A stretch of DNA of 64,000 bases from a virus. The notes below the pieces were generated by a model. It saw only the letters and a program-made list of their open reading frames with translations, had not been told where the DNA came from and made no database searches. Shown here one piece after another: positions 1 through 64,000 of the stretch. Location: IMG/VR virus record IMGVR_UViG_3300048580_000994, positions 1 to 64,000 of that record; one strand, given 5' to 3'. The position numbers and the translations under genes are program-made. How positions within the stretch are numbered: the stretch's first letter is position 1; every line of letters starts with the position of its first letter.

Positions 1-150
1 ATGTTAATAGACCTTATAGAAGGTAAATACCATTTATCAATAGATGGACAACCAATACAAAAATTAACAGATGAAAACAAACATAAATTGGATAAAGTAT
101 TAGATGATATTTTGGAATATGTAAAAAAAATTGAGGATGACAAATGACTA

Positions 151-1239
151 TTAGTTGAAATCGCTTTCCCAAATTGAAATAACATTATATCCAGCATTTT
201 TTAAATGTTGCTGTCTTTGTAAAGTTTTTTCGTATAATTCACCAAATGTTGTTTTAGTGATTGGATTAATATCAAGATGATCAAATTTGGAAGGATTTCC
301 ATGCCAAAAATCTCCATGGAATTCGTAGATGGTGTTGGTTTCATGGTCAAAACCATCTACTTCAAAATTTTTATTATTTATTTTTATTTTGTGTTGTCTT
401 AGTTTTATGTTTAATGAATCCAACCACAATGTTTCAGCTTTTGATATTCTGGATACACAACTTGGGCAACCAGCCCCACTAAGATGGCTTCTTGGTGTTT
501 GTTCGAAATCCCCATGAATTGGACAAGTAATAATTATCTTTTTGTTTGAACCAATATAAACTGTTTTATCATAGTTATAAAAATTATTGTGAATCATTGA
601 TGCTTGTTTGTTAAAATCGTTTGTTGTTTTATATCTGCCAGCACATTTGGGACAACCTTGTTTGCTGTTTATATGATTTGCGGGAGTTTGTCCAAAATCA
701 CCATGAATTGGGCAAACAATAGTTATTTTTGTATTATTACTTACATAATTAGATTTGTCATAATTGTAAAAATTATTATGAATTTTGTTGGCTAGTGTTA
801 TAAAATTTTCAATTGTGTTTGTTTGTCTTATTTTGTTTTTGGTGATACCACATTGTATACAACCTTGTCCTGATAAATGTTTATTTGGGGTTTGTTCAAA
901 ATCACCATGAATTGGGCATGTAATAATTATTTTCTTAGATGATTTTATATAGATTGTTTTAGAATAGTCATAAAAATTATTATGAATTTCTTTCCCTTGT
1001 TTTATGAAATCTTTGTGTGTTTTTGAAATAGCACTACCACTTTTTATATATCTACATTTTGGGCAACCTTGTCCTCGTAAATGATTATCAGGTGATTGTT
1101 CAAAATCACCATGGAGTGGGCATGTTATTGTTATATTAGTTCTTGCGTTTTGGTATATAACTTTATCATAAATGTAGAAATTATTATGTTTTTTATTAGC
1201 ATTGTTTTTAAATTCATATATTGTTAATTTTTTTGACAT
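151..1239 (-). CDS. Homing-endonuclease-like protein with 4 Zn-binding repeats (CPIHGDFEQTPxxHLxGxGCPxC) and C-terminal Vsr/PD-(D/E)XK-like nuclease domain
   Basis: Tandem repeats in translation; C-terminal VDG..IYEFHGDFWHG..IWE motif; paralogue of 27549..28622. Confidence 0.8.
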   Translation of the reverse strand: MSKKLTIYEFKNNANKKHNNFYIYDKVIYQNARTNITITCPLHGDFEQSPDNHLRGQGCPKCRYIKSGSAISKTHKDFIKQGKEIHNNFYDYSKTIYIKSSKKIIITCPIHGDFEQTPNKHLSGQGCIQCGITKNKIRQTNTIENFITLANKIHNNFYNYDKSNYVSNNTKITIVCPIHGDFGQTPANHINSKQGCPKCAGRYKTTNDFNKQASMIHNNFYNYDKTVYIGSNKKIIITCPIHGDFEQTPRSHLSGAGCPSCVSRISKAETLWLDSLNIKLRQHKIKINNKNFEVDGFDHETNTIYEFHGDFWHGNPSKFDHLDINPITKTTFGELYEKTLQRQQHLKNAGYNVISIWESDFN

Positions 1240-1256
1240 TTTATTGTTTCCTAATG

Positions 1257-1346
1257 TATAAATAGTTAATGGAGGGAGTAGTTGTACCTAATGACTACTT
1301 GGAAGAAATTTACAAGATTTCTTCCACCTTCCTGTATTTATTTATC
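1257..1346 (+). ncRNA. Divergent copy of nuclease-associated three-way-junction sRNA element
   Basis: TATAAATA 1257; GGAGGG/CCTTCC outer stem; GTAGTT/GACTAC hairpin containing CCTAATG, which repeats the RBS region 1250-1256; second hairpin GGAAGAAAT/ATTTCTTCC; TATTTATC 1339. Confidence 0.55.
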
Positions 1347-1457
1347 AATTTTTTCAAAAAAATGTATATTGATTTTTAAAAATCAATGATTTATACTAAA
1401 ATAGTTAATTTTTAAAACTATTTTATAAATAAACGTTTATTATAATGGAGTTATAGC

Positions 1458-3332
1458 ATGGTATCAAAGACAAAAAATTTGGAACAACAGTTTAAAAAAT
1501 TAGACGAGATATCACACGTCCTTCTCAGACCTGGGCGTTATATTGGTGCGGTCACACCACACACTGGAGATTATTATATTGTTGATGTAGAAAACCAAAA
1601 AATGGTAAAAGAAACCATTACATTTGTTCCTGCATTGATTAAAATTTTTGATGAAATCATTTCAAATTCTGTTGATTTTTCCAAAACACCAGATGGAAAA
1701 CATGTTACTACCATTAAAGTTAATATTGATAGGGATTCAGGTGAAATATCAATATTTGATGATGGAGGAATTATAGTCCAAAAGCATAAGGAGCACGACC
1801 AATATATACCAGAACTTGTATTTGAGTTGCGGGCTGGTTCCAATTTCAACGACGACGAGGACACAGAACTTACCGGACAAAATGGTGAAGGTGCAGCATT
1901 GACAGCTATTTTTTCAACATCCTTCAACGTTAAAACCTGTGATGGAAAGAATTCATTTGAACAAACCCATTTGGAAAACTCCAGACGCAAAACCACCCCA
2001 AGAGTGAAACCCCATGACAAAAAATTCACCAAAATCACTTTCACCCCTGATTATGAAAAATTTGGTTTGACGAAACTTGACGATGGGAACTATGCTAAAT
2101 TGGTCAAGAGAGTTTATGATGTTGCTGGCTGTAACACCTCATTGAAAGTTTTCTTTAACGACAAACAAATCAAAATCAAATCCTTTGAAGATTATGTTAA
2201 ATTTTATAAGGACGATTATGTTTATGCAGACAACGCTAAATGGAAAATCGCAGTAGCCCATTCAGATGACGGATTTAACCATATTTCATTTGTTAATGGT
2301 ACTGAAACTACAATTGGTGGTAACCATGTTAAATATATCACAGACCAAATTACAGTTAAACTTCGTGAATATTTCAAGAAAAAACACAAAGTTGATGTAA
2401 AACCAAATGAGATTTTGAACCATGTCCAGCTATTCATCGATGCATCAATCGTCAAGCCAAGATATTCATCCCAAACCAAAGAAGATTTGATAACAGAAAT
2501 CAAACAATTCGGGACAACGTTTGACGTTACAGATAGGTTCATCAATAAAATCATCCAAAGCACTATCATCCATTCAGTTCTTGATTGGGTTGAAACAAAA
2601 GCAGAAGCAGTAAACAGGGCTGAGTTGCGAAAATTGAATAAAGACGTTGATAAGACTAATCTTCGGAAAATCATCAAATTCTCAGATGCTGCGACGAAAA
2701 ACCGCAACGACGCCATTCTATTCATAACAGAGGGACAATCAGCCCAAGGAGCTATCAATTCAGCCAAAGACCCAAATACAATGGGTTCATATCCACTTAG
2801 GGGCAAACCAGTTAATGTTATGGCAACTGACAACAAGAAATTACTTGAAAACGAAGAGTTCAAAGAGTTATTATCAATCATTGGATTAAAGATCGGTGAA
2901 CCAGCCAAGAATATTCGTTTTGGAAAAATCGCATTCTGCGCTGACGCTGATCATGATGGGAGTGCAATTAATGGATTGTTGATAAATCTTTTTTATTCAT
3001 TTTGGCCAGATTTGTTTACAGAAGGACGAATGTACGTTTTCCGTACCCCAATCGTCAAAGTTACACAAAAGGGTATAGTAACTGCGTTCTATACAAACGA
3101 AGAATGGCAAGAATGGCAAGCAAGTAATACCAATTCAAAATTCACCTTTAAATATTATAAAGGTCTTGGTAGTTCCCTTGCACCTGAATTCAAAGAATAT
3201 TTTAAAAATATGGACAAACATTTGGTTCAAATAGTAAAAGACGATAAAGATAATACTACCTTGCGATTGATTTATAGTAAGGATGATGGTATGTCAAATA
3301 AACGCAAAGAATGGTTGGAGTTAATAGAATGA
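1458..3332 (+). CDS. DNA topoisomerase II large (ATPase+TOPRIM) subunit, T4 gp39/60-like
   Basis: HVLLRPGRYIG, EIISNSVD, GQNGEGA, TEGQSA, PLRGK, DADHDG, YYKGLG motifs. Confidence 0.95.
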   Translation: MVSKTKNLEQQFKKLDEISHVLLRPGRYIGAVTPHTGDYYIVDVENQKMVKETITFVPALIKIFDEIISNSVDFSKTPDGKHVTTIKVNIDRDSGEISIFDDGGIIVQKHKEHDQYIPELVFELRAGSNFNDDEDTELTGQNGEGAALTAIFSTSFNVKTCDGKNSFEQTHLENSRRKTTPRVKPHDKKFTKITFTPDYEKFGLTKLDDGNYAKLVKRVYDVAGCNTSLKVFFNDKQIKIKSFEDYVKFYKDDYVYADNAKWKIAVAHSDDGFNHISFVNGTETTIGGNHVKYITDQITVKLREYFKKKHKVDVKPNEILNHVQLFIDASIVKPRYSSQTKEDLITEIKQFGTTFDVTDRFINKIIQSTIIHSVLDWVETKAEAVNRAELRKLNKDVDKTNLRKIIKFSDAATKNRNDAILFITEGQSAQGAINSAKDPNTMGSYPLRGKPVNVMATDNKKLLENEEFKELLSIIGLKIGEPAKNIRFGKIAFCADADHDGSAINGLLINLFYSFWPDLFTEGRMYVFRTPIVKVTQKGIVTAFYTNEEWQEWQASNTNSKFTFKYYKGLGSSLAPEFKEYFKNMDKHLVQIVKDDKDNTTLRLIYSKDDGMSNKRKEWLELIE

Positions 3333-4663
3333 CAATAATGAAAAAAACAATTACAGAATATTTAAATGACGAAGTGAGGGCATTCTCCACTTATGCCAAT
3401 GTTAGAACCATTCCATCTGTTGTTGACAGTTTCAAGCCGGGACAGCGTAAAGCCATCTATACCCTTCTTCGTCGTGGTGAATCTTCAGGTGAAGTCAAAG
3501 TGTCTTCATTGTCTGGTGAAGTTATTACCCATGCTGCGTATCACCATGGCAACGTATCATTGGAAAATACCATTATCACATTATCACAAAATTTTTCTGG
3601 GTCGAATAACTATAATCTTTTAGAACCAATTGGGCAATTTGGTACACGATTGAATAAAGACGCCTCTGCTGCTCGTTATATTTTCACCAAACTTTCAAAA
3701 TATTTTAGAATGTTTTATAAGAAAGAAGATGAATTGTTGCTTGTTCAAAAAGACGAAGATGGAGATTTGATTGAGCCAGAAAACTACTTCCCTATAGTTC
3801 CAACTGTTCTTTTAAATGGAGTATCAGGTGTGGGGACAGGTTTTGCCACGATGATTATGTCCTATAAAGCATCTGACGTTATTGATAACTGTGTGGCTGT
3901 ATTGAATGGTAAAAAACAAAAGTCATTAATACCATGGGTTAGAGATTTCACTGGTACTATCAATCGTGAACCATCTGGTAGTATTGTGATGACTGGTGTA
4001 CTAACAGTTACTGGTGTTTATAGTTTAAAAATAACAGAAATCCCAACAGATTATGATTTGGAGAGTTATAAAGGGGTTTTGAATAAATTAGAAGATGCAG
4101 GTGTTATTAGGGAATATGATGATTTGTCATCTGGTAATAGATTTGAATTTGTTGTAAAAATTAATAGGGAAGTATCACAGCTTCCAATGGATAAATTACT
4201 TGAAAAATTTAAACTTATTAGTAAATTTAGTGAAAACTACACTTTGTTTAATGAAAATAATAAAATCAAAGTATTCCAAAATCCAAATGAAATTGTTGAA
4301 TATTTTGTAAAATTGCGACTTATTAAATATGCAGAACGTATTGCAGCATTAATCAAATATAAAGAAGAAGACTTGGTTTGGAAAAATGAAAAAATAAAAT
4401 TCATTAAATATTGGTTAAAAAATTCCAATTCACTAACGAAATTGACTAAATCAGAATTGTATGATAATTTAAAAAATGCGGGGTTTATTTCGATTGATGA
4501 CTTGTTGGGTAATAAGATTTATAATTTGACTAAAGAAGAAGTTGATAAATTGGAAAATCAAATAATTGAAGTCACAAATGAGATTGTTGAATTGAAAAAT
4601 ACAAAACCAAATGAATTATATATAAAAGAATTACAAATACTAAAAAAAGAACTAAAAGAATAA
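3311..4663 (+). CDS. DNA topoisomerase II medium (breakage-reunion) subunit, T4 gp52-like; true start likely 3329 or 3338
   Basis: IPSVVDSFKPGQRK, YHHG, SAARY catalytic Tyr, GVGTGF motifs. Confidence 0.95.
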   Translation: MVGVNRMTIMKKTITEYLNDEVRAFSTYANVRTIPSVVDSFKPGQRKAIYTLLRRGESSGEVKVSSLSGEVITHAAYHHGNVSLENTIITLSQNFSGSNNYNLLEPIGQFGTRLNKDASAARYIFTKLSKYFRMFYKKEDELLLVQKDEDGDLIEPENYFPIVPTVLLNGVSGVGTGFATMIMSYKASDVIDNCVAVLNGKKQKSLIPWVRDFTGTINREPSGSIVMTGVLTVTGVYSLKITEIPTDYDLESYKGVLNKLEDAGVIREYDDLSSGNRFEFVVKINREVSQLPMDKLLEKFKLISKFSENYTLFNENNKIKVFQNPNEIVEYFVKLRLIKYAERIAALIKYKEEDLVWKNEKIKFIKYWLKNSNSLTKLTKSELYDNLKNAGFISIDDLLGNKIYNLTKEEVDKLENQIIEVTNEIVELKNTKPNELYIKELQILKKELKE

Positions 4664-4689
4664 ATAACTGTGTAGTTAACTCTTTTGAG

Positions 4690-5055
4690 GTGTTGAACAT
4701 TATGAATATTGTATGGTTTTTTAATCCTGTTGGTTATTTTCTTTTACCTGAAGTTCGTGAACCAATAGATAATTTTATAAAATGGAACTATAGTCGTAAT
4801 ATGGATACTTTTATTGATTTTCTATCGGCATTTGGTGTAGCGAAAGCATCAAAACATGACTTCACCACAAGGGCATTGGACAACGAACACTTCAATGAAA
4901 TGATTAATTGGTTAAAAGAAAGGCATATTAATTATTGTATTGATATGCTTTCTCAGCCTGGGGTTGGTGATTTTCTTTATGGTGAAGAACGCACGAGATT
5001 TATCAAATTATTAGATAAATCTCGTGCTTTAGAATTTAATCTTGTGTGGTGTTGA
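4690..5055 (+). CDS. Hypothetical protein, C-terminal FxLxW family
   Basis: ORF; ends ALEFNLVWC. Confidence 0.55.
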   Translation: MLNIMNIVWFFNPVGYFLLPEVREPIDNFIKWNYSRNMDTFIDFLSAFGVAKASKHDFTTRALDNEHFNEMINWLKERHINYCIDMLSQPGVGDFLYGEERTRFIKLLDKSRALEFNLVWC

Positions 5056-5389
5056 TGCTACAAAGTGTTATTCCAACTTCCAAATCCTTATGGGCTTGAA
5101 TAACTTTTTCTGCCAAAGCTCTAACTGTAGGGTTCGCCAATAATACCGACAAATTATCAACCGATAAAATATTTTCCAATTTTTCCCAATTCGCCATACC
5201 CTCACGATAGACGAGAATGAAGGTATCATTTTCAGGTTTTCCACCGACAGTTCCACTATAATTTGGTCTCATAAAATCAATAGTGATGTTTGACCCATAA
5301 TCACTAACCATCAGTGGCGTCAAAGCCATCAAATCTTTTGGCTCCATCCTCATGCTACCATATTGGTCGACTGTTACAACTTTAACCAT
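5036..5389 (-). CDS. Hypothetical protein
   Basis: ORF coupled to upstream ORF stop. Confidence 0.6.
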   Translation of the reverse strand: MVKVVTVDQYGSMRMEPKDLMALTPLMVSDYGSNITIDFMRPNYSGTVGGKPENDTFILVYREGMANWEKLENILSVDNLSVLLANPTVRALAEKVIQAHKDLEVGITLCSINTTQD

Positions 5390-5712
5390 TAATTATCCTC
5401 CGCTAATTTAAACACCTCTTCCATTGTTGGTAGGATTGTTGGTTCTTTCAATTTTCTAATAACATATTCTTGTTTAAATACAGATAAGAATTCTGGATTA
5501 ACCCAAACAAATTCTTCATATGAATCATCTTCATCGTTATAATCGTCTGTATAATATGTTACTAAATATATTGTTGATGTTTCGGTGTTGAACACAATAT
5601 CAACATCGTTTTGGAAAAGATATGCCCAAGCTGGACCAAAAATATCCCATCCAAATTCATACCCTTCTATTATTTTAAAATCCATTCGTTGTAATATTTC
5701 AATTAAATTCAT
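5389..5712 (-). CDS. Hypothetical phage protein
   Basis: ORF with AGGAG RBS. Confidence 0.65.
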   Translation of the reverse strand: MNLIEILQRMDFKIIEGYEFGWDIFGPAWAYLFQNDVDIVFNTETSTIYLVTYYTDDYNDEDDSYEEFVWVNPEFLSVFKQEYVIRKLKEPTILPTMEEVFKLAEDN

Positions 5713-5814
5713 TTCATATCTCCTTTCTAATTCTAACCATAATATGAATTTAATTTTAAAAAGTCAATATTTTAAAAATAAGATAAATACTATTAAACAA
5801 ATTAGGAAATAAAA

Positions 5815-8682
5815 ATGGCTTATTTAGGTTCAACAATACAAACTCGACACATGGTTAGGCGTGAAGCTGACACCGCTCCAACTCTTGATGTAGCATGGAA
5901 ATTAGGTATGCCAACAATGAAGTGGAAAAATTTTTATGCCATATCAATTCATGGTAGTCTTATTGGTAATGCTGATACTTTTACTAAATTCGCAACTCCA
6001 CAAACTTTTAATTTTCAAGGTGATGTTACAGGGACTTCCACATTTGATGGTTCTATACCTGTTTCAATATCGCTTGCTGTGGTCGATGACAGTCACACCC
6101 ATGATATAAGATATTATACCAAAACCAACACAGACACAACATATGCCCCATTATCAGGACCAACATTGACTGGAAATTTGGTATTTTCGTCAGGTGAAAT
6201 TGTCGGGTTAACACCAATACCATCATCTAATACTTCAGCCACATCAAAAGATTATGTTGATGCCCAAATCACCACTGCAATCAATACAGAAAACAATAAA
6301 ATTGATAAAAATGGTTCATTGGCAATGCAATCCAACCTTAGCCTTGGAAACTTTAAAATCACTAACGTTACCACTCCAACAGCATCCACAGATTTATTAA
6401 ACTTGACCACAGGTGATGTTCGTTATTTAAAACTGATTGGTGGTACAATGACAGGACCATTAAATTTGGGTGGTTCTCAATTGTCCACAGCAAAAACCCC
6501 TACTGCTGCCAATCATGTTGGAACGAGATTTTTTTCAGACGCACGTTACCCACAGTTAACAGGTGCCACTTTAACAGGGGCTTTAAATTTGGGTGGGAAT
6601 ATTTTATCAAATTTGGCAACACCAACATCTGGAAACCAAGTCCCAACATTGACTTACAACGATTCCCGTTATGTAGCCCTATCTGGTTCCACGATGACTG
6701 GTGGGTTGACTGTCAACACTGGGTTGACACTATCCAATTCCACACTATCAAGCCCACTTACCCCTACAGCCGGGAATCATGTTGGGGATCGTGATTATAA
6801 CGATGCCCGCTATGCCCAAGCGATTGGTGGGAATTTGAACCTTACAGTCCCAATCAAGTTGAAACAGGTCGTTGAAACCCAAACAACCCTATCTATTAGT
6901 GCTGGTGTGGTATCAATTAATATGGCGTTGGGGAATATTTTTACAGTGGTGATGAATCAAAACATAACCAGTATGACTTTTACCAACATACCATCAACAG
7001 GGACCGTTGGTTATTTTACTTTAATATTAACCCAAGATTCCACCGGTAGTAGGATAGTTTCTTGGCCAGCATCAGTTTTATGGGCAAATGGTGTAACACC
7101 AACCCTTACAGCCGCCCCATCTGACTTTGATACCATTACTTTGATAACCTATAATGGTGGGACAAATTGGTATGGTGTTTTTGCTGCGAAGGCTAACAAG
7201 GTACCAGTTTGGCAAACCAATTCGACTTTGGGTAATTTTAACGAACAATCATCCACTAATATCACCCTAACAGCCACTGACGCAGACGCATCTGACACCT
7301 TGACATATTCGTTAATATCTGGGGCATTACCAAGTGGACTATCTCTTTCAACATCTGGTATAATTTCTGGCACGACCCCACAAGTAACATCGGACACATC
7401 ATATTCATTTGTGGTAAAAGTTTTGGATAATCATGGTGGTGGAGCCTTGAGAACATTCTCCATGACAGTCCTGAATAATATCAACGAAGCCCCAATATGG
7501 ACGACCCCTTCTGGAACATTAGGAACTGCTAATGAACAAACAGCGTTTAGCACCACAGTTTTGGCAACAGACCCAAATGGTGATTCCATCACTTATTCGG
7601 TTACCAGTGGTGGATTACCACCGGGATTGTCGTTGTCTATAGCAGGGGCAATAACAGGGACTATTGGGACCATATATCTCAACACTGTCTATAACTTTAC
7701 CATTACAGCCACAGATTCAAAGGGTGGTGCAACCCCAAGAGCATTCTCTATAAGTACCGTTAATATAACCAATGAGGCTCCTGTTTGGTCTACAGCAGCA
7801 GGTTCATTGGGTTCATATACTTCTGGGACATCTGTTAATGTTTCGGTTGTGGCAACTGATCCAAATAATAACACATTGACTTATAGTATAATATCTGGTT
7901 CACTACCATCTGGACTATCGTTGGGTAGTGGTGGGACTATTTCTGGTACACCATCAACTGCGAATACCTATAATTTTACTATTAGGGTTGACGATGGTTT
8001 GGGTGGTATAGCCGATAGAGCATTTAGTATGACTATTGATGTAGCACTACCTCAATCATTGGTTAGTATTGGTGATAATATGCAAGATTTCGTTATTAGC
8101 AGTGGTTCTGATTTTTCGATGGAATGTTTTATTTCTGGTGCTGCATCTGGTGCATTAGCCAGTTGGGATGATGGTGGCGGTTCAACGAGCAAGTGGATAT
8201 GGTGGAATCAAGGTTCTGAAATACATACCAATAACCAAAGTGGGCAACATGTCAACATATCATTTACTAATTATTATGTTAACGACGGGCAATGGCATCA
8301 TATTCTTATAACAAAAAGCAGTACTACTTGGTATTATTTCGTTGATGGTATTTTGAGGGGTACGACGACAGTCACAGTTGATTTACCGCCAACTCCAGTT
8401 CCAACAGCACCATTACAAATTGGTGGAGCTGAAGGACAATTCAAATTCATTGGGAAGATGCATAATTTTAGATTTACAAGATATCAGTTGATTGCATCTA
8501 ATTTCACACCATCCTTCCCACTAAGCCCCTCATCGCCAGTTAGTTCTGTGTTGTTGTTACCTTTTAACAATAGCACCAATGATATATCTGGAAGGAACCA
8601 TGTTGTTGTTGGAAATATGAATTACACAACGCTTGGTTCGACGTCTTGGGGAACTCAAAATTATTGTGCAATTTTTTCTTGA
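5815..8682 (+). CDS. Virion fibre/structural protein with repeats, three putative Ig (He_PIG-like) domains and C-terminal LamG/ConA-like domain
   Basis: Thr/Gly/Ser-rich; repeated ATDPNGDxxTYS..GxLPxGLSL..GxISGT; DGQWHHI..YYFVDG LamG motif; late promoter GATAAATA upstream. Confidence 0.8.
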   Translation: MAYLGSTIQTRHMVRREADTAPTLDVAWKLGMPTMKWKNFYAISIHGSLIGNADTFTKFATPQTFNFQGDVTGTSTFDGSIPVSISLAVVDDSHTHDIRYYTKTNTDTTYAPLSGPTLTGNLVFSSGEIVGLTPIPSSNTSATSKDYVDAQITTAINTENNKIDKNGSLAMQSNLSLGNFKITNVTTPTASTDLLNLTTGDVRYLKLIGGTMTGPLNLGGSQLSTAKTPTAANHVGTRFFSDARYPQLTGATLTGALNLGGNILSNLATPTSGNQVPTLTYNDSRYVALSGSTMTGGLTVNTGLTLSNSTLSSPLTPTAGNHVGDRDYNDARYAQAIGGNLNLTVPIKLKQVVETQTTLSISAGVVSINMALGNIFTVVMNQNITSMTFTNIPSTGTVGYFTLILTQDSTGSRIVSWPASVLWANGVTPTLTAAPSDFDTITLITYNGGTNWYGVFAAKANKVPVWQTNSTLGNFNEQSSTNITLTATDADASDTLTYSLISGALPSGLSLSTSGIISGTTPQVTSDTSYSFVVKVLDNHGGGALRTFSMTVLNNINEAPIWTTPSGTLGTANEQTAFSTTVLATDPNGDSITYSVTSGGLPPGLSLSIAGAITGTIGTIYLNTVYNFTITATDSKGGATPRAFSISTVNITNEAPVWSTAAGSLGSYTSGTSVNVSVVATDPNNNTLTYSIISGSLPSGLSLGSGGTISGTPSTANTYNFTIRVDDGLGGIADRAFSMTIDVALPQSLVSIGDNMQDFVISSGSDFSMECFISGAASGALASWDDGGGSTSKWIWWNQGSEIHTNNQSGQHVNISFTNYYVNDGQWHHILITKSSTTWYYFVDGILRGTTTVTVDLPPTPVPTAPLQIGGAEGQFKFIGKMHNFRFTRYQLIASNFTPSFPLSPSSPVSSVLLLPFNNSTNDISGRNHVVVGNMNYTTLGSTSWGTQNYCAIFS

Positions 8683-8714
8683 CAACCTTCATTTTTTCTG
8701 ATACTATAAGCATT

Positions 8715-9428
8715 ATGAAAAAATTATACCCAGTGATCCACTTCTTTGATAAAGACCTATCCATTCACAACGCTGAAAAAGCTTGGGAAGCTGGGTGTGA
8801 TGGCGTTTTTATGATTGACACATTAATGGCAAAGCCCCAATCCTTTGACTTTACCATTAATTCAGAATTTGATGAAACAGTCATCTATCTAAAAACCAAT
8901 TACCCTGATAAACGTATAGGAACGAATCGTTTATTGCCAGATCCAGAAGAAATAATTTATAGGGATATTTTACAACAGGTTGATATGGGATGGGAAGATA
9001 ATCCGGGTGTTCATTCTCAGATACAATTTAATAACCAACCATTCACAAATTATGTCAATCATAACCTTAAAAAAATGTGGGCTATAAACCCTGATTATAA
9101 ATTCTTTGGTTCGGTTGCATTTAAAACCCAAATCCCAGACCCAGACCCTGCATTCGTCGCCCTTGTGGCGAGAGAGTATGGATGGATACCAACCACTTCT
9201 GGTACTAAAACAGGTTCCCCACCTCCACTTGATAAAATCATCACAATGAAGGAAGCATTAGAAGAGTCGCCCTTGGCTGTGGCATCTGGAATGGACCCTG
9301 AAAACATTGACCAATACCTTCCCTATATTGACTATTATCTTGTCGCCACTGGAATAGCCTCAGACTACTATAATCTTGATTTGGGGCTTATAACCAAGAT
9401 GAACGATAAAATAAAAAGTTACAAATAA
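8715..9428 (+). CDS. BtpA/SgcQ-like TIM-barrel protein
   Basis: PVIH, GSVAFK, TTSGTKTG, ASGMDPENI, LVATGI motifs; ATG 8715 avoids overlap. Confidence 0.7.
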   Translation: MKKLYPVIHFFDKDLSIHNAEKAWEAGCDGVFMIDTLMAKPQSFDFTINSEFDETVIYLKTNYPDKRIGTNRLLPDPEEIIYRDILQQVDMGWEDNPGVHSQIQFNNQPFTNYVNHNLKKMWAINPDYKFFGSVAFKTQIPDPDPAFVALVAREYGWIPTTSGTKTGSPPPLDKIITMKEALEESPLAVASGMDPENIDQYLPYIDYYLVATGIASDYYNLDLGLITKMNDKIKSYK

Positions 9429-9509
9429 ATTACAAAATTTATTCTTAAAATTTGAAAACCGACATTAAATAGTGGTAGACTTTCTTAAATCGTTAAAGGA
9501 GTAGCCACA

Positions 9510-10454
9510 ATGAAAATCATCGCAGGAACCGCCAGTACCCTATTAGCATCCAATATTGCCAAACATCTTAGAATGGATATAACAAGGACCAACGTTCAAA
9601 AATTCTCTGACGGGGAATTGTTTGTAGAAATAATGGAAAACGTTCGGGGAAAAGACGTTTTCGTTATACAATCCACCTCCAATCCTGCCAATGATAACCT
9701 CATGGAACTTTTAATCACCATTGACGCATTGAAGAGGGGATCAGCTTCCAGAATAACTGCGGTGATGCCATATTATGGGTATGCCAGACAAGATCGCAAG
9801 ACTGGTGCCCGTACCCCAATCACAGCCAAGATGGTTGCCGATATCATTGAGTCCGCTGGTGCCAATAGGGTTTTAACGATGGACCTTCATGCCAGCCAGA
9901 TCCAAGGATTTTTCAACATACCAGTTGACAACCTTTATGCAAGACCAATTTTCGTTCGTGATATAAAGGAACGCTATGGACATAAATTAAATTCCACTGT
10001 TATCGTATCACCTGACGCTGGTGGTGTTGTACGAGCCAGAGGCTTGGCTGCGAAACTTTCGGACGATACCAACCTCGCCATCATTGACAAACGTAGGGAA
10101 AAAGCCAACCATGCTGAAGTGATGCATGTTGTTGGAAATGTTGAAAATCGCCATTGTATCATTGTTGATGATATGATCGATACAGCTGGGACATTATGTG
10201 CTGGTGCCAAAGCATTAAAGGAACATGGTGCTGCAAGTGTTAGTGCCTATATTTCCCACGGTGTTTTGAGTGGACCTGCTTACACAAGAATTGCAGAATC
10301 GGCCATTGACGAATTGGTAGTCACAGATTCGATCTATTCCAATGGAAGAATGTCAGAATGCAGAAAAATTCGTCAGATAACCACTGCTCCTTTACTTGCA
10401 GAGGCAATCAAACGGGTTAGCCTTTCTGAGAGCGTTTCAAGTTTGTTTGAATAA
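9510..10454 (+). CDS. prs: Ribose-phosphate pyrophosphokinase
   Basis: FSDGE, PYYGYARQDRK, DLHASQIQGFF, VSPDAGG, VDDMIDTAGT. Confidence 0.97.
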   Translation: MKIIAGTASTLLASNIAKHLRMDITRTNVQKFSDGELFVEIMENVRGKDVFVIQSTSNPANDNLMELLITIDALKRGSASRITAVMPYYGYARQDRKTGARTPITAKMVADIIESAGANRVLTMDLHASQIQGFFNIPVDNLYARPIFVRDIKERYGHKLNSTVIVSPDAGGVVRARGLAAKLSDDTNLAIIDKRREKANHAEVMHVVGNVENRHCIIVDDMIDTAGTLCAGAKALKEHGAASVSAYISHGVLSGPAYTRIAESAIDELVVTDSIYSNGRMSECRKIRQITTAPLLAEAIKRVSLSESVSSLFE

Positions 10455-10509
10455 AAAAGTTGATTTATCCAAAATATTATGATACTTTCTTATAAAGGAG
10501 AAAATCATA

Positions 10510-11085
10510 ATGATAAAAAGATTATTGAAAATTTTTAAATTTGAAAAACCAAAACATAATATTAATAAACCCATTAATGGTGTATGTATCGAAATCCCAG
10601 ATTGGGATCAGTTGTTTATGACCATGGCTCATTTAATAGCCAGAAAATCCAAAGACACCTCCACTAAAACAGGAAGTATTATAGTGGATAATATGAATAG
10701 AATTAAAAGTCTTGGGTATAATGGTTTTCCAAGAGGCGTTGATGATAGTGTTGAAGAAAGATATCAACGCCCAACTAAATATTTTTATGTTACCCATTCT
10801 GAAGCCAATAGTATTTTAAATTATCGTGGGGATTTGGAAGGTTGTAAAATTTATGTCACTTGGTCGCCATGCTGTGAATGTTCTAAAATGATAATTCAGT
10901 CAGGCATCAAAGAAGTAATCATTCATGAAGAATTTGACAACATTGACATGGATTCTCGTTGGGATGCCAGCACTGAAGCTGCCACTACAATGTTGGAAGA
11001 AGCTGGTGTTGAAGTTCGCAAATGGTCTGGGAAGGTTTTGGATTTATCCATTGGCTTAAAAAATGGGCATATTGTTGATTTATAA
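10510..11085 (+). CDS. dCMP deaminase
   Basis: GYNGFPRG, HSEANSI, SPCCECSK Zn motifs. Confidence 0.92.
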   Translation: MIKRLLKIFKFEKPKHNINKPINGVCIEIPDWDQLFMTMAHLIARKSKDTSTKTGSIIVDNMNRIKSLGYNGFPRGVDDSVEERYQRPTKYFYVTHSEANSILNYRGDLEGCKIYVTWSPCCECSKMIIQSGIKEVIIHEEFDNIDMDSRWDASTEAATTMLEEAGVEVRKWSGKVLDLSIGLKNGHIVDL

Positions 11086-11106
11086 AATTTAGATAAGGAA
11101 AAATGA

Positions 11107-11343
11107 ATGTCTTGGAACACTTTGAAACGCTTTGACGCTGGATTTTTATTTCAGCATGAGTTTGACGTTGAATACGAGCATCCCAATGCTACCCTTGAAT
11201 TGTGGGCAGAGTCTAACCCAAAGCATGTTAAATTAGACTATTCTAATATTAGTGGGCATCATCGATATAAGGTATACGTCAAGACAGGGAAATTGGCTAC
11301 CTTCTTTAAATTGAAATTTGTGGGAGTTGTGAATGAAGAATAA
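11107..11343 (+). CDS. Hypothetical protein, FKLxF family
   Basis: ends ATFFKLKFV. Confidence 0.6.
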   Translation: MSWNTLKRFDAGFLFQHEFDVEYEHPNATLELWAESNPKHVKLDYSNISGHHRYKVYVKTGKLATFFKLKFVGVVNEE

Positions 11344-11728
11344 GAAATCAGGGTTGATACCATATTATAAGGATGGTGATTTTTTTAAATTTTTTTGTAT
11401 GGTACCATCAAACCCATTATATGGTGGTACTGATCCTCAAATAGCCAAGGGTGAAATTGAACTTGATGAAAATCCACAACAAGCTGCTATAAGGGAGGCG
11501 ACAGAAGAACTTGGTTTGGTTGAAGATAATATCCAAAATTTAATATTTTTTGAACAAATGAATGGTATTTTCTTTTATGCAGCTGAAGTTATGAATCCAT
11601 ATAATTGGGGAACCCCGCATTTTGAAACTGGTTCTGTGTTATGGGTATGGGAAAATAACTTGGAAATCATTCGAGAATGGCAGCGTCCAATTATAGAGCA
11701 TTTACTATCAATATTAAGACAATCATAA
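11333..11728 (+). CDS. NUDIX hydrolase
   Basis: Nudix box KGEIELDENPQQAAIREATEELG. Confidence 0.9.
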   Translation: MKNKKSGLIPYYKDGDFFKFFCMVPSNPLYGGTDPQIAKGEIELDENPQQAAIREATEELGLVEDNIQNLIFFEQMNGIFFYAAEVMNPYNWGTPHFETGSVLWVWENNLEIIREWQRPIIEHLLSILRQS

Positions 11729-11743
11729 ATTATAAATAGGTTT

Positions 11744-12169
11744 ATGGATGAAATATTTAATAAACTTATGGACTTAAAAGATGATCTATCACACTATAAA
11801 CAAAAACCAAACAGTTATTATTTGAGTAAATTTTTTATTGAAAAAGGCAACTTAGCCATTTCAATGATCCCATCTATAAATCAAGATATTAATAAAATTG
11901 GTAATAATACATGGATGAAATGTTATTTAAAAGATAATCGTTTGTATTTTGATATTGCATCTGAAACATATATAGGTAATGGTATAGCACATTGTATGTC
12001 GCAAATTTTTTCCAATAGTACCCCAAAACAGCTTACAGATTTTGATATAAATGAATTTTATGATATTTTTGATGATAATGTTTTTTTAATTGGACAAAAA
12101 CCAACGATTGATATTATAATGAACAAAATAGTTGATTATGCTGTTTTATATGGGAGGAATGAAAAATGA
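11744..12169 (+). CDS. SufE-like protein (catalytic Cys apparently absent)
   Basis: W..LYFDIASETYIGNGIA..FSNSTPKQL resembles SufE core. Confidence 0.5.
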   Translation: MDEIFNKLMDLKDDLSHYKQKPNSYYLSKFFIEKGNLAISMIPSINQDINKIGNNTWMKCYLKDNRLYFDIASETYIGNGIAHCMSQIFSNSTPKQLTDFDINEFYDIFDDNVFLIGQKPTIDIIMNKIVDYAVLYGRNEK

Positions 12170-12349
12170 GTTTGGAGTGGTTTAGAAACGCAAGAAAAGA
12201 AGATTTTGATGATATTTTAGAAACATTTCCAAATGCAATTTCTGGTATTCCAAAAGAATTTGCAGGAATGACAACCACACAATTGATGCAAATGGATGTT
12301 ATTGGTGTATATTTCCCAAACAAAGAAACTGACAAGAAAGGATAATTTA

Positions 12350-12718
12350 ATGGACCCATTATCATTGATGCTTAGTGGATTTAATAAAATCAACAGTGTC
12401 TCCCCTGATAGTGTATTTTACCAAACTACTTTATTTGGTGAATTGACTAAACTTTGGAAAGAAGCTGATAAAAAATTTCACGACGAATTGCGAGATGCAA
12501 ACGTTGGGTGTTCATTATCAAATACCATTGAACAGATTTTCAAAACTACTTTTATGTTACGAAAACAAACAGATAGAATTTTCCAACAAGATTTTGTATC
12601 CATTGACGTTGTGGAAATTAACAAAATTTGGGAGGTGTTTTCTGATTATCAACATAAAGAAATCTATGACCCAAAAATCAGAAATGAAATTTTGGTAAGA
12701 GTTTCTAAAATTGTTTGA
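12350..12718 (+). CDS. Hypothetical protein
   Basis: ORF, ATG at 12350. Confidence 0.55.
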   Translation: MDPLSLMLSGFNKINSVSPDSVFYQTTLFGELTKLWKEADKKFHDELRDANVGCSLSNTIEQIFKTTFMLRKQTDRIFQQDFVSIDVVEINKIWEVFSDYQHKEIYDPKIRNEILVRVSKIV

Positions 12719-13037
12719 TGGCTTGGAAATTATTCAGCGTGATGATTTGAAGAATCAAATTGGTGCATTTGATTATTGCTTTCATATCATAAACCCAGAA
12801 CAAGAAATGGGCACAGATACAATCAAGCCTGTTGCAAAATGGTGTGGTGATAATTTTCAACACAATTTTGTAATTATTCAATTTAGTTCATTGTTGGTAG
12901 CAGGTGGATGTATGGATTTAAAAAATTCTTGGCGTCCTGAATGGGATTATTTTGAAGAAGTATCACCTATGATAAAATATTTTGAATTGCGTTGTCATTC
13001 AGATGACGCAATCTTGTTTAAATTATCCAATGCTTGA
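12711..13037 (+). CDS. Hypothetical protein, FKL family
   Basis: KWC..NF and DAILFKL motifs. Confidence 0.6.
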   Translation: MFDGLEIIQRDDLKNQIGAFDYCFHIINPEQEMGTDTIKPVAKWCGDNFQHNFVIIQFSSLLVAGGCMDLKNSWRPEWDYFEEVSPMIKYFELRCHSDDAILFKLSNA

Positions 13038-13300
13038 TTTCTCTAAATAATCATCAAATTCATAGTTGATGAAACTGAAATCAATTTTATCAAAATTCAA
13101 ATCGATATTGTTGGTAAAATTGTGTCTTAATCCAAATTTAATAATTTCAAAAATAAATTCTTCTAAAATTTTTTGGGTTGGCTCATATTTGAAAGTGTCC
13201 ATAATTTAATCTCCATTTTTATTAATCCATATTAGCATTTTTTGTGAAAAAGTCAATTAAAAAAGATAAATAAAATTACAAATAAATGAGGTAGGTACCC

Positions 13301-13666
13301 ATGCGAAAAACAATTTTAATAATAGAAGATAATGATATAAACATGACATTATATACCTTGTTTTTGAGTAAAGCAGGTTATTCGGTTATTCAAAGCCCTA
13401 AAGGAAAAAATGGGTTGGATATGATCAAGGAATTTTTACCAGACTTAGTTCTTACAGATATTAATCTTCCTGATATATCTGGTATTGATATAATTAAAAA
13501 TATTAAAAGCGATTCAACGACCAATCATATACCAGTTGTGGCAATTTCTGCATTCAAAGATAAAGATGAAGAAGATGAGGTTAAAAATATCAGTGATGCA
13601 ACACTGAAAAAACCCACCACGAATGATGGGCTTTTAACAGTTGTTCGTGCATTTTTAACAGCATAA
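13301..13666 (+). CDS. Single-domain response regulator (DivK/CheY-like)
   Basis: ILIIEDN, PDLVLTDINLPDISG, IPVVAISA, KKP. Confidence 0.9.
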   Translation: MRKTILIIEDNDINMTLYTLFLSKAGYSVIQSPKGKNGLDMIKEFLPDLVLTDINLPDISGIDIIKNIKSDSTTNHIPVVAISAFKDKDEEDEVKNISDATLKKPTTNDGLLTVVRAFLTA

Positions 13667-13674
13667 GTTGCTGC

Positions 13675-13959
13675 TTAATGCCAAGGGGCGCTTCCACCTA
13701 CAATTTCAGGTGTTAAAAATTTCTTATCCACCAGATACCATTTCTTTGGGCGAGGATCAGGTGTGACAAAACAATCTCGTTCACGAGAATCAAACATTAC
13801 CCCAGCTGCGGTAAACATACCATTATCAACTAAAACAACAGGTAAAGCATAACCTGAAAAATCAGTAAAATTTTTAATATCGGTTACAGTAACGGTAACC
13901 CCATATTGGTTGAGAAATGCCTCTTTAGATTCGTTTCGTGGATTGATATAATATCCCAT
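13675..13959 (-). CDS. Hypothetical phage protein
   Basis: ORF with AAGGA RBS. Confidence 0.65.
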   Translation of the reverse strand: MGYYINPRNESKEAFLNQYGVTVTVTDIKNFTDFSGYALPVVLVDNGMFTAAGVMFDSRERDCFVTPDPRPKKWYLVDKKFLTPEIVGGSAPWH

Positions 13960-14018
13960 TTGATTTTTCCTTTCATGTTATTGTTTAATCATACTAACAT
14001 AAAATCAAAAAATATCAA

Positions 14019-14498
14019 CTATAAAATCATCATCCAGAAAACAACAGACATCCATAATCCGCCATAAGCACCACCTTCAACGTATTCAAAGATTTGATGT
14101 GGATCTGCAATACCATCATGTGATTCTTTTGCCCATTTAGCAGCATACCATACTATTGGCATTAACACCAACCCATACCAAAATTGCATTACAACACAGC
14201 AGAACAAAATTGGACCACAATATCTCCATACTGAATGCCACAACGAACCAAAATATTCTTTCATGGAAATCCAAAAATACCATCCAACAATCAATAACGC
14301 AGCCTTTAATGACCCAACCCACCAAACAGGTGCCAATATTACTGCAGCTGGAACTAAAATTGGCAAATAGATAGCATAGGCAACTATTCTTCTCATTGCC
14401 CCACCTTGCCCATGACGACCTAAAGCCCCAAATCCAACACCAGCTATCATTGAGCCTACTATAAAATATAATATGTTTTGTAAAATAAATGCTTCCAT
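14019..14498 (-). CDS. Multi-pass membrane protein
   Basis: Several hydrophobic segments; GGAGG RBS. Confidence 0.65.
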   Translation of the reverse strand: MEAFILQNILYFIVGSMIAGVGFGALGRHGQGGAMRRIVAYAIYLPILVPAAVILAPVWWVGSLKAALLIVGWYFWISMKEYFGSLWHSVWRYCGPILFCCVVMQFWYGLVLMPIVWYAAKWAKESHDGIADPHQIFEYVEGGAYGGLWMSVVFWMMIL

Positions 14499-14596
14499 AA
14501 CGAAACCCTCCTAAAATTTAATCTATCTGTTATTTATCAATTTGATTTCCAAAACACCATTATGCTATACTAAATAAAATTAAAAAGGAGAACCCC

Positions 14597-15097
14597 ATGG
14601 GCGTATATATCGTGTATAGCAATATTTTTGATGAAGATGGCGGGCAACTTGCCAAAATTTTGATGCATGTCTGTGCCACCCCAATTGTGGCTGTGAAAAT
14701 CATCGAGATTATGAAAGAGCAAGATAAAGAGTCTGCGATGATTTATGAAAAGTATGAAGAATTTGGGGAAAAATGGATGGAAGAAAATCCAAAGCCTGAT
14801 TTATGGGATGAGGAAACCTATGATGCAATGTTCCCAAAACCTGAAGCCAAAGATGCCATTAAAATTTGGAAAGATGAAAAAAAGGCTATGAAGTCAAGGA
14901 TTTTAAAATCCCATAAAGAATGGACGAAAACGTTCATCAAAGCCATCAACGGATTATTGGAACAATATGGGATTGATTTTGAGGATTTACAATCCTTCCC
15001 AATGTTTAACGATGAAACAGTTGAATATTCTGTTGAGTGTGAGGAGATCGTGTTTGACGTTACCCCTGTTGACGTTGAAAAAATTGATGAAAATTAA
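14597..15097 (+). CDS. Hypothetical acidic protein
   Basis: AAGGAG RBS; promoter TGCTATACT upstream. Confidence 0.7.
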   Translation: MGVYIVYSNIFDEDGGQLAKILMHVCATPIVAVKIIEIMKEQDKESAMIYEKYEEFGEKWMEENPKPDLWDEETYDAMFPKPEAKDAIKIWKDEKKAMKSRILKSHKEWTKTFIKAINGLLEQYGIDFEDLQSFPMFNDETVEYSVECEEIVFDVTPVDVEKIDEN

Positions 15098-15170
15098 AAA
15101 ATTGCATTTTTTTATATATATTATGTCGTTTTTTAAAAAATTATATAAATAAAAATAGTGAAAATTTTTG

Positions 15171-15393
15171 TTGACATGCTAAATAGAATTTGGTAGAGTC
15201 ATGAAAGTCGCAGGAACGAATGGATTTGAAGGTTTGAAATTTTTTCAAAAAAATGAAAAAAAGATTTGACAACCCCATAAAGACCTGTTAGAGTGATTAA
15301 ATGATGAAGGGGACGAAAGAAACCTAAGTCGCAAAAAAAAGTTTCAAAATGTTGAAAAAAAGTGTTGACATGAGAAACTAAATAGGATAGAGT
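15171..15393 (+). promoter_or_regulatory. Three tandem sigma70-type promoters (TTGACA-17-TAGAGT) driving the tRNA array
   Basis: -35 at 15171, 15266, 15365; -10 at 15194, 15289, 15388; A-tracts upstream. Confidence 0.85.
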
Positions 15394-15441
15394 GATTAAA
15401 GATTAGGGGAATAACCCCCATAGAAAACTAGACGAAGGATT

Positions 15442-15651
15442 ATGAATAAAATGTTTAATACCGTTGCACACATTTCTGGATTATATACACAAAGCCATAC
15501 ATGGCAAAGTGTGTCCAGCTGTGACCGCCGCTATCACCTCGATAGCACCGCGATTACAGGTGTCAAAGGTGGGAATGAAGCCATGGGTAAACCCCAATCA
15601 TTTATTCCAGCATTTGAAAATAATACCCGAGGAGGGTTCAGACCAAGCTAA
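15442..15651 (+). CDS. Putative attenuator leader peptide of tRNA operon (69 aa)
   Basis: AAGGA RBS; all 20 amino acids; 3' end overlaps antiterminator strand. Confidence 0.6.
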   Translation: MNKMFNTVAHISGLYTQSHTWQSVSSCDRRYHLDSTAITGVKGGNEAMGKPQSFIPAFENNTRGGFRPS

Positions 15652-15680
15652 CGCAAAGTCTGAAATTGGATTAAAAACCC

Positions 15681-15714
15681 AAAACCCTCCAAGAGAAATC
15701 TAGGAGGGTTTTTT
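15681..15714 (+). terminator. Intrinsic terminator (attenuator) upstream of tRNA array
   Basis: AAAACCCTCC-AAGA-GAAA-TCTA-GGAGGGTTTTTT. Confidence 0.8.
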
Positions 15715-15939
15715 ATTGGTTAAAGTGAATTAGGCGACCTATCTGCCTTTAACAGCTTAAAATGTTATGAAAATTAGGGGGCCGAGGATGAAGTGCCGGA
15801 ATGCACAAGTAAAAGTCGGTGGTGAAGGAAACCAAGGAGCAATACCTTGTAGTAGCTTCATCAGGTTGCCGTCATATGGTAACCTTAAAATCAATTCTTC
15901 ATCAGACGATGGACGAAAGAATATCGTCTGATGAATTAT

Positions 15940-16011
15940 GAGACTATCTTCTAATGGTTAGGAATCTAGACTTTCAATCTGGCAATCGGGGTTCAATTCC
16001 CCGTAGTCTCA
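15940..16011 (+). tRNA. tRNA-Glu(TTC)
   Basis: Cloverleaf; CTAGA-CTTTCAA-TCTGG. Confidence 0.85.
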
Positions 16012-16019
16012 CTAATTAT

Positions 16020-16099
16020 CTCCCCAACGACTAATGGCAGGTCAATAGGCTTTCAACCTATGGTTCAACACCAAGTCGGTTCGATTCCGTCTGGGGGGA
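16020..16099 (+). tRNA. tRNA-Glu(TTC) with extended variable arm
   Basis: ATAGG-CTTTCAA-CCTAT; GGT-TCAAC-ACC arm. Confidence 0.7.
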
Positions 16100-16112
16100 C
16101 TTAACGAATAAT

Positions 16113-16186
16113 GGGGTATGACTGTCACATATGGGAGACAGCAGGAGAGATCCTCTTGGGTAGTGGTTCAACTCCACTATACTCCA
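16113..16186 (+). ncRNA. tRNA-like RNA without canonical anticodon loop
   Basis: Acceptor GGGGTAT/ATACTCC and T arm intact; AGGA-GAGA-TCCT replaces anticodon arm. Confidence 0.55.
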
Positions 16187-16191
16187 CTAAT

Positions 16192-16263
16192 CAGGAATGA
16201 AGAGGCTGGGTAATCAGTCAGTTTTGGAAGCTGGCGAGGGTGGTTCGATTCCACCATTCCTGA
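16192..16263 (+). tRNA. tRNA-Pro(TGG)
   Basis: TCAGT-TTTGGAA-GCTGG; C1-G72. Confidence 0.75.
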
Positions 16264-16274
16264 CGAAATATTAT

Positions 16275-16349
16275 CTTGGTGAGGGCCATGTGGGAGGCCA
16301 CCAGTTTTGGGAACTGGTCACCGTGCAGGTTCGAATCCTGTCACCAAGA
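16275..16349 (+). tRNA. tRNA-Pro(TGG)
   Basis: CCAGT-TTTGGGA-ACTGG. Confidence 0.8.
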
Positions 16350-16355
16350 CGTAAT

Positions 16356-16436
16356 GGAAGGGCTGGGTACGAGTGAACCCAAGAGTCTGTAAAACTCCCC
16401 TTAATTGTGTGATGGTGCAAATTCCGTCCCCTTCCA
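16356..16436 (+). tRNA. tRNA-Tyr(GTA)
   Basis: GAGT-CTGTAAA-ACTC; near-identical copy at 21175. Confidence 0.75.
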
Positions 16437-16454
16437 CAAAAATGAAGAAATTAT

Positions 16455-16527
16455 GGTGGCTATAGTGTAGAAGTAACACACAACACTGTGAATGTTGTAT
16501 CACGATGGCAGAATTCGTTAGTCACCC
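16455..16527 (+). tRNA. tRNA-His(GTG)
   Basis: CAACA-CTGTGAA-TGTTG; atypical T loop. Confidence 0.75.
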
Positions 16528-16540
16528 TTATAAAATTTAT

Positions 16541-16612
16541 GGACCGGTAGTTCAGAGGAAGAACAGTAGGCTTTTAACCTGCGTGTCGGGATATCGTAAT
16601 TCCCCCGGTCTA
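16541..16612 (+). tRNA. tRNA-Lys(TTT)
   Basis: GTAGG-CTTTTAA-CCTGC. Confidence 0.8.
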
Positions 16613-16626
16613 CAAAATGAAATTAT

Positions 16627-16700
16627 GGATTCTTAACTCAGTTGGTTAGAGTGCCGTCCTTTTAAGTCGGAAGTCGTCAGTTCGAGCCTGACAGAATCTA
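16627..16700 (+). tRNA. tRNA-Lys(TTT)
   Basis: CCGTC-CTTTTAA-GTCGG; canonical D and T arms. Confidence 0.85.
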
Positions 16701-16709
16701 CGAAATAAT

Positions 16710-16783
16710 GCCCGAATAGTGACAAATGGAAAACACGCCGCCCTTGTAACGCGGAAATATCGGATCATACTCGATTTTGGGCA
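16710..16783 (+). tRNA. tRNA-Thr(TGT)
   Basis: CCGC-C-CTTGTAA-C-GCGG. Confidence 0.75.
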
Positions 16784-16797
16784 CAAAGAAAACTTAT

Positions 16798-16889
16798 GGA
16801 CTCTAGGGAACTCTTGGTTTGTTCCAACGGGCTTTTAACCCGTCTTGCTTAACGCAATTGGCCAGTTCGATTCTAGGCAGAGTCTACCA
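16798..16889 (+). tRNA. tRNA-Lys(TTT) with long variable arm, encoded CCA
   Basis: ACGGG-CTTTTAA-CCCGT; TTGC-TTAAC-GCAA arm. Confidence 0.7.
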
Positions 16890-17751
16890 CTTTATTAAAA
16901 TACTTATCTTGTGCTTCTTTTACTGTTCTTGTTTTTATACCAAGATATTGTAAAAGAAAAAATGGTCCAGCAGGGTTTGGGTTTTTTAATAGTTCACATA
17001 ATTGTGGGGTACTATATTGGTTGTATAATGATTGGGCATAATTTTTACAAGTATTCCAATCATTGATAAATTCAGGTGTACCCAAATTATCTAATGATAA
17101 ATTAAAATATTTGTTTAGTCCTTTTAATATTTGGGTTGAACGATTGATGCCACAAAGGCAATTTGGTTTTTTTGTTCCACAAAATTTACACAAGGTTTTA
17201 TCTATTATTGGTGGTTTGTGTGATTTAGTGTTTTTATTTTCCCAAGATAACAGAGGGCGATATTTTACTGCTTTTGGTCCATACCACCCTTGTCCAATAT
17301 ATTCTTCCAATAATAATTTGGATATTTTGGTTCGTGTGTTGGTTAAAGGTTGTATAACCCAACAGGTTCCAAATTGCGAGTTTTTATCACCAGATTGTGT
17401 ATTGCTCATTGTTGTGCTCATATTTTTTCTGGCATAATCATATAAGCGTGAATTAAAATATCGTTGTATATTACACCAAGAAGAACTTTTCATCATATTA
17501 AATGCCATAATCATACTATACCAACTGTGTGATTTTTCAGGTAGCATTTTACAAAGAAGATAGTGACATATAAAATGTTCTCTAGCAGTTAAAAAAACTA
17601 AATTATCGTTGGTATCATCACCATCCAACGACCTTGGGATGATGTGGTGTTTTTCATAATATTGGGTTTTAGATTTAACCCTTGGTTGTGATTTAGCGTT
17701 TTGGATAATTCCATAATACCAATTATAGTATTTATTTTTTATAAAAATCAT
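16873..17751 (-). CDS. HNH homing endonuclease (MIFIKNKYY family)
   Basis: EKHHIIPRSLDG..NLVFLTAREHFICH; start re-set to ATG 17751 with GGAG RBS; paralogues at 31524 and 50275. Confidence 0.85.
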   Translation of the reverse strand: MIFIKNKYYNWYYGIIQNAKSQPRVKSKTQYYEKHHIIPRSLDGDDTNDNLVFLTAREHFICHYLLCKMLPEKSHSWYSMIMAFNMMKSSSWCNIQRYFNSRLYDYARKNMSTTMSNTQSGDKNSQFGTCWVIQPLTNTRTKISKLLLEEYIGQGWYGPKAVKYRPLLSWENKNTKSHKPPIIDKTLCKFCGTKKPNCLCGINRSTQILKGLNKYFNLSLDNLGTPEFINDWNTCKNYAQSLYNQYSTPQLCELLKNPNPAGPFFLLQYLGIKTRTVKEAQDKYFNKVVDSA

Positions 17752-17774
17752 TTGTATTCTCTCCGAATAAAGTG

Positions 17775-17858
17775 TATAAATAAAAGGAGTGGGACAAGCC
17801 CTTCTCCGATGGGTTTCTAATACCGGCAAAGTATTGGATACCACTAATCTTATTTATC
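17775..17858 (+). ncRNA. Nuclease-associated three-way-junction sRNA element
   Basis: TATAAATA..AGTGG-GACAA-GCCC-loop(TCTCCGA)-GGGT-hairpin-TA-CCACT..TATTTATC. Confidence 0.75.
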
Positions 17859-17918
17859 AAATAATTCTTAATATAGCAGAAAATAGTTATAAAAATCAAT
17901 ATTTTAATTAAAAATTTT

Positions 17919-17991
17919 AGTCCCTTAGCTCAGAGGCAGAGCGGCAGGTTCTTACCCTGCGTCAGCGAGATTTCAAAATTCTCAGGGACTA
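17919..17991 (+). tRNA. tRNA-Lys(CTT)
   Basis: GCAGG-TTCTTAC-CCTGC. Confidence 0.75.
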
Positions 17992-17996
17992 CTAAT

Positions 17997-18069
17997 GGAC
18001 GATTAGCTCAAGTGGTAGAGCAACTGACTCTTAATCAGTAGGTTCCCAGATCATGGCTGGGATCGTTCA
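17997..18069 (+). tRNA. tRNA-Lys(CTT)
   Basis: ACTGA-CTCTTAA-TCAGT. Confidence 0.8.
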
Positions 18070-18242
18070 CTAATTATAGCAGGTTGATAAAATCAAATTA
18101 CAGACTTGCAAGCTGGGTAGTCCAACGCTATCTAAATAATTTGGTGCTATAATGGATTTCAGCATGGTGATGAACTTGTAAGACTGATTGATTTGATTAG
18201 ACGTAAGATGAACGTCCAATAAGGTGTGAAGCCTTTGATTAT

Positions 18243-18331
18243 TCCTGTCGGCGTGGCTAGGTGAAACGCATGGACTGTTAATCCATTGGCTCGTAGGGAT
18301 ACGGGGCGAGGTTCGAATCCTCGGACAGGAG
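18243..18331 (+). tRNA. tRNA-Asn(GTT) with long variable arm
   Basis: ATGGA-CTGTTAA-TCCAT; CTCGTA-GGGA-TACGGG arm; G73. Confidence 0.8.
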
Positions 18332-18380
18332 CGGAATATACGGTTGAAAGTGACGATAAGAATGGGAACTTTCAAAAAAT

Positions 18381-18453
18381 GGTACTGAAGAGCAATTGGT
18401 TGAGCCGCTTGACTGTCTATCAGGTGTACGGGGTTCAATTCCCCGCAGTATCG
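18381..18453 (+). tRNA. tRNA-Asp(GTC)
   Basis: CTTGA-CTGTCTA-TCAGG; G73. Confidence 0.75.
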
Positions 18454-18522
18454 CATAAAGTAACTGTGGTACCCTGATGGGTTCCTTAATTAACCACCTT
18501 TAGTGTGGTAGCAGTTTTTAAT

Positions 18523-18591
18523 GGGCTTTCCGTATAGGACGGACCCTGCACTTGCAATGCGGGAGGGTCGGGGCAGTACCGACAAGGTCCA
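18523..18591 (+). tRNA. tRNA-Ala(TGC), degenerate D/T arms
   Basis: CTGCA-CTTGCAA-TGCGG; G3:U70. Confidence 0.65.
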
Positions 18592-18606
18592 CAAAAATAA
18601 AATAAT

Positions 18607-18679
18607 GGGTAGATGGTGAAGCTAGTGCTCACATCGTTCTGAAAAAGCGAAGACCAAGGTGCGATCCCTTGTCTACCCA
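18607..18679 (+). tRNA. tRNA-Phe(GAA)
   Basis: TCGTT-CTGAAAA-AGCGA. Confidence 0.75.
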
Positions 18680-18684
18680 CTTAT

Positions 18685-18755
18685 GGTCTGTTAGTTCAAA
18701 GGAAGAACAAACGCTTGATAAGCGTTAGATGGGATATCGTAATTCTCACGGACCA
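18685..18755 (+). tRNA. tRNA-Ile(GAT)
   Basis: AACGC-TTGATAA-GCGTT. Confidence 0.75.
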
Positions 18756-18760
18756 CTTAT

Positions 18761-18831
18761 AGGAGCGACTCAGGGCTAGTAAGCACGGCCGATAACCGTG
18801 TGATGTTGGAGTTCAAATCTCCCCGTTCCTA
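18761..18831 (+). tRNA. tRNA-Ile(GAT), degenerate
   Basis: CACGG-CCGATAA-CCGTG. Confidence 0.6.
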
Positions 18832-18836
18832 CTTAT

Positions 18837-18907
18837 GCCATCTTAGTACAACAGTAGTATTACCGGTTGAAGCCCGGTCGATCTTGGGGCGGGACCAAGG
18901 GGTGGCA
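18837..18907 (+). tRNA. tRNA-Phe(GAA)
   Basis: ACCGG-TTGAAGC-CCGGT. Confidence 0.7.
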
Positions 18908-18912
18908 CTTAT

Positions 18913-18985
18913 GGGCTTATAGGCTAATTGGATAAACCTTTGGACTACGAATCCGAAATTCCAGATTCGAATTCTGGTAAGCCCG
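18913..18985 (+). tRNA. tRNA-Arg(ACG)
   Basis: TTGGA-CTACGAA-TCCGA. Confidence 0.85.
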
Positions 18986-19116
18986 CTACACACTGGACTA
19001 TATTAGCAATAATATAAAATAACAGTGTTTCTACCCATAATATTAGTATAATAGTAATGCAACCAGCCAAAAGGGTTGGGTGATATCAAGGCAGGATTGA
19101 TATATTATGGTTAAAT

Positions 19117-19190
19117 GCTTCCATAGTGATAATTGGTTAACACGATTCTTTGGTAAGGAATAAATCTCGGATCATTCCCGGGTGGAAGCT
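19117..19190 (+). tRNA. tRNA-Thr(GGT)
   Basis: ATTCT-TTGGTAA-GGAAT. Confidence 0.8.
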
Positions 19191-19202
19191 CTTAAACGAT
19201 AT

Positions 19203-19285
19203 GGAGAATGCCGGGGTTGGCTCCCCAAACAGTCTTGAAAACTGTGGTGACCGCAAGGTCAATAGTTCGATGCTATCATTCTCCG
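19203..19285 (+). tRNA. tRNA-Ser(TGA)
   Basis: ACAGT-CTTGAAA-ACTGT; long variable arm; G73. Confidence 0.8.
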
Positions 19286-19300
19286 CTTAACTTATTTTAT

Positions 19301-19381
19301 GCCCGAGTGATGTAACAGCAGCCATGCAACGCTAAGAACGTTGTGCCGAAAGGCGTGCAGGTGCAATTCCTGTCTCGGGTA
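19301..19381 (+). tRNA. tRNA-Leu(AAG), A34
   Basis: CAACG-CTAAGAA-CGTTG; GCC-GAAA-GGC arm. Confidence 0.8.
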
Positions 19382-19487
19382 CTAAAAATTTTCAACGTAG
19401 GGACCAGTACCATGGCGAACACGAACAAAATGGACAATATCAAGATAGTGATCATAGGCTTGATATTCGTTGAAAATTTTTTGATAT

Positions 19488-19561
19488 GTCGGGTATGGCA
19501 TGGTGCCTTCGAAGGGATTGGCCGTCTGGAGAAGAATGGGGTTCAAATCCACCGCCCGATA
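19488..19561 (+). pseudogene. Degenerate tRNA-like sequence
   Basis: GTCGGGT/GCCCGAT ends and GGTTCAAATCC T loop; no anticodon arm. Confidence 0.4.
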
Positions 19562-19652
19562 CGAAAATTTTTTGATATTTTTGAAAAAAGTATTTGACAA
19601 CATGGTTAAAAGTGGATATATTGTATAAATAGAAAGTGATTAACGCACTTAT

Positions 19653-19731
19653 GCCCATGTGGTGGAATGGCAGACACGCCTGACTCAAAATCAGGTTCGA
19701 AAGAGTGGGGGTTCAAGTCCCTCCATGGGCA
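19653..19731 (+). tRNA. tRNA-Leu(CAA)
   Basis: CCTGA-CTCAAAA-TCAGG; own TTGACA and TATAAATA promoters upstream. Confidence 0.9.
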
Positions 19732-19937
19732 CTAAAAGTTTATTGATTCTTTTTAAAAATCAATTGGCGTCCCCGGTGAAAGGTCTGCTCATGGACCTCC
19801 AGTAATGGTGTCCGAATGGACATAAGATGTTGACCTTTGTGGCGATTGGTTAGTAACAAACATCGAAAAGGACAGAAGCCTCTGGTGCCCAACGTAAGTG
19901 TTGGGCTGGGCAGTCAAGAGCCAAGTAATCTTGATAT

Positions 19938-20010
19938 GCGGGCATAGCTCAGTTGGTAGAGTACAAGTTTTCCAAACTTGGTGTCGTCGGTTCAAGCCCG
20001 TCTGCCCGCT
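19938..20010 (+). tRNA. tRNA-Gly(TCC)
   Basis: CAAGT-TTTCCAA-ACTTG. Confidence 0.9.
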
Positions 20011-20046
20011 CAAAACATTGAAATAGCACAATTTTTAAAAATTGTG

Positions 20047-20766
20047 CTATTTGTTTATATAAATTGGCATTGATGAATTATACCAATTATTATTATATTC
20101 AGAGTATTTGGTATTCCATTCGTCAATTTCTAATAATAATTGTTCTAAAGTAACTGATGAATTTCCACACTTGGAACAATTGTCCTTTTTTAATAAATAT
20201 TCACAGTTGGCAGGATGTGACAATATCATTGGATTTATATTGTTTTTATAACCATTAACGACTGAATAACGATGGTCTTTATCATAGTTGTTTCCTTCAA
20301 TAATATTATTAAAACCTAATAAACAATGCTTAATATTGTCGTGTATTTTTTTAAATCTGGATAATGTTCTGTAGTTTTTAAATGGCTCGACATCTGCAAT
20401 AGTTAGTCCAAATTTTTTGAGTAATGTGTTTCTTTGTTGTTCCCTTGATTTTTCTGAACGATTTTTATTAGAGTTATCTCCAGAACAAGTTTGTGAACAA
20501 AAAGAATTTCGTCTTTGTTCATAAGGAATATTGTTGCCACATACCAAACATTTTTTGACAAATGAAGCTGTTGATATTGCCAATCGTTCTTTATTGGTTA
20601 AAAATCCTGCTTCTTTAATTGCGTTACTCCAACTACCAAATGTTCTTTCAAAGTGTCCATAATGAATGCTTGGTGAAAAAGTAAAATCGTTTCTTGATGG
20701 TATTTTATTATGTTGATTATAAAAATTTTTTAGTTCTGAAATTAAAAAGTCTTTAGTATATTTCAT
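20047..20766 (-). CDS. Zn-ribbon + HNH-like endonuclease (DH..S..G..HPANC family)
   Basis: N-terminal FGSWSNAIKEAG repeat, CxxC..FCSxxC, DHRYS..HPANC..N motif. Confidence 0.75.
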   Translation of the reverse strand: MKYTKDFLISELKNFYNQHNKIPSRNDFTFSPSIHYGHFERTFGSWSNAIKEAGFLTNKERLAISTASFVKKCLVCGNNIPYEQRRNSFCSQTCSGDNSNKNRSEKSREQQRNTLLKKFGLTIADVEPFKNYRTLSRFKKIHDNIKHCLLGFNNIIEGNNYDKDHRYSVVNGYKNNINPMILSHPANCEYLLKKDNCSKCGNSSVTLEQLLLEIDEWNTKYSEYNNNWYNSSMPIYINK

Positions 20767-20790
20767 TTGACATAATCTCCGGTTTCGGGT

Positions 20791-20881
20791 TATAAATAAA
20801 GGAGTGGGACAAGCCCTCCTCCGGTTGGGTTTCTATTGCCGCCACAGCAATGGATACCACTAATTCTTTATATTATTTATC
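20791..20881 (+). ncRNA. Nuclease-associated three-way-junction sRNA element
   Basis: Loop CTCCGGTT equals RBS region 20777-20784. Confidence 0.75.
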
Positions 20882-20913
20882 ATTTTAGTTGTAAAAGTCA
20901 ATATTATTTTTAT

Positions 20914-21163
20914 CTTTCTATAGTTTAATTAGAAAATCAAGTATATCATTCCAGTACAACGTAAGAAAATTTCAGGAAATCATCAGCTAACAAATCGCAA
21001 GGCTATAAAAACATTGAGCCAAGGGAAGTGCTTGGACAGGGCGAAATGATGAAATGAAATTAGTAAGACGTTTGAAAAAATGATTGAAAGATGAGTATTA
21101 GGTAAAACACCGGCATAGCATTGCGATTGGAGCCGGAGATTCTGTTCAAGTCAGACATGAAAG
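20914..21163 (+). ncRNA. tRNA-framed ncRNA with ~180-nt D-loop insertion
   Basis: CTTTC/GAAAG, GTTT/AAAC, CCGGC/GCCGG, TCTG-TTCAAGT-CAGA. Confidence 0.5.
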
Positions 21164-21174
21164 GCTAATTTAAT

Positions 21175-21255
21175 GGAAGGGCTGGGTACGAGTGAACCCA
21201 AGAGTCTGTAAAACTCCCCTTAACTGTGTGATGGTGCAAATTCCGTCCCCTTCCA
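21175..21255 (+). tRNA. tRNA-Tyr(GTA), duplicate of 16356
   Basis: One substitution relative to 16356-16436. Confidence 0.75.
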
Positions 21256-21264
21256 CAAACAGAA

Positions 21265-21341
21265 CAACTTGATATGGTGTAATGGCTGCACGGACCACAT
21301 GGAGTGGTCAGGTATTGGTTCAAATCCTTTCTCATTGTTGA
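21265..21341 (+). pseudogene. Degenerate tRNA (GACCA-CATGGAG-TGGTC arm)
   Basis: D arm and T loop recognisable, acceptor and T stems broken. Confidence 0.4.
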
Positions 21342-21463
21342 AGTTAAATCAAATCTGCAGGTTTGGTACTTCGTGTTCAGGGACGCTTGAACATTGTTCT
21401 GAAGATTTCCAGAGAGGTTTGTAAGTAGACCCTGTAAGCGTTGACTGGGGAAACTTTCATTAT

Positions 21464-21549
21464 TCCGGGGTCGTCTAATTTGGTAGGACACCTGACTTTG
21501 AATCAGGGAGATTAACATCTCTGTGCAGGTTCGACTCCTGCTCCCGGAT
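21464..21549 (+). tRNA. tRNA-Gln(TTG) with long variable arm
   Basis: CCTGA-CTTTGAA-TCAGG; GAGAT-TAAC-ATCTC arm. Confidence 0.8.
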
Positions 21550-21609
21550 CAAAAACAATAAGCGGTTGTAGGTGTAGACGTGTTAGATAGGAACCTTCAT
21601 TTTTATTAT

Positions 21610-21685
21610 ATCGGTATAGTGTTAACGGTTAGCACGATGGTCTCCAAAACCACAAGTCAGGGTTCGAATCCTTGTACCGATGCCA
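21610..21685 (+). tRNA. tRNA-Trp(CCA)
   Basis: TGGT-CTCCAAA-ACCA; GCCA end. Confidence 0.9.
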
Positions 21686-21692
21686 AATTCAT

Positions 21693-21766
21693 ACTTCCGG
21701 ATGGTGTGGGCACCTGTTATCCTTGACTCGGATGATGTTAGAGTTCAATTCTCTACGGAAGTACCA
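21693..21766 (+). tRNA. tRNA-Val(GAC), reduced D loop
   Basis: TATCC-TTGACTC-GGATG; ACCA end. Confidence 0.7.
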
Positions 21767-21860
21767 AAATTGCATTCGTTAGGGTACCTTGATTATGTTG
21801 GTAAAAAATCTTGAGTATCTCAAAGCAATACCATCCAACAATGGTTAGTAAGGTTCGAAC

Positions 21861-22682
21861 TTACTTGATATATCTGGGTAATGTGTGGTTGCCAAATTCC
21901 CATAATACTATTCGAAGAAATAGTTCATTCAATGTTATAGTTGATGATATTCTTCTGTTAAAATTTTCTTTATATGGAACCATTTCTGCGTTTGCAGGAT
22001 GTTTTATTAATTCAAATGATATATTATTTTTATATCCTTCTTGTATTTGGTATAAATGGTCCCAAGTAACTCCGGTGGGGTTTGGGTTCATTGCTGAATG
22101 TGGTCTATACCACCCATAGTTTTTGATCATTTCAAAATCAAATAATTCACTATGTTTTTTGGAAGATAATGAAAACCTGCAACTTTTTCTGTAAAATGTT
22201 TTATTTTCATATCTACATTTTGTGCAATAACAAGAACTTCTTGATGCTGGACTGATAAATATAATATTACATTTTTCACATTGTTTGTATTTAATATTTG
22301 TGGTTGGGTATTCTTTTGGTGCTTTATATGTTGGTGATTTTGTTCTTGGATTTTGTTGGAAATATATTTTTAATTTTTTAGAAACAGTTAATCCAATTTG
22401 TTGTTTAGAAACATCTGATAGTGTCCAGCCATTTTCAATTCGTTTTTTATTAGTATAAGTAGCAGAACAAGAATGATTGCAGAAATCTTTTCTTTTATTA
22501 TCATAATCAATAATTATACCGCAGCACAAACATTTTTTAGGGTTTTGGTTGTATAGTTTGATGTTTTCGTTTTTAGTATGGTTGCCCAAACATTGTTTTG
22601 AGCAATAAGTCATTGATCTTTTATCTTTGATTATAAATTCTTTTTTACATTCTTGGCATATAGCAGTTTTTTTAATTTTCAT
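21861..22682 (-). CDS. Zn-ribbon + HNH-like endonuclease (HPAN family)
   Basis: CxxC/CSxxC repeats; WDHLY..GY..HPANA..EN. Confidence 0.75.
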   Translation of the reverse strand: MKIKKTAICQECKKEFIIKDKRSMTYCSKQCLGNHTKNENIKLYNQNPKKCLCCGIIIDYDNKRKDFCNHSCSATYTNKKRIENGWTLSDVSKQQIGLTVSKKLKIYFQQNPRTKSPTYKAPKEYPTTNIKYKQCEKCNIIFISPASRSSCYCTKCRYENKTFYRKSCRFSLSSKKHSELFDFEMIKNYGWYRPHSAMNPNPTGVTWDHLYQIQEGYKNNISFELIKHPANAEMVPYKENFNRRISSTITLNELFLRIVLWEFGNHTLPRYIK

Positions 22683-22706
22683 TTGACATAATCTCCGGTT
22701 TCGGGT

Positions 22707-22797
22707 TATAAATAAAGGAGTGGGACAAGCCCTCCTCCGGTTGGGTTTCCATTATCCGCTAAGTAATGGATACCACTAATTCTTTATATTATTTATC
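22707..22797 (+). ncRNA. Nuclease-associated three-way-junction sRNA element
   Basis: Same P1/P2 as 20791 copy, different P3 hairpin. Confidence 0.75.
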
Positions 22798-22829
22798 ATT
22801 TTGGTTGTAAAAGTCAATATTTAAATTAT

Positions 22830-22904
22830 GCTCGGTAGATCGCTGGGGCGACGATGATCCTTACAAGATTGTTGTGGTGGGTCCAATCCCCACACCGAGT
22901 ACCA
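22830..22904 (+). tRNA. tRNA-Val(TAC)
   Basis: TGATC-CTTACAA-GATTG; ACCA end. Confidence 0.75.
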
Positions 22905-22993
22905 AATAAAAATTAAACTTCAATGGACAATGGCGTATCCCGACATTGTGGGAAGTTTATACAGTTTTGTGGTATCTGTGTCAAACCACTTTT

Positions 22994-23073
22994 GGCCTGT
23001 GGGACTGCATGGTGTAGTCGCCCGCCTGTCACGCGGGAGGTTCAGAGGGGATCGTTACCCCTACAGGTCGCCA
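22994..23073 (+). tRNA. tRNA-Asp(GTC)
   Basis: CCCGC-CTGTCAC-GCGGG; GCCA end. Confidence 0.8.
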
Positions 23074-23079
23074 AACCAT

Positions 23080-23219
23080 CGCAGAGCAAGTCCTTTCATT
23101 TGGGACGAAAGAGGGAGTAGGCACTTGAAGTCGAAACCGTGAGTGGTGCTGCAACCAATTTCCGAAAGGACTGGACAATAAAAGTCCAAGACTCGCAGCG
23201 ATTCCCACCTCTGCAACCA
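23080..23219 (+). ncRNA. Structured ~140-nt RNA with acceptor-like closing stem and ACCA end
   Basis: GCAGAG/CTCTGC + AACCA; internal hairpins. Confidence 0.5.
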
Positions 23220-23222
23220 ATT

Positions 23223-23294
23223 CAGGGTGTAGCTTAAAAGAAAAGTGCTGGTCTCGGAAACCAGAGACTGGGTTTGCAAGATACCCCATCCTGA
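23223..23294 (+). tRNA. tRNA-Pro(CGG)
   Basis: CTGGT-CTCGGAA-ACCAG. Confidence 0.7.
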
Positions 23295-23307
23295 CAAAAT
23301 GTTTTAT

Positions 23308-23381
23308 GGGCTGTGTAATGGGGTTACGGGTGACTTTTGCAAAGTTGCTGATTCAGGAGGGTTCGATTCCCCCACGGTCCA
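23308..23381 (+). tRNA. tRNA-Ala(TGC)
   Basis: TGACT-TTTGCAA-AGTTG; G3:U70. Confidence 0.65.
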
Positions 23382-23387
23382 CTTAAT

Positions 23388-23459
23388 GGGGAATGGGCGA
23401 GGTACCCGGATAATCATGGCATGATTATAGCCTGATCGGAGCGTTACCGATATTCTCCA
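23388..23459 (+). tRNA. tRNA-Ala(GGC)
   Basis: TAATC-ATGGCAT-GATTA; G3:U70. Confidence 0.65.
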
Positions 23460-23576
23460 CAAACAATTACCAAGATTGTATCGGTGAAAAAGTCTACGTA
23501 AAGTCGGGACGAATCGAACAAAAAGGTGTTAGAATATTGTTCATTTTGGTTAAAGACTGTGACCAAAAATATTAAT

Positions 23577-23650
23577 GCGGGTATGATGTAAAGGTTGCCT
23601 GAAGCGTTGCCAACGCTTACTTGGGATTTCGATTCCATCTAGGTACTCCA
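23577..23650 (+). pseudogene. tRNA-Gly(GCC) with disrupted 3' end
   Basis: AAGCG-TTGCCAA-CGCTT; acceptor pairing poor. Confidence 0.5.
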
Positions 23651-23689
23651 CTCATATAAATACTAAGTACAATTACGGAGGATAATTTT

Positions 23690-24214
23690 ATGAAAATACA
23701 TGAAATCATATATGAGACACTTGGTGCTACGTCATATCCATGGAAGTTAGTGGATCGATCAGCATCTAGCAATACCTATGAGTTTTTCAACGCACAACAG
23801 ATAAAGTATATTGTAGACTTAATGCACAGTACTCAATTCTCAGAATTAGTTAAAGCTAAAATCGATATTGCTCGTGTTGTTTTTAGAAATCAAGTTTCAA
23901 TTGATTCGAGTAAAGAAAATCTACACATCACCAATACTGGTGATGCTTGGGGAGTATTCTCTACAGTAATAGATATTATAAAACACGCAATAAACGAGTC
24001 AAACTTTGATATTATTGTTTTTGAAGCCGACAAGAAAGAGCCTAGTAGGGTTAGGTTGTATTCTACATTTATGTCACGTGTACAGCAAGTCCTGCCTAAT
24101 TATATTGCAGCACCAGCAGTTGATGCAGACTGGCTAATCAGATACAGGCTTGTGAAAAAAGATTCACCTTTGAATACTCCACTATTCATGTCCCCAAAGA
24201 AGAAAAAGAAGTAA
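23690..24214 (+). CDS. Late hypothetical protein with MKIHE N-terminus (possible head-internal protein)
   Basis: TATAAATA 23656; GGAGG RBS; TGDA..VFSTV..SRVRLY motif. Confidence 0.7.
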   Translation: MKIHEIIYETLGATSYPWKLVDRSASSNTYEFFNAQQIKYIVDLMHSTQFSELVKAKIDIARVVFRNQVSIDSSKENLHITNTGDAWGVFSTVIDIIKHAINESNFDIIVFEADKKEPSRVRLYSTFMSRVQQVLPNYIAAPAVDADWLIRYRLVKKDSPLNTPLFMSPKKKKK

Positions 24215-24274
24215 TTTAAGCCGCTGGTGTTGGTTCGATTCCCTTCTGGTCCACGGAAAGATAAATAATATAAT

Positions 24275-24359
24275 GCGGGTGTCGCATAGCGGCTATTGCG
24301 CTTGCTTGCCAAGCAAGAGACCCTAAAGGTCATCACGGATTCGAGTTCCGTCACCCGCT
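24275..24359 (+). tRNA. tRNA-Gly(GCC) with long variable arm
   Basis: CTTGC-TTGCCAA-GCAAG; GACC-CTAAA-GGTC arm. Confidence 0.8.
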
Positions 24360-24381
24360 CCTAATAATATTTAAAGTTTGA

Positions 24382-24452
24382 TTGGGTATCGTCTAGTGGT
24401 AAGACAAACGGCTGTTAACCGTTCAACCGAAGTTCGAATCTTCGTACCCGAA
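24382..24452 (+). tRNA. tRNA-Asn(GTT)
   Basis: AACGG-CTGTTAA-CCGTT. Confidence 0.85.
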
Positions 24453-24474
24453 CTGAAAAGATAAATACAATAAT

Positions 24475-24546
24475 GGATCGTTAGCAAATCAACTAATGCG
24501 GCCGGCTGCAACCCGGCAGGACTCAGGGTAGCACTGAGACGGTCCT
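24475..24546 (+). tRNA. tRNA-Cys(GCA)
   Basis: GCCGG-CTGCAAC-CCGGC; U73. Confidence 0.7.
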
Positions 24547-24582
24547 CTACAATTTTTAAATAAATAAATTGACATTTGATGA

Positions 24583-25221
24583 ATGAATATGATAAATAAT
24601 AATATGACAAACTGTTATCAATATTATTATTTATATCAAATCACTAATTTATTAGATGGTAAAATTTACATAGGAGTTCATAAAACAAATAATCTTGGTG
24701 ATGGTTATTTGGGGTCTGGTACCCTTTTATTGAGGGCATATAATAAGTATGGTGTTGAAAATTTTGAAAAACAAATTTTAGAATTTTTTGATAATGCTGA
24801 TGATATGTTAATGAGAGAAAGTGTGGTTGTTAATTTGGATTTTATTAATAGGGATGATACTTATAATATTAAAACTGGTGGATTGCAGGGAATACTTGAC
24901 CAACATACATTAAATAAAATAAAAGAAACCTTTAAACTTAAAAAAATAAGTCATGGTGAGACAAATACACAGTTTGGTACAATGTGGATAACCAATGGGG
25001 TTGACAATAAAAAAATTAAAAAAGATGATGAAATACCTTTTGGTTGGAAAAAGGGGAGGGTCATGCCATCTGATTGGGGTAAAAATATTGGGGATAAATT
25101 GAGGGGTAGAACTTTAGAGGATATTCAGGGTTATGAAAAAGCCCAACAAACTAAAAAACGTATTTCAAATTTTCAAAAAAATAAATATGCGTTGATTAAA
25201 AATAAAAATGATCTGGAGTGA
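24583..25221 (+). CDS. GIY-YIG homing endonuclease (Seg-like); start possibly 24604
   Basis: YLYQITNLLDGKIYIG, YLGSG, YNIKTGG, WITNG..GWKKGR. Confidence 0.85.
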   Translation: MNMINNNMTNCYQYYYLYQITNLLDGKIYIGVHKTNNLGDGYLGSGTLLLRAYNKYGVENFEKQILEFFDNADDMLMRESVVVNLDFINRDDTYNIKTGGLQGILDQHTLNKIKETFKLKKISHGETNTQFGTMWITNGVDNKKIKKDDEIPFGWKKGRVMPSDWGKNIGDKLRGRTLEDIQGYEKAQQTKKRISNFQKNKYALIKNKNDLE

Positions 25222-25351
25222 ATACCAGGGAGGACGATTACAAGATCGTAGATGAATGTCAGGATAATACAGAACCCCGGCTATAGGATGTTAAAAATAT
25301 TTGTAAATACTATATAATCATATTATAATAATGAATGATGGAGAATAAAAA

Positions 25352-26005
25352 ATGCGATTGCGAGAATTTTTACCGGGCAAATCATCTATTCAATTAATCT
25401 CTGAAGCCAGAGCGATGAAGGGTGATTATGCTGCAGATGAACAATTCAAGGAAACGTTTTTATCACCATTGAGTAAAATAGTTTTTGAAAATAATTGGGA
25501 AGATTGTGATAATATTGATATTGATGGGCAAATAATGAAAATTATTGCCAGTAAATCGGATGACACTTATGCTGTTGGATATTGGAGAAATGATGAAAAT
25601 CAGAAAACCATTTTTCAAAGAATTTGTGTTATACAACTTATTGATTGTTTGTATTTGGCGTCTAAGTTAAAAACTTATCCAGAAATGCGCCAAGTGACCA
25701 TGATTTTTGTCACAGAAAGTTTTAGGAGTACTAAAATTGCAAAAAAGATGTATCAATGGTTTGTTCAGCAAGGATTTTCATTAATAGGTGATGTTGAGCA
25801 ATATTTTGGTGCAAGAAAATTGTGGTGTGCATTGTCAAAAATTTCCACTTTGCGTGTTGATGTTGTGAATAGGAACACAGGAACTATTATTCAACAAGGT
25901 AGAATTATAGAGCATGGTGAATTGGACCATGAATTTGATAATGAGATATGGGCTTATGATAGTAGTAAAAATGATATTGGTTTGATATTGATTGATATTA
26001 GGTAA
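25352..26005 (+). CDS. GNAT-fold protein with MRLRE N-terminus
   Basis: FVTESFRSTKIAKKMY and GARKLW motifs. Confidence 0.6.
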   Translation: MRLREFLPGKSSIQLISEARAMKGDYAADEQFKETFLSPLSKIVFENNWEDCDNIDIDGQIMKIIASKSDDTYAVGYWRNDENQKTIFQRICVIQLIDCLYLASKLKTYPEMRQVTMIFVTESFRSTKIAKKMYQWFVQQGFSLIGDVEQYFGARKLWCALSKISTLRVDVVNRNTGTIIQQGRIIEHGELDHEFDNEIWAYDSSKNDIGLILIDIR

Positions 26006-26012
26006 AAATTAT

Positions 26013-26087
26013 GGTGGTCGTGGCGGAATTGGTAAACGCAACGGATTGTGATTCCGTAAACTGGGGGTTCGAGTCCCCTCGATCACC
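26013..26087 (+). tRNA. tRNA-His(GTG)
   Basis: ACGGA-TTGTGAT-TCCGT; 8-bp acceptor with G-1. Confidence 0.9.
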
Positions 26088-26099
26088 CGGATAAAAAAT

Positions 26100-26188
26100 G
26101 GTGTAGTCCCATAATGGTATTGGAGCGGATTGCTAATCCGTCGGACGTTAATAGCGTCTTCAGAGTTCGAGTCTCTGCTACACCGCCA
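26100..26188 (+). tRNA. tRNA-Ser(GCT)
   Basis: GCGGA-TTGCTAA-TCCGT; long arm; GCCA. Confidence 0.9.
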
Positions 26189-26196
26189 ATAATAAT

Positions 26197-26269
26197 GGCT
26201 CGTCTGTTGGTTTTTACAGCACAAGGTCTTCGAAACCATGATGGAAATGTTCGATTCATTTACGGGTCA
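26197..26269 (+). tRNA. tRNA-Arg(TCG), degenerate
   Basis: GGT-CTTCGAA-ACC. Confidence 0.6.
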
Positions 26270-26322
26270 CTAAAAATTTTGGGCGATGGAAACGGGATTC
26301 GATTTCCCACAGGTCCACTTAT

Positions 26323-26412
26323 GGGTAGTAAAGTAGCTGGGAGCTACACAGGTTTGGAAAACCTGTTGGCGTTGAAAAACACGCTGGGGATCGAGACCTC
26401 TGCTACCCGCCA
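26323..26412 (+). tRNA. tRNA-Ser(GGA)
   Basis: CAGGT-TTGGAAA-ACCTG; long arm; GCCA. Confidence 0.8.
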
Positions 26413-26432
26413 ACAACAACTGAGGTACTATC

Positions 26433-26630
26433 ATGATAGAAATAATTGGTGGTATATTAATAGTATTATTGATATTATTAAACATTCGTTTTAGAAATTT
26501 ATTGAAAGATGCAAGAGATACCAGTCTTAAACTTTTAGAACAATTGGAAGAAAGTAAAAAACAAGTCATTGAATTACATAAACAAAATTCCCTATTAATG
26601 GGAGAAAACGTAAAGTTAAAATCAAAATAA
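26433..26630 (+). CDS. Small membrane-anchored coiled-coil protein
   Basis: N-terminal TM, GAGG RBS. Confidence 0.6.
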   Translation: MIEIIGGILIVLLILLNIRFRNLLKDARDTSLKLLEQLEESKKQVIELHKQNSLLMGENVKLKSK

Positions 26631-26635
26631 ATTAT

Positions 26636-26717
26636 GCCGGTGTGATGTAATGGTAGCCTTGCCTCGCTTAAAACGAGGTGTCCTTGAGACGTGCAGGTTC
26701 AAATCCTGTCGCCGGTA
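26636..26717 (+). tRNA. tRNA-Leu(TAA)
   Basis: CCTCG-CTTAAAA-CGAGG. Confidence 0.9.
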
Positions 26718-26790
26718 CTTAAAAAATATTGACAATACCCAATCTATCATGCAAAGATGATAATCTAATTTAATAAAAGGAACCAATTGA

Positions 26791-27528
26791 ATGGAAGATA
26801 TGATTAATCGTGTATATTTGGGTAGTTGTTTAGATTTAATGGCTAAAATTCCAGATGGTAGTATTGATTTGGTAGTCACCGACCCGCCTTATGGCATTTT
26901 ATTTGTGAACAACCATTCGAAAGAACAATTTGAAGAAATATCAAATGATGATTTCGCAAGCACAAAACCATTGTTAGAAGAATATTTTAAAGAGTGCTAT
27001 CGTATTTTAAAAGAAGATTCTGCTATTTATAGTTTTTGTTCTTGGCATAAGGTTGATTTTTTTAAACAAGAAATTGAAAAATATTTTACAATGAAAAATT
27101 TATTATTATGGTCTAAAAAGGATGGTGATACCCCAACATCGAAGCCAATTCATACTACAGGTGATTTGGCTGGTGCATATGGAGTAAGTACCGAGTTGAT
27201 AGTTTATGCCCATAAAGGTAGGTGTTTGAATCGTGGGAAGCGTTATATTGATTTATTGTCATTTCCAAGGGAAAACACTAAATTAATAGGACACCCGACA
27301 CCAAAACCACCATTGTTGCTAAAATTATTGATTGAAAATTCAAGTGATAAAGATGCAATTATTTTTGATGGATTCGCTGGTTCTGGGTCGACAGGGGTTG
27401 CCTGTGCAATGTCTGGAAGAAGATTTATAGGTGCAGAATTAAATGATGGTTATCATAAAATTGCCACAAAAAGAATTAATGATGAATTTGAAAAAATGAG
27501 TAACCCGTTAATTCAATGGGGGGATTAA
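26791..27528 (+). CDS. DNA N4-C/N6-A methyltransferase (beta class)
   Basis: VTDPPY, HPTPKP, DGFAGSGST motifs. Confidence 0.92.
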   Translation: MEDMINRVYLGSCLDLMAKIPDGSIDLVVTDPPYGILFVNNHSKEQFEEISNDDFASTKPLLEEYFKECYRILKEDSAIYSFCSWHKVDFFKQEIEKYFTMKNLLLWSKKDGDTPTSKPIHTTGDLAGAYGVSTELIVYAHKGRCLNRGKRYIDLLSFPRENTKLIGHPTPKPPLLLKLLIENSSDKDAIIFDGFAGSGSTGVACAMSGRRFIGAELNDGYHKIATKRINDEFEKMSNPLIQWGD

Positions 27529-27538
27529 TCCCCCATTG
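27514..27538. terminator. Hairpin between convergent genes
   Basis: CAATGGGGGA-TTAA-TCCCCCATTG. Confidence 0.6.
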
Positions 27539-27548
27539 CTGGTTAATT

Positions 27549-28622
27549 TTATGGTATAAAATCACATTCCCATATGGTAATTAAATTAAATCCATCAGAT
27601 AATAATTTATTTTCTCTTATTAATGTTGATGTATATAGTTCACCGAATGTTTTCTTATTATTTGAATTAATATCTGATGGATTAAATTTAGATGGATTGC
27701 CGTGCCAATAATCACCATAAAATTCATATATAGTATTTGTTTCTGGGTTAAAGCCATCAACTTTTATTATTGATTTATCTGATAAAACTAATTCGATCTG
27801 TCTCATATTTTTTGGGATACCAATTGTGTCAAGCCATAAATTTTCTTTTTTACTTTGCAAACAATTTGGGCAATTCGAACCTGTCAAATGTAAGTCAGCT
27901 CTTTGTTGAAAAACACCATGTTTTTTACAAATTATATTGATTTTTGTTCTGGTGTTTATATATTCAACTAATGTGTAGTCATATTTATCACCATGAATTT
28001 TCTTGGCTTGTTCGATATATTCTGTTGTAGTTTTTCTGTTATTACCATAACATTTACTGCAACCAATACCAAGTAAATGTGTCCCAGGTGGTTGTTCAAA
28101 GTCGCCATGAATTGGGCAAGTTATTATTATTTTTGTGGCTGCATTTATATATATAGTTTTATCATAATTATAAAAATTGTTGTGAATTGTTGATGCCTCT
28201 TTAATAAATTGTTCTTTTGTTTTTGTTTTATTATCTGATGAGCACTTTGGGCATCCATGTCCACTAATATGATTGTCTGGTGTTTGTTCAAAATCACCAT
28301 GAGTTGGGCATGTTATTACAATTTTATTATCTGTTGATGTATAATTTATTTTATCATAATTATAAAAATTGTTGTGAATTGATGATGCTTCTTTAATAAA
28401 TTGTTCTTTTGTTTTTCTACAACGTTGTGAGTTTTTTGCTCCTTTACATTTAGGACAACCATAACCTCTAGAATGGTTATCTGGTGTTTGTAAAAATATA
28501 CCATGAGTTTTACAAATAATTTTTACTTTTTCTCTGGCTTTTTCATAAATGACAGATGTATAATCATATTTATTATTATGAATTTTTGATGATTTTTCTA
28601 TAAATTTTAATAATTTTGACAT
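27549..28622 (-). CDS. Homing-endonuclease-like protein with Zn repeats and Vsr-like nuclease domain
   Basis: Paralogue of 151..1239; IYEFYGDYWHG. Confidence 0.8.
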   Translation of the reverse strand: MSKLLKFIEKSSKIHNNKYDYTSVIYEKAREKVKIICKTHGIFLQTPDNHSRGYGCPKCKGAKNSQRCRKTKEQFIKEASSIHNNFYNYDKINYTSTDNKIVITCPTHGDFEQTPDNHISGHGCPKCSSDNKTKTKEQFIKEASTIHNNFYNYDKTIYINAATKIIITCPIHGDFEQPPGTHLLGIGCSKCYGNNRKTTTEYIEQAKKIHGDKYDYTLVEYINTRTKINIICKKHGVFQQRADLHLTGSNCPNCLQSKKENLWLDTIGIPKNMRQIELVLSDKSIIKVDGFNPETNTIYEFYGDYWHGNPSKFNPSDINSNNKKTFGELYTSTLIRENKLLSDGFNLITIWECDFIP

Positions 28623-28795
28623 AATTTGTATCCTTTTTGTATTAATTATATATTATATAATAGTATTTATCTTTTTGTCAATTTTAATGGTGGTTATGGT
28701 GCTAAAAACGAACTTTTTTAATCTTTTTGAATTTTAGTCCTTGACATCTAAGAAAAATCCAGCTATACTATGTGGACAATTTAGGAGTAACGACG

Positions 28796-29023
28796 ATGAA
28801 CATTCATGTTATTGCGAAGAGCGCCAAGCAGAACCCCATCACTGAATGGGACGTTAGGATTGTTGGAAGCAATGAAGGAGAGCCTCTTGCCACCATTCGC
28901 AAGACTGATGAGGGGATTTTCATTCTTGAAGGTTTCGCTGAAGTGAAGGTTGGCAATAGTCTCAATGAAGTTAGGGACGAAGCCCAGTTTATTCTTGATA
29001 AGATGAGTGTGTTGATTAATTAA
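28796..29023 (+). CDS. Hypothetical early protein
   Basis: TTGACA..TATACT promoter, AGGAG RBS, ATG 28796. Confidence 0.6.
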   Translation: MNIHVIAKSAKQNPITEWDVRIVGSNEGEPLATIRKTDEGIFILEGFAEVKVGNSLNEVRDEAQFILDKMSVLIN

Positions 29024-29031
29024 AAGGTTAT

Positions 29032-29112
29032 GCCGGAGTGATGTAATGGTAGCCTTGACGGTTTTAGAAACCGTTGTCGAAAGACGTGCAGGTTCAAGTC
29101 CTGTCTCCGGTA
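29032..29112 (+). tRNA. tRNA-Leu(TAG)
   Basis: ACGGT-TTTAGAA-ACCGT; GTC-GAAA-GAC arm. Confidence 0.9.
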
Positions 29113-29113
29113 C

Positions 29114-30283
29114 TTATTTTTTGTGTCTTGTCATTCCTCGCCAGAAACCTTCTGGTATTGTATCGTTATGATTTAATCTTGTATTAATTATTCCATTGGT
29201 TATATAAATTTTTCCAGACATAGATGCACTTATTTTTTCTTTGTGTTCTTGGGTTTTTGATAAATGTTTGGATGTTATTACTATTGGTTGGATATTATTT
29301 TTATCCCAAGTTTGAATTTTTTTTATTAATTCTTCGATGGACATTCCGATTCCAGTACCTTTAGTGATATTATCTAAATTGGATAATAATTGACAATTCG
29401 CTGGGTGTGATATAATTTTTGGGTCAATATTATTTCTCCAGCCATATTCGACTGATATTATATGGTCTCTACAAACACCTTGTTTGTTATTAGTTGAATT
29501 GTAGAACCCATATTTTAATAATAAATCATAGCCTTGTATATTTGGGTATAAGAAAACATCGAATAAAAATTTACATTCTTTTTTATAGATTTTTTTCTTA
29601 TCTGTCATTTTTGTACCAGATTGTATTCTGTAATTTTGGTTTGCTATGGTTAATGTTCTTAAATTAATTCCTATTATTTTTAAAAACATTCCAAAATCAC
29701 TATATTGGATTTTTAGATAGTTTTTAATTTCTTTTGCAGACATTTTTTCATTTGTGTATAGTCTATCTAATTCTTTTATTGAATTATTAATGTTTATTTG
29801 TGTTTGTTGATTGCCTAATTGAAAATTAAATATATTAGCTAATTTTTTTGCAATCGGGAGTTTTGTTGGGTTATCCCACCCTGTGGCTGGTTTTAATTTA
29901 GGATGGTATATATTGCCTGTGATTGGGGAATATTTAATTTTGGTATGTTGGTATTTGTTTTTTATTTTAATTGGGTTTTGTTTATTAATTTTTAATTTTT
30001 CAGATATTTGTTTTTTTGCGGTTTCAGGCATTGCCCACCCGGTTTCTTTTCGTTTTTTATTATTATATTTAGCAGAACAAGAACTACTACAAAAATTGTT
30101 TGATTTATTATCATATTTTATCAAAATTCCACAATATAGACATTTTTTTGGGTTTTGGTTATATGTTTTGATGTTTTCATTTTTGGTATGATCGCCATAA
30201 CATTTTGGTGAACAAAAAGTTGATGTTGTTTTTGCTGGTATAAATTCTTTTTTACATTCTGGGCATATAGCAGTTTTTTTCAT
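29114..30283 (-). CDS. Zn-ribbon + HNH-like endonuclease (HPANC family) with NUMOD-like tail
   Basis: RDHIIS..HPANC..N; EHKEKIS..ITNG..GFWRG; start re-set to 30283/30289. Confidence 0.75.
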   Translation of the reverse strand: MKKTAICPECKKEFIPAKTTSTFCSPKCYGDHTKNENIKTYNQNPKKCLYCGILIKYDNKSNNFCSSSCSAKYNNKKRKETGWAMPETAKKQISEKLKINKQNPIKIKNKYQHTKIKYSPITGNIYHPKLKPATGWDNPTKLPIAKKLANIFNFQLGNQQTQININNSIKELDRLYTNEKMSAKEIKNYLKIQYSDFGMFLKIIGINLRTLTIANQNYRIQSGTKMTDKKKIYKKECKFLFDVFLYPNIQGYDLLLKYGFYNSTNNKQGVCRDHIISVEYGWRNNIDPKIISHPANCQLLSNLDNITKGTGIGMSIEELIKKIQTWDKNNIQPIVITSKHLSKTQEHKEKISASMSGKIYITNGIINTRLNHNDTIPEGFWRGMTRHKK

Positions 30284-30306
30284 TTGCATTTTCTCCGAAT
30301 AAAGTA

Positions 30307-30397
30307 TATAAATAAAAGGAGTGGGACAAGCCCTTCTCCGATGGGTTTCCAATACTTCCGACGGTGTTGGATACCACTACTATTTATATTATTTATC
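30307..30397 (+). ncRNA. Nuclease-associated three-way-junction sRNA element
   Basis: Loop TTCTCCGA equals RBS region 30291-30298. Confidence 0.75.
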
Positions 30398-30431
30398 ATT
30401 TTAGTTGTAATTGTCAATATTTAATTTTTAT

Positions 30432-30507
30432 GGGTGTGTGAAGGGAATTTGGTATACCTTGTGTTCTTAGAAATCACAGTTTGCAGGTTCGATGCCTGTC
30501 GCACCCA
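30432..30507 (+). tRNA. tRNA with TAG anticodon but short variable loop
   Basis: GTGTT-CTTAGAA-ATCAC; 5-nt variable loop. Confidence 0.7.
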
Positions 30508-30522
30508 CTAAAATGTTTTTAT

Positions 30523-30596
30523 GGTCTTATAGTGAAATTGGATATAACATCAGTCTACGAAACTGAAGATGGTGGGTTCAAATCCTCCTAAGACCG
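30523..30596 (+). tRNA. tRNA-Arg(ACG)
   Basis: TCAGT-CTACGAA-ACTGA. Confidence 0.8.
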
Positions 30597-30606
30597 CTTA
30601 TATTAT

Positions 30607-30676
30607 GGCTGGGCTGCAAGGTGCAGGGCTGTCTCTCATAAGGACGGATGCGTGGATTCGATTTCCATACCAGCCA
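30607..30676 (+). tRNA. tRNA-Met/Ile2(CAT)
   Basis: TGTCT-CTCATAA-GGACG. Confidence 0.7.
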
Positions 30677-30692
30677 CTACTAAAAAGTTTTT

Positions 30693-30794
30693 GAGCCGTT
30701 TATAAAACGTTATCTTTTTTTGTCAAAAAGACCTGTCAGTTCGACTCTGGCGATGGGCGGATTCCCGGTTTACATGTTTTATTACCATTTGTTC
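30693..30794 (+). ncRNA. Permutation-clamp element enclosing partial tRNA(GTC) 3' half
   Basis: GAGC-CGTT..TTATC..ACCATTT-GTTC; T arm GTCAG-TTCGACT-CTGGC inside. Confidence 0.6.
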
Positions 30795-30801
30795 AAAAAA
30801 T

Positions 30802-30887
30802 GCGGGTAGCAGACATCTGGGGGTGTCACCGGTCTTCCAAACCGGCTACTGTAAAAGGTATTTTGGATTCGATTTCCACTACCCGCT
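30802..30887 (+). tRNA. tRNA-Gly(TCC) with long variable arm
   Basis: CCGGT-CTTCCAA-ACCGG; TACTGTAAAAGGTA arm. Confidence 0.7.
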
Positions 30888-30895
30888 CTAAATTT

Positions 30896-31016
30896 GTGCC
30901 GAATAAGGAAGATTATCTCAAAACTGTGTGTTGTGATTTTCGAATGTCACCATCTTTTCGAAGATGTAGCTCAATGGTAGAGCAATAGTCAAAAACACTT
31001 CTTTAACACCTTGCAT
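30896..31016 (+). ncRNA. Permutation-clamp element enclosing permuted tRNA-like RNA with UUCG-capped acceptor
   Basis: T arm, CATCTT-TTCG-AAGATG, then D arm GCTC-AATGGTA-GAGC and ATAGT (pairs with ACTGT). Confidence 0.7.
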
Positions 31017-31030
31017 AAATTTAAAATTTA

Positions 31031-31163
31031 AGAGCCGTATGAAAAATGTTATCCTGTTAAGATCGAAGTCGTGAGTTCGATTCTCACTTACCCCGCTAAA
31101 AATATATTATGGGGTAATAACTCAGTGGTAGAGTGCGTAAAGTGTTTTTCAACCATTTGCTCT
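31031..31163 (+). tRNA. Circularly permuted tRNA-Asn(GTT) inside clamp element (3' half 31051-31095, 5' half 31111-31137)
   Basis: Joining gives 72-nt cloverleaf: GGGGTAA/TTACCCC, ACTC/GAGT, CGATC-CTGTTAA-GATCG, GTGAG-TTCGATT-CTCAC, G73. Confidence 0.8.
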
Positions 31164-31168
31164 TATAT

Positions 31169-31241
31169 CACCCTATCGTATAATTGGATAGTACCACACA
31201 CTCTCAATGTGTAAATACGGGATCATAGCCCGTTAGGGTGA
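31169..31241 (+). tRNA. tRNA-Glu(CTC)
   Basis: ACACA-CTCTCAA-TGTGT. Confidence 0.75.
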
Positions 31242-31379
31242 CGAAATCGTTATAGGGAACAACAACCTTTCGCAAGAATGGGTTGCCCTATGACGTAATA
31301 GGTCAACGACGACCAAGTTCAAGTGTTTATCGTGCTTTGGAAAATCCCACTATACCGGTTGTGTGGGAACGATTATTTT

Positions 31380-31452
31380 TGCCCCTTGGCGCAACTGGTA
31401 GCGCAGCGCACTCTGAATGCGAAGGTTCCAATTTCGAATATTGGAGGGGCAG
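31380..31452 (+). tRNA. tRNA-Gln(CTG)
   Basis: CGCA-CTCTGAA-TGCG. Confidence 0.85.
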
Positions 31453-31458
31453 CTAAAA

Positions 31459-31526
31459 TAAGCCGAAGGTAAATGGTTATCGCAAACATCAACTTTGAAA
31501 AAACATCATTCACCAACCCTTGCTTA
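31459..31526 (+). ncRNA. Permutation-clamp element with short insert
   Basis: AGC-CGAA-GGTAAATGG-TTATC..TCATTCACC-AACCCTT-GCT. Confidence 0.6.
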
Positions 31527-32564
31527 TTTTATTATTTTTTGTTTTGATAGAATTATATATCCTTTTATAGCTAATTTATCATAGCTTATCTTTGTAAAAA
31601 TATTATGATTTTTTAGGAATTCTCTCATATTATTTGTTGTTATAATTGATTTGTCAGGTAATTGAATTTTATACAGGAATTGTGGGTTAGGTTTTCTGGT
31701 TGTTGGTGATATATAATTTGGATTTTGTTGTTTAAGAAATTCTCTGGATTCTTTGGGTGTTCTTATTGATATATTTAATAATCTTAATAATTTATGCAAA
31801 CCACCAGTGTTTTTATGATTAACTAACCTACTAAGTTCTATAGAACTATATTTATTATATAAATTTTTGGCATAGTTTTTACATAATTCCCAATCAGTAA
31901 TAAAGTTTGGTGTGCCTAAATTTGCCAGATTCAAATTAAAATATTTGTTTAATCCTGGTAATGCTTGTTTACTCATATCTATTTTGCATATTTGGCATAG
32001 TGTTTTTGATTTATGTCTTGTGCCGCAAAATGGACAGATCGTTAATTTTAATTTTTTTTCTTCTAATGATAATTTTGGTTGATAACCGTTTTTTGGCCCA
32101 TACCATCCTTGTCCTATATATTCTTCTATTAATGTTTTTGGGACTTGTTTTTGTAAGTTTATTATCCAAGAATGTGTGACCCAGCACATTCCATATCTTG
32201 GGTTTTTGCTACCTGTAAATTGTTGCATTGTTTTGCTCATGTTTTTTCTGGCATATTCATATAAATGGGAATTAAAATATCTATGATTATTTACAGTTGT
32301 TTTCATCATATTAAAAGCTCTGACCATACTATACCAATTCTCTGTATTAATTGGTAACATTTTACAAAGAAGATAGTGGCATATAAAATGTTCTCTGGCA
32401 GTTAATAGAACTAAATTTTCTTTGGTGTTATCCCCTTTCAATGATTTTGGTAATATATGGTGTTTTTCATAATATTGGGTTTTGGATTTAACCCTTGGTT
32501 GTGATTTGGCATTAGTAATAATATTATAATACCAGTTGTAGTATTTATTTTTTATAAAAATCAT
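31524..32564 (-). CDS. HNH homing endonuclease (MIFIKNKYY family)
   Basis: EKHHILPKSLKG..NLVLLTAREHFICH. Confidence 0.85.
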   Translation of the reverse strand: MIFIKNKYYNWYYNIITNAKSQPRVKSKTQYYEKHHILPKSLKGDNTKENLVLLTAREHFICHYLLCKMLPINTENWYSMVRAFNMMKTTVNNHRYFNSHLYEYARKNMSKTMQQFTGSKNPRYGMCWVTHSWIINLQKQVPKTLIEEYIGQGWYGPKNGYQPKLSLEEKKLKLTICPFCGTRHKSKTLCQICKIDMSKQALPGLNKYFNLNLANLGTPNFITDWELCKNYAKNLYNKYSSIELSRLVNHKNTGGLHKLLRLLNISIRTPKESREFLKQQNPNYISPTTRKPNPQFLYKIQLPDKSIITTNNMREFLKNHNIFTKISYDKLAIKGYIILSKQKIIK

Positions 32565-32588
32565 TTTGACTTATCTCCAGTCTAAAGT

Positions 32589-32674
32589 TATAAATAGATG
32601 AGCGGGACAAGCCCTACTCCAGTTGGGTTTCAATTATCGTCAAATAATTGATACCGCTCCTAATCTTATTTATC
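32589..32674 (+). ncRNA. Nuclease-associated three-way-junction sRNA element
   Basis: AGCGG/CCGCT compensatory stem; loop CTCCAGT equals RBS region 32575-32581. Confidence 0.75.
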
Positions 32675-32728
32675 TTTTTGTTTCAGAATTGCGTATTTTA
32701 TTTTTTTACCAATAAAGGAGGGACTATC

Positions 32729-32953
32729 ATGACCAATACACATACACAATGCGAGCTAAGACGTGGAAATTTCACACAAGTTGCTTGGATACCAAGCGAA
32801 TATGCTACAGTCGGGAAGTATCTCAAATTGAAATATAATGGTACTTGGAACGATGGATGGAAAGTGGAACAATTGGGTTCATCCCAAGACAGTGACTTTA
32901 CCAGAGAACGTTCACAAGATTATAAAAATATGAGAAAGATGACCGATATCTAG
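32729..32953 (+). CDS. Conserved small phage protein
   Basis: GGAGG RBS; QCELRR..VAWIP..AxVGK..W; hairpin terminator follows. Confidence 0.65.
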   Translation: MTNTHTQCELRRGNFTQVAWIPSEYATVGKYLKLKYNGTWNDGWKVEQLGSSQDSDFTRERSQDYKNMRKMTDI

Positions 32954-33132
32954 GATATCGGTCTTTTTTTATGACCAAAATTACAATTTTTAATTGTGGT
33001 TTGATAGTGTTGGAAATTCTAAGAATTTCTGTAACCATTAAAAACTATCACAACATTGCACCAATGGTCCAGTTGACGGGCATTGTTAGGAAACGTGCGA
33101 ATCGTTCTTGGTGTACAACATGGAGAAATATC

Positions 33133-33408
33133 ATGGTAGGAAGAATCGAAAACTATATCCATTCGGATTCACAAATCACCCATAAGGGTGGGGTAATAGT
33201 CAAAGTAACAGCCCAAACAGATTTCGCTGCGAGAACGTTAGAGTTTATCCAGTTCGTTCAATTTATTCCAAAATATTGCTATGCTTGTGGGGGCGAAACA
33301 TGGAATGACGTGATCGAAATGTTCCCAGAGTTGGAAGACAAACGTATCGCAGTTGAAAAAATCTTGAAAGAAACCATTCAGGTATCCTTCAAGACACTTC
33401 AAGTATAA
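33133..33408 (+). CDS. Elongation factor Ts-like fragment
   Basis: GRIENYIH..KGGVIVKVTAQTDFAAR resembles EF-Ts GxxxxYIH..GVLVExxxETDFVAR; GGAG RBS before ATG 33133. Confidence 0.65.
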   Translation: MVGRIENYIHSDSQITHKGGVIVKVTAQTDFAARTLEFIQFVQFIPKYCYACGGETWNDVIEMFPELEDKRIAVEKILKETIQVSFKTLQV

Positions 33409-33447
33409 AATAACCCGACACACAGTTATCGCAACGATAATATCTGT

Positions 33448-33966
33448 TCAGTGTGTCGGGTCATTTTTAATGAAAAAATTCTTGATCCTTTCTTTCGTTG
33501 AAAGTATCATAATCTTAAAATTATATGCAATTTTTTTAACAATATTCCACACTGAAAGTGATGTGATATAATTGTGAATTCGTTGCTTTATGTTTTTAAT
33601 ATGGGTATATAAAAATAAAAACCATTTGATACTTAAAAGCTTTTCTTTGGTTTGTTGAAATATCCAAACAGTGGGTATAAAACCAAATAATTTTGAACAT
33701 ACCCATATTATAGAGCCATTTATAAAATCACCACCAGCTATTAATAAATATGCCCAACCAGCAACAATCTCACTAATACCAAATGGTATGGCAAATAATG
33801 TTAAAATAACATATGCATGAAATGTTTGTAGAAATAATCCAAACGCTATCATGTATGGATGATTGGATATGAATTTTAAAATCTGTCTTGAAGTATACCA
33901 AACAAATTCATATACCAAAAACAAAATCGCTGAAATGTATTTTATTAATAACGTAATTTTCTTCAT
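33448..33966 (-). CDS. Membrane protein
   Basis: Hydrophobic helices; KEKLLSIKWF. Confidence 0.6.
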   Translation of the reverse strand: MKKITLLIKYISAILFLVYEFVWYTSRQILKFISNHPYMIAFGLFLQTFHAYVILTLFAIPFGISEIVAGWAYLLIAGGDFINGSIIWVCSKLFGFIPTVWIFQQTKEKLLSIKWFLFLYTHIKNIKQRIHNYITSLSVWNIVKKIAYNFKIMILSTKERIKNFFIKNDPTH

Positions 33967-34672
33967 AATAAATTATTTAGCATTTATTAAATGGTGTTTT
34001 CAAATTAAAAATGATAATATGATAAATGGAAATAAATTGTGTTTCCATAATAAAGGAAACCCATATTATGAAAAAACCATTCGTGTCATGCTTCGCAGAT
34101 ATCGGGACTACCAGAGAACAATCACCAGAAATGAAAGCAGCCAAAGCCCATTATGCTAAAATGGTCAATGATCTAAGAATTAAAAATGAAAAGAAAGACC
34201 TTAAACCATTGGGTGAAGAAACTAAAAAAGAATGATGGATATGGGGACTAAAATCCCCCATATTTTTTTTAAAAACGTTGAAAATAATTTGACACAAGTT
34301 GGATTATAGGGTATAAATAAAAGAATGGAAAGCGACGTTGGAAGGATTTTTGGAGATTTTTTAATGATAAATAGTTTGGACCAAAAAATAAAATTACCAG
34401 ATGGTGTATATACTTTAAAATTTTTATTTGATAATGGTAGAGCAGAATATTATCTTTGTCCATCTTTAGGTAGACCTTGGGGGATAACAACCCCAGCACA
34501 CTTTATAGATTTTGATGGGTCAAAATTATGTATCGAAATTAGTGAAAAATTAAAAAATAAATTAAAAATAATTTGACAAAAACGTTGGAGTAGAGTATAA
34601 ATAAAGAATAGAAAGAAACGTTGAAGAAAAAAGTTAGACAGAAGTGTTAAATGGAATTTTAGAACACTTTAT

Positions 34673-34792
34673 GCCGGATTAGCAAAGCGGTCGAATGCAC
34701 CGGTTTTGTTAAGCACAGAGGGCGTGGTAATTCACGATGTGTGCTTTACAAACCGGTATCCCACAACGCAGGTTCGAATCCTGTGTCCGGCA
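34673..34792 (+). tRNA. tRNA-Thr(TGT) with 40-nt anticodon-loop intron (~34710-34749)
   Basis: CCGGT-TTTGT[intron]AA-ACCGG; intron folds AAGCACA/TGTGCTT. Confidence 0.75.
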
Positions 34793-34849
34793 CTACACCT
34801 TATTGAAAAATAAGGATAATTTTCATTCATCAATGATGAATGAAACCTC

Positions 34850-35022
34850 GGGGCTAAAGTGTTGACGGGGGCACGATAGATTTTTCCGTGGCGGGTAACG
34901 CTTCGGGTGGATTATGAAAAATTATAATCCTACTGATGGACAAGGGTTGAAGCCCCTTTATGTGCAAGTCATATAGTCCAAGTGGCATTCTATAAGGCGG
35001 GTTTCGATTACCCGTAGCTCCA
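34850..35022 (+). tRNA. tRNA-Ala with ~100-nt anticodon insertion (~34884-34984)
   Basis: GGGGCTA/TAGCTCC G3:U70; ATAGA-TTT[intron..G]GCAT-TCTAT restores TGC anticodon. Confidence 0.65.
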
Positions 35023-35054
35023 CTAAGTAATTTGTATTAAAGGACTCTATTAAT

Positions 35055-35921
35055 TTAGAGTCCTTTTTCTTTTTTAACATACTCCCAATTTAGATTTTCA
35101 TATTTGTCTATGATAAGAAAATTCTTATTGTATATTTTTAACCATTTATCGATCCTAACCATTTGTTCTGGATTTTTCCAAGCCTTTGGGTCAAGATATA
35201 AATTAAAATCTGGTAAGAAAAAATCTGGTGTGTATGAACTGCCGCCACCAATCCAAAAATGATATGCTCGTTTCCATTTTATTCCTGCTTTATCAAGTTC
35301 ATTTGCCATTTTCCATTCCCAAGTAGAATCTAACTGGCATTCCCTTCCAAAAGAATCTATATATTGAATTTTTTTGGACCAACCACTGGCTGATCTCCAT
35401 TCTGGGTGTAGTGCAATCCCGCTTGGGTTTGCCAAACAGCGTTGTCTGAGTTTTTCTTTTGTTTCGTCTGAGTGTGTGGTTTGTAATCCAGATGTAAATT
35501 GATTACCAAAAGATTCGTGGGTTGAACCTAATTTATATAAATGAGTATCTTGGTGTTGTATACCATTTTCAGTATGAGATAGCCAATAATGTGATAATAA
35601 CGATGTTCTTGAATTAAAATTTTGTTGGCAATTCGGACATACCCATAAATTATTAATTAGACAATCATTTGTTATTATAGATGCAACATTAGTTTTTAAT
35701 TTGTTTGGTCCAGTAAAATAAGTCCCGTCACAGGAGTCATTGTGTTTTTTAAAATTGCTTTTAGATATTTCTCTGTTGCATTTTTCGCAGCATTTTGTTG
35801 CTTTTAATGCAGTTGATAAATTTTCGCTTCTGCATTTATCTGAACAATAATTTTTTCTTCTATTGGTTGTTGTGAATGCTGTTTTGCAGTGCTGGCATAT
35901 TTTAGTTTTTTCTTTGCTCAT
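35055..35921 (-). CDS. Zn-finger + PD-(D/E)XK endonuclease
   Basis: CxxC motifs, C2H2-like finger, LDSTWE..YTPDF..LDPK. Confidence 0.75.
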   Translation of the reverse strand: MSKEKTKICQHCKTAFTTTNRRKNYCSDKCRSENLSTALKATKCCEKCNREISKSNFKKHNDSCDGTYFTGPNKLKTNVASIITNDCLINNLWVCPNCQQNFNSRTSLLSHYWLSHTENGIQHQDTHLYKLGSTHESFGNQFTSGLQTTHSDETKEKLRQRCLANPSGIALHPEWRSASGWSKKIQYIDSFGRECQLDSTWEWKMANELDKAGIKWKRAYHFWIGGGSSYTPDFFLPDFNLYLDPKAWKNPEQMVRIDKWLKIYNKNFLIIDKYENLNWEYVKKEKGL

Positions 35922-35948
35922 TTTATTGACCTCTCTAAAATTAAATGT

Positions 35949-36040
35949 TATAAATAAGAATTAGCGGGACAAGCCCATTCACTCTTGGTGGGTTTTCCGA
36001 ACCTCAGAAATTTGGAATACCGCTACTATTATTATTTATC
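35949..36040 (+). ncRNA. Nuclease-associated three-way-junction sRNA element (weak loop match)
   Basis: TAGCGG-GACAA-GCCC..GGGT..TA-CCGCTA. Confidence 0.7.
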
Positions 36041-36091
36041 AATTATGAATTAAAAAGTGTAATAAAGTCAATATAATAAGGAGAAATATAT

Positions 36092-36478
36092 ATGGAATTA
36101 ATATCATTAACGCAGTTATTTAAACCAATTATTGGGTTGTTTGAAACATTTAATAAGCCTTCATTTGATATAAACAAGCCCTCTGTATTAAATGTTAGTA
36201 TTAAGGAAATTGATGTGTATAAAAAATATGAATTGAATATTAAAAATAATGGGAATGGTTTGGCTACTAAAATAAATATCAAAGTTGGTGTCCATAGTCC
36301 ATTTGAACAATTTATTGAAAATATGAATCCACAAGACAATAGAAATTTTGAATTTGTGCTAAAAGAAAGTAGGGATATAAAACAAGAAAAACGCAAACGT
36401 TATTTTGAATTTGAGATGACGTATATTGAACCAAAAGCAGGAAAAAAAGAAATTACAGAAAGAATTTTTATCGAATAA
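36092..36478 (+). CDS. Hypothetical protein
   Basis: AAGGAG RBS. Confidence 0.6.
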   Translation: MELISLTQLFKPIIGLFETFNKPSFDINKPSVLNVSIKEIDVYKKYELNIKNNGNGLATKINIKVGVHSPFEQFIENMNPQDNRNFEFVLKESRDIKQEKRKRYFEFEMTYIEPKAGKKEITERIFIE

Positions 36479-36505
36479 AGTCAATATAATAAGGAAAACC
36501 CTCCA

Positions 36506-36745
36506 ATGAAAACTCATATTAGTATCCCTCGTTTAGAACTTTGGGAATTTTTGGAATGGATGACTGATAATAATGTTGTATATAATGTTACAGATGAAGA
36601 TTTTTTAATGAATGTTGTTTCTGCGTCTGATTCAAAATATGGTAGATTTTTTGGTTCAACATCCACTTTTAAGTTTCCCATTGAGATATTATCTAATGAG
36701 GTATTATTTAGATTGCGCTGGGGTGGGTATGAATATTTGGAATAA
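36506..36745 (+). CDS. Hypothetical protein, FxLxW family
   Basis: ends VLFRLRWGG. Confidence 0.65.
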   Translation: MKTHISIPRLELWEFLEWMTDNNVVYNVTDEDFLMNVVSASDSKYGRFFGSTSTFKFPIEILSNEVLFRLRWGGYEYLE

Positions 36746-37003
36746 AATTGATAAATACTCTTATGATAATACTTTACCCTCTTGACCCATTTAAAACACA
36801 ATTCATTAAAGATGAATATGAAAGGGGAGTGTCTTGTGTTGAATCTGCGAAAGAATGGGATAGAATATTAAACGAGAGCACTACTGATTATACAGAATTA
36901 ATTAATGATTTAAAAGATATTATTAAAAAAGTTGATCTTTAACAAAACCTTCTTGACAAAAAATTAAAATCTGGTATAGTGGATAAAGTTAAACAATTGA
37001 GGA

Positions 37004-37450
37004 GTGCTGGTTATGTATGCTATTGAGTCTTTTGATTTTAATGACACTTTTGAAAAATGCAAGAACATTGGTTGGGAGAGCTACGTTACAAAGGTGGAAA
37101 GTATTAAGGCTGCCAATAGTCGTCCTACTCGTGCGTTGACTTTTGGTGATATTACCAAGCGTTTGAAGAGGAATAATGTGGTTATTGTTTATTCTGCATC
37201 TCGTCATTTTCGGTCTGTTACTAAAGAGGTGATTATTGGTACTGGTGTTCATTATTTCAATAATGGCAGCAAGGATGCTTTTCTTAATAAGAAGGTTGTT
37301 TATTCTGGTGGTCTTGTGGACACTCTGCATTTGTTTGTTGGTGATCGGAATCTTCGGGCTGGTATTGTTAATGGATATAATGATTGGTTTTTGTTTGCCA
37401 ATCTGTATGATGCTGAACAGTGGTCCAACAAGGAACATGTTGTTTGTTAA
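37004..37450 (+). CDS. Hypothetical early protein (start likely 37013)
   Basis: TTGACA-17-TATAGT promoter, GAGGAG RBS. Confidence 0.65.
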   Translation: MLVMYAIESFDFNDTFEKCKNIGWESYVTKVESIKAANSRPTRALTFGDITKRLKRNNVVIVYSASRHFRSVTKEVIIGTGVHYFNNGSKDAFLNKKVVYSGGLVDTLHLFVGDRNLRAGIVNGYNDWFLFANLYDAEQWSNKEHVVC

Positions 37451-37519
37451 ATTGAGACTGATAATGGAAAATAGAATTCCTAAAGGAATTCTATTTTCAA
37501 GAAATTATTTTAGATAATC

Positions 37520-38092
37520 TCAATTAATGTTTGAGTACTCATTTTTGACTTGTTCAAATATTGTATTTGGCAATTCTACTTGTAATAAATTTTTTAAATG
37601 TTTGATACATTCTTTTACTACTGCTACTGTTTCTACCAAATGTCCATTATTGCCTCTAACATCTGTTGGTGTGTATTCTCTCCAATATTTAATTAAAGTT
37701 TCTCCGTGTGTTGTTTTCAATTTGTTATTTACTGCGAAACCGAGTATGGATGCTTTATTGTTGGAATTATAAATTTTCCCTGTTACGTAGAATTTAAATT
37801 TTGTTTTTCTTTGACGGTTTGGGTTATTGCGTAATACATCATTATTATCAAAGGTATCATATGAAGCATCATTTCTTACCATTTCCACTTGAAAGTTTGG
37901 TTTTATTAATTTATTAAGTTTGTTTGCGACTATTTTTAATTTATTGATTGTGTATATATATTCTTTACCTTCTTCTTCGAATGGTTCATCGAACAATGTG
38001 TTTTTGGCTGCAATGACTGATTTTTTGATTGCATTGAAATCTTCGTTTATTTTGGTAGCTTCCATTAATTTTCTCATATCTGTGGCTGACAT
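37520..38092 (-). CDS. Late protein with DMRKLME N-terminus
   Basis: AAGGAG RBS; N-terminus shared with 63363 ORF. Confidence 0.65.
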   Translation of the reverse strand: MSATDMRKLMEATKINEDFNAIKKSVIAAKNTLFDEPFEEEGKEYIYTINKLKIVANKLNKLIKPNFQVEMVRNDASYDTFDNNDVLRNNPNRQRKTKFKFYVTGKIYNSNNKASILGFAVNNKLKTTHGETLIKYWREYTPTDVRGNNGHLVETVAVVKECIKHLKNLLQVELPNTIFEQVKNEYSNIN

Positions 38093-38196
38093 AATAATTT
38101 CTCCTTAAAATTTGTTATATAAATATATTTATTTTTTCCATAAAATCGCTTGACTAAAAATTAAAATCTGTTATACTGATTTAATCAAATGATGGA

Positions 38197-38502
38197 GTGA
38201 CTATTATGAACATCGCCCGAGAAATTTTTCGTCAGCTTGGTGGGAATCGTTTTTCTGTTATGACTGGTTCGAAGAATTATACCAGCATTGGGAATGGGCT
38301 GCAGTTTAGCCTCCCCAAGCGATATAATGGTATTAATAAGATTTCCATTACTCTTGAAGGGGATGACACTTACACTGTGCGGGGATATTATTTTAGTGTG
38401 TCCAAGTTGACCTGTGATATGGTTCAAGAAGTTTCTGGGGTATATTGTGAAAATCTGCAGGAGGTATTTACTTCCATGACTGGATTGTATACTAGGCTTT
38501 AA
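38197..38502 (+). CDS. Conserved hypothetical phage protein
   Basis: IFRQLGGNRFSVMTG..DDTY..VYCENLQEVF..TGLYTRL; early promoter. Confidence 0.7.
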   Translation: MTIMNIAREIFRQLGGNRFSVMTGSKNYTSIGNGLQFSLPKRYNGINKISITLEGDDTYTVRGYYFSVSKLTCDMVQEVSGVYCENLQEVFTSMTGLYTRL

Positions 38503-38684
38503 AGAAAAATTTAAATATTGAAAAGCACCCTTGTGGTGCTTTTTTTGTGAGTAATTTCTGAGTATAAAAATATATTATCTGAGTGTTGTGGAGATAATAA
38601 ATTTGCATTGGTGTGCTCTGAGTGGTATATTGGTGTTATAGAGTGAAGTTTTGCACTCACAACCATTATGGATAGGAGATTGCT

Positions 38685-39296
38685 ATGGGGAAAAATTTTA
38701 TATTAAAAGTTGCTACTACATTATCTGATGGTGGGGTTGATATTAAGAGTTTTAATTCTGAAGTAAATGAATTGATTTTGCGAGATTCAACTGGTGAAGA
38801 ATACGTACTGATTAAAAAGTCTAATTTGCCTGTAACAATTATTCCAAGGATTCAGGCTCCTGTATTACAGCCAACACAGACCGCTGCACCAATTACTAGG
38901 AATACAAATGGTAGATTTGTTATTAATGGGCAGCTTGTTCGTTATACAAAGAAAAGGGTTATTAATGGTATTAATGTTGAACTTACTGCTAATGGTAGGA
39001 CAACGTATAATTCAAATGGTAAACGTGGTGGGACTAACGGTATTACACTACTTGCGGGTTCGATGATTTTGGTTCATCATAGTAAAAATATGGGGGATAA
39101 TATTATTGAAATAAAGAATGAATTATTAAATGTTGGGTGGTTGAAACTTTGTCAGAATAATAATCTTGTTTATATTCTTGATAATGATGTTTATTTTGAT
39201 AAAATATCATCAGCCACTACTCTTATCAATGGGCAGCGAATGGATGGTTATCGGGCTAAAGTAATGTATAAACCAGATAATTGGCAATGTGTATAA
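38685..39296 (+). CDS. DUF4357-like domain protein
   Basis: LLAGS..DVYFDKISSATTLING..G. Confidence 0.6.
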   Translation: MGKNFILKVATTLSDGGVDIKSFNSEVNELILRDSTGEEYVLIKKSNLPVTIIPRIQAPVLQPTQTAAPITRNTNGRFVINGQLVRYTKKRVINGINVELTANGRTTYNSNGKRGGTNGITLLAGSMILVHHSKNMGDNIIEIKNELLNVGWLKLCQNNNLVYILDNDVYFDKISSATTLINGQRMDGYRAKVMYKPDNWQCV

Positions 39297-39456
39297 AATA
39301 TTAAAAAAAGCACCCTTGTGGTGCTTTTTTTGTGAGCAATTTTTAATCCTGAAAAAAAGTTAAAAAGAGTCGAAAAAGGTCTTGCAATAATTTCTAAACC
39401 TGCTATTATGATAATAACAGATGGATAGTCCAAATGTTCCAAAAGGAGATTATATT

Positions 39457-39990
39457 ATGGGTAACGAAATGATGTTGACTGTTGCGAAGCTTTTCTCCAA
39501 CAGTGGTATTTCTTGGAGCGTTAATGAGGAACGGGATAGGATGACTGTTTTTGGTTCTGATGGTTCTGAGTATGTTTTTCAGAAAATTTCCAGTGACCTT
39601 CGCAATGAACAAGGTCGGTTTGTCGTTAATGGGCAGAATGTTGTGATGAACAGTAAGCGCAAGATTAACGGGAAGATGGTTTCCTTTACTGCGACTGGTA
39701 TTACCATGTATAATGGGTCGAAGAATTCTGATAATGGTGGTGCCAACTCTATTATGCTTGAAGCTGGGACGTTGGTGTGTAATGTTGAGCATCATGCTCG
39801 TGGGCTTCATGGGATTGGTGCTGACGTTGAAGCTCAGAAGATGATGTTTATCAATAATGATATTTTGGGTGAGTTTGATGAATATCGGATGATTCTTCGG
39901 GAAGATATTCATTTTGTGTCGATTTCAGCTGCTACTACTTTCATCCTTGGGAGGTTTGCCAACGGGTATGAGCATTGGGATTTGGTTTGA
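39457..39990 (+). CDS. DUF4357-like domain protein, paralogue of 38685
   Basis: GRFVVNGQ shared; DIHFVSISAATTFILGRFANGYEHW. Confidence 0.6.
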   Translation: MGNEMMLTVAKLFSNSGISWSVNEERDRMTVFGSDGSEYVFQKISSDLRNEQGRFVVNGQNVVMNSKRKINGKMVSFTATGITMYNGSKNSDNGGANSIMLEAGTLVCNVEHHARGLHGIGADVEAQKMMFINNDILGEFDEYRMILREDIHFVSISAATTFILGRFANGYEHWDLV

Positions 39991-40087
39991 TGGTTTTTGA
40001 GAAAAAAACCAGGGATTTACAGGAATTCAGTTGACAAGTGGTTTGAGTGTGATATAGTAAATTATAAATCAACAATAGGAGGTATCA

Positions 40088-40438
40088 ATGACTACAAAAA
40101 TTCAGAATGGTGATTTTGTGAAAACCAGCGCAAATCGCAAAATTGTTGGGGCACCAAATGGTGAAGTACATGTGTCGAGTGGTGGTAGGGCAACTATCAT
40201 TGGTAAAAAATATTTGGTTGAAGTGTTTGAGAGTAGTACTGCGATTCATGAGAATCATCACACCAGTATTGACCCTAAAGAAGCAATTCTAAAGCAACGT
40301 CTTCTTGCTAATGGGGTTATTATCCCAGATGGACCATTTAAATATGTTTTTGTCAAGCGATATGTTTTTGATAGCTTGAGTGCATACTCAAGGTTCATAT
40401 CTGGTATTAGTTCCAATGGACATACCCAAGTAAAGTAA
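40088..40438 (+). CDS. DUF4357-like domain protein
   Basis: YVFDSLSAYSRFISG..NG. Confidence 0.55.
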   Translation: MTTKIQNGDFVKTSANRKIVGAPNGEVHVSSGGRATIIGKKYLVEVFESSTAIHENHHTSIDPKEAILKQRLLANGVIIPDGPFKYVFVKRYVFDSLSAYSRFISGISSNGHTQVK

Positions 40439-40509
40439 ATATTAAAAAAGAGCACCCTTGTGGTGCTTTTTTTCTTGATTAAAAGTATAAATATGATAGT
40501 ATAAAGAAT

Positions 40510-40584
40510 GCTTTGATAGGTTAAGTGGCAAACCGCATTTCTCGTAAAAATGAGTCCCAGCTTCGACCGCTGGTCAAAGCACCA
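40510..40584 (+). tRNA. tRNA-Thr(CGT)
   Basis: CATTT-CTCGTAA-AAATG; ACCA end. Confidence 0.8.
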
Positions 40585-40600
40585 CTACAAGAAAGGTTTT

Positions 40601-41263
40601 ATGATGTTTACGTTTAATAACAAGACCAACGAAGTTCCATGGGATGAATATTTTGACATGGCTCATCAGCTTGGTATTACTCCGAATATGTTTGAATTTG
40701 ATTGGCAATTTGACAAAGAAAGTGTCAAGGAGCATTTGGAAAAATACTCCCGAGATTATTGGACTATTAATGGTTGTTATGTTGGGTTAGCATCCAATGC
40801 AGACGCTATGATGTTGGTGTTGAAATATTCTTGTAAGAAGATTGACGCCAAGGTATATTTTGGTGATATTAAGGATAGATTATCTTATAAAACCCATCCA
40901 AGAATTTTGGATAAATGCTCTGAAAAATATTTGAAGGGGTTAATTTCTGCAATGATTCGGAAGAAGACCAAAAGCATTACTCCTAACATTTGTCCCAACT
41001 ATAGCTTTACCCTTGGGGAGATCGAGGCTATTTTGGAAGATAAGATTTACGAACGAAATCGAAAAGAAACCATTGCGAGGAAAGCCCCAGAAGAACTAAA
41101 GCGTATTTCCACTCGAAAGCTTTTGAGAGCATATAGGGATTGGGCTGCTTATGAATATTATGAGGGGATTTATATTGAAGGTGTTCTGTATGGTTCTTTG
41201 GTTGTCAAGGCTGTTTTGGACGTAAGGGAACATTTGAAGAAGAAACCGAAAATTAGGAGATAA
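40601..41263 (+). CDS. Hypothetical protein
   Basis: ORF start moved past tRNA; ends REHLKKK. Confidence 0.65.
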   Translation: MMFTFNNKTNEVPWDEYFDMAHQLGITPNMFEFDWQFDKESVKEHLEKYSRDYWTINGCYVGLASNADAMMLVLKYSCKKIDAKVYFGDIKDRLSYKTHPRILDKCSEKYLKGLISAMIRKKTKSITPNICPNYSFTLGEIEAILEDKIYERNRKETIARKAPEELKRISTRKLLRAYRDWAAYEYYEGIYIEGVLYGSLVVKAVLDVREHLKKKPKIRR

Positions 41264-41328
41264 ATATTGCTATATATGATGGGATTAAGGTAGTATATGG
41301 TGATATTGGGGTGAAAAACCCCAACAAT

Positions 41329-41410
41329 GGAGGGTAGCATCCGAGGTGGATAACTGGCTTCGAACCCCAGGCCAACCGCAAGGTTGAAGTTTCGACTACT
41401 TTACCTTCCG
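41329..41410 (+). tRNA. tRNA-Ser(CGA)
   Basis: CTGG-C-TTCGAAC-C-CCAG; CAACC-GCAA-GGTTG arm; G73. Confidence 0.7.
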
Positions 41411-41455
41411 CTAAAAATTTGATAAATACTTTTAACTCTAAAATGGATTCCAATT

Positions 41456-41950
41456 ATGCGTTTAAATGATTTATCGGAAATTAAAATTTATTCCTTACAA
41501 CCTGTTGATTTTTCACCAGAACAATTGGATGAAATTTGTGACCTTATCTGTACTGGTGGTGAAGTGACAAAAGTAGGATTGGAGAAAAGAATTCGCCAAG
41601 CCAAATTAATCGCAGTTGCTGAAAAAGATGGTAGATTTGTTGCTTGTTCATCCATAAAAGTCCCAGACCCAATGTATAGAGCTAAAATTATACAAAGGGC
41701 AGGTATAATATTTAAACCTCAACTTGAATTAGGATGGGGTTTTACCCTACCAGAATATCGCAACCAAAAACTTGGGACAAAACTGAAAGAAGAATTGTTT
41801 AAAAACGTCCCCCCAACAAATGTTTATGCCACTGTTAGATTGAAGAATAAACCAGCCATCAAGGGCATCGAAAAATTTGGGTTTAAGGCTGTTGGAACAC
41901 CATATCAGGGAATGAGTGGGGATTTGATCTCCATATTTTTAGTCAGATAA
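41456..41950 (+). CDS. GNAT acetyltransferase with MRLND N-terminus
   Basis: TLPEYRNQKLG, N.PAIK..EKFGF; GATAAATA upstream. Confidence 0.85.
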   Translation: MRLNDLSEIKIYSLQPVDFSPEQLDEICDLICTGGEVTKVGLEKRIRQAKLIAVAEKDGRFVACSSIKVPDPMYRAKIIQRAGIIFKPQLELGWGFTLPEYRNQKLGTKLKEELFKNVPPTNVYATVRLKNKPAIKGIEKFGFKAVGTPYQGMSGDLISIFLVR

Positions 41951-42063
41951 AGGGCCGAATAAAATTGATTATCGGATAATAGAATTGTTAATGCAGTTTT
42001 TAGATGGTTCAAGCCCATCAATCAATCGCAAGATTGAAAAATTCAATTTTAAAACCTTGCCCT
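41951..42063 (+). ncRNA. Permutation-clamp element enclosing tRNA-like insert with GCAA-capped acceptor
   Basis: AGGGC-CGAA-TAAAATTGA-TTATC..GATGG-TTCAAGC-CCATC..TCAATC-GCAA-GATTGA..TCAATTTTA-AAACCTT-GCCCT. Confidence 0.65.
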
Positions 42064-42103
42064 TTTGATTTTTTGTGATATGATGAATAAAAGGAGAATA
42101 ATA

Positions 42104-42337
42104 ATGGATGCAACATTAGACATACCACTTCAAGTTACAGTTCGTTTGGGTAAAACAAAAATGTCCATCAAACAACTTTTGAAAATGGGTAGGGGTGCTG
42201 TATTGGAATTGGATAATTTAGTCACAGACCCAATTGAACTATTAGTCAATGGAAAGGTTGTTGCATTGGGTGAAGTTGAAATTGTTGGTGATAATTATGG
42301 GATTAAGATAACTGAAGTTTTTGGGAAAACAGCTTGA
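42104..42337 (+). CDS. fliN: Flagellar motor switch FliN (SpoA domain)
   Basis: DIPLQVTVRLGKTKMSIKQLL..GAVLELD..LLVNGK..GEV..YGIKITE. Confidence 0.9.
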   Translation: MDATLDIPLQVTVRLGKTKMSIKQLLKMGRGAVLELDNLVTDPIELLVNGKVVALGEVEIVGDNYGIKITEVFGKTA

Positions 42338-42535
42338 AAACTATAATGTGATATGATATGTTAATTAGACAAGCAGAAATTTCATTTTCGTTGTTTAGGA
42401 GAAGAAAATGTTTGAACAATTTAAAGAAGAATGGGATGAATTAGATTTTTCAGATAAGTGTGGGTTCATACTTGAAATCGCCCCATCATTAGTTTCGATC
42501 AGTGTTGCGTTGATGTTGGTTGGATATCTTGCAAT

Positions 42536-42868
42536 ATGAGTATTCAAGAAGCATATCAGAAAGCAAAACCAATATATGAAAAATCTGAAAAAGTTCGCAA
42601 TATTAAAATTAAAGATCAATTGGATGATTTGGTATTTCTAATCCCAATTTCTGGTACTGCAGTTTCATCATCATATTACAATTGTATTAATCATTGGTGT
42701 AAGAAAAATTGTCAAGATATTTGGACTATTGATTCTGGTACGCCAATAACAAATGTCATATATAGGGAAAACAGAGAACTATATGACAAAGGATATGATA
42801 ATAATCATATTATAATAATCTTTGAAAATCCCAGTGATGCAATGTTATTCAAAATGAGATGGGGATAA
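42536..42868 (+). CDS. Hypothetical protein, FKxxW family
   Basis: WC..NC..W; FENPSDAMLFKMRWG. Confidence 0.7.
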   Translation: MSIQEAYQKAKPIYEKSEKVRNIKIKDQLDDLVFLIPISGTAVSSSYYNCINHWCKKNCQDIWTIDSGTPITNVIYRENRELYDKGYDNNHIIIIFENPSDAMLFKMRWG

Positions 42869-43204
42869 TGATGTTATTTGTTCTTCAAAAACCAAGACAA
42901 GAAATAAATGAAATAATATTATGGTTAGGGAAGAATCTTGGGGAAGATTGGAAAATTGCGAACACGTCAAACCTATTTTGGAATGGCGAACTATATCTTG
43001 GGTTCGTTCTTGCCCCCAATACCTGGTAAAGCCATACATGATAAACTTTGTCATTTACGAGAAATTAATCAACCAATATTAAATTCAAATGTTAAAACGC
43101 TTGTCACGTTTGAAATCCCCAACGACAAAGCTTTATTATTTAAATTAAAATTCTGTTGACAAATTCTTTATATCTGATATGATGGTTTTTTAGAAGGAGA
43201 AGCT

Positions 43205-43477
43205 ATGTTCTGTTATGATGAAAATCCAATCAGAGGTAAGAATTTTTCGATGCCCGCTTGTGATCCCCATACCCAATGGGAGAAACATTATCGCAACATG
43301 ATGTTTTTGGAATTTCTTGCGAAAAATCCGAAGGCGACTTTTGATGAAAAAAACCAAGCAGAGCGTGAATTGCTCATTGCCCATCGTAAATTGATTTGGT
43401 GGGAACGTTATCATGGGTTTTCGCATGAAATTGCTAGTACCATCGCTGGAAAGGTTAAAAAGGAGTGGGGAAAATGA
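43205..43477 (+). CDS. Conserved hypothetical protein
   Basis: AAGGAG RBS. Confidence 0.65.
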   Translation: MFCYDENPIRGKNFSMPACDPHTQWEKHYRNMMFLEFLAKNPKATFDEKNQAERELLIAHRKLIWWERYHGFSHEIASTIAGKVKKEWGK

Positions 43478-43868
43478 CAGATTCATTGTATGACCAAATA
43501 GAAAAACAATTAAATAACAAATACCCGAAACGTCTTTTTGGGATATTTGTCTTGATTTTGTGTGCCATTGGAATTTTCGCAATCGTTCAGCGCAACAACG
43601 TAATTAACATCAAAGAACGTTGTGTCCAAGAAAAATTGAATTATATTGAATGTAATACTGTTGTGAGACTTATGAAGCATGGCAATAGCTGGAACATTGA
43701 TGCTATGTCCTTTGAAGAATCGTTGTTGGTGATTAAAAAATGAAAATTAGAAATTCACTAAAATCAGCCAAGACGAGGGATAAAAATTGCAAAATCGTCA
43801 AACGTCGTGGTAAAGTATATGTCATAAACAAACAAAACCCAAGGTTCAAGGCAAGACAATAGGAGTAT

Positions 43869-44249
43869 ATGATGAAAACGCCAAAAGTTAGGGGTACTGA
43901 TTGTAGAAAACAAAAACGCTATGTGAATGGACTTTTTAAAAAACTCAAAGTTGGTGGTTATTATACCAATTGCAACTATCATCCAGTTAGGTTGACTGAA
44001 AAAGTTTGGGAATGGCGTTTTGGTGCTGAAATTTCAGGTATTGATTTGATTACCAATGGACCAACGTCATGTTCAATGGTTCACTGTGGACCAACACCAA
44101 TTTCTGAAAAATATGCCAACGAATTGGTTGAAACTTGGAAAGAAGGTGGTGACAAAGCCCTTGCGATTAAAGTTGGTGGATGGACACCAGAGGCGTATGA
44201 TGAGTTTGAAAAAACTTGGAGAACCCCTGTGGAGGAAGGACGATTTTAA
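43869..44249 (+). CDS. Hypothetical protein
   Basis: AGGAG RBS. Confidence 0.6.
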   Translation: MMKTPKVRGTDCRKQKRYVNGLFKKLKVGGYYTNCNYHPVRLTEKVWEWRFGAEISGIDLITNGPTSCSMVHCGPTPISEKYANELVETWKEGGDKALAIKVGGWTPEAYDEFEKTWRTPVEEGRF

Positions 44250-44569
44250 TGATTCAAGAAGCCTTCAAAATCGTTGAACTGGAAAACGGGGAAATCAAAA
44301 CCCTATTCCATGGCATCAACAACTCCCGAACAATGCCGACGGGGGTTTGGTTAGAAGCAGACGAGAAAATTGTTCGTGACGGTTCTGGGGATCGCTATTA
44401 TATTTCTGGTTGGCACACTTTACCAACGTATGAGGATTGTGTAAAATATATGTCCAGATTTAAAAACAGGACAGACATCCTTACCATCGTCCCATGCGAA
44501 ATTAAAGACATTAGACTAAAGGACCATTCCAAATCACCAGTGAATTTGTCCAAGTATATAAAATTTTAG
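44249..44569 (+). CDS. Hypothetical protein
   Basis: TAATG coupling; KTLFHG..W..SGWH. Confidence 0.6.
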   Translation: MIQEAFKIVELENGEIKTLFHGINNSRTMPTGVWLEADEKIVRDGSGDRYYISGWHTLPTYEDCVKYMSRFKNRTDILTIVPCEIKDIRLKDHSKSPVNLSKYIKF

Positions 44570-45075
44570 GAGATTGATATGCCAAGAATGTTAGACGAAG
44601 AAACATCAGCGAAAATGATTTGTCCCTACCTTCAAGATAAATGCCACACCCGCACTTGTATGGCTTGGCGTTTTGAAGACAAACCAATTCCAGAAGACGA
44701 GAAGAACCCTAAATTTAGAGGGTATTGTGTTATAATGGAAAAATAAGAGTTGAATTCATTCTCATGTTGCCCAGCAGTGCAACATAAATGATAAAATCGC
44801 TAATTTAATATGCTCTATTGCGCTTTCAAGTATTAAATGTGCGTAAACCGGAATTCGTAAAATATTAAGGAAATTTTATCAACTGCACCATCTTATCCTT
44901 GACACCAACTAAATATCTTGCTAATATATCCTGATGACGTTAGAAAGGATTGTATGATGATTATCACCAGTGGGGTCATTTTTTTGATTTGGCTTCTTAG
45001 CTTATTTTCCAGTAAAGCACCAAGTGGATTCATTTTCGTCATTTGGTTCTTTAGTCTTTTTTGTCTGTGAATCAA

Positions 45076-45903
45076 ATGAAACAAAAAACATTAACCAAAA
45101 CAATATCGTTCTCAGGTGTAGGACTTCACAATGGTAAACAGGTTAATGTTTTACTCTTACCAGCCCCACTAAACACCGGAATTATTTTTCAGCGAACAGA
45201 CGTTGGGGGAAATAATATCATCCCAGCCTTGTGGAACCTTGTCCACACAACCAACCTAAACACTTGTTTGAAAAATGACAACGACGTTACCATTTCCACA
45301 ATTGAACACTTGATGGCAGCATTATCAGCCTCTAACGTCACCAATTGTCATATCCAAGTCAACGGACCAGAAATTCCAATTTTGGATGGCTCTGCAGATA
45401 TTTTTTACCAGACAATCAAACCCGATACCACAGAACAAAAACTGAACCAAAAATCCATCAAGATTTTGAAACCAATAACCACCCAAACAGTGTCTTTGAT
45501 TCCGGCTGACGAATTTTCCATTGAACTTTTTATTGATTTCCCAGCCAAAATCATAGGGACACAATCATTCCACTATCGAGACAACTTCCCTGAAATCTCC
45601 CAAGCCAGAACCTTTGGGTTTGGGAACGAGATTGACTACCTTCGGAAAAATAACCTTGCCTTGGGTGGGAGTTTGGATAACGCTATCGTTGTGGCTAACG
45701 ATGGGGAAACGATTTTGAACGATGGTGGGCTGAAATACAATGATGAATTCGTCCGTCATAAAGTCATCGATGCTATCGGGGATTTGTATCTCGCTGGTTA
45801 CCCAATCATTGGTAAATTCATTGGGGTAGGTTCTGGACATTCAATGAATAACGCCCTATTGCGGGAACTTTTCAAAAACCAAGATTGTTGGGAGATGGTA
45901 TGA
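45076..45903 (+). CDS. lpxC: UDP-3-O-acyl-GlcNAc deacetylase
   Basis: QKTL..GVGLH, TIEHLMAAL, EIPILDGSA, ARTFGF, GGSLDNA, EFVRHKVIDAIGDL, SGH. Confidence 0.95.
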   Translation: MKQKTLTKTISFSGVGLHNGKQVNVLLLPAPLNTGIIFQRTDVGGNNIIPALWNLVHTTNLNTCLKNDNDVTISTIEHLMAALSASNVTNCHIQVNGPEIPILDGSADIFYQTIKPDTTEQKLNQKSIKILKPITTQTVSLIPADEFSIELFIDFPAKIIGTQSFHYRDNFPEISQARTFGFGNEIDYLRKNNLALGGSLDNAIVVANDGETILNDGGLKYNDEFVRHKVIDAIGDLYLAGYPIIGKFIGVGSGHSMNNALLRELFKNQDCWEMV

Positions 45904-46340
45904 AACCTGAAATAACATATTTTCCCAGTGGTCCAAAACATCAAGAAACTTGGTATTTGGATGATTATGACACTGTGCATCGTATTGGTGGACCTGCAAA
46001 TCAACAATGGTACACAAATGGGTTATTATTTAGCGAGGCATGGATGGAATATGGTTTGCTTCATCGTGTTGATGGACCTGCAATAAGATTTTGGTTTAGA
46101 AATGGGCAGTTGCGTTCGATTAGATGGGCTATCAATGGAAAAACACATCGTATTGGTGGTCCAGCATTTCAAACTTGGGATGAAAATTGGCAAAAACAAA
46201 AAGAACAATGGTGGGTGAATGACATTGAAAAAACCAATGAAATCCTTCAATGGATAGAAAAAGATAATATTGAGTTGGATGAAAATCACAGCATCGTCAA
46301 GAAGAACGATTTAATGATTTTTAAATTGAAATTTGGCTGA
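45900..46340 (+). CDS. HRxxGPA-repeat (MORN-like) protein with FKLKF tail
   Basis: Three HRIGGPA/HRVDGPA repeats. Confidence 0.75.
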   Translation: MKPEITYFPSGPKHQETWYLDDYDTVHRIGGPANQQWYTNGLLFSEAWMEYGLLHRVDGPAIRFWFRNGQLRSIRWAINGKTHRIGGPAFQTWDENWQKQKEQWWVNDIEKTNEILQWIEKDNIELDENHSIVKKNDLMIFKLKFG

Positions 46341-46926
46341 GTTATGTTATAATGAGAATTATCTATGTGTGTGCTGGGGAAGATTTTTCCCATTCGTATG
46401 TGACCCTGCTTTATTCTCAATCCGAGCAGGAGTGTACCCGAGACCAGCAGCAGTGTTCTTTAGTGAGCATCAGTCCCCAAATTTGAGACACTGGGAACGG
46501 TAGATAATAAACTAAATACCTTTATAACCCCTTTGAGAATTTTAATTATGGATAAAGATTTTGAAGATCATATAAAAAGTGTTAAAGAAAGTTCTGAAAA
46601 ATTTAGAGAAGAACATGAGGAAGAACTGCTTGAACGATGCAGAAATGTATTAACAGATGATTTTGAAACAAGGGCTGCAGAATTGCAAATTCGTTCAAAA
46701 ATTTTTAGAGAAGAAAATAAAGAAAAATTAAAATATATGCTTTTGAAAGCCAACGAAGGTCTTAAAAATATGGGAAAATAATAAAAATAATTATTGACTG
46801 TAATGACATTTTAGGATATATTGGGAAAATAAGAAGTAGGAAATAATTTTTTGAGAATCGTTGAAAAAAATTAAACGGATTTTGAAATGGACGATAAATA
46901 AAAATATGAAGTAAAGGTTACAATTT

Positions 46927-46998
46927 GCGTCGTTAGTTCAGCGGTAGAACTCTGTCTTTACACGGCAGCTGTCGGTGGTTCGATCCCATCACGACGCA
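46927..46998 (+). tRNA. tRNA-Val(TAC)
   Basis: CTGTC-TTTACAC-GGCAG. Confidence 0.9.
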
Positions 46999-47008
46999 CT
47001 TATAATTT

Positions 47009-47080
47009 TGGGGTATAGTTCAGCGGTAGAACACCGGTCTGTTAAACCGGGAGCCATTGGTTCGAATCCAATTTCCCCAG
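47009..47080 (+). tRNA. tRNA-Asn(GTT)
   Basis: CCGGT-CTGTTAA-ACCGG. Confidence 0.85.
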
Positions 47081-47103
47081 CTGATATGATAAATAAAGAG
47101 ATT

Positions 47104-47177
47104 CGGAGTGTGGGCCAAAGGCTGGCCGCCAGTTTTGGGAACTGGACATCGAGTGAGTTCGATTCTCACCACTCCGA
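47104..47177 (+). tRNA. tRNA-Pro(TGG)
   Basis: CCAGT-TTTGGGA-ACTGG. Confidence 0.85.
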
Positions 47178-47215
47178 CTTACTAATAAAATCAATAGGTT
47201 AGCAGAAATGTTAGC

Positions 47216-47818
47216 CTATTTTTTATATTTTTCTTCCCACAATCTTACTCTTTCAAATAACTCGTCTATCGTTATGGATGAATTATGGTTCTTGCGTGAA
47301 TTATCAGATTGTGAAATTAATTTACAATTCGCTGGGTGACTTATAAAAAACGGGTCTATTTTATTTTTAAAACCATCAGCCATGCTATACATGTGATCCC
47401 TTGATATTCCCCCTTTATTTGTCAGAGAATTAAACATCCCATGTTGTATTAATAATTTAAAATCAAATTCTTCTGGATAATCTTTGATGTTAAATAAAAA
47501 CTTTGATTGTTCTTTGTATTGTTTTTTATCGTTCATAAAATCAATTGGTTTAACACGTAATTCATTGTTGAATTTTGCAGCACAAGAACTTGAGCAGAAC
47601 TTTCTTTGGTGCCATACTGTTAAATAATTATCACAACAAATACATTTTCGTAGCTTTGATTGGTATTTTATTAATAAATCTGCAGCTATAATTCGTTTGG
47701 TTAAAATACAAGAACATTTTGGTCTTGTGATTGTACCATTTGATAATCCATGCATTCTCATATGCCCAGATAGAGCATTTTGGTTTTTAAATTCTTTTTG
47801 GCATATATCACATTTCAT
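47216..47818 (-). CDS. C2H2 finger + HNH-like endonuclease (HPANC family)
   Basis: CDIC..HMRMH; SRDHMYS..HPANC..N. Confidence 0.75.
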   Translation of the reverse strand: MKCDICQKEFKNQNALSGHMRMHGLSNGTITRPKCSCILTKRIIAADLLIKYQSKLRKCICCDNYLTVWHQRKFCSSSCAAKFNNELRVKPIDFMNDKKQYKEQSKFLFNIKDYPEEFDFKLLIQHGMFNSLTNKGGISRDHMYSMADGFKNKIDPFFISHPANCKLISQSDNSRKNHNSSITIDELFERVRLWEEKYKK

Positions 47819-47842
47819 CTTGCGTTTTCTCCGGTATAAGTG

Positions 47843-47930
47843 TATAAATAATGAAAGTGGGACACCCCATCCTCCGGTGGACTTCAGTTGTCAACAATAC
47901 TCCTGATCACCACTATTAGTATTATTTATC
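47843..47930 (+). ncRNA. Nuclease-associated three-way-junction sRNA element
   Basis: AGTGG/CCACT; loop CTCCGGT equals RBS region 47829-47835. Confidence 0.7.
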
Positions 47931-48004
47931 ATTATGGTTATAAAAGTCAATAATTATGTTGACATGATTGCTAAATAAGTGTAGTATCTAAAAGTAAGAT
48001 TAAT

Positions 48005-48079
48005 GGATCGGCCAGCGGTATTTACTGGAGGGTTTTCTTCTAAAAAACTCATATGCGGGTTCAACTCCCCAACGGTCCT
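48005..48079 (+). tRNA. tRNA-Arg(TCT), degenerate
   Basis: GTTTT-CTTCTAA-AAAAC. Confidence 0.5.
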
Positions 48080-48129
48080 CTGAAAATGTTTGACAAAGTA
48101 TGGAGAAAAAGGTATATTAATAAAATCAA

Positions 48130-48201
48130 CTGCCCATAGTAAAAGGGATATTACAGGAGTCTTCTAAACTCTTAGTCCAGGTTCGAATCCTGGTGGGCAG
48201 G
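48130..48201 (+). tRNA. tRNA-Arg(TCT)
   Basis: GGAGT-CTTCTAA-ACTCT. Confidence 0.85.
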
Positions 48202-48388
48202 CTAAATTCTCCAACAATATCAATGACTTACAACTAAAATCCCCCATAAAATTCCAAGAATTATTTCTTGGAATTTTTTTTATTGACAAATCATCAAAAA
48301 TGGGACAAGATGATAAATAATAGTATGGAAAGAAATTCCATTGGGATTTTTAGAAGTTCCATATTAATCCAAGAAGGAGGATACAATT

Positions 48389-48637
48389 ATGGTAAGTGCA
48401 ATATCTGGTGTTAGTCATTCTGCTCAACGGGCATATGCTGTTCAAATGCAGAGTATTTTATCACAAAACCGTCAAGAAGAGCGTCAAGCTGTAGCGGCGA
48501 TTTCTGGTGTTTCGTCTGTATTATCTGGACAAGTTCAAGCTGAACAAAAGCCAAAGGAAGAAAAGAAAACTGAACAACCAACCACACAATATGCTTCGGC
48601 TGAAGGTCGGGGTAAGAGTGTTAATATAGTGGTGTAA
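48389..48637 (+). CDS. Small low-complexity protein with GxGxxVNIxV C-terminus (YjfB-like)
   Basis: GGAGG RBS; late promoter. Confidence 0.55.
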   Translation: MVSAISGVSHSAQRAYAVQMQSILSQNRQEERQAVAAISGVSSVLSGQVQAEQKPKEEKKTEQPTTQYASAEGRGKSVNIVV

Positions 48638-48640
48638 GAA

Positions 48641-48880
48641 ATGGCAACAGAGAATGATTTTGTAAATTATCCGAGAATGGTTAGTGGATATTGGGTTCAC
48701 AATGCTGCTGCAGATGCTGTAGCATCGAGGGGGCTTGATCCAAAGACTACACCACCAACACAAGATTATAGTTTACCTGTGACTGCATCATTTGCCAATA
48801 CAGGATTAAACAATCGTTTATCTGGTGGGTTGAATAGTTTTATCAATGAACTATCGACTTCATATTCTAAAAAAGAGTAA
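48641..48880 (+). CDS. Hypothetical protein
   Basis: ORF in operon. Confidence 0.55.
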   Translation: MATENDFVNYPRMVSGYWVHNAAADAVASRGLDPKTTPPTQDYSLPVTASFANTGLNNRLSGGLNSFINELSTSYSKKE

Positions 48881-49028
48881 TTTATTCTTTTTTGATAAAT
48901 AGTCATACTATGGATGAATTTGACAAAAGATTAAGACAGAAGATTAAAGAATATATAAGAAAAAACAAGGAGCGTTTGAAGAAGCTTTTCAAGCGCAAGA
49001 AACCTGTGTCTGAATCTGGTGAAAAGAA

Positions 49029-49616
49029 ATGAGATTGTATGAAATAACACGAATAACAAAAAACTCCCAAGCCACCAGAATATTAAAAAGATCTGGGTGG
49101 GAAATTGCTGGTGAAGGCGCGAACGCTACTGTGTATTTTCGTGAGGACAAACCATATGTTTTAAAAATATTTACTCCTTATGATAGTGCGTTTGTTGCTT
49201 ATATAAAATTTTGTCAAAAAAATTCAAACCCGCATTTCCCTAAATTTTATAAGGATATTGTTAAAATAACTAAAAATTTGTGTGCTATTAGAATGGAGAG
49301 GTTGTATCCATTGGATGAAACAGAAGAAATTATAACAGGGTTAGAAATATTGGCTTCGTATATTTCAAAATATTCTATTGATCCATCGTTTCTTTCGCAT
49401 TCACCAGAAAAATTAGAAAATTTTTTGAAAGAAGTGGTTGAAAAACGAAATGATGTTCTTAATTATTTTGATGAATCTGTGGTGGCAGCTGCAGAATTGG
49501 TACCTGATATTGCTAAAAATAGAGGACATTTAGATATGCATCCACGTAATTTTATGCAACGATTGGATGGTACATTAGTTTTTTCTGACCCTATTACTAC
49601 TTTTTTTGGGAGATAG
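49029..49616 (+). CDS. Protein-kinase-like protein with MRLYE N-terminus
   Basis: GEGANATVY, VLK, MERL, DMHPRNFM, SDP. Confidence 0.8.
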   Translation: MRLYEITRITKNSQATRILKRSGWEIAGEGANATVYFREDKPYVLKIFTPYDSAFVAYIKFCQKNSNPHFPKFYKDIVKITKNLCAIRMERLYPLDETEEIITGLEILASYISKYSIDPSFLSHSPEKLENFLKEVVEKRNDVLNYFDESVVAAAELVPDIAKNRGHLDMHPRNFMQRLDGTLVFSDPITTFFGR

Positions 49617-49618
49617 AA

Positions 49619-50044
49619 ATGAGATTGTATGAACTATCATTAGTTTCCAAAAAATGGTTAAATTCACCCACTGAAGGATTTTTGGAACCAACTGTGGAAA
49701 ACATTTCGAAGGCGAAAGAGTTTGTATTTCGTAAATGGAAGGAGCGTGCTATTGAGCGAATGGAACGTGAACCATTAGATTTATCCACTGCTTGTAAATT
49801 CAGTTCATTATTTGTGAAGATGGTATTTGGCGGGACGATAAAGGGGACATGGGAGCATCAATACAATGACATTAATGGGGTAGTGGTTGACCTAAACAGC
49901 GATGCTGGGGACGTTTTAAGGCTACTGGAGCCACATAAGCATGATAGAAGGTTCATTGGTAACAGGGAGCATAATGAGTCGTTAGAGTCTTGCATTCCAA
50001 GGGTGAAACGTTGGGTAGAAGAATTTCATAATAGTGTCAGTTAA
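49619..50044 (+). CDS. Hypothetical protein with MRLYE N-terminus (Cys/His/Asp, possible transglutaminase-like)
   Basis: ACKFSSLF..HQYN..VDL. Confidence 0.6.
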   Translation: MRLYELSLVSKKWLNSPTEGFLEPTVENISKAKEFVFRKWKERAIERMEREPLDLSTACKFSSLFVKMVFGGTIKGTWEHQYNDINGVVVDLNSDAGDVLRLLEPHKHDRRFIGNREHNESLESCIPRVKRWVEEFHNSVS

Positions 50045-50122
50045 TGGTCTGATTGTGGTGATAAATACTTTTGTGGAATAATCTTTCCACAAAAATCCCA
50101 ACAATTTAGGAGTGATTTAATT

Positions 50123-50266
50123 ATGGTCACCACAATAGCCAAGAACTACATTAATGAAATATTAAAAGGCGAGCGTCAACTTCAAAAGATTGAGAAGACT
50201 GAGCAGAAGGTTGAGCAGGAAAAATTCCGCAAAGACGAGTCAAAAAATATTGATATTTTGGTGTGA
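50123..50266 (+). CDS. 47-aa protein ending NIDILV
   Basis: AGGAG RBS, late promoter; below ORF-track cutoff. Confidence 0.5.
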   Translation: MVTTIAKNYINEILKGERQLQKIEKTEQKVEQEKFRKDESKNIDILV

Positions 50267-50274
50267 TTTAAGTT

Positions 50275-51075
50275 TTATTTTTTGATAGCACTAAACCCCA
50301 ACCTATTTAATAGGGAGTATACAGTCCCTATGTTATCGTGTTTTATGATTTTAGTTATTTCTGAAACAGTATAATTATCACAAAGATTTTTTATATGTTG
50401 TTTCATGGAGTTCCAATCATTAATAAATTCTTTTGTTTTTAGGTTATCCAAACGTAATCCAAAATATTTATTACAACCTTTCATTATTTGGATTGAATAG
50501 TTTATATTACAAGAACAATCCTTTTTATGTTCTCCGCAGCAGTGACAAATTTTTATTTTCTCCCAAGATAATTTTGGGGTCCATGGTCCTTTTGGTCCTA
50601 TCCACCCTTGACCAATATATTCTTCGATTAAATGTTTTGGGATTTTGATTCGTAAATTATCTATCCAAGAATGAACCATCCAAGTGGTTCCGAATTGGGA
50701 ATTTAATTTTCCGCCTTGTGAGTTATTCATTGTGACAGGCATATTTTTTCTGGCATATTCATAAAGATGAGAATTAAAATATCTATTTTGGTTGTGAGAT
50801 ATAGATGAACTTTTCATCATATTAAGTGCTTTAACCATACTATACCATTCTATGGATTTTTCAGGTAACATTTTACAGAGTAGATAGTGACAAATAAAAT
50901 GTTCTCTGGCTGTTAATAAGATTAAATTATTTGTATTATCCAATCCACCTAATGACCTTGGTAGTATATGGTGTTTTTCATAATAAGTTTCTTTGGATTT
51001 AATTCTTTGTTGTGATTTGGCGTTTTGGATAATTCCATAATACCAGTTATAATATTTGTTTTTTATAAAAATCAT
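50275..51075 (-). CDS. HNH homing endonuclease (MIFIKNKYY family)
   Basis: EKHHILPRSLGG..NLILLTAREHFICH. Confidence 0.85.
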   Translation of the reverse strand: MIFIKNKYYNWYYGIIQNAKSQQRIKSKETYYEKHHILPRSLGGLDNTNNLILLTAREHFICHYLLCKMLPEKSIEWYSMVKALNMMKSSSISHNQNRYFNSHLYEYARKNMPVTMNNSQGGKLNSQFGTTWMVHSWIDNLRIKIPKHLIEEYIGQGWIGPKGPWTPKLSWEKIKICHCCGEHKKDCSCNINYSIQIMKGCNKYFGLRLDNLKTKEFINDWNSMKQHIKNLCDNYTVSEITKIIKHDNIGTVYSLLNRLGFSAIKK

Positions 51076-51099
51076 TTTGACTTATCTCCAGTCTAAAGT

Positions 51100-51184
51100 T
51101 ATAAATAGATGAGCGGGACAAGCCCTACTCCAGTTGGGTTTTTCAGATGGTCGAATCTCTGAAATACCGCTACTATTATTTATC
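51100..51184 (+). ncRNA. Nuclease-associated three-way-junction sRNA element
   Basis: Same as 32589 copy except P3; loop CTCCAGT. Confidence 0.75.
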
Positions 51185-51253
51185 TTTTTCTTTCATTTTT
51201 GTGTAAAAATAATTTGACAAAATGATAAATAAAGTTTACTATATAATTAATAT

Positions 51254-51427
51254 TCGGGGATCATCTAACGGTAGGATCGCAGACTTTGAGTGTGAATTTT
51301 TAATAAAATTCCAATATCCATTTATAAATAAATGGATAATTGTGGGAGGAGGATTTAAGTCCTAAAGAGTGCAAATCTCAGCCCTCCACATTATCTGCTT
51401 GTCGGGGTTCGAATCCCTGTCCCCGAT
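51254..51427 (+). tRNA. tRNA-Gln(TTG) with ~103-nt intron at 37/38 (~51290-51392)
   Basis: GCAGA-CTTTGA[intron]A-TCTGC; intron ends pair GTGTG/CACAT. Confidence 0.75.
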
Positions 51428-51446
51428 CTTATTTTTATCTAACCAT

Positions 51447-51520
51447 GGTCCTATGGTGAAATTGGATATCACGATAGCCTCCTAAGCTTTAATCCCAAGG
51501 TTCGAATCCTGGTAGGACCA
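51447..51520 (+). tRNA. tRNA-Arg(CCT)
   Basis: AGC-CTCCTAA-GCT. Confidence 0.75.
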
Positions 51521-51551
51521 CTCACAATCCCCATAAAATCATAAATACAAT

Positions 51552-51624
51552 TGATCTATAGGCTAATTGGACAAACCCTCTGAATCCGATTCAGATATTC
51601 CAGATTCGAGTTCTGGTAGGTCCG
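51552..51624 (+). tRNA. tRNA-Arg(CCG)
   Basis: TCTGA-ATCCGAT-TCAGA. Confidence 0.75.
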
Positions 51625-51662
51625 CTTTATTTTTGTTGTAATTATTATTCATTTATGTTACA

Positions 51663-52145
51663 ATGAATAATGAAGAGAGGTGTATTATGTTACCTGTAAT
51701 AAAATGGGACGACCAATATAGTGTTGGTATTGATGCCATCGACAATGATCATCGAATGTTTTTTGAGATCACTGAAATGTTGAGTTGTATGGAAACATAT
51801 GAAGAGGTATTGGTGATTCGTTGTTTGTCTATGTTCAACGAATGTCTTCATGGACATTTTTTACGGGAAGAATTGGCGATGGAGAAAGCCAACCATGATA
51901 ATTATGCTGAACATAAGAGACAACATGACGCTTTTAAAGAAAAGATTGCAGATATAATGGATTCATATTATAGTGGAAATTTAAATGCTATTGTTGGTTT
52001 TCCACAATTGATTTGTGATTGGGCATTAACCCACATACCAAATAATGATTTATTATTCAAGGGTGCCATTTTACCAGAGCATGTTGACAATCGTTCCATT
52101 GCCGCATTAGCGATGGAAAGTTTTAAAAAATCGATAAAGGGATAG
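51663..52145 (+). CDS. Bacteriohemerythrin (start possibly 51687)
   Basis: W..YSVGIDAIDNDH, HFLREE..M, HKRQH, W..HI..D. Confidence 0.9.
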   Translation: MNNEERCIMLPVIKWDDQYSVGIDAIDNDHRMFFEITEMLSCMETYEEVLVIRCLSMFNECLHGHFLREELAMEKANHDNYAEHKRQHDAFKEKIADIMDSYYSGNLNAIVGFPQLICDWALTHIPNNDLLFKGAILPEHVDNRSIAALAMESFKKSIKG

Positions 52146-52474
52146 TTTCTATAAATTGTTTGACAATGCCACAAAATCTGCTATACTCTATATATGAATT
52201 TGTGAGGAGAGAAAGTGGAAATTTTTATGATCATTGTCATATTTTTTGTTGCTGATACCATTTCCAAGGTTCGCAACAAGTAATCAGGAGAGATGCCATG
52301 GGAAAATTTGTAGTGTCGGTTGAATGGTCACAGACTGATTCCACCAATTATTTAGTTTGTGCTGATAATAGGAAACAAGCTGAGATGAAGGTTAGGGAGC
52401 ATCTTGTTGGGAAACGTTTTAGATATATTTGTGTTCGGGAAAAAATTGATATTGAACTTTTATAGGAGAATGAA

Positions 52475-52672
52475 ATGGGTGCAGTAATGTTTATAGTATC
52501 TACTAAAATTGGGTTAATGATTGATTATATTTTGGGGATGTTCATTGCAGGATTTGTTGCTGCAGATACTATTTCAAATGACACTCCGAATTACAAAATG
52601 AAGCGTCTTGGTATGATATTATTTTGGCCATTTTATGTTGTTCGTTGGTTTTTTAGGACTGTGCTAAGATAA
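52475..52672 (+). CDS. Small membrane protein
   Basis: ILFWP motif, RBS. Confidence 0.55.
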   Translation: MGAVMFIVSTKIGLMIDYILGMFIAGFVAADTISNDTPNYKMKRLGMILFWPFYVVRWFFRTVLR

Positions 52673-53103
52673 CCATTTGATAAAATCTGTTATTATGATG
52701 GAAATTGGAGAGTTTGAAATGAATAATGATGCACGAAAACAATGTGAAAAATTGGCGAATATTTTACTTGAACTTTTCGCAAATGCAGACCCTGATCCTG
52801 AAAGTGGTATGACATTCAAACAAGAATATGAGCGTTGTGCTGGGGATGGCGAATTTGAAAAAATGGTTAGAAAGAATGTTGAGGGATATTTTGGGATTGA
52901 AGGAGAAAAAGAATGACTTGTAGGCATTGTGAAGCGAACAATGGGGTTAGGATTGTGGCATTGATTACCAATGGTGAATCTGTTGTTGCGCCTGTGGCTG
53001 TGACTTGTTCTCATATGTCTGATAAGGATTGGCATAAGACGAGGCGAAAGCCCAAACCCAGACCAGTATTTACCCTTATTAAAAACCCAGATTAATCTGG
53101 GTT

Positions 53104-54405
53104 TTACTGTGAAATAGACCATCCTTTATTTTTGCCACGAGTTGTGGGGGTGGTATTTTTTGTGTCTAACCTATCTAATAAACCACATGGAGTTAAATTA
53201 TGGTCTATGCTAAATTGTTTTAATTGTTTTCTGGATAGTTCAAATTTATTATTGAATGGATCTGTAATAATAATTGGGGTCATTTTTCCATTGTTTCCTC
53301 TACCAATTTCCCATCCGTTATTTAAATATTGGTCTAATTCTGTTGATTGAATCATTTTTGATTTTTGTGATGGGTGTTTGACCCATATAGTGTTCAATGC
53401 GTTGATGTTTGGTTTTCCTTTTGTTGGTGTTATTATTTCTCCTGTAATCCAACGAGGATCGTTTGTATTAATCCTTCCTAATTTTTCTCCTGTTTTAGTG
53501 TTAATTGCTGGACAGGTGTTTTTTAATTTTTTATTGGATGTCCCCTTGGATGAGTGAACTAATTCCCCACTTATATATCTTGGGTCTGTCGTATCAACCA
53601 TCATATGTTTTCCTTCTTTGTCTTTCACTACTACTTTTCCTGTAGTAGAGCCAATCAAGTTTGTGTTAGTCTCAAATTCTTCTTTTGATACAATTAAATG
53701 TTCACCTGTTGAATTTTTGGCTACAACCTTACCTTTGTTTGCCTTGCTTAAATTTTCACAATGTGTTTTTGATTTTCTTTTTCCTTTGGATGATGTAGAT
53801 ATTTTTTCTTTTATTTCAGGGCGAGATTGGTGGTGTTCAACATTATATAATGATAAACATTCAGTTTTTAGGTTTTCTTTGAAATCCTCTGATTTAAAAT
53901 AATTATCAACTCCATAAATGGCTAAACAACCTTTTTTATTGGCTTCTTTTCCTTCATCTGATTGTATGAAATAATCTGTTCCGTATAATTCTCTGTTGTT
54001 TTGTTTTATTTTTGGGTGTTCAAATCCTGTCGCAGATCCTTTAAAATTATTTGATATATTTATATAGGATAAATCGTTGACGCAATTATTTTCCATTATA
54101 TATTTTGTTTCATAAACATATGCTAATGGTTGATTTTTGAACAAAGGATTTTCGTTGATGAAATTTTGTAAATCTCCAAAATCAGTTATTATTGATATTA
54201 TTTCGAATGCAGAAATTCCTTTTTTCTGTATAATTGATTTAATATATTTTGATGAAGTAAAATAACCATATTTGTGGTGTGAATTAAAAAATAAATCTGG
54301 GTGGGCATGGTTCCCCCATTTTGCTCCAACATATAATCGTGAAGTGCTTTTTTCTTTTATTATATAAAAATATGGTGTATGTTGATAAATAATGTTGCTG
54401 GACAT
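53104..54405 (-). CDS. GIY-YIG/NUMOD homing endonuclease-like protein
   Basis: PYFYII..LYVG..YFTSS; YGVD repeats; DPRY/DPRW..GE; GWEIGR. Confidence 0.75.
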   Translation of the reverse strand: MSSNIIYQHTPYFYIIKEKSTSRLYVGAKWGNHAHPDLFFNSHHKYGYFTSSKYIKSIIQKKGISAFEIISIITDFGDLQNFINENPLFKNQPLAYVYETKYIMENNCVNDLSYINISNNFKGSATGFEHPKIKQNNRELYGTDYFIQSDEGKEANKKGCLAIYGVDNYFKSEDFKENLKTECLSLYNVEHHQSRPEIKEKISTSSKGKRKSKTHCENLSKANKGKVVAKNSTGEHLIVSKEEFETNTNLIGSTTGKVVVKDKEGKHMMVDTTDPRYISGELVHSSKGTSNKKLKNTCPAINTKTGEKLGRINTNDPRWITGEIITPTKGKPNINALNTIWVKHPSQKSKMIQSTELDQYLNNGWEIGRGNNGKMTPIIITDPFNNKFELSRKQLKQFSIDHNLTPCGLLDRLDTKNTTPTTRGKNKGWSISQ

Positions 54406-54535
54406 TTTGCGTTTTCCTTTGTCTAGAGCAAGTGGAAATTGGCGTTTCGCGACTTGCGTTATTTTGTGCTTGACTTTTTTTAGTCATCTGCTATAATCTA
54501 TTTATCATTTAAATTAAAAAAGAAGGATTTTAATT

Positions 54536-55552
54536 ATGGGCGGAAATATCTGGAAGAATCCACCGACTGTTAGATTGGAAAAAGTAGGATATGAGGTATT
54601 AACTAATAAGATTCTTTCTGTGTTGGGGAAGAAATTTGGGGAGGAAAAATTTTTTCTGTTACCTTCTTTTCGTTCCAAGGAAGACTTTGGCGATGCTGAT
54701 ATCCTTGTGAAGAACGAGGGATATGTTAATTTCAGTCAATTTGTTGAATTTGTGAAGGAGTCCTTTGGATTAACCAAAGATGATGTGTCTCGCAATGGAC
54801 ATTTCATTTCTGTTCGTATTGAAAATTTTCAGGTGGATTTCATTTTTCATCTGCCTGAAAACTGGGAAACTGCGAAGAACTATTATCGTTATTCTGACTT
54901 GGGTAATTTTATTGGGAGAATTTCGCATAAATGTTCGTTCAAGTTTGGGCATGACGGATTGAGCTTTATCTTCCGTGATGGCAACTACCAGTATGGCGAA
55001 GTGAATGTTTCCAAGGACACCAGTAAAATCTTGCGTTTTCTTGGTTTCAATCCTGTAACTTTTTTTGAAGGATTTGAGACTTTGGAAGATATTTATCGTT
55101 ATGCAGCGAGTTCCAAATATTTCAACAAGAGCATCTTTGCATATGAGAATCGTAATCATATCGCTCGTGTTCGTGATGAGAAGCGGGCTGCATATCGTGG
55201 ATTTTTGGAATGGCTTGAGACTGAACAGAACTTGACTGCTTATCCATGGGAGGATACTTCTGAACTTGGTGGGCGGGTTGAGAAGCCTGAATTCGTCCAG
55301 AAGGCTTTTGAATTTTTCCCAGAATTTGTGGAAAAGTACAATGCCATGAAGGCAGAGCACGCAGTTTGGAAACGTTCCAAAGAAGTTTTCAATGGTGAGC
55401 TTGTGTCCAAGTTGACAGGTTTTGTTGGAACTGAGCTTGGTGGTTTTATGCAGCACCTAAAGAGGAACGCTCCAGAAAATTTTGCAGCTTGGGTTGTTGA
55501 AAAACCTGATGTTGCAGAATGGGTATTAAGTGAATTGTCCACATTTAAATAA
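54536..55552 (+). CDS. Pol-beta-superfamily nucleotidyltransferase
   Basis: KEDFGDADIL, FQVDFI, KFGHDGL. Confidence 0.75.
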   Translation: MGGNIWKNPPTVRLEKVGYEVLTNKILSVLGKKFGEEKFFLLPSFRSKEDFGDADILVKNEGYVNFSQFVEFVKESFGLTKDDVSRNGHFISVRIENFQVDFIFHLPENWETAKNYYRYSDLGNFIGRISHKCSFKFGHDGLSFIFRDGNYQYGEVNVSKDTSKILRFLGFNPVTFFEGFETLEDIYRYAASSKYFNKSIFAYENRNHIARVRDEKRAAYRGFLEWLETEQNLTAYPWEDTSELGGRVEKPEFVQKAFEFFPEFVEKYNAMKAEHAVWKRSKEVFNGELVSKLTGFVGTELGGFMQHLKRNAPENFAAWVVEKPDVAEWVLSELSTFK

Positions 55553-55599
55553 GAGGTGTAATATACCTCTTATTTAAATAAAAAGATAAATATTCTATT

Positions 55600-57015
55600 A
55601 TGGATATTATTTTAAAAAAAGCCAGATTTATATCATTTTTTATTATTGCCAGTATAACGTTGGTAATAGTTATTAGTTTTTATTTCATGACCATGAATAA
55701 TATTGACCAAGATCGTTTGGTTAAGATGACTAATATTTATGGTCGAGGGGAAAGTGTTATAAAAGTATTAGATAGACATGTTCATAACTCAATCGAAGAT
55801 GTTTATTGGGCATTGCGAGTATATGAAAATAAATGGGTTGACACACCAGATGATGAATTTGTTGTTTGGGTTAGTAAGAATACTGTGAACACTTTTTATG
55901 CATCTAAGATAATAATCAATAGTGTTAGTGGTGTCTCTTATAGATATGAAGACAATAAAATAACCAAACAAAAAAGTGATAATAATTTTAATCAAAGTAG
56001 TATTATTGTTGGAACTAATTTGGTTATGGAAAATTCAAATGATGGGTTGGAAATAATTTTTAAATATACTATTAAGGGGAAGGGTGTTATTAATATTCAT
56101 GTACCACAAAATTATTTGGTTGATATTTTTTCAAATCTTAGGCATCATTGGGAAATTTTGATAATAGATGTTACAAATAATATATATTCTGATTTAGTTA
56201 ATGAAATTGATAAATCAATTTCTTCGTTTGATAAAAATAAAATATTAAATGATTATAAATGTAATACCAAACTGCTAATAAAAAATGAAAATGATGATTT
56301 TTCGTTTCTTGGTAATTGTTATAAATCTGTTTATTATAATTTATATTATGTGGTATTATATGATTATACTTATGAAATGTCTGGCTTTGTTGATAGAAGT
56401 AAGAAAACATTATCATCATTTTCATTGTTTGTTTTTATGATATTATTAATTGGTATAGCGTTATTAATAGTTTCTGATAAACAAATTAGAGTATATGTTG
56501 AGTTAAAACAAATGAAAGACGAGTTTGAGGAATTGTCGAGTATTGATGAATTAACTTCTGTTACCAATCGCAGGGCTGTTATGAAAAGGTTGGTTCAAGA
56601 AATGACCAGAATGTCTCGTCATGGTCGCCCACTATCCATTATGTCATTTGATATAGATTTTTTCAAAAAAATCAATGATACTTATGGGCATAATGTTGGA
56701 GATATAGTTTTGAAGAATTTGGTGATTGAGGTACAAAAATGCCTTCGTCAAACAGATTTGCTTGGTAGAATGGGTGGTGAAGAATTTTTGATATTGTTGG
56801 GCGATACCAAATTAGATGGTGCTACTATATTGGCTGAACGTATTCGTGAAACTATACAAAACATACAGATAGTTAAAGACATTAACATCACCATTAGTGT
56901 TGGTGTTGGTGAATTTAAAAAGGGAGAGATTACCAGTCAATTATTAGCACGTGTTGATTTGGCATTATATAGAGCTAAAAATGAGGGAAGAAATAAGGTT
57001 TGTATATCCATTTAA
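55600..57015 (+). CDS. Membrane sensor diguanylate cyclase (GGEEF)
   Basis: Two TM helices; DELT..NRR, DIDFFKKINDTYGH, RxxD I-site, GRMGGEEF. Confidence 0.93.
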   Translation: MDIILKKARFISFFIIASITLVIVISFYFMTMNNIDQDRLVKMTNIYGRGESVIKVLDRHVHNSIEDVYWALRVYENKWVDTPDDEFVVWVSKNTVNTFYASKIIINSVSGVSYRYEDNKITKQKSDNNFNQSSIIVGTNLVMENSNDGLEIIFKYTIKGKGVINIHVPQNYLVDIFSNLRHHWEILIIDVTNNIYSDLVNEIDKSISSFDKNKILNDYKCNTKLLIKNENDDFSFLGNCYKSVYYNLYYVVLYDYTYEMSGFVDRSKKTLSSFSLFVFMILLIGIALLIVSDKQIRVYVELKQMKDEFEELSSIDELTSVTNRRAVMKRLVQEMTRMSRHGRPLSIMSFDIDFFKKINDTYGHNVGDIVLKNLVIEVQKCLRQTDLLGRMGGEEFLILLGDTKLDGATILAERIRETIQNIQIVKDINITISVGVGEFKKGEITSQLLARVDLALYRAKNEGRNKVCISI

Positions 57016-57219
57016 ATGTATGGTATTATCATTTGATAATAAATAATGATTGCAAAGGAGAATTGGAATGACACACAAAAATTTGTTACATAAAATAATA
57101 TCATGGGTTGCTGAAAAATTTATGTCAAGGGACCATATTTTTTATCTTATTGAAGAACTTCAAATAATATCCTTGTCCAAAAGAATTTCTTGATTGCAAC
57201 GCACAATAAATATGTTACA

Positions 57220-57342
57220 ATGTGGCTTATTTTTGGGGAATTTAAAAAGGGAGAGTCTACCAGTCAATTATTAGAACGTATTGATTTGGTATTATATAAA
57301 GCAAAGAATGATGGGCGTAATAGGGTGTGTAAATCTGTTTGA
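57220..57342 (+). pseudogene. Duplicated C-terminal fragment of the diguanylate cyclase (40-aa ORF)
   Basis: GEFKKGESTSQLLERIDLVLYKAKNDGRNRVC vs GEFKKGEITSQLLARVDLALYRAKNEGRNKVC. Confidence 0.65.
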
Positions 57343-57395
57343 CAATTTTACTTGACTTTTGATTTGATGATGTTATTATACCTCTGTAACATTTA

Positions 57396-58511
57396 ATGGA
57401 GGTTTTCGTGGGGTATTTTTGGGTAATCGTATTGTTTCCGTTGGTTTGGCCATGGATTGCAAGGGCAATTTTTAATACAGAATTGACCTATGCAGAAATG
57501 TCGTTGAACATCGTGATCGCATTTTTGCTATCTGCAGGTATTTATTATGGTGGGCGATATTCTTCCATGGCAGATTATGAGGTATTGAATGGTGAGGTGA
57601 TTGGGAAGTCCAGGGAAATCACTTCTTGTGAACATTCCTATTCTTGTAACTGTAGGACTGTTCAGAGTTGTAGTGGTTCTGGCAAAAACCGTTCATGTTC
57701 AACTTCCACAGTTTGCGATACCTGTTATGAGCATTCCAATGATTATGACTATAGGGTTAAAAGTAATGTTGGAGATTTTTTGATTAATAGGGTTGATCGT
57801 CAGGGTGTTAGTTATCCAAAACGTTGGGTTAGCGTTAAAAATGGTGATACAGTTGCCATGCTTCATGAATATGTCAATTATGTGAAGGCAGCATCTGACA
57901 GTCTTTTTCATAATGAACTGTCGATTTTGTCCACCTTCAATGGGAAGCTACCTGCATATCCCTTGGATATCAAGGACTATCAGTATATTGACAGGGTTTT
58001 GGTTGATGGTATCACCATTCCAAATATTTCTGAATGGAACGCCAAGTTGGCTAATATTTTGAAAACATTGGGACCACAACGTCAAATGAACGTTGTTCTT
58101 GTGATTACCACTAACACCAACCCTGAGTATGCTCAAGCATTGAAGGCATATTGGCAAGGTGGTAAGAAGAACGACGCCATTATTGTGGTAGGGGTATCTG
58201 ACTATCCAACGATTGGTTGGGTTCGGGTTCTTAGTTGGTCATCTGATGATATGTTCAACGTATCCTTGCGTGACAAGATTTGGGATTTGAAGACCCTTGC
58301 TGTTGACGAAGTTATGCGGGTCATCGAGAATGAGTCTATGACGTATTTCAAACGTCGTCCAATGGCAGAGTTTGAATACTTGAAAGACGCCATTGAGCCA
58401 TCAACTTGGGTGATTGTTCTTGCTGGTGTGCTTGGTGTGGTTGTGAGTTTGGGATTAACTGTTTTATTTTGTAGGCGTGATATTGATATCAAATTTCCTT
58501 GGCAGAGATAA
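57396..58511 (+). CDS. Conserved phage membrane protein with Cys-rich loop and WxGGKKND motif
   Basis: TM helices; CEHSYSCNC..CDTCYEH. Confidence 0.75.
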   Translation: MEVFVGYFWVIVLFPLVWPWIARAIFNTELTYAEMSLNIVIAFLLSAGIYYGGRYSSMADYEVLNGEVIGKSREITSCEHSYSCNCRTVQSCSGSGKNRSCSTSTVCDTCYEHSNDYDYRVKSNVGDFLINRVDRQGVSYPKRWVSVKNGDTVAMLHEYVNYVKAASDSLFHNELSILSTFNGKLPAYPLDIKDYQYIDRVLVDGITIPNISEWNAKLANILKTLGPQRQMNVVLVITTNTNPEYAQALKAYWQGGKKNDAIIVVGVSDYPTIGWVRVLSWSSDDMFNVSLRDKIWDLKTLAVDEVMRVIENESMTYFKRRPMAEFEYLKDAIEPSTWVIVLAGVLGVVVSLGLTVLFCRRDIDIKFPWQR

Positions 58512-58661
58512 TTTTGCCCTTGACAATTTGTAAAATATGTGCTATGGTTTGGTATAATAGTTTAGGGGATTTTATGGCTACGATTTTTGAGTTTGCTGCA
58601 TAAAATTTCACCTAATGATGGGTGTGATTGATATTTTTGACATACAGAAAAGGAGAACTAA

Positions 58662-59219
58662 ATGAGTAAAGGTTTGATTGTTGCATTGAGTATTTTGGCT
58701 GTGGTATTACTTGGTGTTGGTGTTGTTGCGACGAGCTATATTGGTGCTTACAACGCTGGTAATCGTTATGAGAACCTTCTTGAAGGTTTCAATCGGAACA
58801 ATGAGAATATTTTGGCTCAGTATGGGCAGAAAATTGCTGAAGCTGCTCAGGTTCCAAAGATGCAGTCTCAAGATTTGAAGGATTTGTTTTCTGGTGCAAA
58901 TGCTGCAAGGTATGGGGCTGATGGTTCCAAGGCTGCGATGCAATGGTTAAAGGAGCAGAATCCAAATCTTGACCAGAGCACCTACGTTCAACTTCAGCGT
59001 ATGATTGAGGCTGGGAGAAACGAGTTCACTGTTTCCCAAACGAAGCTGGTGGATGTTCGTCGCCAATATGAGACAGAGTTGGGGAGTTTTTATCGAGGGT
59101 TTTGGCTTGGTGTTGCTGGATACCCGAAGAAAGACCTTTCAAAGTTTGATATTGTGTCGACCGACCGTGCATCTGAAGCTTTTAGGACGAAGAAAGAAGC
59201 ACCATTGCAATTGCGATAG
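58662..59219 (+). CDS. LemA-like membrane-anchored protein
   Basis: N-terminal TM; IEAGRNEF..Y. Confidence 0.65.
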   Translation: MSKGLIVALSILAVVLLGVGVVATSYIGAYNAGNRYENLLEGFNRNNENILAQYGQKIAEAAQVPKMQSQDLKDLFSGANAARYGADGSKAAMQWLKEQNPNLDQSTYVQLQRMIEAGRNEFTVSQTKLVDVRRQYETELGSFYRGFWLGVAGYPKKDLSKFDIVSTDRASEAFRTKKEAPLQLR

Positions 59220-59230
59220 TGAATATTAAA

Positions 59231-59257
59231 AGAAAAGCCCCCAATGGGGGCTTTTTC
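59231..59257 (+). terminator. Intrinsic terminator
   Basis: GAAAAGCCCC-CAAT-GGGGGCTTTTTC. Confidence 0.75.
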
Positions 59258-59682
59258 GTATTATATGATAAATAAAATTGTGACTTATTTTTGGGGAATG
59301 AAATGCCGTATCGTTTTATTCTATTGGATTCATTGGAATCATTATCGAAGGGTAATCTATTAGTTAGATTCTCCACCATATCTTGCACACAACATTTAGA
59401 AGGTGTCCCGTTAGTTAGTTTGGTATCGGATAGGTTGGTTCGTGATGGATTAGTTGAGCCTTATCAACTGCCAATATATGATTTAATAAATCACAGCAGT
59501 ACAATTTATTATAAATTATCCCACGATGGCGAACGAGTATATCGTGAAGGGATGTGGCGATATAGTAAAATGACGATGCGTGATAAAATATTGGGGAGAC
59601 TTGGGATAATTTAAAAACTGCGATTTTTTAGTCATATCAGCCATGATTTTGGGAAAATGACTAAATATTAGTAACAATGAAT

Positions 59683-59866
59683 GAATTCTTTGTTGGGGTC
59701 GTGCCCAACCATTGTTGCGTAGAAAATGTTGGTACATGTCCTGCCTATCCTGGCGACAAGAATTTTGCTACACAATCTCCTTGACCAACATTTAAGATTG
59801 TTTTCGGAACAATTCAAAACCGAGTAGCTGAAAAGCCCCTTCTTTATTCTTAGAAGGGGCTTTTTT
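59683..59866 (+). ncRNA. Putative stand-alone structured RNA with terminator
   Basis: Non-coding gap with several hairpins, ending AAAAGCCCCTTCT..AGAAGGGGCTTTTTT. Confidence 0.45.
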
Positions 59867-59871
59867 AATTT

Positions 59872-60204
59872 TCAACCAAAGTCGTGACGATCTCGTTCTT
59901 CATCGTCCATCAGCCCATATTCTCCATCATCCCGAATAAAGGCGTCTGAACCATACATGGGCTGGATTGCAGCCCAATCCTTGGTATTGGGGGAATATTC
60001 TGATAGGGTGTGTAGGAACCGTCCAGCTTCATCGTTAGTCTTGAATGATGGTTCTGACAAAACCTTACGTTCACCTCGATCATTTGTGGCACGAATATAG
60101 AATAGCGAGCCATAAATTTCCCCACGAGGATTATCATAATCTGCGAATTCAGGATCGGTCCTGACGCAAACAATATCCTCCATGACTTCAAAATTCCACT
60201 TCAT
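59872..60204 (-). CDS. Hypothetical protein
   Basis: GGAGG RBS; PMYGSDAF. Confidence 0.65.
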   Translation of the reverse strand: MKWNFEVMEDIVCVRTDPEFADYDNPRGEIYGSLFYIRATNDRGERKVLSEPSFKTNDEAGRFLHTLSEYSPNTKDWAAIQPMYGSDAFIRDDGEYGLMDDEERDRHDFG

Positions 60205-60206
60205 GA

Positions 60207-60524
60207 TTAGTCCTCCATTTCGTCATTAATGCGGTCATAATATCTCTGCTCATCAAGCCAATTCTCAAAATGCTCGTTCTCGGTCAACCCTTCACGATCA
60301 ACCCCCTGCCCGATACCAATATAATCACCATTTGCATTATAGGCAGAGTAACCATAACTATCAAAACCATCAGAGTCATAGTTGCCGAACATAGTCTCAG
60401 TATCATACTCGATACCAGCAGCCTTCATTTCTGGGTTCCACTCAGTGGGAATCTCACCCTTGGCGTTATAGATAAACTCACGCTCATGGCGGGGAAGGGT
60501 GGGGCTATATTTCCCATAAGACAT
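60207..60524 (-). CDS. Acidic protein with YDxxGxD repeats
   Basis: GGAG RBS; early promoter on minus strand. Confidence 0.65.
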   Translation of the reverse strand: MSYGKYSPTLPRHEREFIYNAKGEIPTEWNPEMKAAGIEYDTETMFGNYDSDGFDSYGYSAYNANGDYIGIGQGVDREGLTENEHFENWLDEQRYYDRINDEMED

Positions 60525-60688
60525 TTTGGTTACTCCCTAAATTGTCCTTACAGTATAACAGGATTTTTCATAAAGTCAACAGGTATTTTGTCTGCATACC
60601 ATCTATCCATTTTTGATGATAGATTTCTCTTGCACTGCAACATAAATAGATATATAATAACCAAAGTTAAATAGAGAGGTTTTTTAAA

Positions 60689-61261
60689 ATGACAACTATT
60701 GTGTTTTTACATGGCGCGAATTCCAGTGATAAATCGTTTAATTATATCAGGGCAAGATTGCCTAAACATACATCTGTACCATTAGAGTATGATACTAAGA
60801 CTCCATTGGTGGAAAATATTGAACGAATAAAAGAGTCCATACTGGCTGTATCAAAGGATGATATTTCGATTGTTTCCCATAGCCTTGGGGGTGTTATAGC
60901 TGTGTCTGTGGCGAAAGAAATACCTGCCATTAAAAAAATAGTTACAATGTCTACCCCATTTGGTGGGAGTCAATCTGCAGACATTTTAAAGTGGATGTTC
61001 CACAATAGCCAGTTATTAAAGGATATCTCTACCACAAATCCAGTCATATCCAATTTATCTAAGCGTGAAGATTTGGAAGTGTTGTCGTTTGTGTCTACCC
61101 TTGGTGCCAGTGATTTTATCAAGGGTGAGAACGATGGTGTGGTGACTTTGGAAAGTATGAAGTCATTATCTGGACCAACATATAAAGAAGTACCAACCAA
61201 TCACTTTGAGATATTGTTAGACGATAGTGTTGTTGACGATATTAAAAAATTCTTATTTTGA
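60689..61261 (+). CDS. Alpha/beta hydrolase
   Basis: FLHG, SHSLGG, STPFGG, NDGVV, NH triad. Confidence 0.9.
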   Translation: MTTIVFLHGANSSDKSFNYIRARLPKHTSVPLEYDTKTPLVENIERIKESILAVSKDDISIVSHSLGGVIAVSVAKEIPAIKKIVTMSTPFGGSQSADILKWMFHNSQLLKDISTTNPVISNLSKREDLEVLSFVSTLGASDFIKGENDGVVTLESMKSLSGPTYKEVPTNHFEILLDDSVVDDIKKFLF

Positions 61262-61487
61262 AAAGGAGACTATTATGAAAGAGAATAATACAGAAAGTTC
61301 ATTTGACCTTGAGGTTAAGACTTTGTTTGACAACATGTTAAAATATGCCCAATTGACATTGGATGAAAAGTATGACAAGATTCTTTATGAATTTGACAAG
61401 GAACAACCAACCTTGGAAAAATAACATTTGACATTTCCCCATTAACTTGGTATGTTGGGTTAGTATAACGAACGTGGAGTATCTGAC

Positions 61488-61670
61488 ATGAATATGTGGT
61501 CTGAACGAGAAGATGCAGAGAGAGAAGCCCTTTGGAAGAAAGTGGCTGAATTAGCTTCAATGCTTGGTGTGAAAATTCATCCAAATCTTGGGCTGAATGT
61601 TGAACCAAAATCCACTGATGAATTTGGGCATTCAATGTCTGGGCGATATGACAATGGTGGTTGGCGATAA
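61488..61670 (+). CDS. Hypothetical protein
   Basis: GGAG RBS. Confidence 0.5.
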   Translation: MNMWSEREDAEREALWKKVAELASMLGVKIHPNLGLNVEPKSTDEFGHSMSGRYDNGGWR

Positions 61671-61975
61671 TGGCAATGAAATATGGCTGGTATTCCCCAG
61701 CAGCATTCAAAAAATTTTCGTCAAAAAGGCAGCATGACTTGGATAAAGTTTTATATGACCTCATGGTAACGTTGACTTCTGATATGTCAGAAGTAGAACA
61801 CACCATTATAGGACATGGGCATTATATCCAAATTGGACCAAACAACGAGCGAGTAACTTGTTGGACTGATGATGAAGAAGGTGCTGACTATAAATGGGAA
61901 GACAAGATTTTGGTTGGATATTTTGAACCAAATTCTTTCAAATCTGTAAAAATCCCTATTGACAAACGCAGCTAA
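61670..61975 (+). CDS. Hypothetical protein
   Basis: TAATG coupling. Confidence 0.55.
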   Translation: MAMKYGWYSPAAFKKFSSKRQHDLDKVLYDLMVTLTSDMSEVEHTIIGHGHYIQIGPNNERVTCWTDDEEGADYKWEDKILVGYFEPNSFKSVKIPIDKRS

Positions 61976-62017
61976 ACCAACTATAATCTTTTCATAAACA
62001 TTGGAAGGGAAATCAAA

Positions 62018-62236
62018 ATGTCTAACACAGTTTCTGTTCTTTGCCCAGATGGCAAGACCCGCCAAGCCACAATCACTTCTGTCGATTGTCTCCACACCAA
62101 TATCTCGTTGCGTTTGGGGCACAACCAAAAGTCTTATAAGGGCATCCTTGTTGATGGCAAGTTCATGCCTCGTGCTGGTGGGACCAATGGTATGTTTTTC
62201 AAAAACATTCCTGTCGAGTTCAGGCACTGGATTTAG
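62018..62236 (+). CDS. Hypothetical early protein
   Basis: TTGACA..TATAAT promoter; RBS. Confidence 0.6.
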   Translation: MSNTVSVLCPDGKTRQATITSVDCLHTNISLRLGHNQKSYKGILVDGKFMPRAGGTNGMFFKNIPVEFRHWI

Positions 62237-62496
62237 TTTTAAAATTGGTACAAACGATTTAGTAAAAATGGGATGGGGGTAATGGATTTTTCACCTGATT
62301 ATGCAAGAAAATATTCATCGAGATATCTAACTGAAAAACAATTTAATCAAAAATATGTTAGGGAAACCATCCCTATTAAAAAAGAAGATTTGGTTGTTTT
62401 GAAACCTGTCAATAAGATAGATATTCCGACGAAAGATGAAATGGACCCAACTGCTTTACCGGGGACGTATGTGAACGTTCAGATTTGATATCTTGA

Positions 62497-63372
62497 TTAT
62501 TTGTTAATCCACCCATCTGATAAGGTTCCATCTTCGTACATGACTTTCTGTGGGGTAGCTTTGAAATATTTTTTAAAAACATGTCTAAATAATACTTTAC
62601 AAAAATCAAAAAATCCAGCTTCACGTTGACCTTCTGGTTGAACATTAAAACAAGAACGTTTTAATAACACTTTTGACTTTACATTCCAATGGTGGGAAAT
62701 ATCTGTTTGACAACCAAATGCGAAAGGTGATTTCATTTTTATTCCCATTATTTTTTCATATGGTATAAATTCATCGCCGGGAACATTTTGGAGTTCGTTT
62801 AATTTAATTTCCCCTACACCAAAAGATGACAATAACTCTATAGCTTTTCTCAATTCTTCTTTAGTGTCGAGTTCCCCTTTAACGATGTTGAGATTGATTC
62901 GTATTTTATGCCCATATTTTTCAGAAATTTCTTTTAATTGTTGGATTCGATTATGTTTGGACGATGCTTTTAGGATTTCGTTATTTCGTCCCCAATCATA
63001 ATGTTGGATTGAAACGTTTATACCATCAATCAATTCCAACACCCCTTGAACATCTGGATTCCAAATCATGGCTGCTTTTGGTAGGGAAGTTGTCATGAAA
63101 ATTTCTTTCAAACGTGGACGAACACCTTGGACATAATGGAGTAATTTTTTTGGGTTGAGAAAAGGTTCACCACCAAGGATCAAAATGGTTTCACAGCCAC
63201 TTTTCAAAGTGTTGTTGATCATATTTTCAACATCTTGTCCTTGATTATCAATTCCATCTCGTTCAATACAAAATGAACAATCGTTATCACAAGATTTGAT
63301 AAATCTTATGTCTAATGAATTATAGAATTTACCATCACAAGAATTAATCTTGAGGGGGTTTTTTAGTGGCAT
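62497..63372 (-). CDS. Radical SAM protein
   Basis: CDNDCSFC (CxxxCxxC), LGGEP. Confidence 0.88.
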   Translation of the reverse strand: MPLKNPLKINSCDGKFYNSLDIRFIKSCDNDCSFCIERDGIDNQGQDVENMINNTLKSGCETILILGGEPFLNPKKLLHYVQGVRPRLKEIFMTTSLPKAAMIWNPDVQGVLELIDGINVSIQHYDWGRNNEILKASSKHNRIQQLKEISEKYGHKIRINLNIVKGELDTKEELRKAIELLSSFGVGEIKLNELQNVPGDEFIPYEKIMGIKMKSPFAFGCQTDISHHWNVKSKVLLKRSCFNVQPEGQREAGFFDFCKVLFRHVFKKYFKATPQKVMYEDGTLSDGWINK

Positions 63373-63698
63373 CCACCACTCCAGCCCATTCTGCTACTTT
63401 TGGTTTGATGACAAGCTACAGCTTTTTTCTTTTTATCTATGGCTGGTTTTTTTGGTTTTGGACTATTTTCAAGTTCTTCATCATCTTCTTCGATTAGTTC
63501 GTCTTTGTCTAATCTACCATGACAACCACCACCATGACAACCTGCAGATTCATTAATAAGGTCAATTAAATTGATCCACAATTTTTTATCTTTCTTGGTA
63601 TAAGCTTCTGTTAAAGCATTGATGATTTTGTCTTTTAAAGATGGTTGTGTTTCAACGTCAACACTTTCCATTAATTTTCTCATATCTTGTGAACCCAT
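63363..63698 (-). CDS. Small late protein with DMRKLME N-terminus and repeated GCH motifs
   Basis: AGGAG RBS before ATG 63698; AGCHGGGCHG..ACH..GGCH; overlaps radical SAM start. Confidence 0.6.
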   Translation of the reverse strand: MGSQDMRKLMESVDVETQPSLKDKIINALTEAYTKKDKKLWINLIDLINESAGCHGGGCHGRLDKDELIEEDDEELENSPKPKKPAIDKKKKAVACHQTKSSRMGWSGGCH

Positions 63699-64000
63699 AA
63701 TTAATCTCCTAAATAGTTGGTATAATTTATTTATCATTTTGTTGACATATTGTGATTCTTATTATAGGATAATATATTATAGATGATGGAGGCAATATTT
63801 ATGTGTATGCAATGTATAGTGAACCCGTTATATTGGTATGATGTTTTGCCAGGTTGGACGTTGATTCGTGCCAGACGTAAAGATGATGGTGAAATGAATG
63901 TTGGTGATTGGGGATTAGTGACAATCAACGACCCTGATTTTATTTGGAAATCAACACCAAAAATGGACCCGAAATTCGAAATGACTGAAGAGGAAGAAGA

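Follow-up and report, generated by a model that had tools for sequence, protein, structure and literature searches.

A portable promoter-flanked cassette upstream of homing endonuclease genes in a T4-like phage: a candidate antisense RNA with a loop matched to the ribosome-binding site

Cassettes and nuclease genes of the phage record

The DNA analysed here (the window) comprises positions 1-64,000 of an 82,429-bp record of an uncultured T4-like phage, for which no cultured relative was found. Nine nuclease genes in the window, numbered n1 to n9, are each directly preceded by a cassette.

151..1239, minus strand: n1 nuclease, 362 aa; DUF723/treble-clef repeats (PF05265, 4.1e-18; phrog_559, 2.9e-73; phrog_681)
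16873..17751, minus strand: n2 HNH homing endonuclease, 292 aa (phrog_655, 2e-40)
20047..20766, minus strand: n3 nuclease-like, 239 aa; HNH_repeat N-terminus (PF18780, 7.5e-11), phrog_23051 C-terminal domain
21861..22682, minus strand: n4 nuclease-like, 273 aa (phrog_23051, 6.6e-28)
29114..30283, minus strand: n5 nuclease-like, 389 aa (phrog_23051)
31524..32564, minus strand: n6 HNH homing endonuclease, 346 aa (phrog_655, 4.2e-37)
35055..35921, minus strand: n7 nuclease-like, 288 aa; Zn-finger N-terminus, resolvase/endonuclease-like C-terminus (phrog_9019, 5.7e-10; phrog_15137, 3e-5)
47216..47818, minus strand: n8 nuclease-like, 200 aa; C2H2 finger and phrog_23051 domain (1.9e-37)
50275..51075, minus strand: n9 HNH homing endonuclease, 266 aa (phrog_655, 2.9e-33)

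The initial annotation assigned these proteins to unrelated families, and this holds at the PHROG level, where four groups are seen. The Atlas structure matches of n8, which are leads only, were to GmrSD_C (TM 0.61-0.62) and HNH (TM 0.57). Two other nuclease genes in the window, at 27549-28622 and 53104-54405, have no cassette, which counts against the antisense role discussed below.

Each cassette consists, in this order, of TATAAATA, a three-way junction (P1, P2 and a variable P3) and TATTTATC, and forms a face-to-face promoter pair around about 65 nt. Scanning the entire record with the regular expression TATAAATA-N50-100-TATTTAT(C/A) gave ten matches, the nine sites annotated earlier and a tenth, n10, which lies beyond the window. 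All eight sequence-related copies were found where they had been placed, and the sequence-unrelated element at 1257-1346 (n1), annotated as repeating CCTAATG, was confirmed, with copies at 1250 and 1287; its sequence is unrelated to the other eight of the window.

1240..1346, plus strand: cassette n1; -35 TTGACA; copy of the ribosome-binding site (RBS) CCTAATG 1250-1256; TATAAATA 1257-1264; loop copy 1287-1293; TATTTATC 1339-1346
17752..17858, plus strand: cassette n2; RBS copy TCTCCGA 17760-17766; TATAAATA 17775-17782; P1/P2/P3 17786-17849; loop copy 17803-17809; TATTTATC 17851-17858; R1 78.5 bits
20767..20881, plus strand: cassette n3; -35 TTGACA 20767-20772; RBS copy CTCCGGTT 20777-20784; TATAAATA 20791-20798; junction 20801-20865; loop copy 20819-20826; TATTTATC 20874-20881; 82 bits
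22683..22797, plus strand: cassette n4; RBS copy CTCCGGTT 22693-22700; TATAAATA 22707-22714; junction 22717-22781; loop copy 22735-22742; TATTTATC 22790-22797
30284..30397, plus strand: cassette n5; RBS copy TTCTCCGA 30291-30298; TATAAATA 30307-30314; junction 30318-30382; loop copy 30334-30341; TATTTATC 30390-30397
32565..32674, plus strand: cassette n6; RBS copy CTCCAGT 32575-32581; TATAAATA 32589-32596; junction 32599-32662; loop copy 32617-32623; TATTTATC 32667-32674
35922..36040, plus strand: cassette n7; TATAAATA 35949-35956; junction 35961-36028; TATTTATC 36033-36040; 65.8 bits
47819..47930, plus strand: cassette n8, divergent P2; RBS copy CTCCGGT 47829-47835; TATAAATA 47843-47850; junction 47854-47918; loop copy 47872-47878; TATTTATC 47923-47930; 51 bits
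51076..51184, plus strand: cassette n9; RBS copy CTCCAGT 51086-51092; TATAAATA 51100-51107; junction 51110-51175; loop copy 51128-51134; TATTTATC 51177-51184; 76.2 bits
78724-78824, plus strand: cassette n10; RBS copy CCTCCAT at 78715; loop copy at 78760

The n4 cassette equals that of n3 except for P3. The sequence GGGACAAGCCC occurs exactly seven times, always on the plus strand, and the copy at 47843 (n8) has GGGACACCCC instead; the conserved junction nucleotides are GGGACA and (G/T)A(T)TACC. By sequence match, a perfect TATAAATA stands 4-9 nt ahead of P1 in all ten copies, and a -35-like TTGNNN is found 17-18 nt upstream of this promoter in every one of them. The plus-strand promoters, described initially as late-type and convergent, may therefore not be purely late-type; their convergent layout was retained. 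On the far side of the junction lies the promoter-like minus-strand GATAAATA, and on the gene's strand the element falls between GATAAATA and the RBS. The RBS itself is situated within the spacer of the plus promoter, outside the junction. It would therefore be absent from the plus-strand RNA, and the P2 loop represents a second, separately kept copy.

The cassettes of n2 (HNH, phrog_655) and n5 (phrog_23051) share 62 of 65 nt from the RBS to P2, while BLASTP gave no match between the two proteins. As unrelated proteins thus have near-identical cassettes ahead of them, it is the RBS and not the enzyme that the loop follows. Judged by its sequence, the cassette is portable, being common to different nuclease families.

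Agreement of the loop with the ribosome-binding site

In nine of the ten copies in the record, 7-8 nt of the gene's own ribosome-binding region recur in the P2 loop, which changes with that region, as had been annotated. In n7, the copy at 35949 for which a weak match had been noted, agreement of the P2 loop with the RBS is limited to CTCT, and ACCTC of the RBS recurs in the P3 loop. The rule also holds for n1 and n10, which are unrelated in sequence. When the loops were shuffled among the eight independent types and the match was summed, the observed value of 54 was reached by only one of 40,320 permutations, the identity, and the best derangement gave 44. The RBS copy and the loop copy are 42-43 bp apart in seven of the ten copies. 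RNAduplex placed the best cognate duplex between the loop and the Shine-Dalgarno (SD) sequence in 9/10 copies. The mean energy was -15.9 kcal/mol for cognate and -13.6 kcal/mol for non-cognate pairs; the cognate duplexes are only slightly better, and the specificity is therefore modest.

About 24 distinct cassettes were found in other uncultured phage contigs, where the same rule applies ahead of HNH, GIY-YIG and other nucleases. Among the 24 with an adjacent open reading frame, 17 showed an exact repeat of at least 7 nt, five more did so when one G.U was allowed, one had 6 nt and one had none; this wider comparison thus agreed with the rule in about 22 of 24. Chance matches to the promoter pattern reached 7 nt in 2 of 18 cases, both A/T-only or of low complexity. 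Four copies were recovered by a promoter-free query, and TATAAATA was present in three of them (L135, L219, L221) and TATAAT in the fourth (L207). The internal mismatches between RBS and loop were RBS C/loop T in L180, L190, L194 and L217 and RBS A/loop G in L160. These represent four independent cases, all G.U-compatible for a duplex of the plus-strand loop with the minus-strand mRNA, and this direction points to RNA-RNA pairing. The weak match of n7, a non-wobble mismatch in L206 and peripheral non-wobble differences in L196 and L200 count against an antisense role.

The conserved fold belongs to the plus strand. In the consensus three-way junction, 93.2% of the cells were paired, compared with 80.0% in shuffles, and none of 500 shuffles reached this value. 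Changes on both sides were found in all seven P3 pairs, in one of five P1 pairs and in 8/18 pairs overall. Fifteen G.U cells are readable only on the plus strand and three only on the minus strand; a G.U pair in P2, which becomes A.C on the minus strand, is kept in eight of nine aligned copies. The minimum free energy (MFE) was lower on the plus strand in 8/10 copies (for n1, -27.0 versus -17.7 kcal/mol), n8 and n9 being slightly better on the minus strand, and in n6 the MFE structure is the three-way junction itself.

In a search of the window against Rfam, the gathering score was reached by tRNA-clan matches only (36 tRNA and one tRNA-Sec). When the E cut-off was loosened to 10, the best cassette match, with C4 and HEARO included, scored 15.9 bits, where the gathering score is 76.1. 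We found no Rfam family and no publication that describes the cassette.

Possible roles of the cassette RNA

We consider it somewhat probable (roughly 60%) that the cassette specifies a cis-encoded antisense RNA that occludes the RBS of the nuclease gene, comparable to IS10 RNA-OUT or par RNA II. In this proposal, which relies on sequence comparison, transcription from TATAAATA, with its -35-like TTGNNN, would begin at the foot of P1 and give a plus-strand RNA folded as the three-way junction. The P2 loop of this RNA would be the complement of the SD and 2-4 flanking nt of the endonuclease mRNA, which would be read leftwards from GATAAATA across the junction. Both RNAs would be made and would pair with each other, and pairing of the loop with the RBS would hinder 30S binding and keep nuclease translation low. 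The same promoter would also restart plus-strand transcription into the downstream tRNAs and genes interrupted by the inserted nuclease gene.

Several observations count against this proposal. The 5' UTR of the minus-strand mRNA is fully complementary to the plus-strand RNA, and a loop-loop kiss within this UTR would compete with the RBS pairing. In n2-n5 the loop could be engaged by a 5' GGAG, should that be transcribed, and no clear terminator was found after P1 of the plus-strand RNA.

IS10/Tn10 RNA-OUT is a small structured antisense RNA whose terminal loop starts the pairing with the mRNA, blocks 30S binding and acts in trans on all copies; as in the cassette, the promoters of RNA-OUT and RNA-IN face each other where the enzyme gene of a mobile element has its 5' end (PMC4513863). 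The sequence of the cassette likewise has an opposite-strand promoter, a conserved fold on the antisense strand and a loop complementary to the translation initiation region. However, IS10 has one hairpin and a transposase gene and its RBS is inside the overlap, which makes the complementarity automatic, whereas the cassette has a three-way junction and a phage homing endonuclease gene, and its RBS falls within the antisense promoter's spacer and not in the overlap, with a separate loop copy. In the type I toxin-antitoxin system par (fst) of pAD1, the direct repeats DRa and DRb are read from opposite DNA strands in RNA I and RNA II, giving complementary segments, and pairing sequesters the toxin's translation initiation region (PMC7472228). 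The cassette resembles par in obtaining its complementarity from direct repeats, here the loop copy and the RBS copy. In par the RNAs are convergent with a common terminator, two repeats and a small membrane toxin as target; in the cassette the 5' ends overlap and one repeat is displayed in a hairpin loop. The label of antitoxin for the plus-strand RNA would be an analogy with these par repeats only. The c4 antisense RNA of phages P1 and P7 (Rfam C4) also carries loops complementary to an RBS region elsewhere in its locus. It is cut from its target's own transcript, so the DNA carries inverted repeats; the cassette has direct repeats and no Rfam match even at E = 10.

The genes of I-TevI, I-TevII, I-TevIII, segB and Aeh1 mobE have RBS-sequestering hairpins with embedded late promoters (PMC2988022). 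Both arrangements place a late promoter near the RBS and involve translational restraint of homing endonucleases, which is proposed for the cassette. The T4-type hairpins act in cis, lie on the gene's own strand and contain the RBS; in the cassette the RBS is outside the junction and it is the opposite strand that carries the conserved fold, in agreement with the different geometry noted initially. A T-even hairpin of this type was rejected for the cassette, as the promoter adjoining the RBS also points away from the gene and the SD window of the nuclease mRNA is not systematically paired (mean unpaired probability 0.19-0.78). CfrI of cyanophage S-PM2 is an antisense RNA described as linking psbA and the endonuclease gene, and is comparable in that it, too, neighbours the gene of a homing endonuclease in a T4-like phage; neither an RBS-matched loop nor a portable cassette appears in the available part of its description (PMC12197685).

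On the strand of the gene, the position of the element between GATAAATA and the RBS would also fit a functional 5' UTR of the nuclease mRNA, in which the P2 loop shows a second SD copy as a ribosome standby site, a decoy or a second operator for an RNA-binding repressor of the true RBS. The pairs are mostly Watson-Crick, which allows a similar minus-strand fold, and n8 and n9 fold slightly better on that strand. We regard this role as unlikely, since the G.U cells (15 versus 3) and the conserved P2 G.U argue for the plus strand, and the flanks outside GGAG also covary, although pairing with 16S makes no such demand. The loop copy of L190 reads GAAG on the minus strand, which is a poor SD and argues against a standby site. 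One repressor could not follow the eight or more different flanks in one genome, and n2 and n5, with a common cassette but different proteins, exclude the nuclease itself as the reader. A protein might instead bind the two copies as operator half-sites in the DNA, spaced by about 42 bp, and repress either promoter or both, but we consider this very unlikely. One copy does lie in the spacer of the plus promoter, the other is located some 25 bp beyond the start, the spacing is fairly constant, and I-TevI is known to repress its late promoter at an overlapping operator (PMC2988022). On the other hand, the second copy is always within the loop of a covarying RNA hairpin, the repeats vary among the cassettes of one genome without being tracked by the proteins, and a G.U mismatch bias characterises RNA rather than DNA.

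The initial annotation proposed an antisense or antitoxin RNA or else a guide RNA. The strand bias of G.U pairs, the promoter, the tracking of the RBS by the loop and the G.U-compatible mismatches favour the antisense alternative; recognition of its own locus through a guide is disfavoured by near-identical cassettes ahead of unrelated proteins. We give hardly any weight to an RNA cofactor directing the nuclease to its own locus or target, for which the only arguments are that the cassette is constantly linked to nuclease genes and that nucleotides of the junction are conserved. P3 is a closed hairpin, and HNH and GIY-YIG families are protein-guided enzymes. An RNA-guided nuclease of the IscB/TnpB omega-RNA type was rejected, as the variable loop corresponds to the RBS of its gene and to no target, and the RNA type does not track the protein family.

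A tRNA starts 32-60 nt past three of the cassettes:

17919: start of tRNA-Lys, after the n2 cassette
22830: start of tRNA-Val, after the n4 cassette
30434: start of a tRNA, after the n5 cassette

No other promoter is obvious for the gene after the n6 cassette, and L192 retains the cassette beside a tRNA, the nuclease gene being absent. Invading endonuclease genes can bring promoters for their neighbours (PMC2988022). These findings would suit a junction that came with the nuclease cassette and serves only as a 5' leader, stabilising the transcripts of downstream tRNAs or genes or marking them for processing, with the loop/RBS likeness as a functionless remnant of duplication. As the whole explanation this is quite improbable, because it accounts neither for the G.U-compatible mismatches nor for the joint change of loop and RBS across many phages and unrelated sequence families. 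The leader and antisense roles are compatible, and the leader role is included in the best explanation, regulation of the nuclease gene by an antisense RNA. As the loop is complementary to the gene's own ribosome site, the RNA most likely limits the amount of the enzyme.

Cassette layout and putative promoters

The 82,429-bp IMG/VR record, of which the window is the first 64 kb, has a completeness estimate of 33%. The source phage is T4-like, and the G+C content is 35%. No mobile genes are commoner in T4-like phages than those of free-standing homing endonucleases, and here the nuclease genes are dispersed on the minus strand across a tRNA array. The landmarks (window coordinates, except the last, from the whole record) are:

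1458-4663: large and medium subunits of topoisomerase II
15.9-51.6 kb, + strand: about 40 tRNA genes
30802-30886, in the tRNA array: Rfam tRNA-Sec match, 49.1 bits against a gathering score of 47; ARAGORN made no call for this candidate
27549-28680 and 53104-54510, minus strand: two further nuclease genes, both without a junction
37520-38092, minus strand: gene of 190 aa without a PHROG match
38093-38135: face-to-face promoter pair upstream of that gene, TATAAATA abutting TATTTAT as a palindrome, with no intervening junction
78724-78824: tenth cassette, outside the window

The eight sequence-related elements described in the initial annotation were found where it had placed them. GGGACAAGCCC occurred seven times, always on the + strand, and the copy at 47843 was divergent. 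A search of the record with TATAAATA-N50-100-TATTTAT(C/A) recovered all nine places that had been proposed and added the tenth cassette (n10), giving ten in total. The element at 1257 and n10 showed no sequence kinship to the other eight, and they have the same layout and a minimum free energy (MFE) fold that is a three-way junction. In every cassette of the record, the start of a minus-strand ORF lies 15-27 nt to the left of the element. In the n10 region (78600-78830 of the whole record), loop and ribosome-binding site (RBS) both read CCTCCAT; this cassette heads a 58-aa ORF, followed in a different frame by a Zn-finger nuclease-like ORF.

TATAAATA was counted 24 times on the + strand and 5 times on the minus strand of the record (10.2 expected per strand), while GATAAATA was enriched on both (24 and 16; 5.5 expected) and frequently stood 25-35 nt ahead of start codons. 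Both words resemble phage promoter elements, and GATAAATA may act as a second promoter motif in addition to TATAAATA. The word AAAGTCAAT was repeatedly seen 7-13 nt ahead of GATAAATA, and also just outside several cassettes. A TTGNNN hexamer precedes TATAAATA by 17-18 nt in all ten cassettes (TTGACA four times, TTGACT twice, and TTGACC, TTGTAT, TTGCAT and TTGCGT once each), so that the nuclease RBS falls within the + promoter spacer and is not included in the + RNA. The -35 spacing was not conserved in relatives (15-24 nt), and the putative T4-type late motif is the common denominator of the cassette promoters across them. GATAAATA lies on the far side of the junction, facing the nuclease gene, and overlaps a TTGAC(T/A)-18-AATAAT match in n3, n4 and n5. 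The claim of convergent late-type promoters was borne out for their face-to-face arrangement across the junction, but "late-type" may be too narrow, given the TTGNNN hexamer in every cassette. Of the two nuclease genes without a junction, one belongs to phrog_559/681 (the family of n1) and the other is HNH-like; each retains a GATAAATA on the strand of the gene.

Fold, strand and the loop/RBS match

RNAalifold was given nine copies, eight from the window and one from the metagenome contig L135, and returned consensus stems of 5 bp (P1), 6 bp (P2) and 7 bp (P3). Pairing was found in 93.2% of 162 cells compared with 80.0% in shuffles, none of 500 shuffles being as high, and in 31-45% of cells in slid controls. 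Both-sided changes occurred in all seven P3 pairs and in one P1 pair, and P2 was nearly invariant. Watson-Crick pairs filled 136 of the 162 cells; 15 held G.U pairs readable on the + strand only and 3 held G.U pairs readable on the minus strand only, two of these three sitting in the poorly aligned n8. A P2 G.U pair was kept in eight of the nine aligned copies, and the MFE was lower on the + strand in 8 of 10 elements, with the reverse in n8 and n9. The G.U counts, the kept P2 pair and the MFE bias indicate that the conserved fold belongs to an RNA of the + strand, which is antisense to the nuclease genes.

In n2-n5, the loop CUCC has a possible second partner in a GGAG immediately ahead of P1, and the resulting alternative two-hairpin fold is the MFE structure (17783-17812, 20799-20828, 22715-22744 and 30315-30344); its relevance depends on the transcription start. 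No Rfam family matched the cassettes, and a ribozyme or tRNA-like reading was dropped for want of Rfam support and of a conserved catalytic core.

A stretch of 7-8 nt located between TATAAATA and the start codon recurs in the P2 loop; read on the strand of the gene, this repeat is the Shine-Dalgarno (SD) sequence plus 2-4 nt upstream of it. As CTCC is common to all loops, the discriminating test lies in the flanks. In a permutation test with one representative of each of eight types (n1, n2, n3, n6, n7, n8, n10 and L135), the summed longest common word was 54, which the identity alone reached among 40,320 permutations; derangements of the loop/RBS pairing had a mean of 35.3 and a maximum of 44. 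The weak case was n7, with CTCT in the P2 loop and ACCTC in the P3 loop. RNAduplex energies separated cognate from non-cognate pairs weakly, so that specificity by energy is modest and orthogonality of the cassettes is not claimed.

Outside this record, 24 distinct cassettes adjoin an ORF; an exact loop/RBS word of 7-10 nt was also present in 17 of them, and in five more when one G.U was allowed; the common word was 6 in L206, and L182 had none. Internal differences were of two kinds, RBS C with loop T (L180, L190 and the related pair L194 and L217) and RBS A with loop G (L160), which are the two of 12 ordered differences that give G.U between the + loop and the minus-strand mRNA. All four independent internal mismatches were therefore G.U-compatible, for which we calculate a chance of about (1/6)^4 under random substitution or (1/2)^4 with transitions only. 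The counter-cases were L206, where a C/A difference falls next to the terminal position, and L196 and L200, where the difference lies two positions past an exact core of 9-10 nt.

Relatives and the linked nucleases

The exact pattern TATAAATA-N-GGGACAAGCCC gave four matches in IMG/VR, all by chance, and with a looser 15-base pattern there were at least 118 matches, most of them by chance. A 22-base pattern had no match in IMG/VR and eight in metagenomes, one of them a true relative (L135). The exact family is rare: this one metagenome contig belongs to it, and its loop/RBS pair, TCTCCTG, is new. Searches that started from the n6 and n5 proteins yielded distant nucleases only, with the element absent, and the junction search model R1 found no copy in three of four records with gp39 relatives at 43-55% identity, the three searched. 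Megablast of 12 kb and blastn of one cassette found no match among GenBank phages; the sole match of an L195-type cassette was a 33-nt chance match in a Serratia phage.

Layout-based patterns reached further. TTGAC-N18/19-TATAAATA-N55-85-TATTTATC gave 24 loci, six of them cassettes and 18 chance matches; as a control, two of these 18 had a common word of at least 7, both A/T-only or of low complexity. TATAAATA-N-GGGACA-N-TATTTATC matched at 27 loci, which reduce to 19 distinct sequences, 16 cassettes among them, and R1 scored many pattern-found cassettes at E 1e-4 or better. A second model, R2, contributed two further copies, which have different promoter variants and lie in one 359-kb, 94%-complete record. 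By sequence, this predicted control is widespread in uncultured T4-like phages.

Seventeen of the 19 distinct adjacent ORFs were scanned, counting L181 and L183 as one type and leaving aside L188 and the second L195 copy (near-duplicates) and L216 (a 60-aa piece). Thirteen of the 17 matched homing-endonuclease or endonuclease PHROGs, GIY-YIG included, or phrog_23051. The matches of the L185 and L135 ORFs were limited to unknown-function families that co-occur with these nucleases, and the PHROG scan gave no match for L200 or for L181/L183, homologues of the n10 cassette in two other phage contigs that head 59-aa ORFs similar to that of n10.

In L192 (8400-8560), a GGGACAG-subfamily cassette directly follows the 3' end of a + strand tRNA, with no nuclease gene; perhaps it is a remnant retained for its promoter. 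A junction relative (R2, 30.7 bits) at 2154-2217 of L207, identical to the element listed as L220, follows a TTGACA-17-TATAAT promoter; CTCC is missing from its P2 loop, and no start of a nuclease gene was observed next to it.

Nuclease genes linked to the cassettes (minus strand)
n2, n6, n9: HNH homing endonucleases, phrog_655, about 59% mutual identity
n3, n4, n5, n8: common phrog_23051 C-terminal domain, DH...N...HPANC motif
n7: resolvase/endonuclease-like C-terminus, phrog_9019, 5.7e-10
n1: phrog_559/681

Structure rows for phrog_23051 in the Atlas (GmrSD_C, TM 0.61-0.62; HNH, TM 0.57) are leads only to a possible relationship with HNH and GmrSD_C, and PDB sequence searches with n8 and n7 returned zinc fingers only. 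Cassette type does not track protein family: n2 and n5 are alike at 62 of 65 nt across the RBS-to-P2 stretch, yet BLASTP found no match between their proteins. Outside P3, n3 and n4 are alike at 66 of 66 and 28 of 28 nt.

Proposed mode of action and significance

The simplest account of these arrangements would be a cis-encoded antisense RNA. The + RNA would start at the foot of P1 and then fold, and its anti-RBS loop would pair with the nuclease mRNA, hindering 30S binding. It would be alike in principle to IS10 RNA-OUT, in which, as outlined in PMC4513863, an antisense loop acts against the mRNA and blocks 30S, and alike in device to par RNA I/RNA II, for which PMC7472228 describes DNA direct repeats read from opposite strands. 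Because the + RNA and the mRNA leader are complementary throughout the leader, RBS pairing may meet competition or cooperation from a leader duplex or a loop-loop kiss. Downstream of n2, n4 and n5, the TATAAATA promoter points at tRNAs that lie 32-60 nt away, and in n6 it points at a gene; the cassette promoter probably also restores + strand transcription, and RNase P may then release the leader.

On the other hand, the loop could act from the minus strand, its SD-like copy there serving as a ribosome standby site. In L190 this copy is GAAG, which is no SD and speaks against such a site; even taken jointly with its decoy and repressor-operator versions, we regard this explanation as improbable. 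A leader ORF started from the loop SD was dropped because UUG is not conserved in the GGGACAG subfamilies, and we also discarded the possibility of a hairpin in cis that covers the RBS.

The antisense account may also be extended to P3, the sole part that differs between otherwise identical cassettes. P3 is alike at 16 of 21 nt in n3 and n4 (20827-20853 and 22743-22769), and at 10 of 22 in n6 and n9 (32624-32650 and 51135-51160), whose flanks are alike at 66 of 66 nt; the changes preserve pairing. Across sequence subfamilies, the junction keeps two invariant sets of nucleotides, GGGACA and those of the (G/T)A(T)TACC side. We speculate that P3 carries cassette identity. The cassette would then be a portable, re-programmable two-address repressor, in which the hypervariable P3 hairpin makes a kissing contact with an exactly complementary segment of the cognate mRNA leader, the P2 loop then shuts over the RBS, and the invariant junction nucleotides bind a dedicated phage or host protein. 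Such a small RNP would be moved from site to site by selfish nuclease genes and swapped among enzyme families, a scheme to which we give a small chance.

The controls of T4-type homing endonucleases described in PMC2988022 include cis hairpins, promoter timing or choice, and autorepression, and PMC12197685 describes the CfrI antisense RNA adjoining one cyanophage endonuclease gene. Our literature searches found no description of the cassette. If the antisense account is true, it adds an undescribed structured RNA family, and the loop-to-RBS rule could be put to use as a small, programmable repressor of translation. An antisense cassette that is portable and has its loop rewritten to the RBS of each gene would be an additional, widespread layer of control, and it would explain how nuclease genes opposing tRNA and gene arrays are harmless while still giving their neighbours a promoter.

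Follow-up and report, generated by a model that had tools for sequence, protein, structure and literature searches.

The leader region and the tRNA array

ARAGORN detected 40 tRNA genes in the window (the whole 64,000-nt stretch of virus DNA analysed here), 33 of which belong to an array at 15940-31453. Relaxed thresholds gave 49 tRNA candidates at 15.9-32 kb, so that the figure of about 50 tRNA genes in a preliminary description of this DNA holds at relaxed thresholds, while the standard setting supports 33 genes in the array. The array is preceded by a leader region (Table 1) headed by the three tandem promoters reported in that description. Sites of the same TTGACA-17-TAGAGT type number 30 on the plus strand and one on the minus strand of the 82-kb record. 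Consensus promoters are also found inside the array, at 19594, 28741 and 29390, and because of them a switch in the leader cannot be the sole control of all of the roughly 50 tRNA genes; the earlier picture of a gate for the entire set has to be narrowed to this extent.

Table 1. Positions of the leader, switch and array features in the window.
Feature	Position (nt)	Strand	Remarks
Promoter P1, TTGACA-17-TAGAGT, TG-extended	15171-15199	+	10/12 positions matched
Promoter P2, TTGACA-17-TAGAGT	15266-15294	+	10/12 positions matched
Promoter P3, TTGACA-17-TAGAGT	15365-15393	+	10/12 positions matched
5' hairpin GGGG-loop-CCCC, start of the P3 transcript	15406-15419	+	folds
Shine-Dalgarno-like GAAGGA	15434-15439	+	2 nt before ATG 15442, 11 nt before in-frame ATG 15451
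Leader ORF, 69 codons	15442-15651	+	alternative in-frame starts 15451 (66 codons) and 15583 (22 codons)
Antiterminator 5' arm GGAGGGTT	15631-15638	+	Shine-Dalgarno-like, same as terminator 3' arm
Hairpin P2, TTCAGAC/GTCTGAA	15637-15664	+	between the arms; 15637-43 pairs with 15658-64; spacer fold z -4.0
Shared arm AACCCTCC	15683-15690	+	pairs with 15631-38 (antiterminator) or 15703-10 (terminator)
Intrinsic terminator, hairpin and T-run 15709-14 (6 T)	15681-15714	+	also terminator-like on the minus strand
Structured untranslated spacer, terminator to first tRNA	15715-15939	+	fold z -4.43
tRNA array	15940-31453	+	33 ARAGORN genes; first block up to internal promoter 19594

The leader ORF consists of 69 sense codons followed by TAA. 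A script counted 38 different sense codons among them and found every one of the 20 amino acids, in agreement with the preliminary count. A full set of amino acids in 69 residues is unremarkable, as it is seen in 21% of random draws with the composition of the phage and in 116 of 1100 real 69-aa windows. The start codon of the leader is ambiguous, with candidates at 15442, 15451 and 15583. Part of the ribosome binding site described earlier could be recovered, in that the Shine-Dalgarno-like sequence is present, whereas its spacing (2 or 11 nt) is weak compared with the 6-9 nt found in most of the long genes of the phage. The ESM Atlas model of the peptide has a pLDDT of 0.29, and the peptide is predicted to be unfolded.

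As judged from sequence searches, the leader peptide is an orphan and not a member of a conserved small protein family, with no relatives beyond near-identical copies. Relatives of the leader ORF were found neither in IMG/VR (peptide patterns and a degenerate DNA pattern), nor in the JGI metagenomes, nor among GenBank phages (tblastn, E<=10); a search for shorter homologues returned none, and there was no PHROG match. An exhaustive profile search with the peptide recovered its own cluster and, apart from this, only four long proteins that match in short repeated stretches. The sole relatives form one 86%-identical cluster (P0002, P0008 and P0009), the members of which, compared as protein sequences, differ from the window at five or six of the last eight residues. 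These tail differences fit either multiple substitutions or indels that offset one another and leave the 8-mer intact in another frame, and no conclusion is drawn from them. The upstream neighbour, a 166-aa protein, has no relative in IMG/VR. The PRPP-synthetase has relatives at 44 loci (54-63% identity) without comparable tRNA arrays in the 30 of these 44 loci that were scanned, where 25 carry no tRNA or tmRNA gene, three carry 2-4 tRNAs and two carry a tmRNA. No tRNAs lie near the relatives of the topoisomerase (4 loci, 43-55% identity). In a blastn search against GenBank phages the first tRNA gene was the only match, and the nearest cultured phage shows 50% topoisomerase identity.

Sequencing runs that contain part of the stretch include RNA libraries (8 of the 24 runs listed); neither gaps in run coverage nor runs with small word shares count as evidence here. 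The RNA data are assembled RNA-library contigs, which show sequence across the terminator and nothing more. One contig, from run X3, spans 15485-15828 and crosses the terminator; another, from run X5, spans 15295-15587 and begins just after promoter P2, but since the end of a contig is not that of a transcript, this start is no more than a weak hint. A DNA variant in run X2 (depth about 4) has a changed T15637 in the arm and no compensating change; it shows 2 differences in 578 nt, both of them nonsynonymous. When seven variant positions (five inferred from proteins and two from X2) were placed on the predicted fold, four were mostly unpaired, which is uninformative.

No other sampled stretch is as structured as the leader RNA, which has a folding z-score of -9.0 compared with a mean of -1.39 and a minimum of -5.97 in 48 genome windows (20 shuffles each), and a z-score of -6.5 when dinucleotide shuffles were used. 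Such heavy structure is odd for an ORF that is supposed to be read quickly and, together with the GC content of the leader stretch (0.43 vs 0.35 in the window), it would fit a reading in which 15400-15714 is a stable structured non-coding RNA, or a switch sensing a signal other than translation (e.g. tRNA or a small molecule), with an incidental ORF and a terminator that merely ends the RNA. Three tandem strong promoters would suit a stable RNA. The weak ribosome binding site, the orphan protein without a predicted fold, its low codon adaptation index (0.594, in a range of 0.549-0.818), the two nonsynonymous variant bases and the share of RNA libraries point the same way. The region does not, however, match an Rfam family: in a scan of 14500-17000 (E<=1) only tRNAs exceeded the threshold, the best non-tRNA match reaching 25.6 bits against a gathering score of 60, and over the whole window nothing but tRNAs was found at gathering scores. 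Nor would a non-coding RNA explain why the switch in other families (see below) always comes with an ORF that stops just past the arm, in any frame, and with codons that mirror the array, or why the short leaders found elsewhere lack the long structured 5' part. We regard this reading as quite unlikely.

Alternative folds and the terminator

The arms of the switch could be read directly in the sequence where the preliminary description had placed them: besides the copy in the leader ORF, GGAGGGTT occurs at 15703-10, where it forms the 3' arm of the terminator, and the complementary AACCCTCC lies between the two copies. The stop codon also sits in the loop of TTCAGAC/GTCTGAA, as had been described. 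In all, four copies of GGAGGGTT are present on the plus strand of the window, and the one at 48027, within a tRNA-like stretch, has nothing to do with the switch. The word is Shine-Dalgarno-like and over-represented, and it also serves as the ribosome binding site of the neighbouring minus-strand gene.

The intrinsic terminator (AAAACCCTCC-loop-GGAGGGTTTTTT) is situated between the leader ORF and the tRNA genes, 226 nt before the first tRNA. Its predicted dG of -17.1 kcal/mol on the plus strand is among the strongest of 32 plus-strand candidates, and the value on the minus strand is -18.6; the loop is longer than 8 nt, which is beyond the limit of the standard terminator scan. When the RNA was folded only as far as 15692, at which point the 3' arm is not yet present, the minimum-free-energy structure paired 15631-37 with 15684-90. 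The two computed folds are mutually exclusive, with a dG of -20.8 for the antiterminator and -17.7 for the terminator, values typical of the class of switches described below, which has means of -22.6 and -19.2. The energy gained by the antiterminator is modest (ddG -3.9 kcal/mol), ranks third among 23 terminators, and was matched by 22 of 500 shuffled upstream sequences. The stop codon begins 18 nt after the start of the first arm, a placement at which a terminating ribosome, given the size of its footprint, would mask the arm.

The frequency with which shuffled sequences equal the alternative pairing would also agree with an ordinary small early gene that has its own terminator, in which case the second GGAGGGTT would be a coincidental Shine-Dalgarno-like word and the tRNAs would be produced by leaky read-through and from the internal promoters. 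The abundance of the word and its use by the neighbouring gene, the promoters inside the array and the RNA contig crossing the terminator are all compatible with such a gene. Against it, the arrangement recurs before tRNA arrays in unrelated contexts, with the stop position conserved and the codons mirrored (see below), and the peptide is neither conserved beyond near-identical copies nor predicted to fold. In our assessment an ordinary early gene is very unlikely.

The same putative switch ahead of tRNA genes in other phages

Pattern scans were carried out for the GGAGGGT/ACCCTCC/GGAGGGT switch. All three arms were demanded, so that conservation of the arm sequence is not in itself evidence. 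The exact pattern was found at 13 loci in IMG/VR, 12 of which have tRNA genes on the same strand 26-1119 nt downstream, while at the 13th the contig breaks off 255 nt past the motif, its sequence up to that point being the same as at two other loci. A relaxed pattern gave 58 loci in IMG/VR; tRNAs follow at 22 of them, one is the locus that ends early, and the remaining 35, which lack tRNAs, lie mostly in GC-rich repeats. The metagenome scan returned at least 80 loci. There was enough flank for a test of ORF and tRNA at 48 of these: 23 have both an ORF (stop at +14..+20) and a tRNA, two an ORF only, three a tRNA only and 20 neither (Fisher P=3e-8). In bacterial genome contigs tRNAs follow only 2 of 67 testable matches. 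Another 27 of the 67 have an ORF stop at +10..+25 but no tRNAs, which we take to be about the proportion expected by chance with so loose a filter and which has no bearing on the tRNA class.

Taken together, IMG/VR and the metagenome contigs supply 31 distinct leader peptides with tRNAs downstream. The stop offset, the frame in which the arm is read and the spacer hairpin were not imposed by the search patterns. In each of the 14 IMG/VR families an ATG-initiated ORF crosses the first arm; the stop lies at +16 in 12 families and at +19 in two. Among the 31 leaders, for which the offset filter was preset to 14-20, the stop lies at +16 in 20, at +19 in 8, and at +14, +15 and +20 in one each. The arm is read in more than one frame: the window uses a different frame from most sister leaders, the homologous leaders L173 and L131 differ from each other, and L109, L140 and L174 use other frames too. 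The hairpin in the spacer between the arms has a mean z-score of -2.74 in 32 tRNA-type switches vs -0.93 in 61 other matches, and a Shine-Dalgarno-like 4-mer is found at -17..-5 in 20 of 31 sister leaders. The window shares these features of the class: it has the three arms, with a hairpin separating the first from the second, as well as a T-run and a same-strand tRNA array downstream. The preliminary description had suggested looking for the ORF and GGAGGGTT in relatives, and this check was passed, since a three-arm switch with an ORF precedes tRNA arrays elsewhere.

The leaders also mirror the tRNAs that follow them. In the 31 leaders, 329 of 712 codons match downstream tRNAs, a count that none of 20,000 permutations equalled (mean 213, sd 17.6, highest value 277). 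In the 14 IMG/VR families the leader's own array can decode 191 of 348 codons (permutation mean 138, sd 13; again equalled by none of 20,000), in both cases with arrays cut off by contig ends and with P values that overstate independence because many of the leader families are related. With long ORFs at the locus taken as background, the binomial P was <=0.001 in 6 of 13 families. A 330-kb phage contig carries two arrays with complementary leaders, where L052 and L054 match their own arrays at 19/22 and 16/23 codons and the other array at 1/22 and 3/23, or jointly at 35/45 vs 4/45 (Fisher P=2e-11). Other long leaders show no enrichment (L093, 5/33; L094, 16/43; L100, 14/42). The leader of the window is not enriched either, at 46/62 codons vs a background of 0.68 (P=0.21) in a test that has no power against a near-complete array, or at 21/62 vs a background of 0.36 when only the first tRNA block is considered. 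Codon matching is undetectable in the window because its array is nearly complete.

The more amino-acid types are represented in an array, the longer its leader tends to be (Spearman 0.86, n=16). The window leader, with 69 or 66 codons, is longer than every sister leader (range 19-50 codons), and its 22-codon in-frame alternative lies within that range. Its last 15 codons match tRNAs at 11/15, vs 22/47 for the first 47 codons (P=0.066). These values would fit a variant of the model that keeps the switch but assigns the role of leader to the 22-codon ORF starting at ATG 15583, with the same stop, 15400-15582 being a structured 5' UTR and the 69-codon frame partly incidental. Leading up to the arm, this ORF has codons (Phe, Glu, Asn, Asn, Thr, Arg) that match first-block tRNAs, and the part of the leader upstream of it contains three strong hairpins and ATGs with a badly spaced ribosome binding site. 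The Shine-Dalgarno-like sequence before ATG 15583, however, has a core mismatch and is placed no better, the difference in matching is not significant, and the gene callers of three sources chose 15442 or 15451 (the latter in two public gene calls). The trend of length with array diversity fits the long ORF. Three variant proteins and the X2 DNA variant keep the long frame open, as the window does. A short working leader is unlikely.

Proposed mechanism and comparison with known systems

The element in the window is probably a ribosome-mediated leader-peptide transcription attenuator that heads the tRNA array and belongs to a recurrent phage class, a reading to which we assign a probability of about 0.68. 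The case is mainly comparative, built on sequence, and weaker for the window alone: sister switches support the core of the preliminary proposal, in which a ribosome at the stop codon masks the antiterminator and so gates the tRNAs, whereas matching codons could not be discerned in the window itself. As the layout recurs with leaders that spell the tRNAs following them, the phages concerned probably make these tRNAs when ribosomes run short of them.

In the proposed attenuator, three strong sigma70-type promoters would start the leader transcript and a ribosome would translate the leader ORF, its position deciding which fold is formed. With smooth decoding the ribosome would reach the stop at 15649-51 and cover GGAGGGTT at 15631-38, leaving AACCCTCC at 15683-90 to pair with 15703-10, and transcription would end at the T-run 15709-14. 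A ribosome that lags or stalls upstream for want of a usable tRNA would allow 15631-38 to pair with 15683-90, enclosing hairpin P2; with this antiterminator in place no terminator would form, and RNA polymerase would continue into the tRNA genes. The new tRNAs would relieve the stall, giving a negative feedback on decoding capacity.

The 66-69-codon version with all 20 amino acids may act as a generalist sensor for a near-complete tRNA set, and the rise of leader length with array diversity fits such a leader as the generalist extreme. The arm contains a perfect Shine-Dalgarno core (GGAGG), and the last sense codon follows the arm at a distance of 8-11 nt. A ribosome paused at the stop could therefore hold the arm by anti-Shine-Dalgarno pairing, and this would account for a stop position that stays constant although the reading frame of the arm varies. 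A wider version, which is possible but which we regard as doubtful, is a generalist viral circuit in which the all-20 leader gauges the overall decoding capacity of the host, the tRNA pool is replaced on demand and the stop-codon ribosome clamps the Shine-Dalgarno-like arm through its 16S rRNA. Such a clamp would explain both the GGAGG arm and a stop about 16-19 nt downstream in any frame. Triggers of the circuit would be, for example, host shut-off, starvation or tRNA cleavage by defence nucleases, and its link to anticodon nucleases is conjecture.

Why and when phages use tRNA genes is an old open question. If attenuators do precede tRNA arrays, the supply of tRNA would be regulated by directly testing how ribosomes read the matching codons. 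This can be tested with simple reporters or in a defined in vitro translation system, and the switch provides a sequence signature by which such elements can be found in metagenomes. It is relevant as well to the conflict in which tRNA-cleaving defence systems face phage tRNAs. While the logic of attenuation is known for amino-acid operons, no published account of leader-peptide control of phage tRNA genes was found in a full-text search of a mainly open-access literature collection.

Leader peptides control amino-acid operons in trpL, hisL, leuL and pheL, and in the multivalent thrL and ilvGMEDA leaders, with leader ORFs of about 14-32 codons. The element described here resembles them in its promoter-proximal short ORF, its intrinsic terminator and exclusive antiterminator, a stop-codon ribosome that would cover the 5' strand of the antiterminator and, in the sister leaders, codons cognate to the regulated product. 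It differs from them in that the regulated genes are tRNAs and not biosynthetic enzymes, in that the leaders spell many amino acids and not a run of one, in the length of the window ORF (66-69 codons), in the Shine-Dalgarno-like GGAGG of the antiterminator arm, and in that no clear 1:2 anti-antiterminator was identified in the window. Published work on attenuators of this kind includes PMC1183508 and PMC3082878.

T-box riboswitches likewise sense tRNA status and choose between terminator and antiterminator, but they bind the tRNA directly and need no ORF, and no T-box match was found in 14500-17000 (Rfam, E<=1). Translation inhibitors induce another group of attenuators that work by ribosome stalling, for example mef/mel (PMC4335068) and yxjB of B. 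subtilis (PMC6851288). According to these two reports, a ribosome stalled on the leader ORF blocks termination there too, which makes these attenuators sensors of general translation trouble; unlike the present element, they sense drug-bound ribosomes and control resistance genes, not tRNA supply. In the Anabaena trn operon (PMC8421152, PMC10272220), translational stress induces an array of 26 tRNA genes; it is similar in that a large accessory tRNA array is turned on when translation is impaired. Its control is different and acts on the promoter, by way of direct repeats to which the repressor TrcR binds, and in PMC8421152 the strings 'attenuat', 'leader' and 'terminator' occur 0 times. To these systems the window, which derives from a lake phage, adds an extreme case of the putative attenuator class, a common switch sequence that does not depend on the reading frame, and a leader length that rises with the diversity of the array.

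A predicted two-state switch 5' of the tRNA array

On re-reading and scripted counting, the coordinates in the preliminary description of the promoters, ORF, arms, hairpin and terminator proved exact. The first arm can pair with the shared arm as an antiterminator, and the shared arm with the second arm as the terminator. The antiterminator is the best computed structure when the transcript is folded only to 15692, and the terminator is best once the 3' arm is added, so that a two-state switch exists on paper. Sequestration of the shared arm gains merely 3.9 kcal/mol, which was equalled by 22 of 500 shuffled upstream sequences, and judged alone the window's switch is not compelling.

Features of the leader region and the tRNA array, in window coordinates
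Feature	Position	Strand	Basis
Three promoters, TTGACA-17-TAGAGT	15171, 15266, 15365	+	sequence scan
Leader ORF, 69 codons (38 distinct codons, 20 amino acids)	15442-15651	+	direct read and script count
GGAGGGTT, two copies (first and second arm)	15631 and 15703	+	sequence
AACCCTCC (shared arm)	15683	+	sequence
Hairpin TTCAGAC/GTCTGAA, leader stop codon inside loop	between first and shared arms	+	sequence
Intrinsic terminator, dG -17.1	T-run 15709-15714 at its end	+	hairpin scoring
Perfect -35 promoters within array	19594, 28741, 29390		sequence scan
Relaxed-threshold tRNA candidates	16356-16437, 16710-16784, 18381-18454, 18761-18832, 19203-19286, 19488-19562		ARAGORN
Homing-endonuclease-type genes between tRNA blocks	16873-17844, 20047-20766, 21861-22682, others	-	phrog_655 match for 16873-17844

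The use of all 20 amino acids by the leader was confirmed in its 69 residues but is not unusual, being found in 21% of random draws. The ribosome-binding site is badly spaced (2 or 11 nt from candidate ATGs), translation may start at 15442, 15451 or 15583, and codon adaptation is lowish (0.594 against a mean of 0.697). The predicted peptide is an orphan (ESM Atlas model pLDDT 0.29) with no PHROG match; its relatives form just one 86%-identical cluster, to which an exhaustive profile search added nothing, and searches of IMG/VR, JGI metagenomes and GenBank phages reached no ORF homologue outside near-identical copies. Of the genome stretches sampled, the leader RNA has the strongest structure (z -9.0; 48 windows average -1.39, the lowest being -5.97; z -6.5 under dinucleotide shuffles), and the leader region matched no Rfam family. 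On the window's evidence, before comparison with other loci, a stable non-coding RNA seemed just as probable as a leader peptide. Across the whole record, the + strand holds 30 sigma70-type sites with a perfect TTGACA -35 and a TAnnnT -10 and the - strand 1, so they are real signals.

The IMG/VR record is 82.4 kb long, the window being its first 64 kb, and is estimated to cover about one third of the genome. The phage carries T4-type topoisomerase II genes and tail-fibre-like genes, and its closest cultured relative shows a topoisomerase identity of just 50%. Public runs containing the stretch 15160-15960 come from lake, freshwater and drinking-water samples; 24 runs with part of it are listed, from 18 studies, and 8 of the 24 are metatranscriptomes. 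Contigs aligned from different lakes and years are identical or near-identical to the window. This evidence consists of assembled contigs only. One RNA-library contig spans 15295-15587, starting just 3' of the -10 box of the second promoter, and another, from a different study, spans 15485-15828 and crosses the terminator. A DNA variant contig carries 2 base differences over 578 bases; each is nonsynonymous, with T15637A falling within the first arm and no compensating change. The public contigs are compatible with expression and a degree of read-through, though not decisive.

Recurrence of the arm pattern upstream of tRNA genes

Because no ORF homologue could be reached, related elements were sought by architecture, the exact pattern being the first arm, 30-60 nt, the shared arm, 6-20 nt, and the second arm with a T-run. 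The preliminary description had proposed looking for conservation of ORF length and paired arms upstream of tRNA arrays in related phages, and the arm pattern does recur before such arrays: the exact pattern occurs at 13 IMG/VR loci (7 sequence families), with same-strand tRNA genes downstream at 12, while the contig of the thirteenth ends 255 nt past the motif. A relaxed pattern returned 58 IMG/VR loci, 22 with downstream tRNAs and 35 without, the latter mostly in GC-rich repeat contexts. At least 120 stretches of metagenome contigs match; 80 were examined and 48 had enough flank. Scoring an ORF where a stop lies 14-20 nt past the first-arm start, these 48 loci, among the matches listed, comprise 23 with ORF and tRNA, 2 with ORF only, 3 with tRNA only and 20 with neither (Fisher P=3e-8 for the association). 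In bacterial and archaeal genomes, tRNAs lie downstream of merely 2 of 67 testable matches.

The same three-arm switch is carried by alphaproteobacterial contigs (loci L245, L287, L290, L291, L299, L300, L256, L268, L292, L294, L305 and others) from Hyphococcus, Denitrobaculum, Kiloniellaceae and relatives. It lies there 3' of conserved 38-47-codon ORFs that stop 22 nt past the arm, with no downstream tRNAs, and may represent bacterial leader-peptide attenuators of other operons.

Stop position and codon content of the leaders

Stop position, frame, spacer hairpin, codon mirroring and leader length were not imposed by the search patterns. Each of the 14 IMG/VR families has an ORF that starts at an ATG and runs through the first arm, with its stop 16 nt past the first-arm start in 12 and 19 nt in 2; for 31 distinct leaders, among the matches listed, the corresponding counts are 20 and 8. 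The window's leader stops at +18. In most leaders the arm encodes Glu-Gly, in the window's Gly-Gly-Phe; the homologous leaders of loci L173 and L131 carry it in different frames, and other leaders use the third. As the frame varies and the stop place is steady, the arm bases and the stop place appear to be kept, not the peptide. The arm is an SD-like word and, because 8-11 nt separate GGAGG from the last sense codon, a terminating ribosome could clamp it, whereas a ribosome stalled upstream would leave the antiterminator free to form. The inter-arm spacer folds into a hairpin whose sequence varies (mean z -2.74 in 32 tRNA-type switches versus -0.93 in 61 other matches). Leaders, measured in every case from the first ATG in the open frame, are longer where the array covers more amino-acid types (Spearman 0.86, n=16).

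Several leaders mirror the arrays that they precede. At locus L050, a 19-codon leader lies 5' of Ile, Tyr, Phe, Glu, Lys, Lys, Met and Cys tRNAs, which decode 10 of 12 tested codons. A 330-kb IMG/VR contig of a giant phage (UViG_3300042564_002819) has two leaders, L052 and L054, each 5' of its own array, and the arrays cover complementary amino-acid sets; own-array matches are 19/22 and 16/23 codons, against 1/22 and 3/23 for the other array. Over all leaders, among the matches listed, the leader's own array can decode 329 of 712 codons (permutation mean 213, maximum 277 in 20,000 permutations), values that overstate independence because families are partly related, and that come from arrays left incomplete by contig ends. 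Compared with long ORFs of the same loci, P<=0.001 was obtained in 6 of 13 families. The long leaders of L093, L094 and L100 show no enrichment for their own arrays, nor does that of the window (46/62 versus a background of 0.68), as expected since its array reads 41-44 of 61 sense codons. The fit to the first tRNA block is somewhat closer for the last 15 codons of the window's leader (11/15) than for its first 47 (22/47; P=0.066). Two metagenome loci, L148 and L157, have 20-22-codon leaders with tandem Trp-Trp, a stop 10 nt past the first-arm start and a single tRNA-Trp 6-7 nt past the terminator, an arrangement that resembles a trp leader but guards a tRNA-Trp gene.

The proposal that the window's element attenuates transcription of the tRNA array through a leader peptide thus gains from recurrence upstream of arrays, stop position and codon mirroring elsewhere, but not from the window's own unenriched codons, and we put its probability at about two in three. 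By structure, energies and placement 5' of the array the switch is a typical member of the class; its ORF length and structured 5' part are atypical. A role of the leader as a generalist sensor is plausible but unproven.

Extent of control and known systems

The first tRNA begins at 15940, and ARAGORN finds 33 tRNAs as far as 31453, or 49 candidates at a relaxed threshold, the latter near the roughly 50 claimed. Candidates seen only at the relaxed threshold are Tyr, Thr, Asp, Ile, Ser and Ala, two of them also tRNAs by Rfam. Gating of the whole array by the switch alone was too broad a claim: given the internal promoters, switch control would be certain only for the first block, to about 19.6 kb. 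Sigma70-type sites at 19594, 28741 and 48090 stand immediately 5' of later tRNA blocks, with no leader ORF. The spacer between terminator and first tRNA (15715-15939) is strongly folded (z -4.43), and a 14-bp hairpin in it ends just 5' of tRNA-Glu. Read on the - strand, the leader terminator again looks like a terminator and could therefore stop antisense transcripts from the minus-strand homing-endonuclease-type genes. Beyond the window, at about 65940-65990 of the record (G000:C1), sequence upstream of a terminator-like hairpin strongly sequesters the hairpin's 5' arm, with the largest ddG among 23 tested terminators (-11.5 kcal/mol); this could be a further switch or hairpins that overlap.

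In full-text literature searches, no description of tRNA genes under leader-peptide control came up. The window's element and its class would extend to tRNA genes a logic known from the attenuators of trp, his and ilv. T-box elements need no ORF to sense tRNA, and an Rfam scan of the window's leader region found no T-box match. Among published stress-induced tRNA arrays the nearest is the trn operon of Anabaena which, as described (PMC8421152; PMC10272220), is controlled at the promoter by the repressor TrcR, whereas leader-peptide attenuation is proposed for the array in the window.

What the first reader, a model, noticed from the sequence alone, without database searches (positions are those of the whole stretch)
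30896..31016. Permuted tRNA-like RNAs whose acceptor stem is sealed by a tetraloop - possible circular tRNA decoys
Seen: in this copy the T arm is followed by CATCTT-TTCG-AAGATG and then a textbook D arm (GCTC-AATGGTA-GAGC) and ATAGT, which pairs with ACTGT at the start of the insert. The 41951 copy has TCAATC-GCAA-GATTGA in the same place, and the 30693 copy has GGG-CGGATT-CCC. The anticodon at 30916-30922 reads TCA or CAA depending on the unknown junction. Inference: with no linker to process, the product would be a closed, non-chargeable tRNA mimic that could titrate host anticodon nucleases or tRNA-modifying toxins. Decay of once-functional genes is the alternative.
Basis: partly seen in the sequence, partly recalled or inferred. 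Interest (0 to 1): 0.72.

Follow-up and report, generated by a model that had tools for sequence, protein, structure and literature searches.

The report
Phage Y RNA with tRNA-like head
This stretch is a gene for a small phage RNA of the known Y RNA (YrlA) type, a tRNA look-alike with a sealed acceptor end sitting on a stem that docks to the Ro60 ring protein, so it is neither a circular tRNA nor a decaying tRNA gene.

Summary
At 30893-31019 (+) the order is T arm, a 6-bp acceptor-like stem closed by UUCG, a textbook D arm, and a 5-bp stem (ACTGT/ATAGT) closing the tRNA-like core.

The two ends need no joining. They pair into a conserved two-helix handle (P1, internal loop with GCCGAA, P2, then UUAUC). 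Five copies in the 82-kb phage contig share this handle, and it covaries (94% of cells paired, 12 of 17 pairs changed on both sides, 0 of 500 shuffles as good).

This is the published YrlA design. Wang et al. [quoted passage not shown] Rfam YrlA matches the copy at 32.8 bits, below its cut-off of 69.

A pattern taken from two copies found 23 stretches in 22 IMG/VR phage records. Eighteen of the 22 encode a Ro60 (TROVE) protein. In 13 the RNA lies 204-4433 nt from that gene on the same strand. In five phages of 376-480 kb it lies 86-293 kb away; four of the five loci scanned for tRNAs hold tRNA genes.

Sealed 4-nt loops occur in 13 of 25 family members. No Ro60 gene is in this contig, which is about 33% complete.

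The scan has noted YrlA-like phage RNAs on other DNA before. Verdict: new member of a known kind.

The parts
30893..31019 (+). Copy B, the finding: whole Y RNA-like (YrlA-type) gene, 127 nt
   Evidence: MFE fold; R1 94 bits; R2 80.5 bits, E 6.6e-17; Rfam YrlA 32.8 bits, E 4.6e-5, for 30903-31009
30893..30899 (+). P1 5' strand (TTTGTGC), pairs with 31013-31019 (GCATAAA)
   Evidence: 7 of 7 pairs in all 5 copies; 5 of 7 pairs change on both sides
30898..30903 (+). GCCGAA: the GNCGAA part of the proposed Ro60-binding motif, spanning the end of P1 and the 5' side of the internal loop
   Evidence: Motif GNCGAAN0-1G defined by Chen et al. 2014. GCCG is invariant in 5 of 5 own copies and 25 of 25 family members
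30904..30911 (+). P2 5' strand (TAAGGAAG), pairs with 30998-31005 (CTTCTTTA)
   Evidence: helix 2: 90% of cells paired, 7 of 10 pairs changed on both sides
30912..30917 (+). ATTATC: conserved UUAUC (the YUAY of YrlA)
   Evidence: TTATC invariant in 5 of 5 copies; YUAY described in Chen 2014; the UA of it makes the kink in the YrlA crystal structure
30923..30927 (+). ACTGT: 3' strand of the anticodon-stem analogue, pairs with ATAGT at 30985-30989
   Evidence: Sequence; aligned to the 4-bp closing stem of the Rfam YrlA model
30928..30932 (+). GTGTT: 5-nt variable-loop analogue. Its last U can form the Levitt pair with A15 of the D loop
   Evidence: Sequence. Copy C has G15 and C48 instead, the same alternation reported for YrlA
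30933..30950 (+). T arm: GTGAT - TTTCGAAT - GTCAC (8-nt loop, one U more than canonical)
30951..30966 (+). Acceptor-stem analogue (AS): CATCTT-TTCG-AAGATG, 6 bp closed by a UUCG tetraloop
30967..30984 (+). TA (U8/A9 analogue), D arm GCTC-AATGGTA-GAGC, then A
   Evidence: It nearly matches the Rfam YrlA consensus GUAGCUCAauuuGGUAGAGC
30990..30997 (+). CAAAAACA: 3' strand of the internal loop between core and handle (the family's AAAC motif)
   Evidence: One RNA-library contig lacks one A here
31006..31012 (+). ACACCTT: 3' side of the handle's internal loop (family consensus ACnnCUU before the P1 G)
30690..30799 (+). Copy A: same handle; hairpin with a UUGUCAA-type loop, a T arm, a 3-bp hairpin, no D arm
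   Evidence: 71.7 bits; 39.9 bits
31029..31167 (+). Copy C: same handle; full tRNA-like head with a 7-bp acceptor stem closed by a 16-nt AU-rich loop
   Evidence: YrlA 34.3 bits; 94.7 bits
31457..31530 (+). Copy D: the handle alone (exact GCCGAAG motif), no tRNA-like insert
   Evidence: 66.4 bits. Not found by R2
41949..42067 (+). Copy E: same handle; T arm plus a 6-bp stem closed by GCAA, no D arm
   Evidence: z = -3.07; 98.1 bits; 42.6 bits

Best explanation
Copy B is a gene for a linear small non-coding RNA of the Y RNA class, YrlA type.

Inferred steps: it is transcribed on the + strand together with the surrounding phage tRNA genes and cut out of that transcript.

Shown by sequence, fold and covariation: its two ends pair into a handle (7-bp P1, an internal loop carrying GCCGAA on the 5' side, 8-bp P2, then UUAUC). 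This corresponds to the Ro60-binding module of Y RNAs. The middle folds into a tRNA core (T arm, D arm, 5-nt variable loop, 5-bp anticodon-stem analogue). The acceptor stem of that core is a closed 6-bp hairpin, so the RNA has no CCA end and cannot be charged.

Inferred by analogy: the handle docks on a Ro60/Rsr ring protein. That protein is most likely encoded in the unsequenced two-thirds of this phage genome, or else in the host. The tRNA-like head is the effector end that recruits or blocks another factor. In the two studied cases the factor is a host exoribonuclease such as PNPase (D. radiodurans and Thermus phage phiLo). A phage Ro60-like protein has also been reported to counter a host defence (Bas63 gp130 against Ppl).

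The five paralogues with different heads would give one Ro60 several alternative adaptors.
For: (1) Each of the five copies, folded on its own, gives the same P1 / internal loop / P2 frame.

(2) On the MAFFT alignment of the five copies, the 17 handle pairs are 94.1% paired and 12 of 17 changed on both sides. None of 500 shuffles reached this, and slid registers gave 40-52%.

(3) Rfam YrlA (RF02553) is the only non-tRNA family that matches. B scores 32.8 bits (E 4.6e-5) and C 34.3 bits (E 1.7e-5), over the full model length and in the order T arm, AS, D arm.

(4) A pattern taken from B and C found 23 stretches in 22 IMG/VR records. TROVE (Ro60) is present in 18 of the 22, and in 15 of the 16 that are at least 90% complete. 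In 13 records the RNA lies 204-4433 nt from the TROVE match on the same strand. This is the Chen et al. criterion of within 4 kb on the same strand, which 12 of the 13 meet (the other lies at 4433 nt).

(5) RNAalifold on an unsupervised alignment of B, C and 23 foreign members recovers P1, P2, T, AS and D. It predicts 29 pairs, 26 with compensatory change.

(6) A model built only from 13 TROVE-adjacent foreign RNAs finds B at 80.5 bits and C at 94.7 bits in the 64-kb window. The best other match apart from copies E (42.6 bits) and A (39.9 bits) is 21.9 bits.

(7) Those TROVE-adjacent RNAs score 35.5-42.4 bits on Rfam YrlA, the same range as B and C.

(8) Published descriptions fit. S. [quoted passage not shown] Y RNAs with Ro60 are known in mycobacteriophages, CcrColossus, phage G and phiLo.

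(9) RNA-library contigs from two studies cover 30934-31096 and 30923-31074 at 99% identity or more.
Against: No TROVE, DUF2828 or RtcB gene lies in the 82,429-bp contig, so the partner is not shown for this phage.

Rfam YrlA scores are less than half the gathering score (32.8 against 69).

The exact GNCGAAN0-1G motif is present in only 1 of 5 copies (D). B has GCCGAA followed by UA.

B's T loop has 8 nt, which is unique among the 25 aligned members.

The foreign members were fished with a pattern derived from B and C. About 44 of the 80.5 bits therefore follow by construction, and the set is not an unbiased sample.

My handle model found nothing in five jumbo phage genomes chosen by topoisomerase similarity, although two of them have TROVE.

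The RNA-library contigs have low depth and may be DNA carry-over. No binding, end-mapping or modification data exist.
Confidence: 0.8

Rival explanations
1. Ro60-independent tRNA decoy. The sealed tRNA-like head titrates host enzymes or toxins that recognise the tRNA elbow or core. The handle serves only to protect the ends from exonucleases.
For: No Ro60 gene in the 82-kb contig. The RNA sits in a tRNA array of about 40 genes, the kind of array thought to offset host attacks on tRNAs (passage on jumbo-phage tRNAs and RNA repair). Chen et al. themselves consider that the tRNA fold may protect the RNA or bind other tRNA-interacting factors.
Against: The handle carries the sequence signature of the Ro60 site (GCCGAA, UUAUC). 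The same handle lies next to TROVE genes in 13 phage records, and TROVE is present in 15 of 16 near-complete records. Copy D keeps the handle with no tRNA-like part at all, which a pure decoy would not need. B has no anticodon loop, so anticodon nucleases cannot be its target.
Confidence: 0.12
2. True permuted tRNA gene. The 3' half lies before the 5' half, the ends are joined into a circle, and the acceptor end is then opened to give a working tRNA. Permuted tRNA genes of this kind in red and green algae and some archaea are recalled from memory, not taken from a call.
For: The order T arm, acceptor, D arm is that of a permuted tRNA. Copy C has a 7-bp acceptor stem with a 16-nt loop that RNase P could open, as shown for M. 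smegmatis YrlA.
Against: In B the acceptor stem is 6 bp and closed by 4 nt, with no discriminator base or linker. The strands that would have to make the anticodon loop are 11 and 8 nt and are followed by two conserved helices. No bulge-helix-bulge is formed: the loops are 4 and 7 nt. One copy has no tRNA part. The family tracks Ro60 genes.
Confidence: 0.02
3. Decaying remnants of tRNA genes, or chance juxtaposition of a T arm and a D arm from tandem tRNAs.
For: B's 8-nt T loop and A-U-rich stems. Copies A and E lack a D arm. Tandem tRNAs are a known false positive for YrlA models (methods passage), and they are the next-best hits here (at most 21.9 bits).
Against: Compensatory changes occur in 26 of 29 pairs across phages. 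P1 and P2 are intact in all five copies. The U8/A9, G18G19, T-loop and Levitt-pair positions are intact in B. Contigs at 99% identity or more are present in other lake samples.
Confidence: 0.03
4. A new self-cleaving or circularising ribozyme, or a splicing signal ('clamp') flanking tRNA inserts. The first reader proposed this for the five-copy frame (note e1-6116253).
For: A conserved frame with invariant GCCG, UUAUC and UUG around variable inserts.
Against: The frame is explained by the Y RNA handle and co-occurs with Ro60 genes. No Rfam ribozyme family matches at E up to 10 in 30600-31600.
Confidence: 0.02

Closest known systems
YrlA of Salmonella Typhimurium (Rfam RF02553; Chen et al. 2014, PMC4201824; Wang et al. 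2018, bioRxiv 10.1101/312249)
   Same: Same topology: 5' handle strand, YUAY, variable region, T arm, closed acceptor-like stem-loop of 6 bp, UA, D arm, 3' handle strand. No CCA end and no anticodon loop. The D arm sequence is almost the same, and the Levitt pair is kept.
   Different: Scores only 32.8 bits against a cut-off of 69. [quoted passage not shown] No Ro60 gene within 4 kb. Embedded in a phage tRNA array. The T loop has one extra U.
YrlA of Mycobacterium smegmatis
   Same: A tRNA-like Y RNA. Its 7-bp acceptor stem lets RNase P cut it and CCA be added. Sister copy C (31029-31167), with 7 bp and a 16-nt loop, is of this design.
   Different: Copy B has 6 bp and a tetraloop, so by the published reasoning it should not be an RNase P substrate.
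Yrl1 and Yrl2 of Thermus phage phiLo with phage Ro60 (Hu et al. 2025, PMC12135203; passages read)
   Same: Phage-encoded Y RNA-like RNAs with a stem, a bulge carrying CGAA, and a second stem. More than one per phage. They bind phage Ro60 and host PNPase.
   Different: There the RNAs lie directly upstream of the Ro60 gene. Here no Ro60 gene is in the contig. I did not see whether Yrl1/2 have tRNA-like heads.
Animal Y RNAs and D. radiodurans Yrn1
   Same: Ends pair into a bulged helix whose 5' strand carries the Ro60 contact (GGUCCGA in Xenopus, as quoted). Several paralogues per genome.
   Different: Animal Y RNAs have no tRNA-like domain. Rfam Y_RNA gave no match at E up to 10 in 30600-31600.
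Permuted tRNA genes of algae and archaea (recalled, no call)
   Same: 3' half encoded before the 5' half.
   Different: Those are matured through a circular intermediate into working tRNAs. B has no linker, no restorable anticodon loop and no bulge-helix-bulge.

Membership tests
YrlA-type Y RNA | GNCGAAN0-1G motif near the 5' end (proposed Ro60 contact; Chen 2014) | tested here: inconclusive
   B has GCCGAA followed by UA, not G. The exact motif is in copy D only (1 of 5). GNCGAA is in 3 of 5 and GNCG in 5 of 5. TROVE-adjacent foreign members vary in the same way.
YrlA-type Y RNA | Conserved YUAY after the 5' handle strand | tested here: met
   UUAU(C) is invariant in 5 of 5 copies and 24 of 25 family members (one has UUACC).
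YrlA-type Y RNA | T-like and D-like stem-loops in the order T, AS stem-loop, D, with tRNA tertiary-contact nucleotides | tested here: met
   UA before the D stem, GG in the D loop, UUCGA in the T loop and an A15:U48 pair are all possible. Exception: an 8-nt T loop.
YrlA-type Y RNA | Closed acceptor-like stem (no free CCA end) and no anticodon loop | tested here: met
   6 bp plus UUCG, the same length as in the S. Typhimurium structure.
YrlA-type Y RNA | 5' and 3' ends pair into a stem that carries the Ro60 site | tested here: met
   P1 and P2, with covariation.
YrlA-type Y RNA | Encoded within about 4 kb of the Ro60/TROVE gene on the same strand | tested here: not met
   No TROVE match at E up to 1 in the 82,429-bp contig, which is about 33% complete. 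Family-level support: 13 of 22 foreign records have the RNA 204-4433 nt from TROVE on the same strand; 5 large phages have it 86-293 kb away.
YrlA-type Y RNA | Reaches the Rfam RF02553 gathering score (69 bits) | tested here: not met
   32.8 bits. TROVE-adjacent phage members score 35.5-42.4 bits, so the whole phage branch falls below the cut-off.
YrlA-type Y RNA | Bound by Ro60/Rsr; carries pseudouridine 55 and dihydrouridine | not testable with these tools
   Needs immunoprecipitation or gel-shift, and modification mapping.
Permuted tRNA gene (circular-intermediate type; features recalled, no call) | Joining the ends restores a 7-nt anticodon loop on a 5-bp stem | tested here: not met
   Beyond the 5-bp stem lie 11 nt and 8 nt of loop strands, then P2 and P1.
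Permuted tRNA gene (circular-intermediate type; features recalled, no call) | A linker between the acceptor 3' and 5' ends that processing enzymes remove | tested here: not met
   Only UUCG lies between the two strands of a 6-bp stem.
Permuted tRNA gene (circular-intermediate type; features recalled, no call) | Bulge-helix-bulge at the paired termini | tested here: not met
   The termini form a 7-bp helix, a 4-nt/7-nt internal loop and an 8-bp helix.

The most novel reading that the evidence does not exclude
Large phages keep sets of Y RNA paralogues inside their tRNA operons, far from the Ro60 gene. Each has a different tRNA-like head: sealed, RNase P-openable, T-arm only, or none. Some carry hairpins that copy particular anticodon loops. 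The heads would work as interchangeable adaptors or baits that steer one phage Ro60 onto host tRNA-directed defence nucleases or the host RNA decay machinery. On this reading the Ro60/Y RNA particle is a programmable phage counter-defence tied to the tRNA array.
Probability: 0.15. Interest if true: 0.6.

Novelty: new member of a known kind. Interest (0 to 1): 0.3.

Why it matters
It removes a tempting but wrong reading (circular or permuted tRNAs in a phage) and places the element in a class with known biochemistry.

It also adds two modest points that I did not find in the papers I could read. First, in the five phages of 376-480 kb examined here, Y RNA-like genes lie 86-293 kb from the Ro60 gene; tRNA genes were found in four of the five loci scanned. 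Second, one phage can carry five paralogues with different heads.

The published rule 'within 4 kb of Ro60' and the Rfam cut-off would both miss such genes, so phage Y RNAs are probably under-annotated.

Tried and rejected
Searches that found nothing useful:
- blastn of 29000-33000 against cultured phages gave only short tRNA or homing-endonuclease matches.
- The search for related loci with the two neighbouring proteins (41456-41950 and 29114-30352) found no relatives in IMG/VR.
- My handle model R1 found nothing at E up to 1 in five jumbo phage genomes picked by topoisomerase similarity: RsoM2USA, XacN1, LR745206, BUDD and SCTP-2. Two of them have TROVE.
- Around those two TROVE genes, neither Rfam YrlA (E up to 1) nor R1 with filters off gave a convincing Y RNA. 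The best was 13.8 bits, E 0.19, on the strand opposite the TROVE gene.

Context: Pfam scans of 40 ORFs showed homing endonucleases, a DNA methylase, LpxC, a GNAT, PRPP synthetase and type II topoisomerase, but no RNA repair or Ro60-like protein. No sigma-70-like promoter excess and no intrinsic terminator appeared in 30300-31700 (8 promoter-like sites against 4.7 +/- 2.3 expected, 0 terminators).

Script and lookup failures: my first script for parsing D arms had a faulty regular expression and printed 'None' for most rows. I replaced it with a column-based parse of alignment A3. Two reviews on bacterial Y RNAs (PMC10870794, PMC6047535) are not held.

Not in print, as far as searched: searches for 'Y RNA' + 'tRNA array' + 'phage' (1 paper, on mycobacteria; listing only) and 'TROVE' + 'jumbo phage' (8 papers; passages read in one of them, PMC7824862) gave no description of Y RNA genes dispersed in jumbo-phage tRNA arrays. 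The PhageMaP preprint only speculates that some annotated tRNAs next to Bas63 gp130 may be Y RNAs.

Parts of 30300-31700 without cover in the laid runs are not evidence of absence. One RNA-library contig (X17) joins 30424 to 30800 with 3 other letters between. That may be a strain lacking 375 bp, including copy A. It rests on a single contig at depth 3.4 and was not followed up.

Caveat on the TROVE association: 23 stretches in 22 records were examined. R1 matched 17 of the 23 loci at E up to 0.01. The six without an R1 match (L016, L019, L030, L031, L032, L034) were kept in the TROVE count. L031 (a 66-nt match in a complete 39.6-kb record without TROVE) is probably a chance match.
Full report
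**Setting.** The window is the first 64 kb of an 82,429-bp IMG/VR virus record, estimated about 33% complete.
- It encodes the two subunits of a T4-type topoisomerase II, many free-standing homing endonucleases (HNH, GIY-YIG, treble-clef types), a DNA methylase, LpxC and PRPP synthetase.
- It carries about 40 tRNA genes, all on the + strand.
- The nearest cultured phage by the topoisomerase medium subunit is the 344-kb Ralstonia phage RsoM2USA, at 43.8% identity.
- The DNA is held by lake-water metagenomes.
- It is therefore a fragment of a large, probably jumbo, phage of a Gram-negative freshwater host. The host type is an inference from LpxC.

**The observation.** Read from the sequence, copy B runs as follows.
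- P1 5' strand: 30893-30899.
- CGAA: 30900-30903.
- P2 5' strand: 30904-30911.
- AUUAUC: 30912-30917.
- UCAAA: 30918-30922.
- ACUGU: 30923-30927.
- GUGUU: 30928-30932.
- T arm GUGAU-UUUCGAAU-GUCAC: 30933-30950.
- CAUCUU-UUCG-AAGAUG: 30951-30966.
- UA: 30967-30968.
- D arm GCUC-AAUGGUA-GAGC: 30969-30983.
- A: 30984.
- AUAGU: 30985-30989.
- CAAAAACA: 30990-30997.
- P2 3' strand: 30998-31005.
- ACACCUU: 31006-31012.
- P1 3' strand: 31013-31019.

The minimum-free-energy fold shows the T, acceptor-like and D hairpins inside the two outer helices. The only blemish is an 8-nt T loop. ARAGORN does not call it a tRNA.

**A five-copy family with a common handle.** A motif search, and then a covariance model, found exactly five copies in the whole contig, all on the + strand: 30690-30799, 30893-31021, 31029-31167, 31457-31530 and 41949-42067.
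- Folded separately, each gives the same frame: a 7-bp outer helix, an internal loop with CG(A/U)(A/U) on the 5' side and A-C-C...U-U on the 3' side, an 8-10-bp second helix, then an invariant UUAUC.
- On the plain MAFFT alignment, 17 handle pairs are 94.1% paired.
- Twelve of the 17 pairs changed on both sides.
- None of 500 shuffles reached the observed values, and slid registers gave 40-52% pairing.
- The interiors differ between copies. B and C have a full T / acceptor / D set. A and E have a T arm and a short sealed hairpin but no D arm. D has no tRNA-like part.

The ends therefore do not need to be joined. They form a conserved structure of their own.

**Identification.** The handle resembles the Ro60-binding module of Y RNAs. 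I first recognised this from memory and then tested it.
- In an E-value scan of 30600-31600 against all Rfam families, the only non-tRNA family with a significant match was YrlA (RF02553). It matched B at 32.8 bits (E 4.6e-5) and C at 34.3 bits (E 1.7e-5). Both matches run end to end, with the T arm, AS hairpin, D arm and closing stem aligned. The gathering score is 69.
- Chen et al. 2014 (sections 5 and 6 and other passages read) define YrlA by four features: a GNCGAAN0-1G motif near the 5' end; a YUAY; nearly invariant T and D stem-loops with a variable 'AS' stem-loop between them; and location within 4 kb of the Ro60 gene on the same strand.
- Wang et al. 2018 (sections 5 and 7 read) solved the S. 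Typhimurium YrlA head. It has a 6-bp AS that is a closed loop, no anticodon loop, and a kink at the conserved UA.
- B keeps the tRNA tertiary-contact positions: UA before the D stem, GG in the D loop, UUCGA in the T loop, and an A15:U48 Levitt pair. Copy C has G15:C48 instead, the same alternation reported for YrlA.

**Independent test through other phages.** A pattern taken from B and C (GCCGWW, 9 nt, TTATC, a gap, TTCGA, a gap, GGTAGAG) matched 23 stretches in 22 IMG/VR records.
- The handle model matched 26 places in 17 of the 23 loci, often several per locus.
- On that model-fitted alignment the handle pairs are 93.1% paired, with 127 cells changed on both sides against 46 expected.
- A search of the 22 whole records for the TROVE domain found it in 18, and in 15 of the 16 records that are at least 90% complete.
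- From the coordinates, the RNA lies 204-4433 nt from the TROVE match on the same strand in 13 records, upstream in 12 of them.
- In the five largest phages (376-480 kb) it lies 86-293 kb away. There the handle model finds 1-4 copies, none near TROVE.
- Of the five loci from these large phages that I scanned for tRNAs, four hold tRNA genes on the same strand as the RNA: 32 in L023, 1-5 in L014, L015 and L021, and none in the 2.2-kb L020.
- The four records without TROVE are three fragments (15-40% complete) and one complete 39.6-kb record. The pattern match in that last record is short, is not confirmed by the model, and is probably chance.

**Family structure.** RNAalifold on an unsupervised MAFFT alignment of B, C and 23 foreign members predicts P1, P2, the T arm, the AS stem and the D arm. 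It gives 29 pairs, 26 with compensatory change.
- I built a second model from only the 13 foreign RNAs that lie next to a TROVE gene. It finds C at 94.7 bits, B at 80.5, E at 42.6 and A at 39.9 in the 64-kb window. It misses D. Its next hits, at 21.9 bits or less, include stretches that run across adjacent tRNA genes, a false positive type that Chen et al. describe.
- Caveat: those 13 were found with a pattern from B and C, so roughly 44 bits are shared by construction.
- The same TROVE-adjacent RNAs score 35.5-42.4 bits on Rfam YrlA. B and C are therefore typical members of a phage branch that the curated model sees only weakly.

**The sealed acceptor stem.** Among the 25 aligned members the AS loop is 4 nt in 13. 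Seven of these are GNRA; B's is UUCG. The loop is 5-12 nt or more in the other 12. Stems are mostly 7-8 bp. Both kinds occur within single phages.
- The tetraloop is thus a regular family trait, not a sign of decay or of a special circular product.
- By the published reasoning (7 bp needed for RNase P), B should stay closed. Sister copy C, with 7 bp and a 16-nt AU-rich loop, might be opened as M. smegmatis YrlA is.

**Expression.** Contigs from two metatranscriptome libraries of different studies cover 30934-31096 (no differences) and 30923-31074 (one A fewer in the loop at 30991). Both bridge B and C. This fits co-transcription with the array, but depth is low and DNA carry-over cannot be excluded. 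No promoter excess or terminator was found around the cluster.

**Mechanism.**
- Shown: the architecture, the covariation, and the family-level linkage to Ro60 genes.
- Inferred: B is cut from the tRNA-array transcript. Its handle binds a Ro60 ring encoded elsewhere in this phage or in the host. Its tRNA-like head engages another factor.
- Known precedents: Y RNA tethers Ro60 to PNPase in D. radiodurans (abstract). Thermus phage phiLo Ro60 with Yrl1/2 binds host PNPase and attenuates it (abstract and passages). The Ro60-like gp130 of phage Bas63 counters the Ppl defence, and its authors guess that neighbouring 'tRNA' genes may be Y RNAs (passage). Iyer et al. 2021 note TROVE proteins in a small subset of jumbo phages, among RNA repair systems (passage).
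- No TROVE, DUF2828 or RtcB gene is in this contig, so the partner remains a prediction for this phage.

**Verdict.**
- The 'closed, non-chargeable tRNA mimic' is right. 'Circular' and 'anticodon-nuclease decoy' are not supported, and neither is decay.
- The element is a new member of a known kind, the YrlA-type Y RNA.
- The modestly new aspects are five diversified paralogues and placement inside a tRNA array without a nearby Ro60 gene.
- Another agent's note on copy C (e1-6116272) reached the same class. I saw it after forming my reading and count it as a lead, not as support.
- The scan has reported YrlA-like phage RNAs on other DNA several times.

Noticed in passing
window 30802-30886 (+): A tRNA with an 8-9-bp acceptor stem and a long extra arm lies directly upstream of copy B. 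It reaches the Rfam tRNA-Sec cut-off (49.1 against 47 bits), but its anticodon loop reads UCC/CCA-like rather than UCA. ARAGORN does not call it.
   Followed up: no
window 30690-30799, 31029-31167, 41949-42067; also L018:4622-4754, L025:6088-6217, L020:1387-1515, L020:1627-1766: In many family members the stretch right after UUAUC forms a small hairpin whose 7-nt loop looks like a real anticodon loop. Examples: CUGUUAA (Asn-like) in copy C and L018, CUGUGAA (His-like) in L025 and L020, and UGUCAA (Asp-like) in copy A and L020. Several are GUN anticodons, the queuosine family. Copy B lacks this hairpin. Seen by eye in the printed sequences and not counted systematically.
   Followed up: partly
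window 34673-34792 (+): Rfam tRNA match spanning 120 nt (42.8 bits), that is, a tRNA gene with an insertion of about 50 nt.
   Followed up: no
window 16020-16100, 16798-16889, 18243-18332, 21464-21550, 24275-24361: ARAGORN calls tRNAs for Glu, Lys, Asn, Gln and Gly that are 81-92 nt long. These are unusual long extra arms for these identities.
   Followed up: no
window 42106-42300 (+), just after copy E: An ORF starting at about 42106 reads like a FliN/SpoA-type flagellar switch or type III secretion domain. This was recognised by eye from the translation, with no family search run. It is odd cargo for a phage.
   Followed up: no
window 38527-38545, 39312-39330, 40454-40472: The same hairpin GCACCCTTGTGGTGC followed by TTT recurs three times after + strand genes. 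It is a likely phage-specific terminator (seen in the output).
   Followed up: no
window 30424/30800: One RNA-library contig (run X17) joins 30424 to 30800 with three other letters between. It skips 375 bp that hold two tRNA genes called by Rfam, a further tRNA-like stretch seen by eye, and Y RNA copy A. This is possibly a strain variant of the array.
   Followed up: no
L027 7254-7478 (-) (record G013): A 165-kb phage that has Ro60, two Y RNA-like genes and about 35 tRNAs also carries a permuted tmRNA (Rfam RF04321, 71.4 bits), about 760 nt from the nearer Y RNA-like gene.
   Followed up: no
L012 (Ralstonia phage RsoM2USA, record 42769-46011): The closest cultured relative by topoisomerase has a weak TROVE-domain ORF (491 aa, 26.1 bits) with a tRNA gene directly upstream on the same strand. 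No recognisable Y RNA was found by Rfam or by my model.
   Followed up: partly
window 55600-57015 (+): A phage-encoded GGDEF diguanylate cyclase (147 bits), 471 aa.
   Followed up: no
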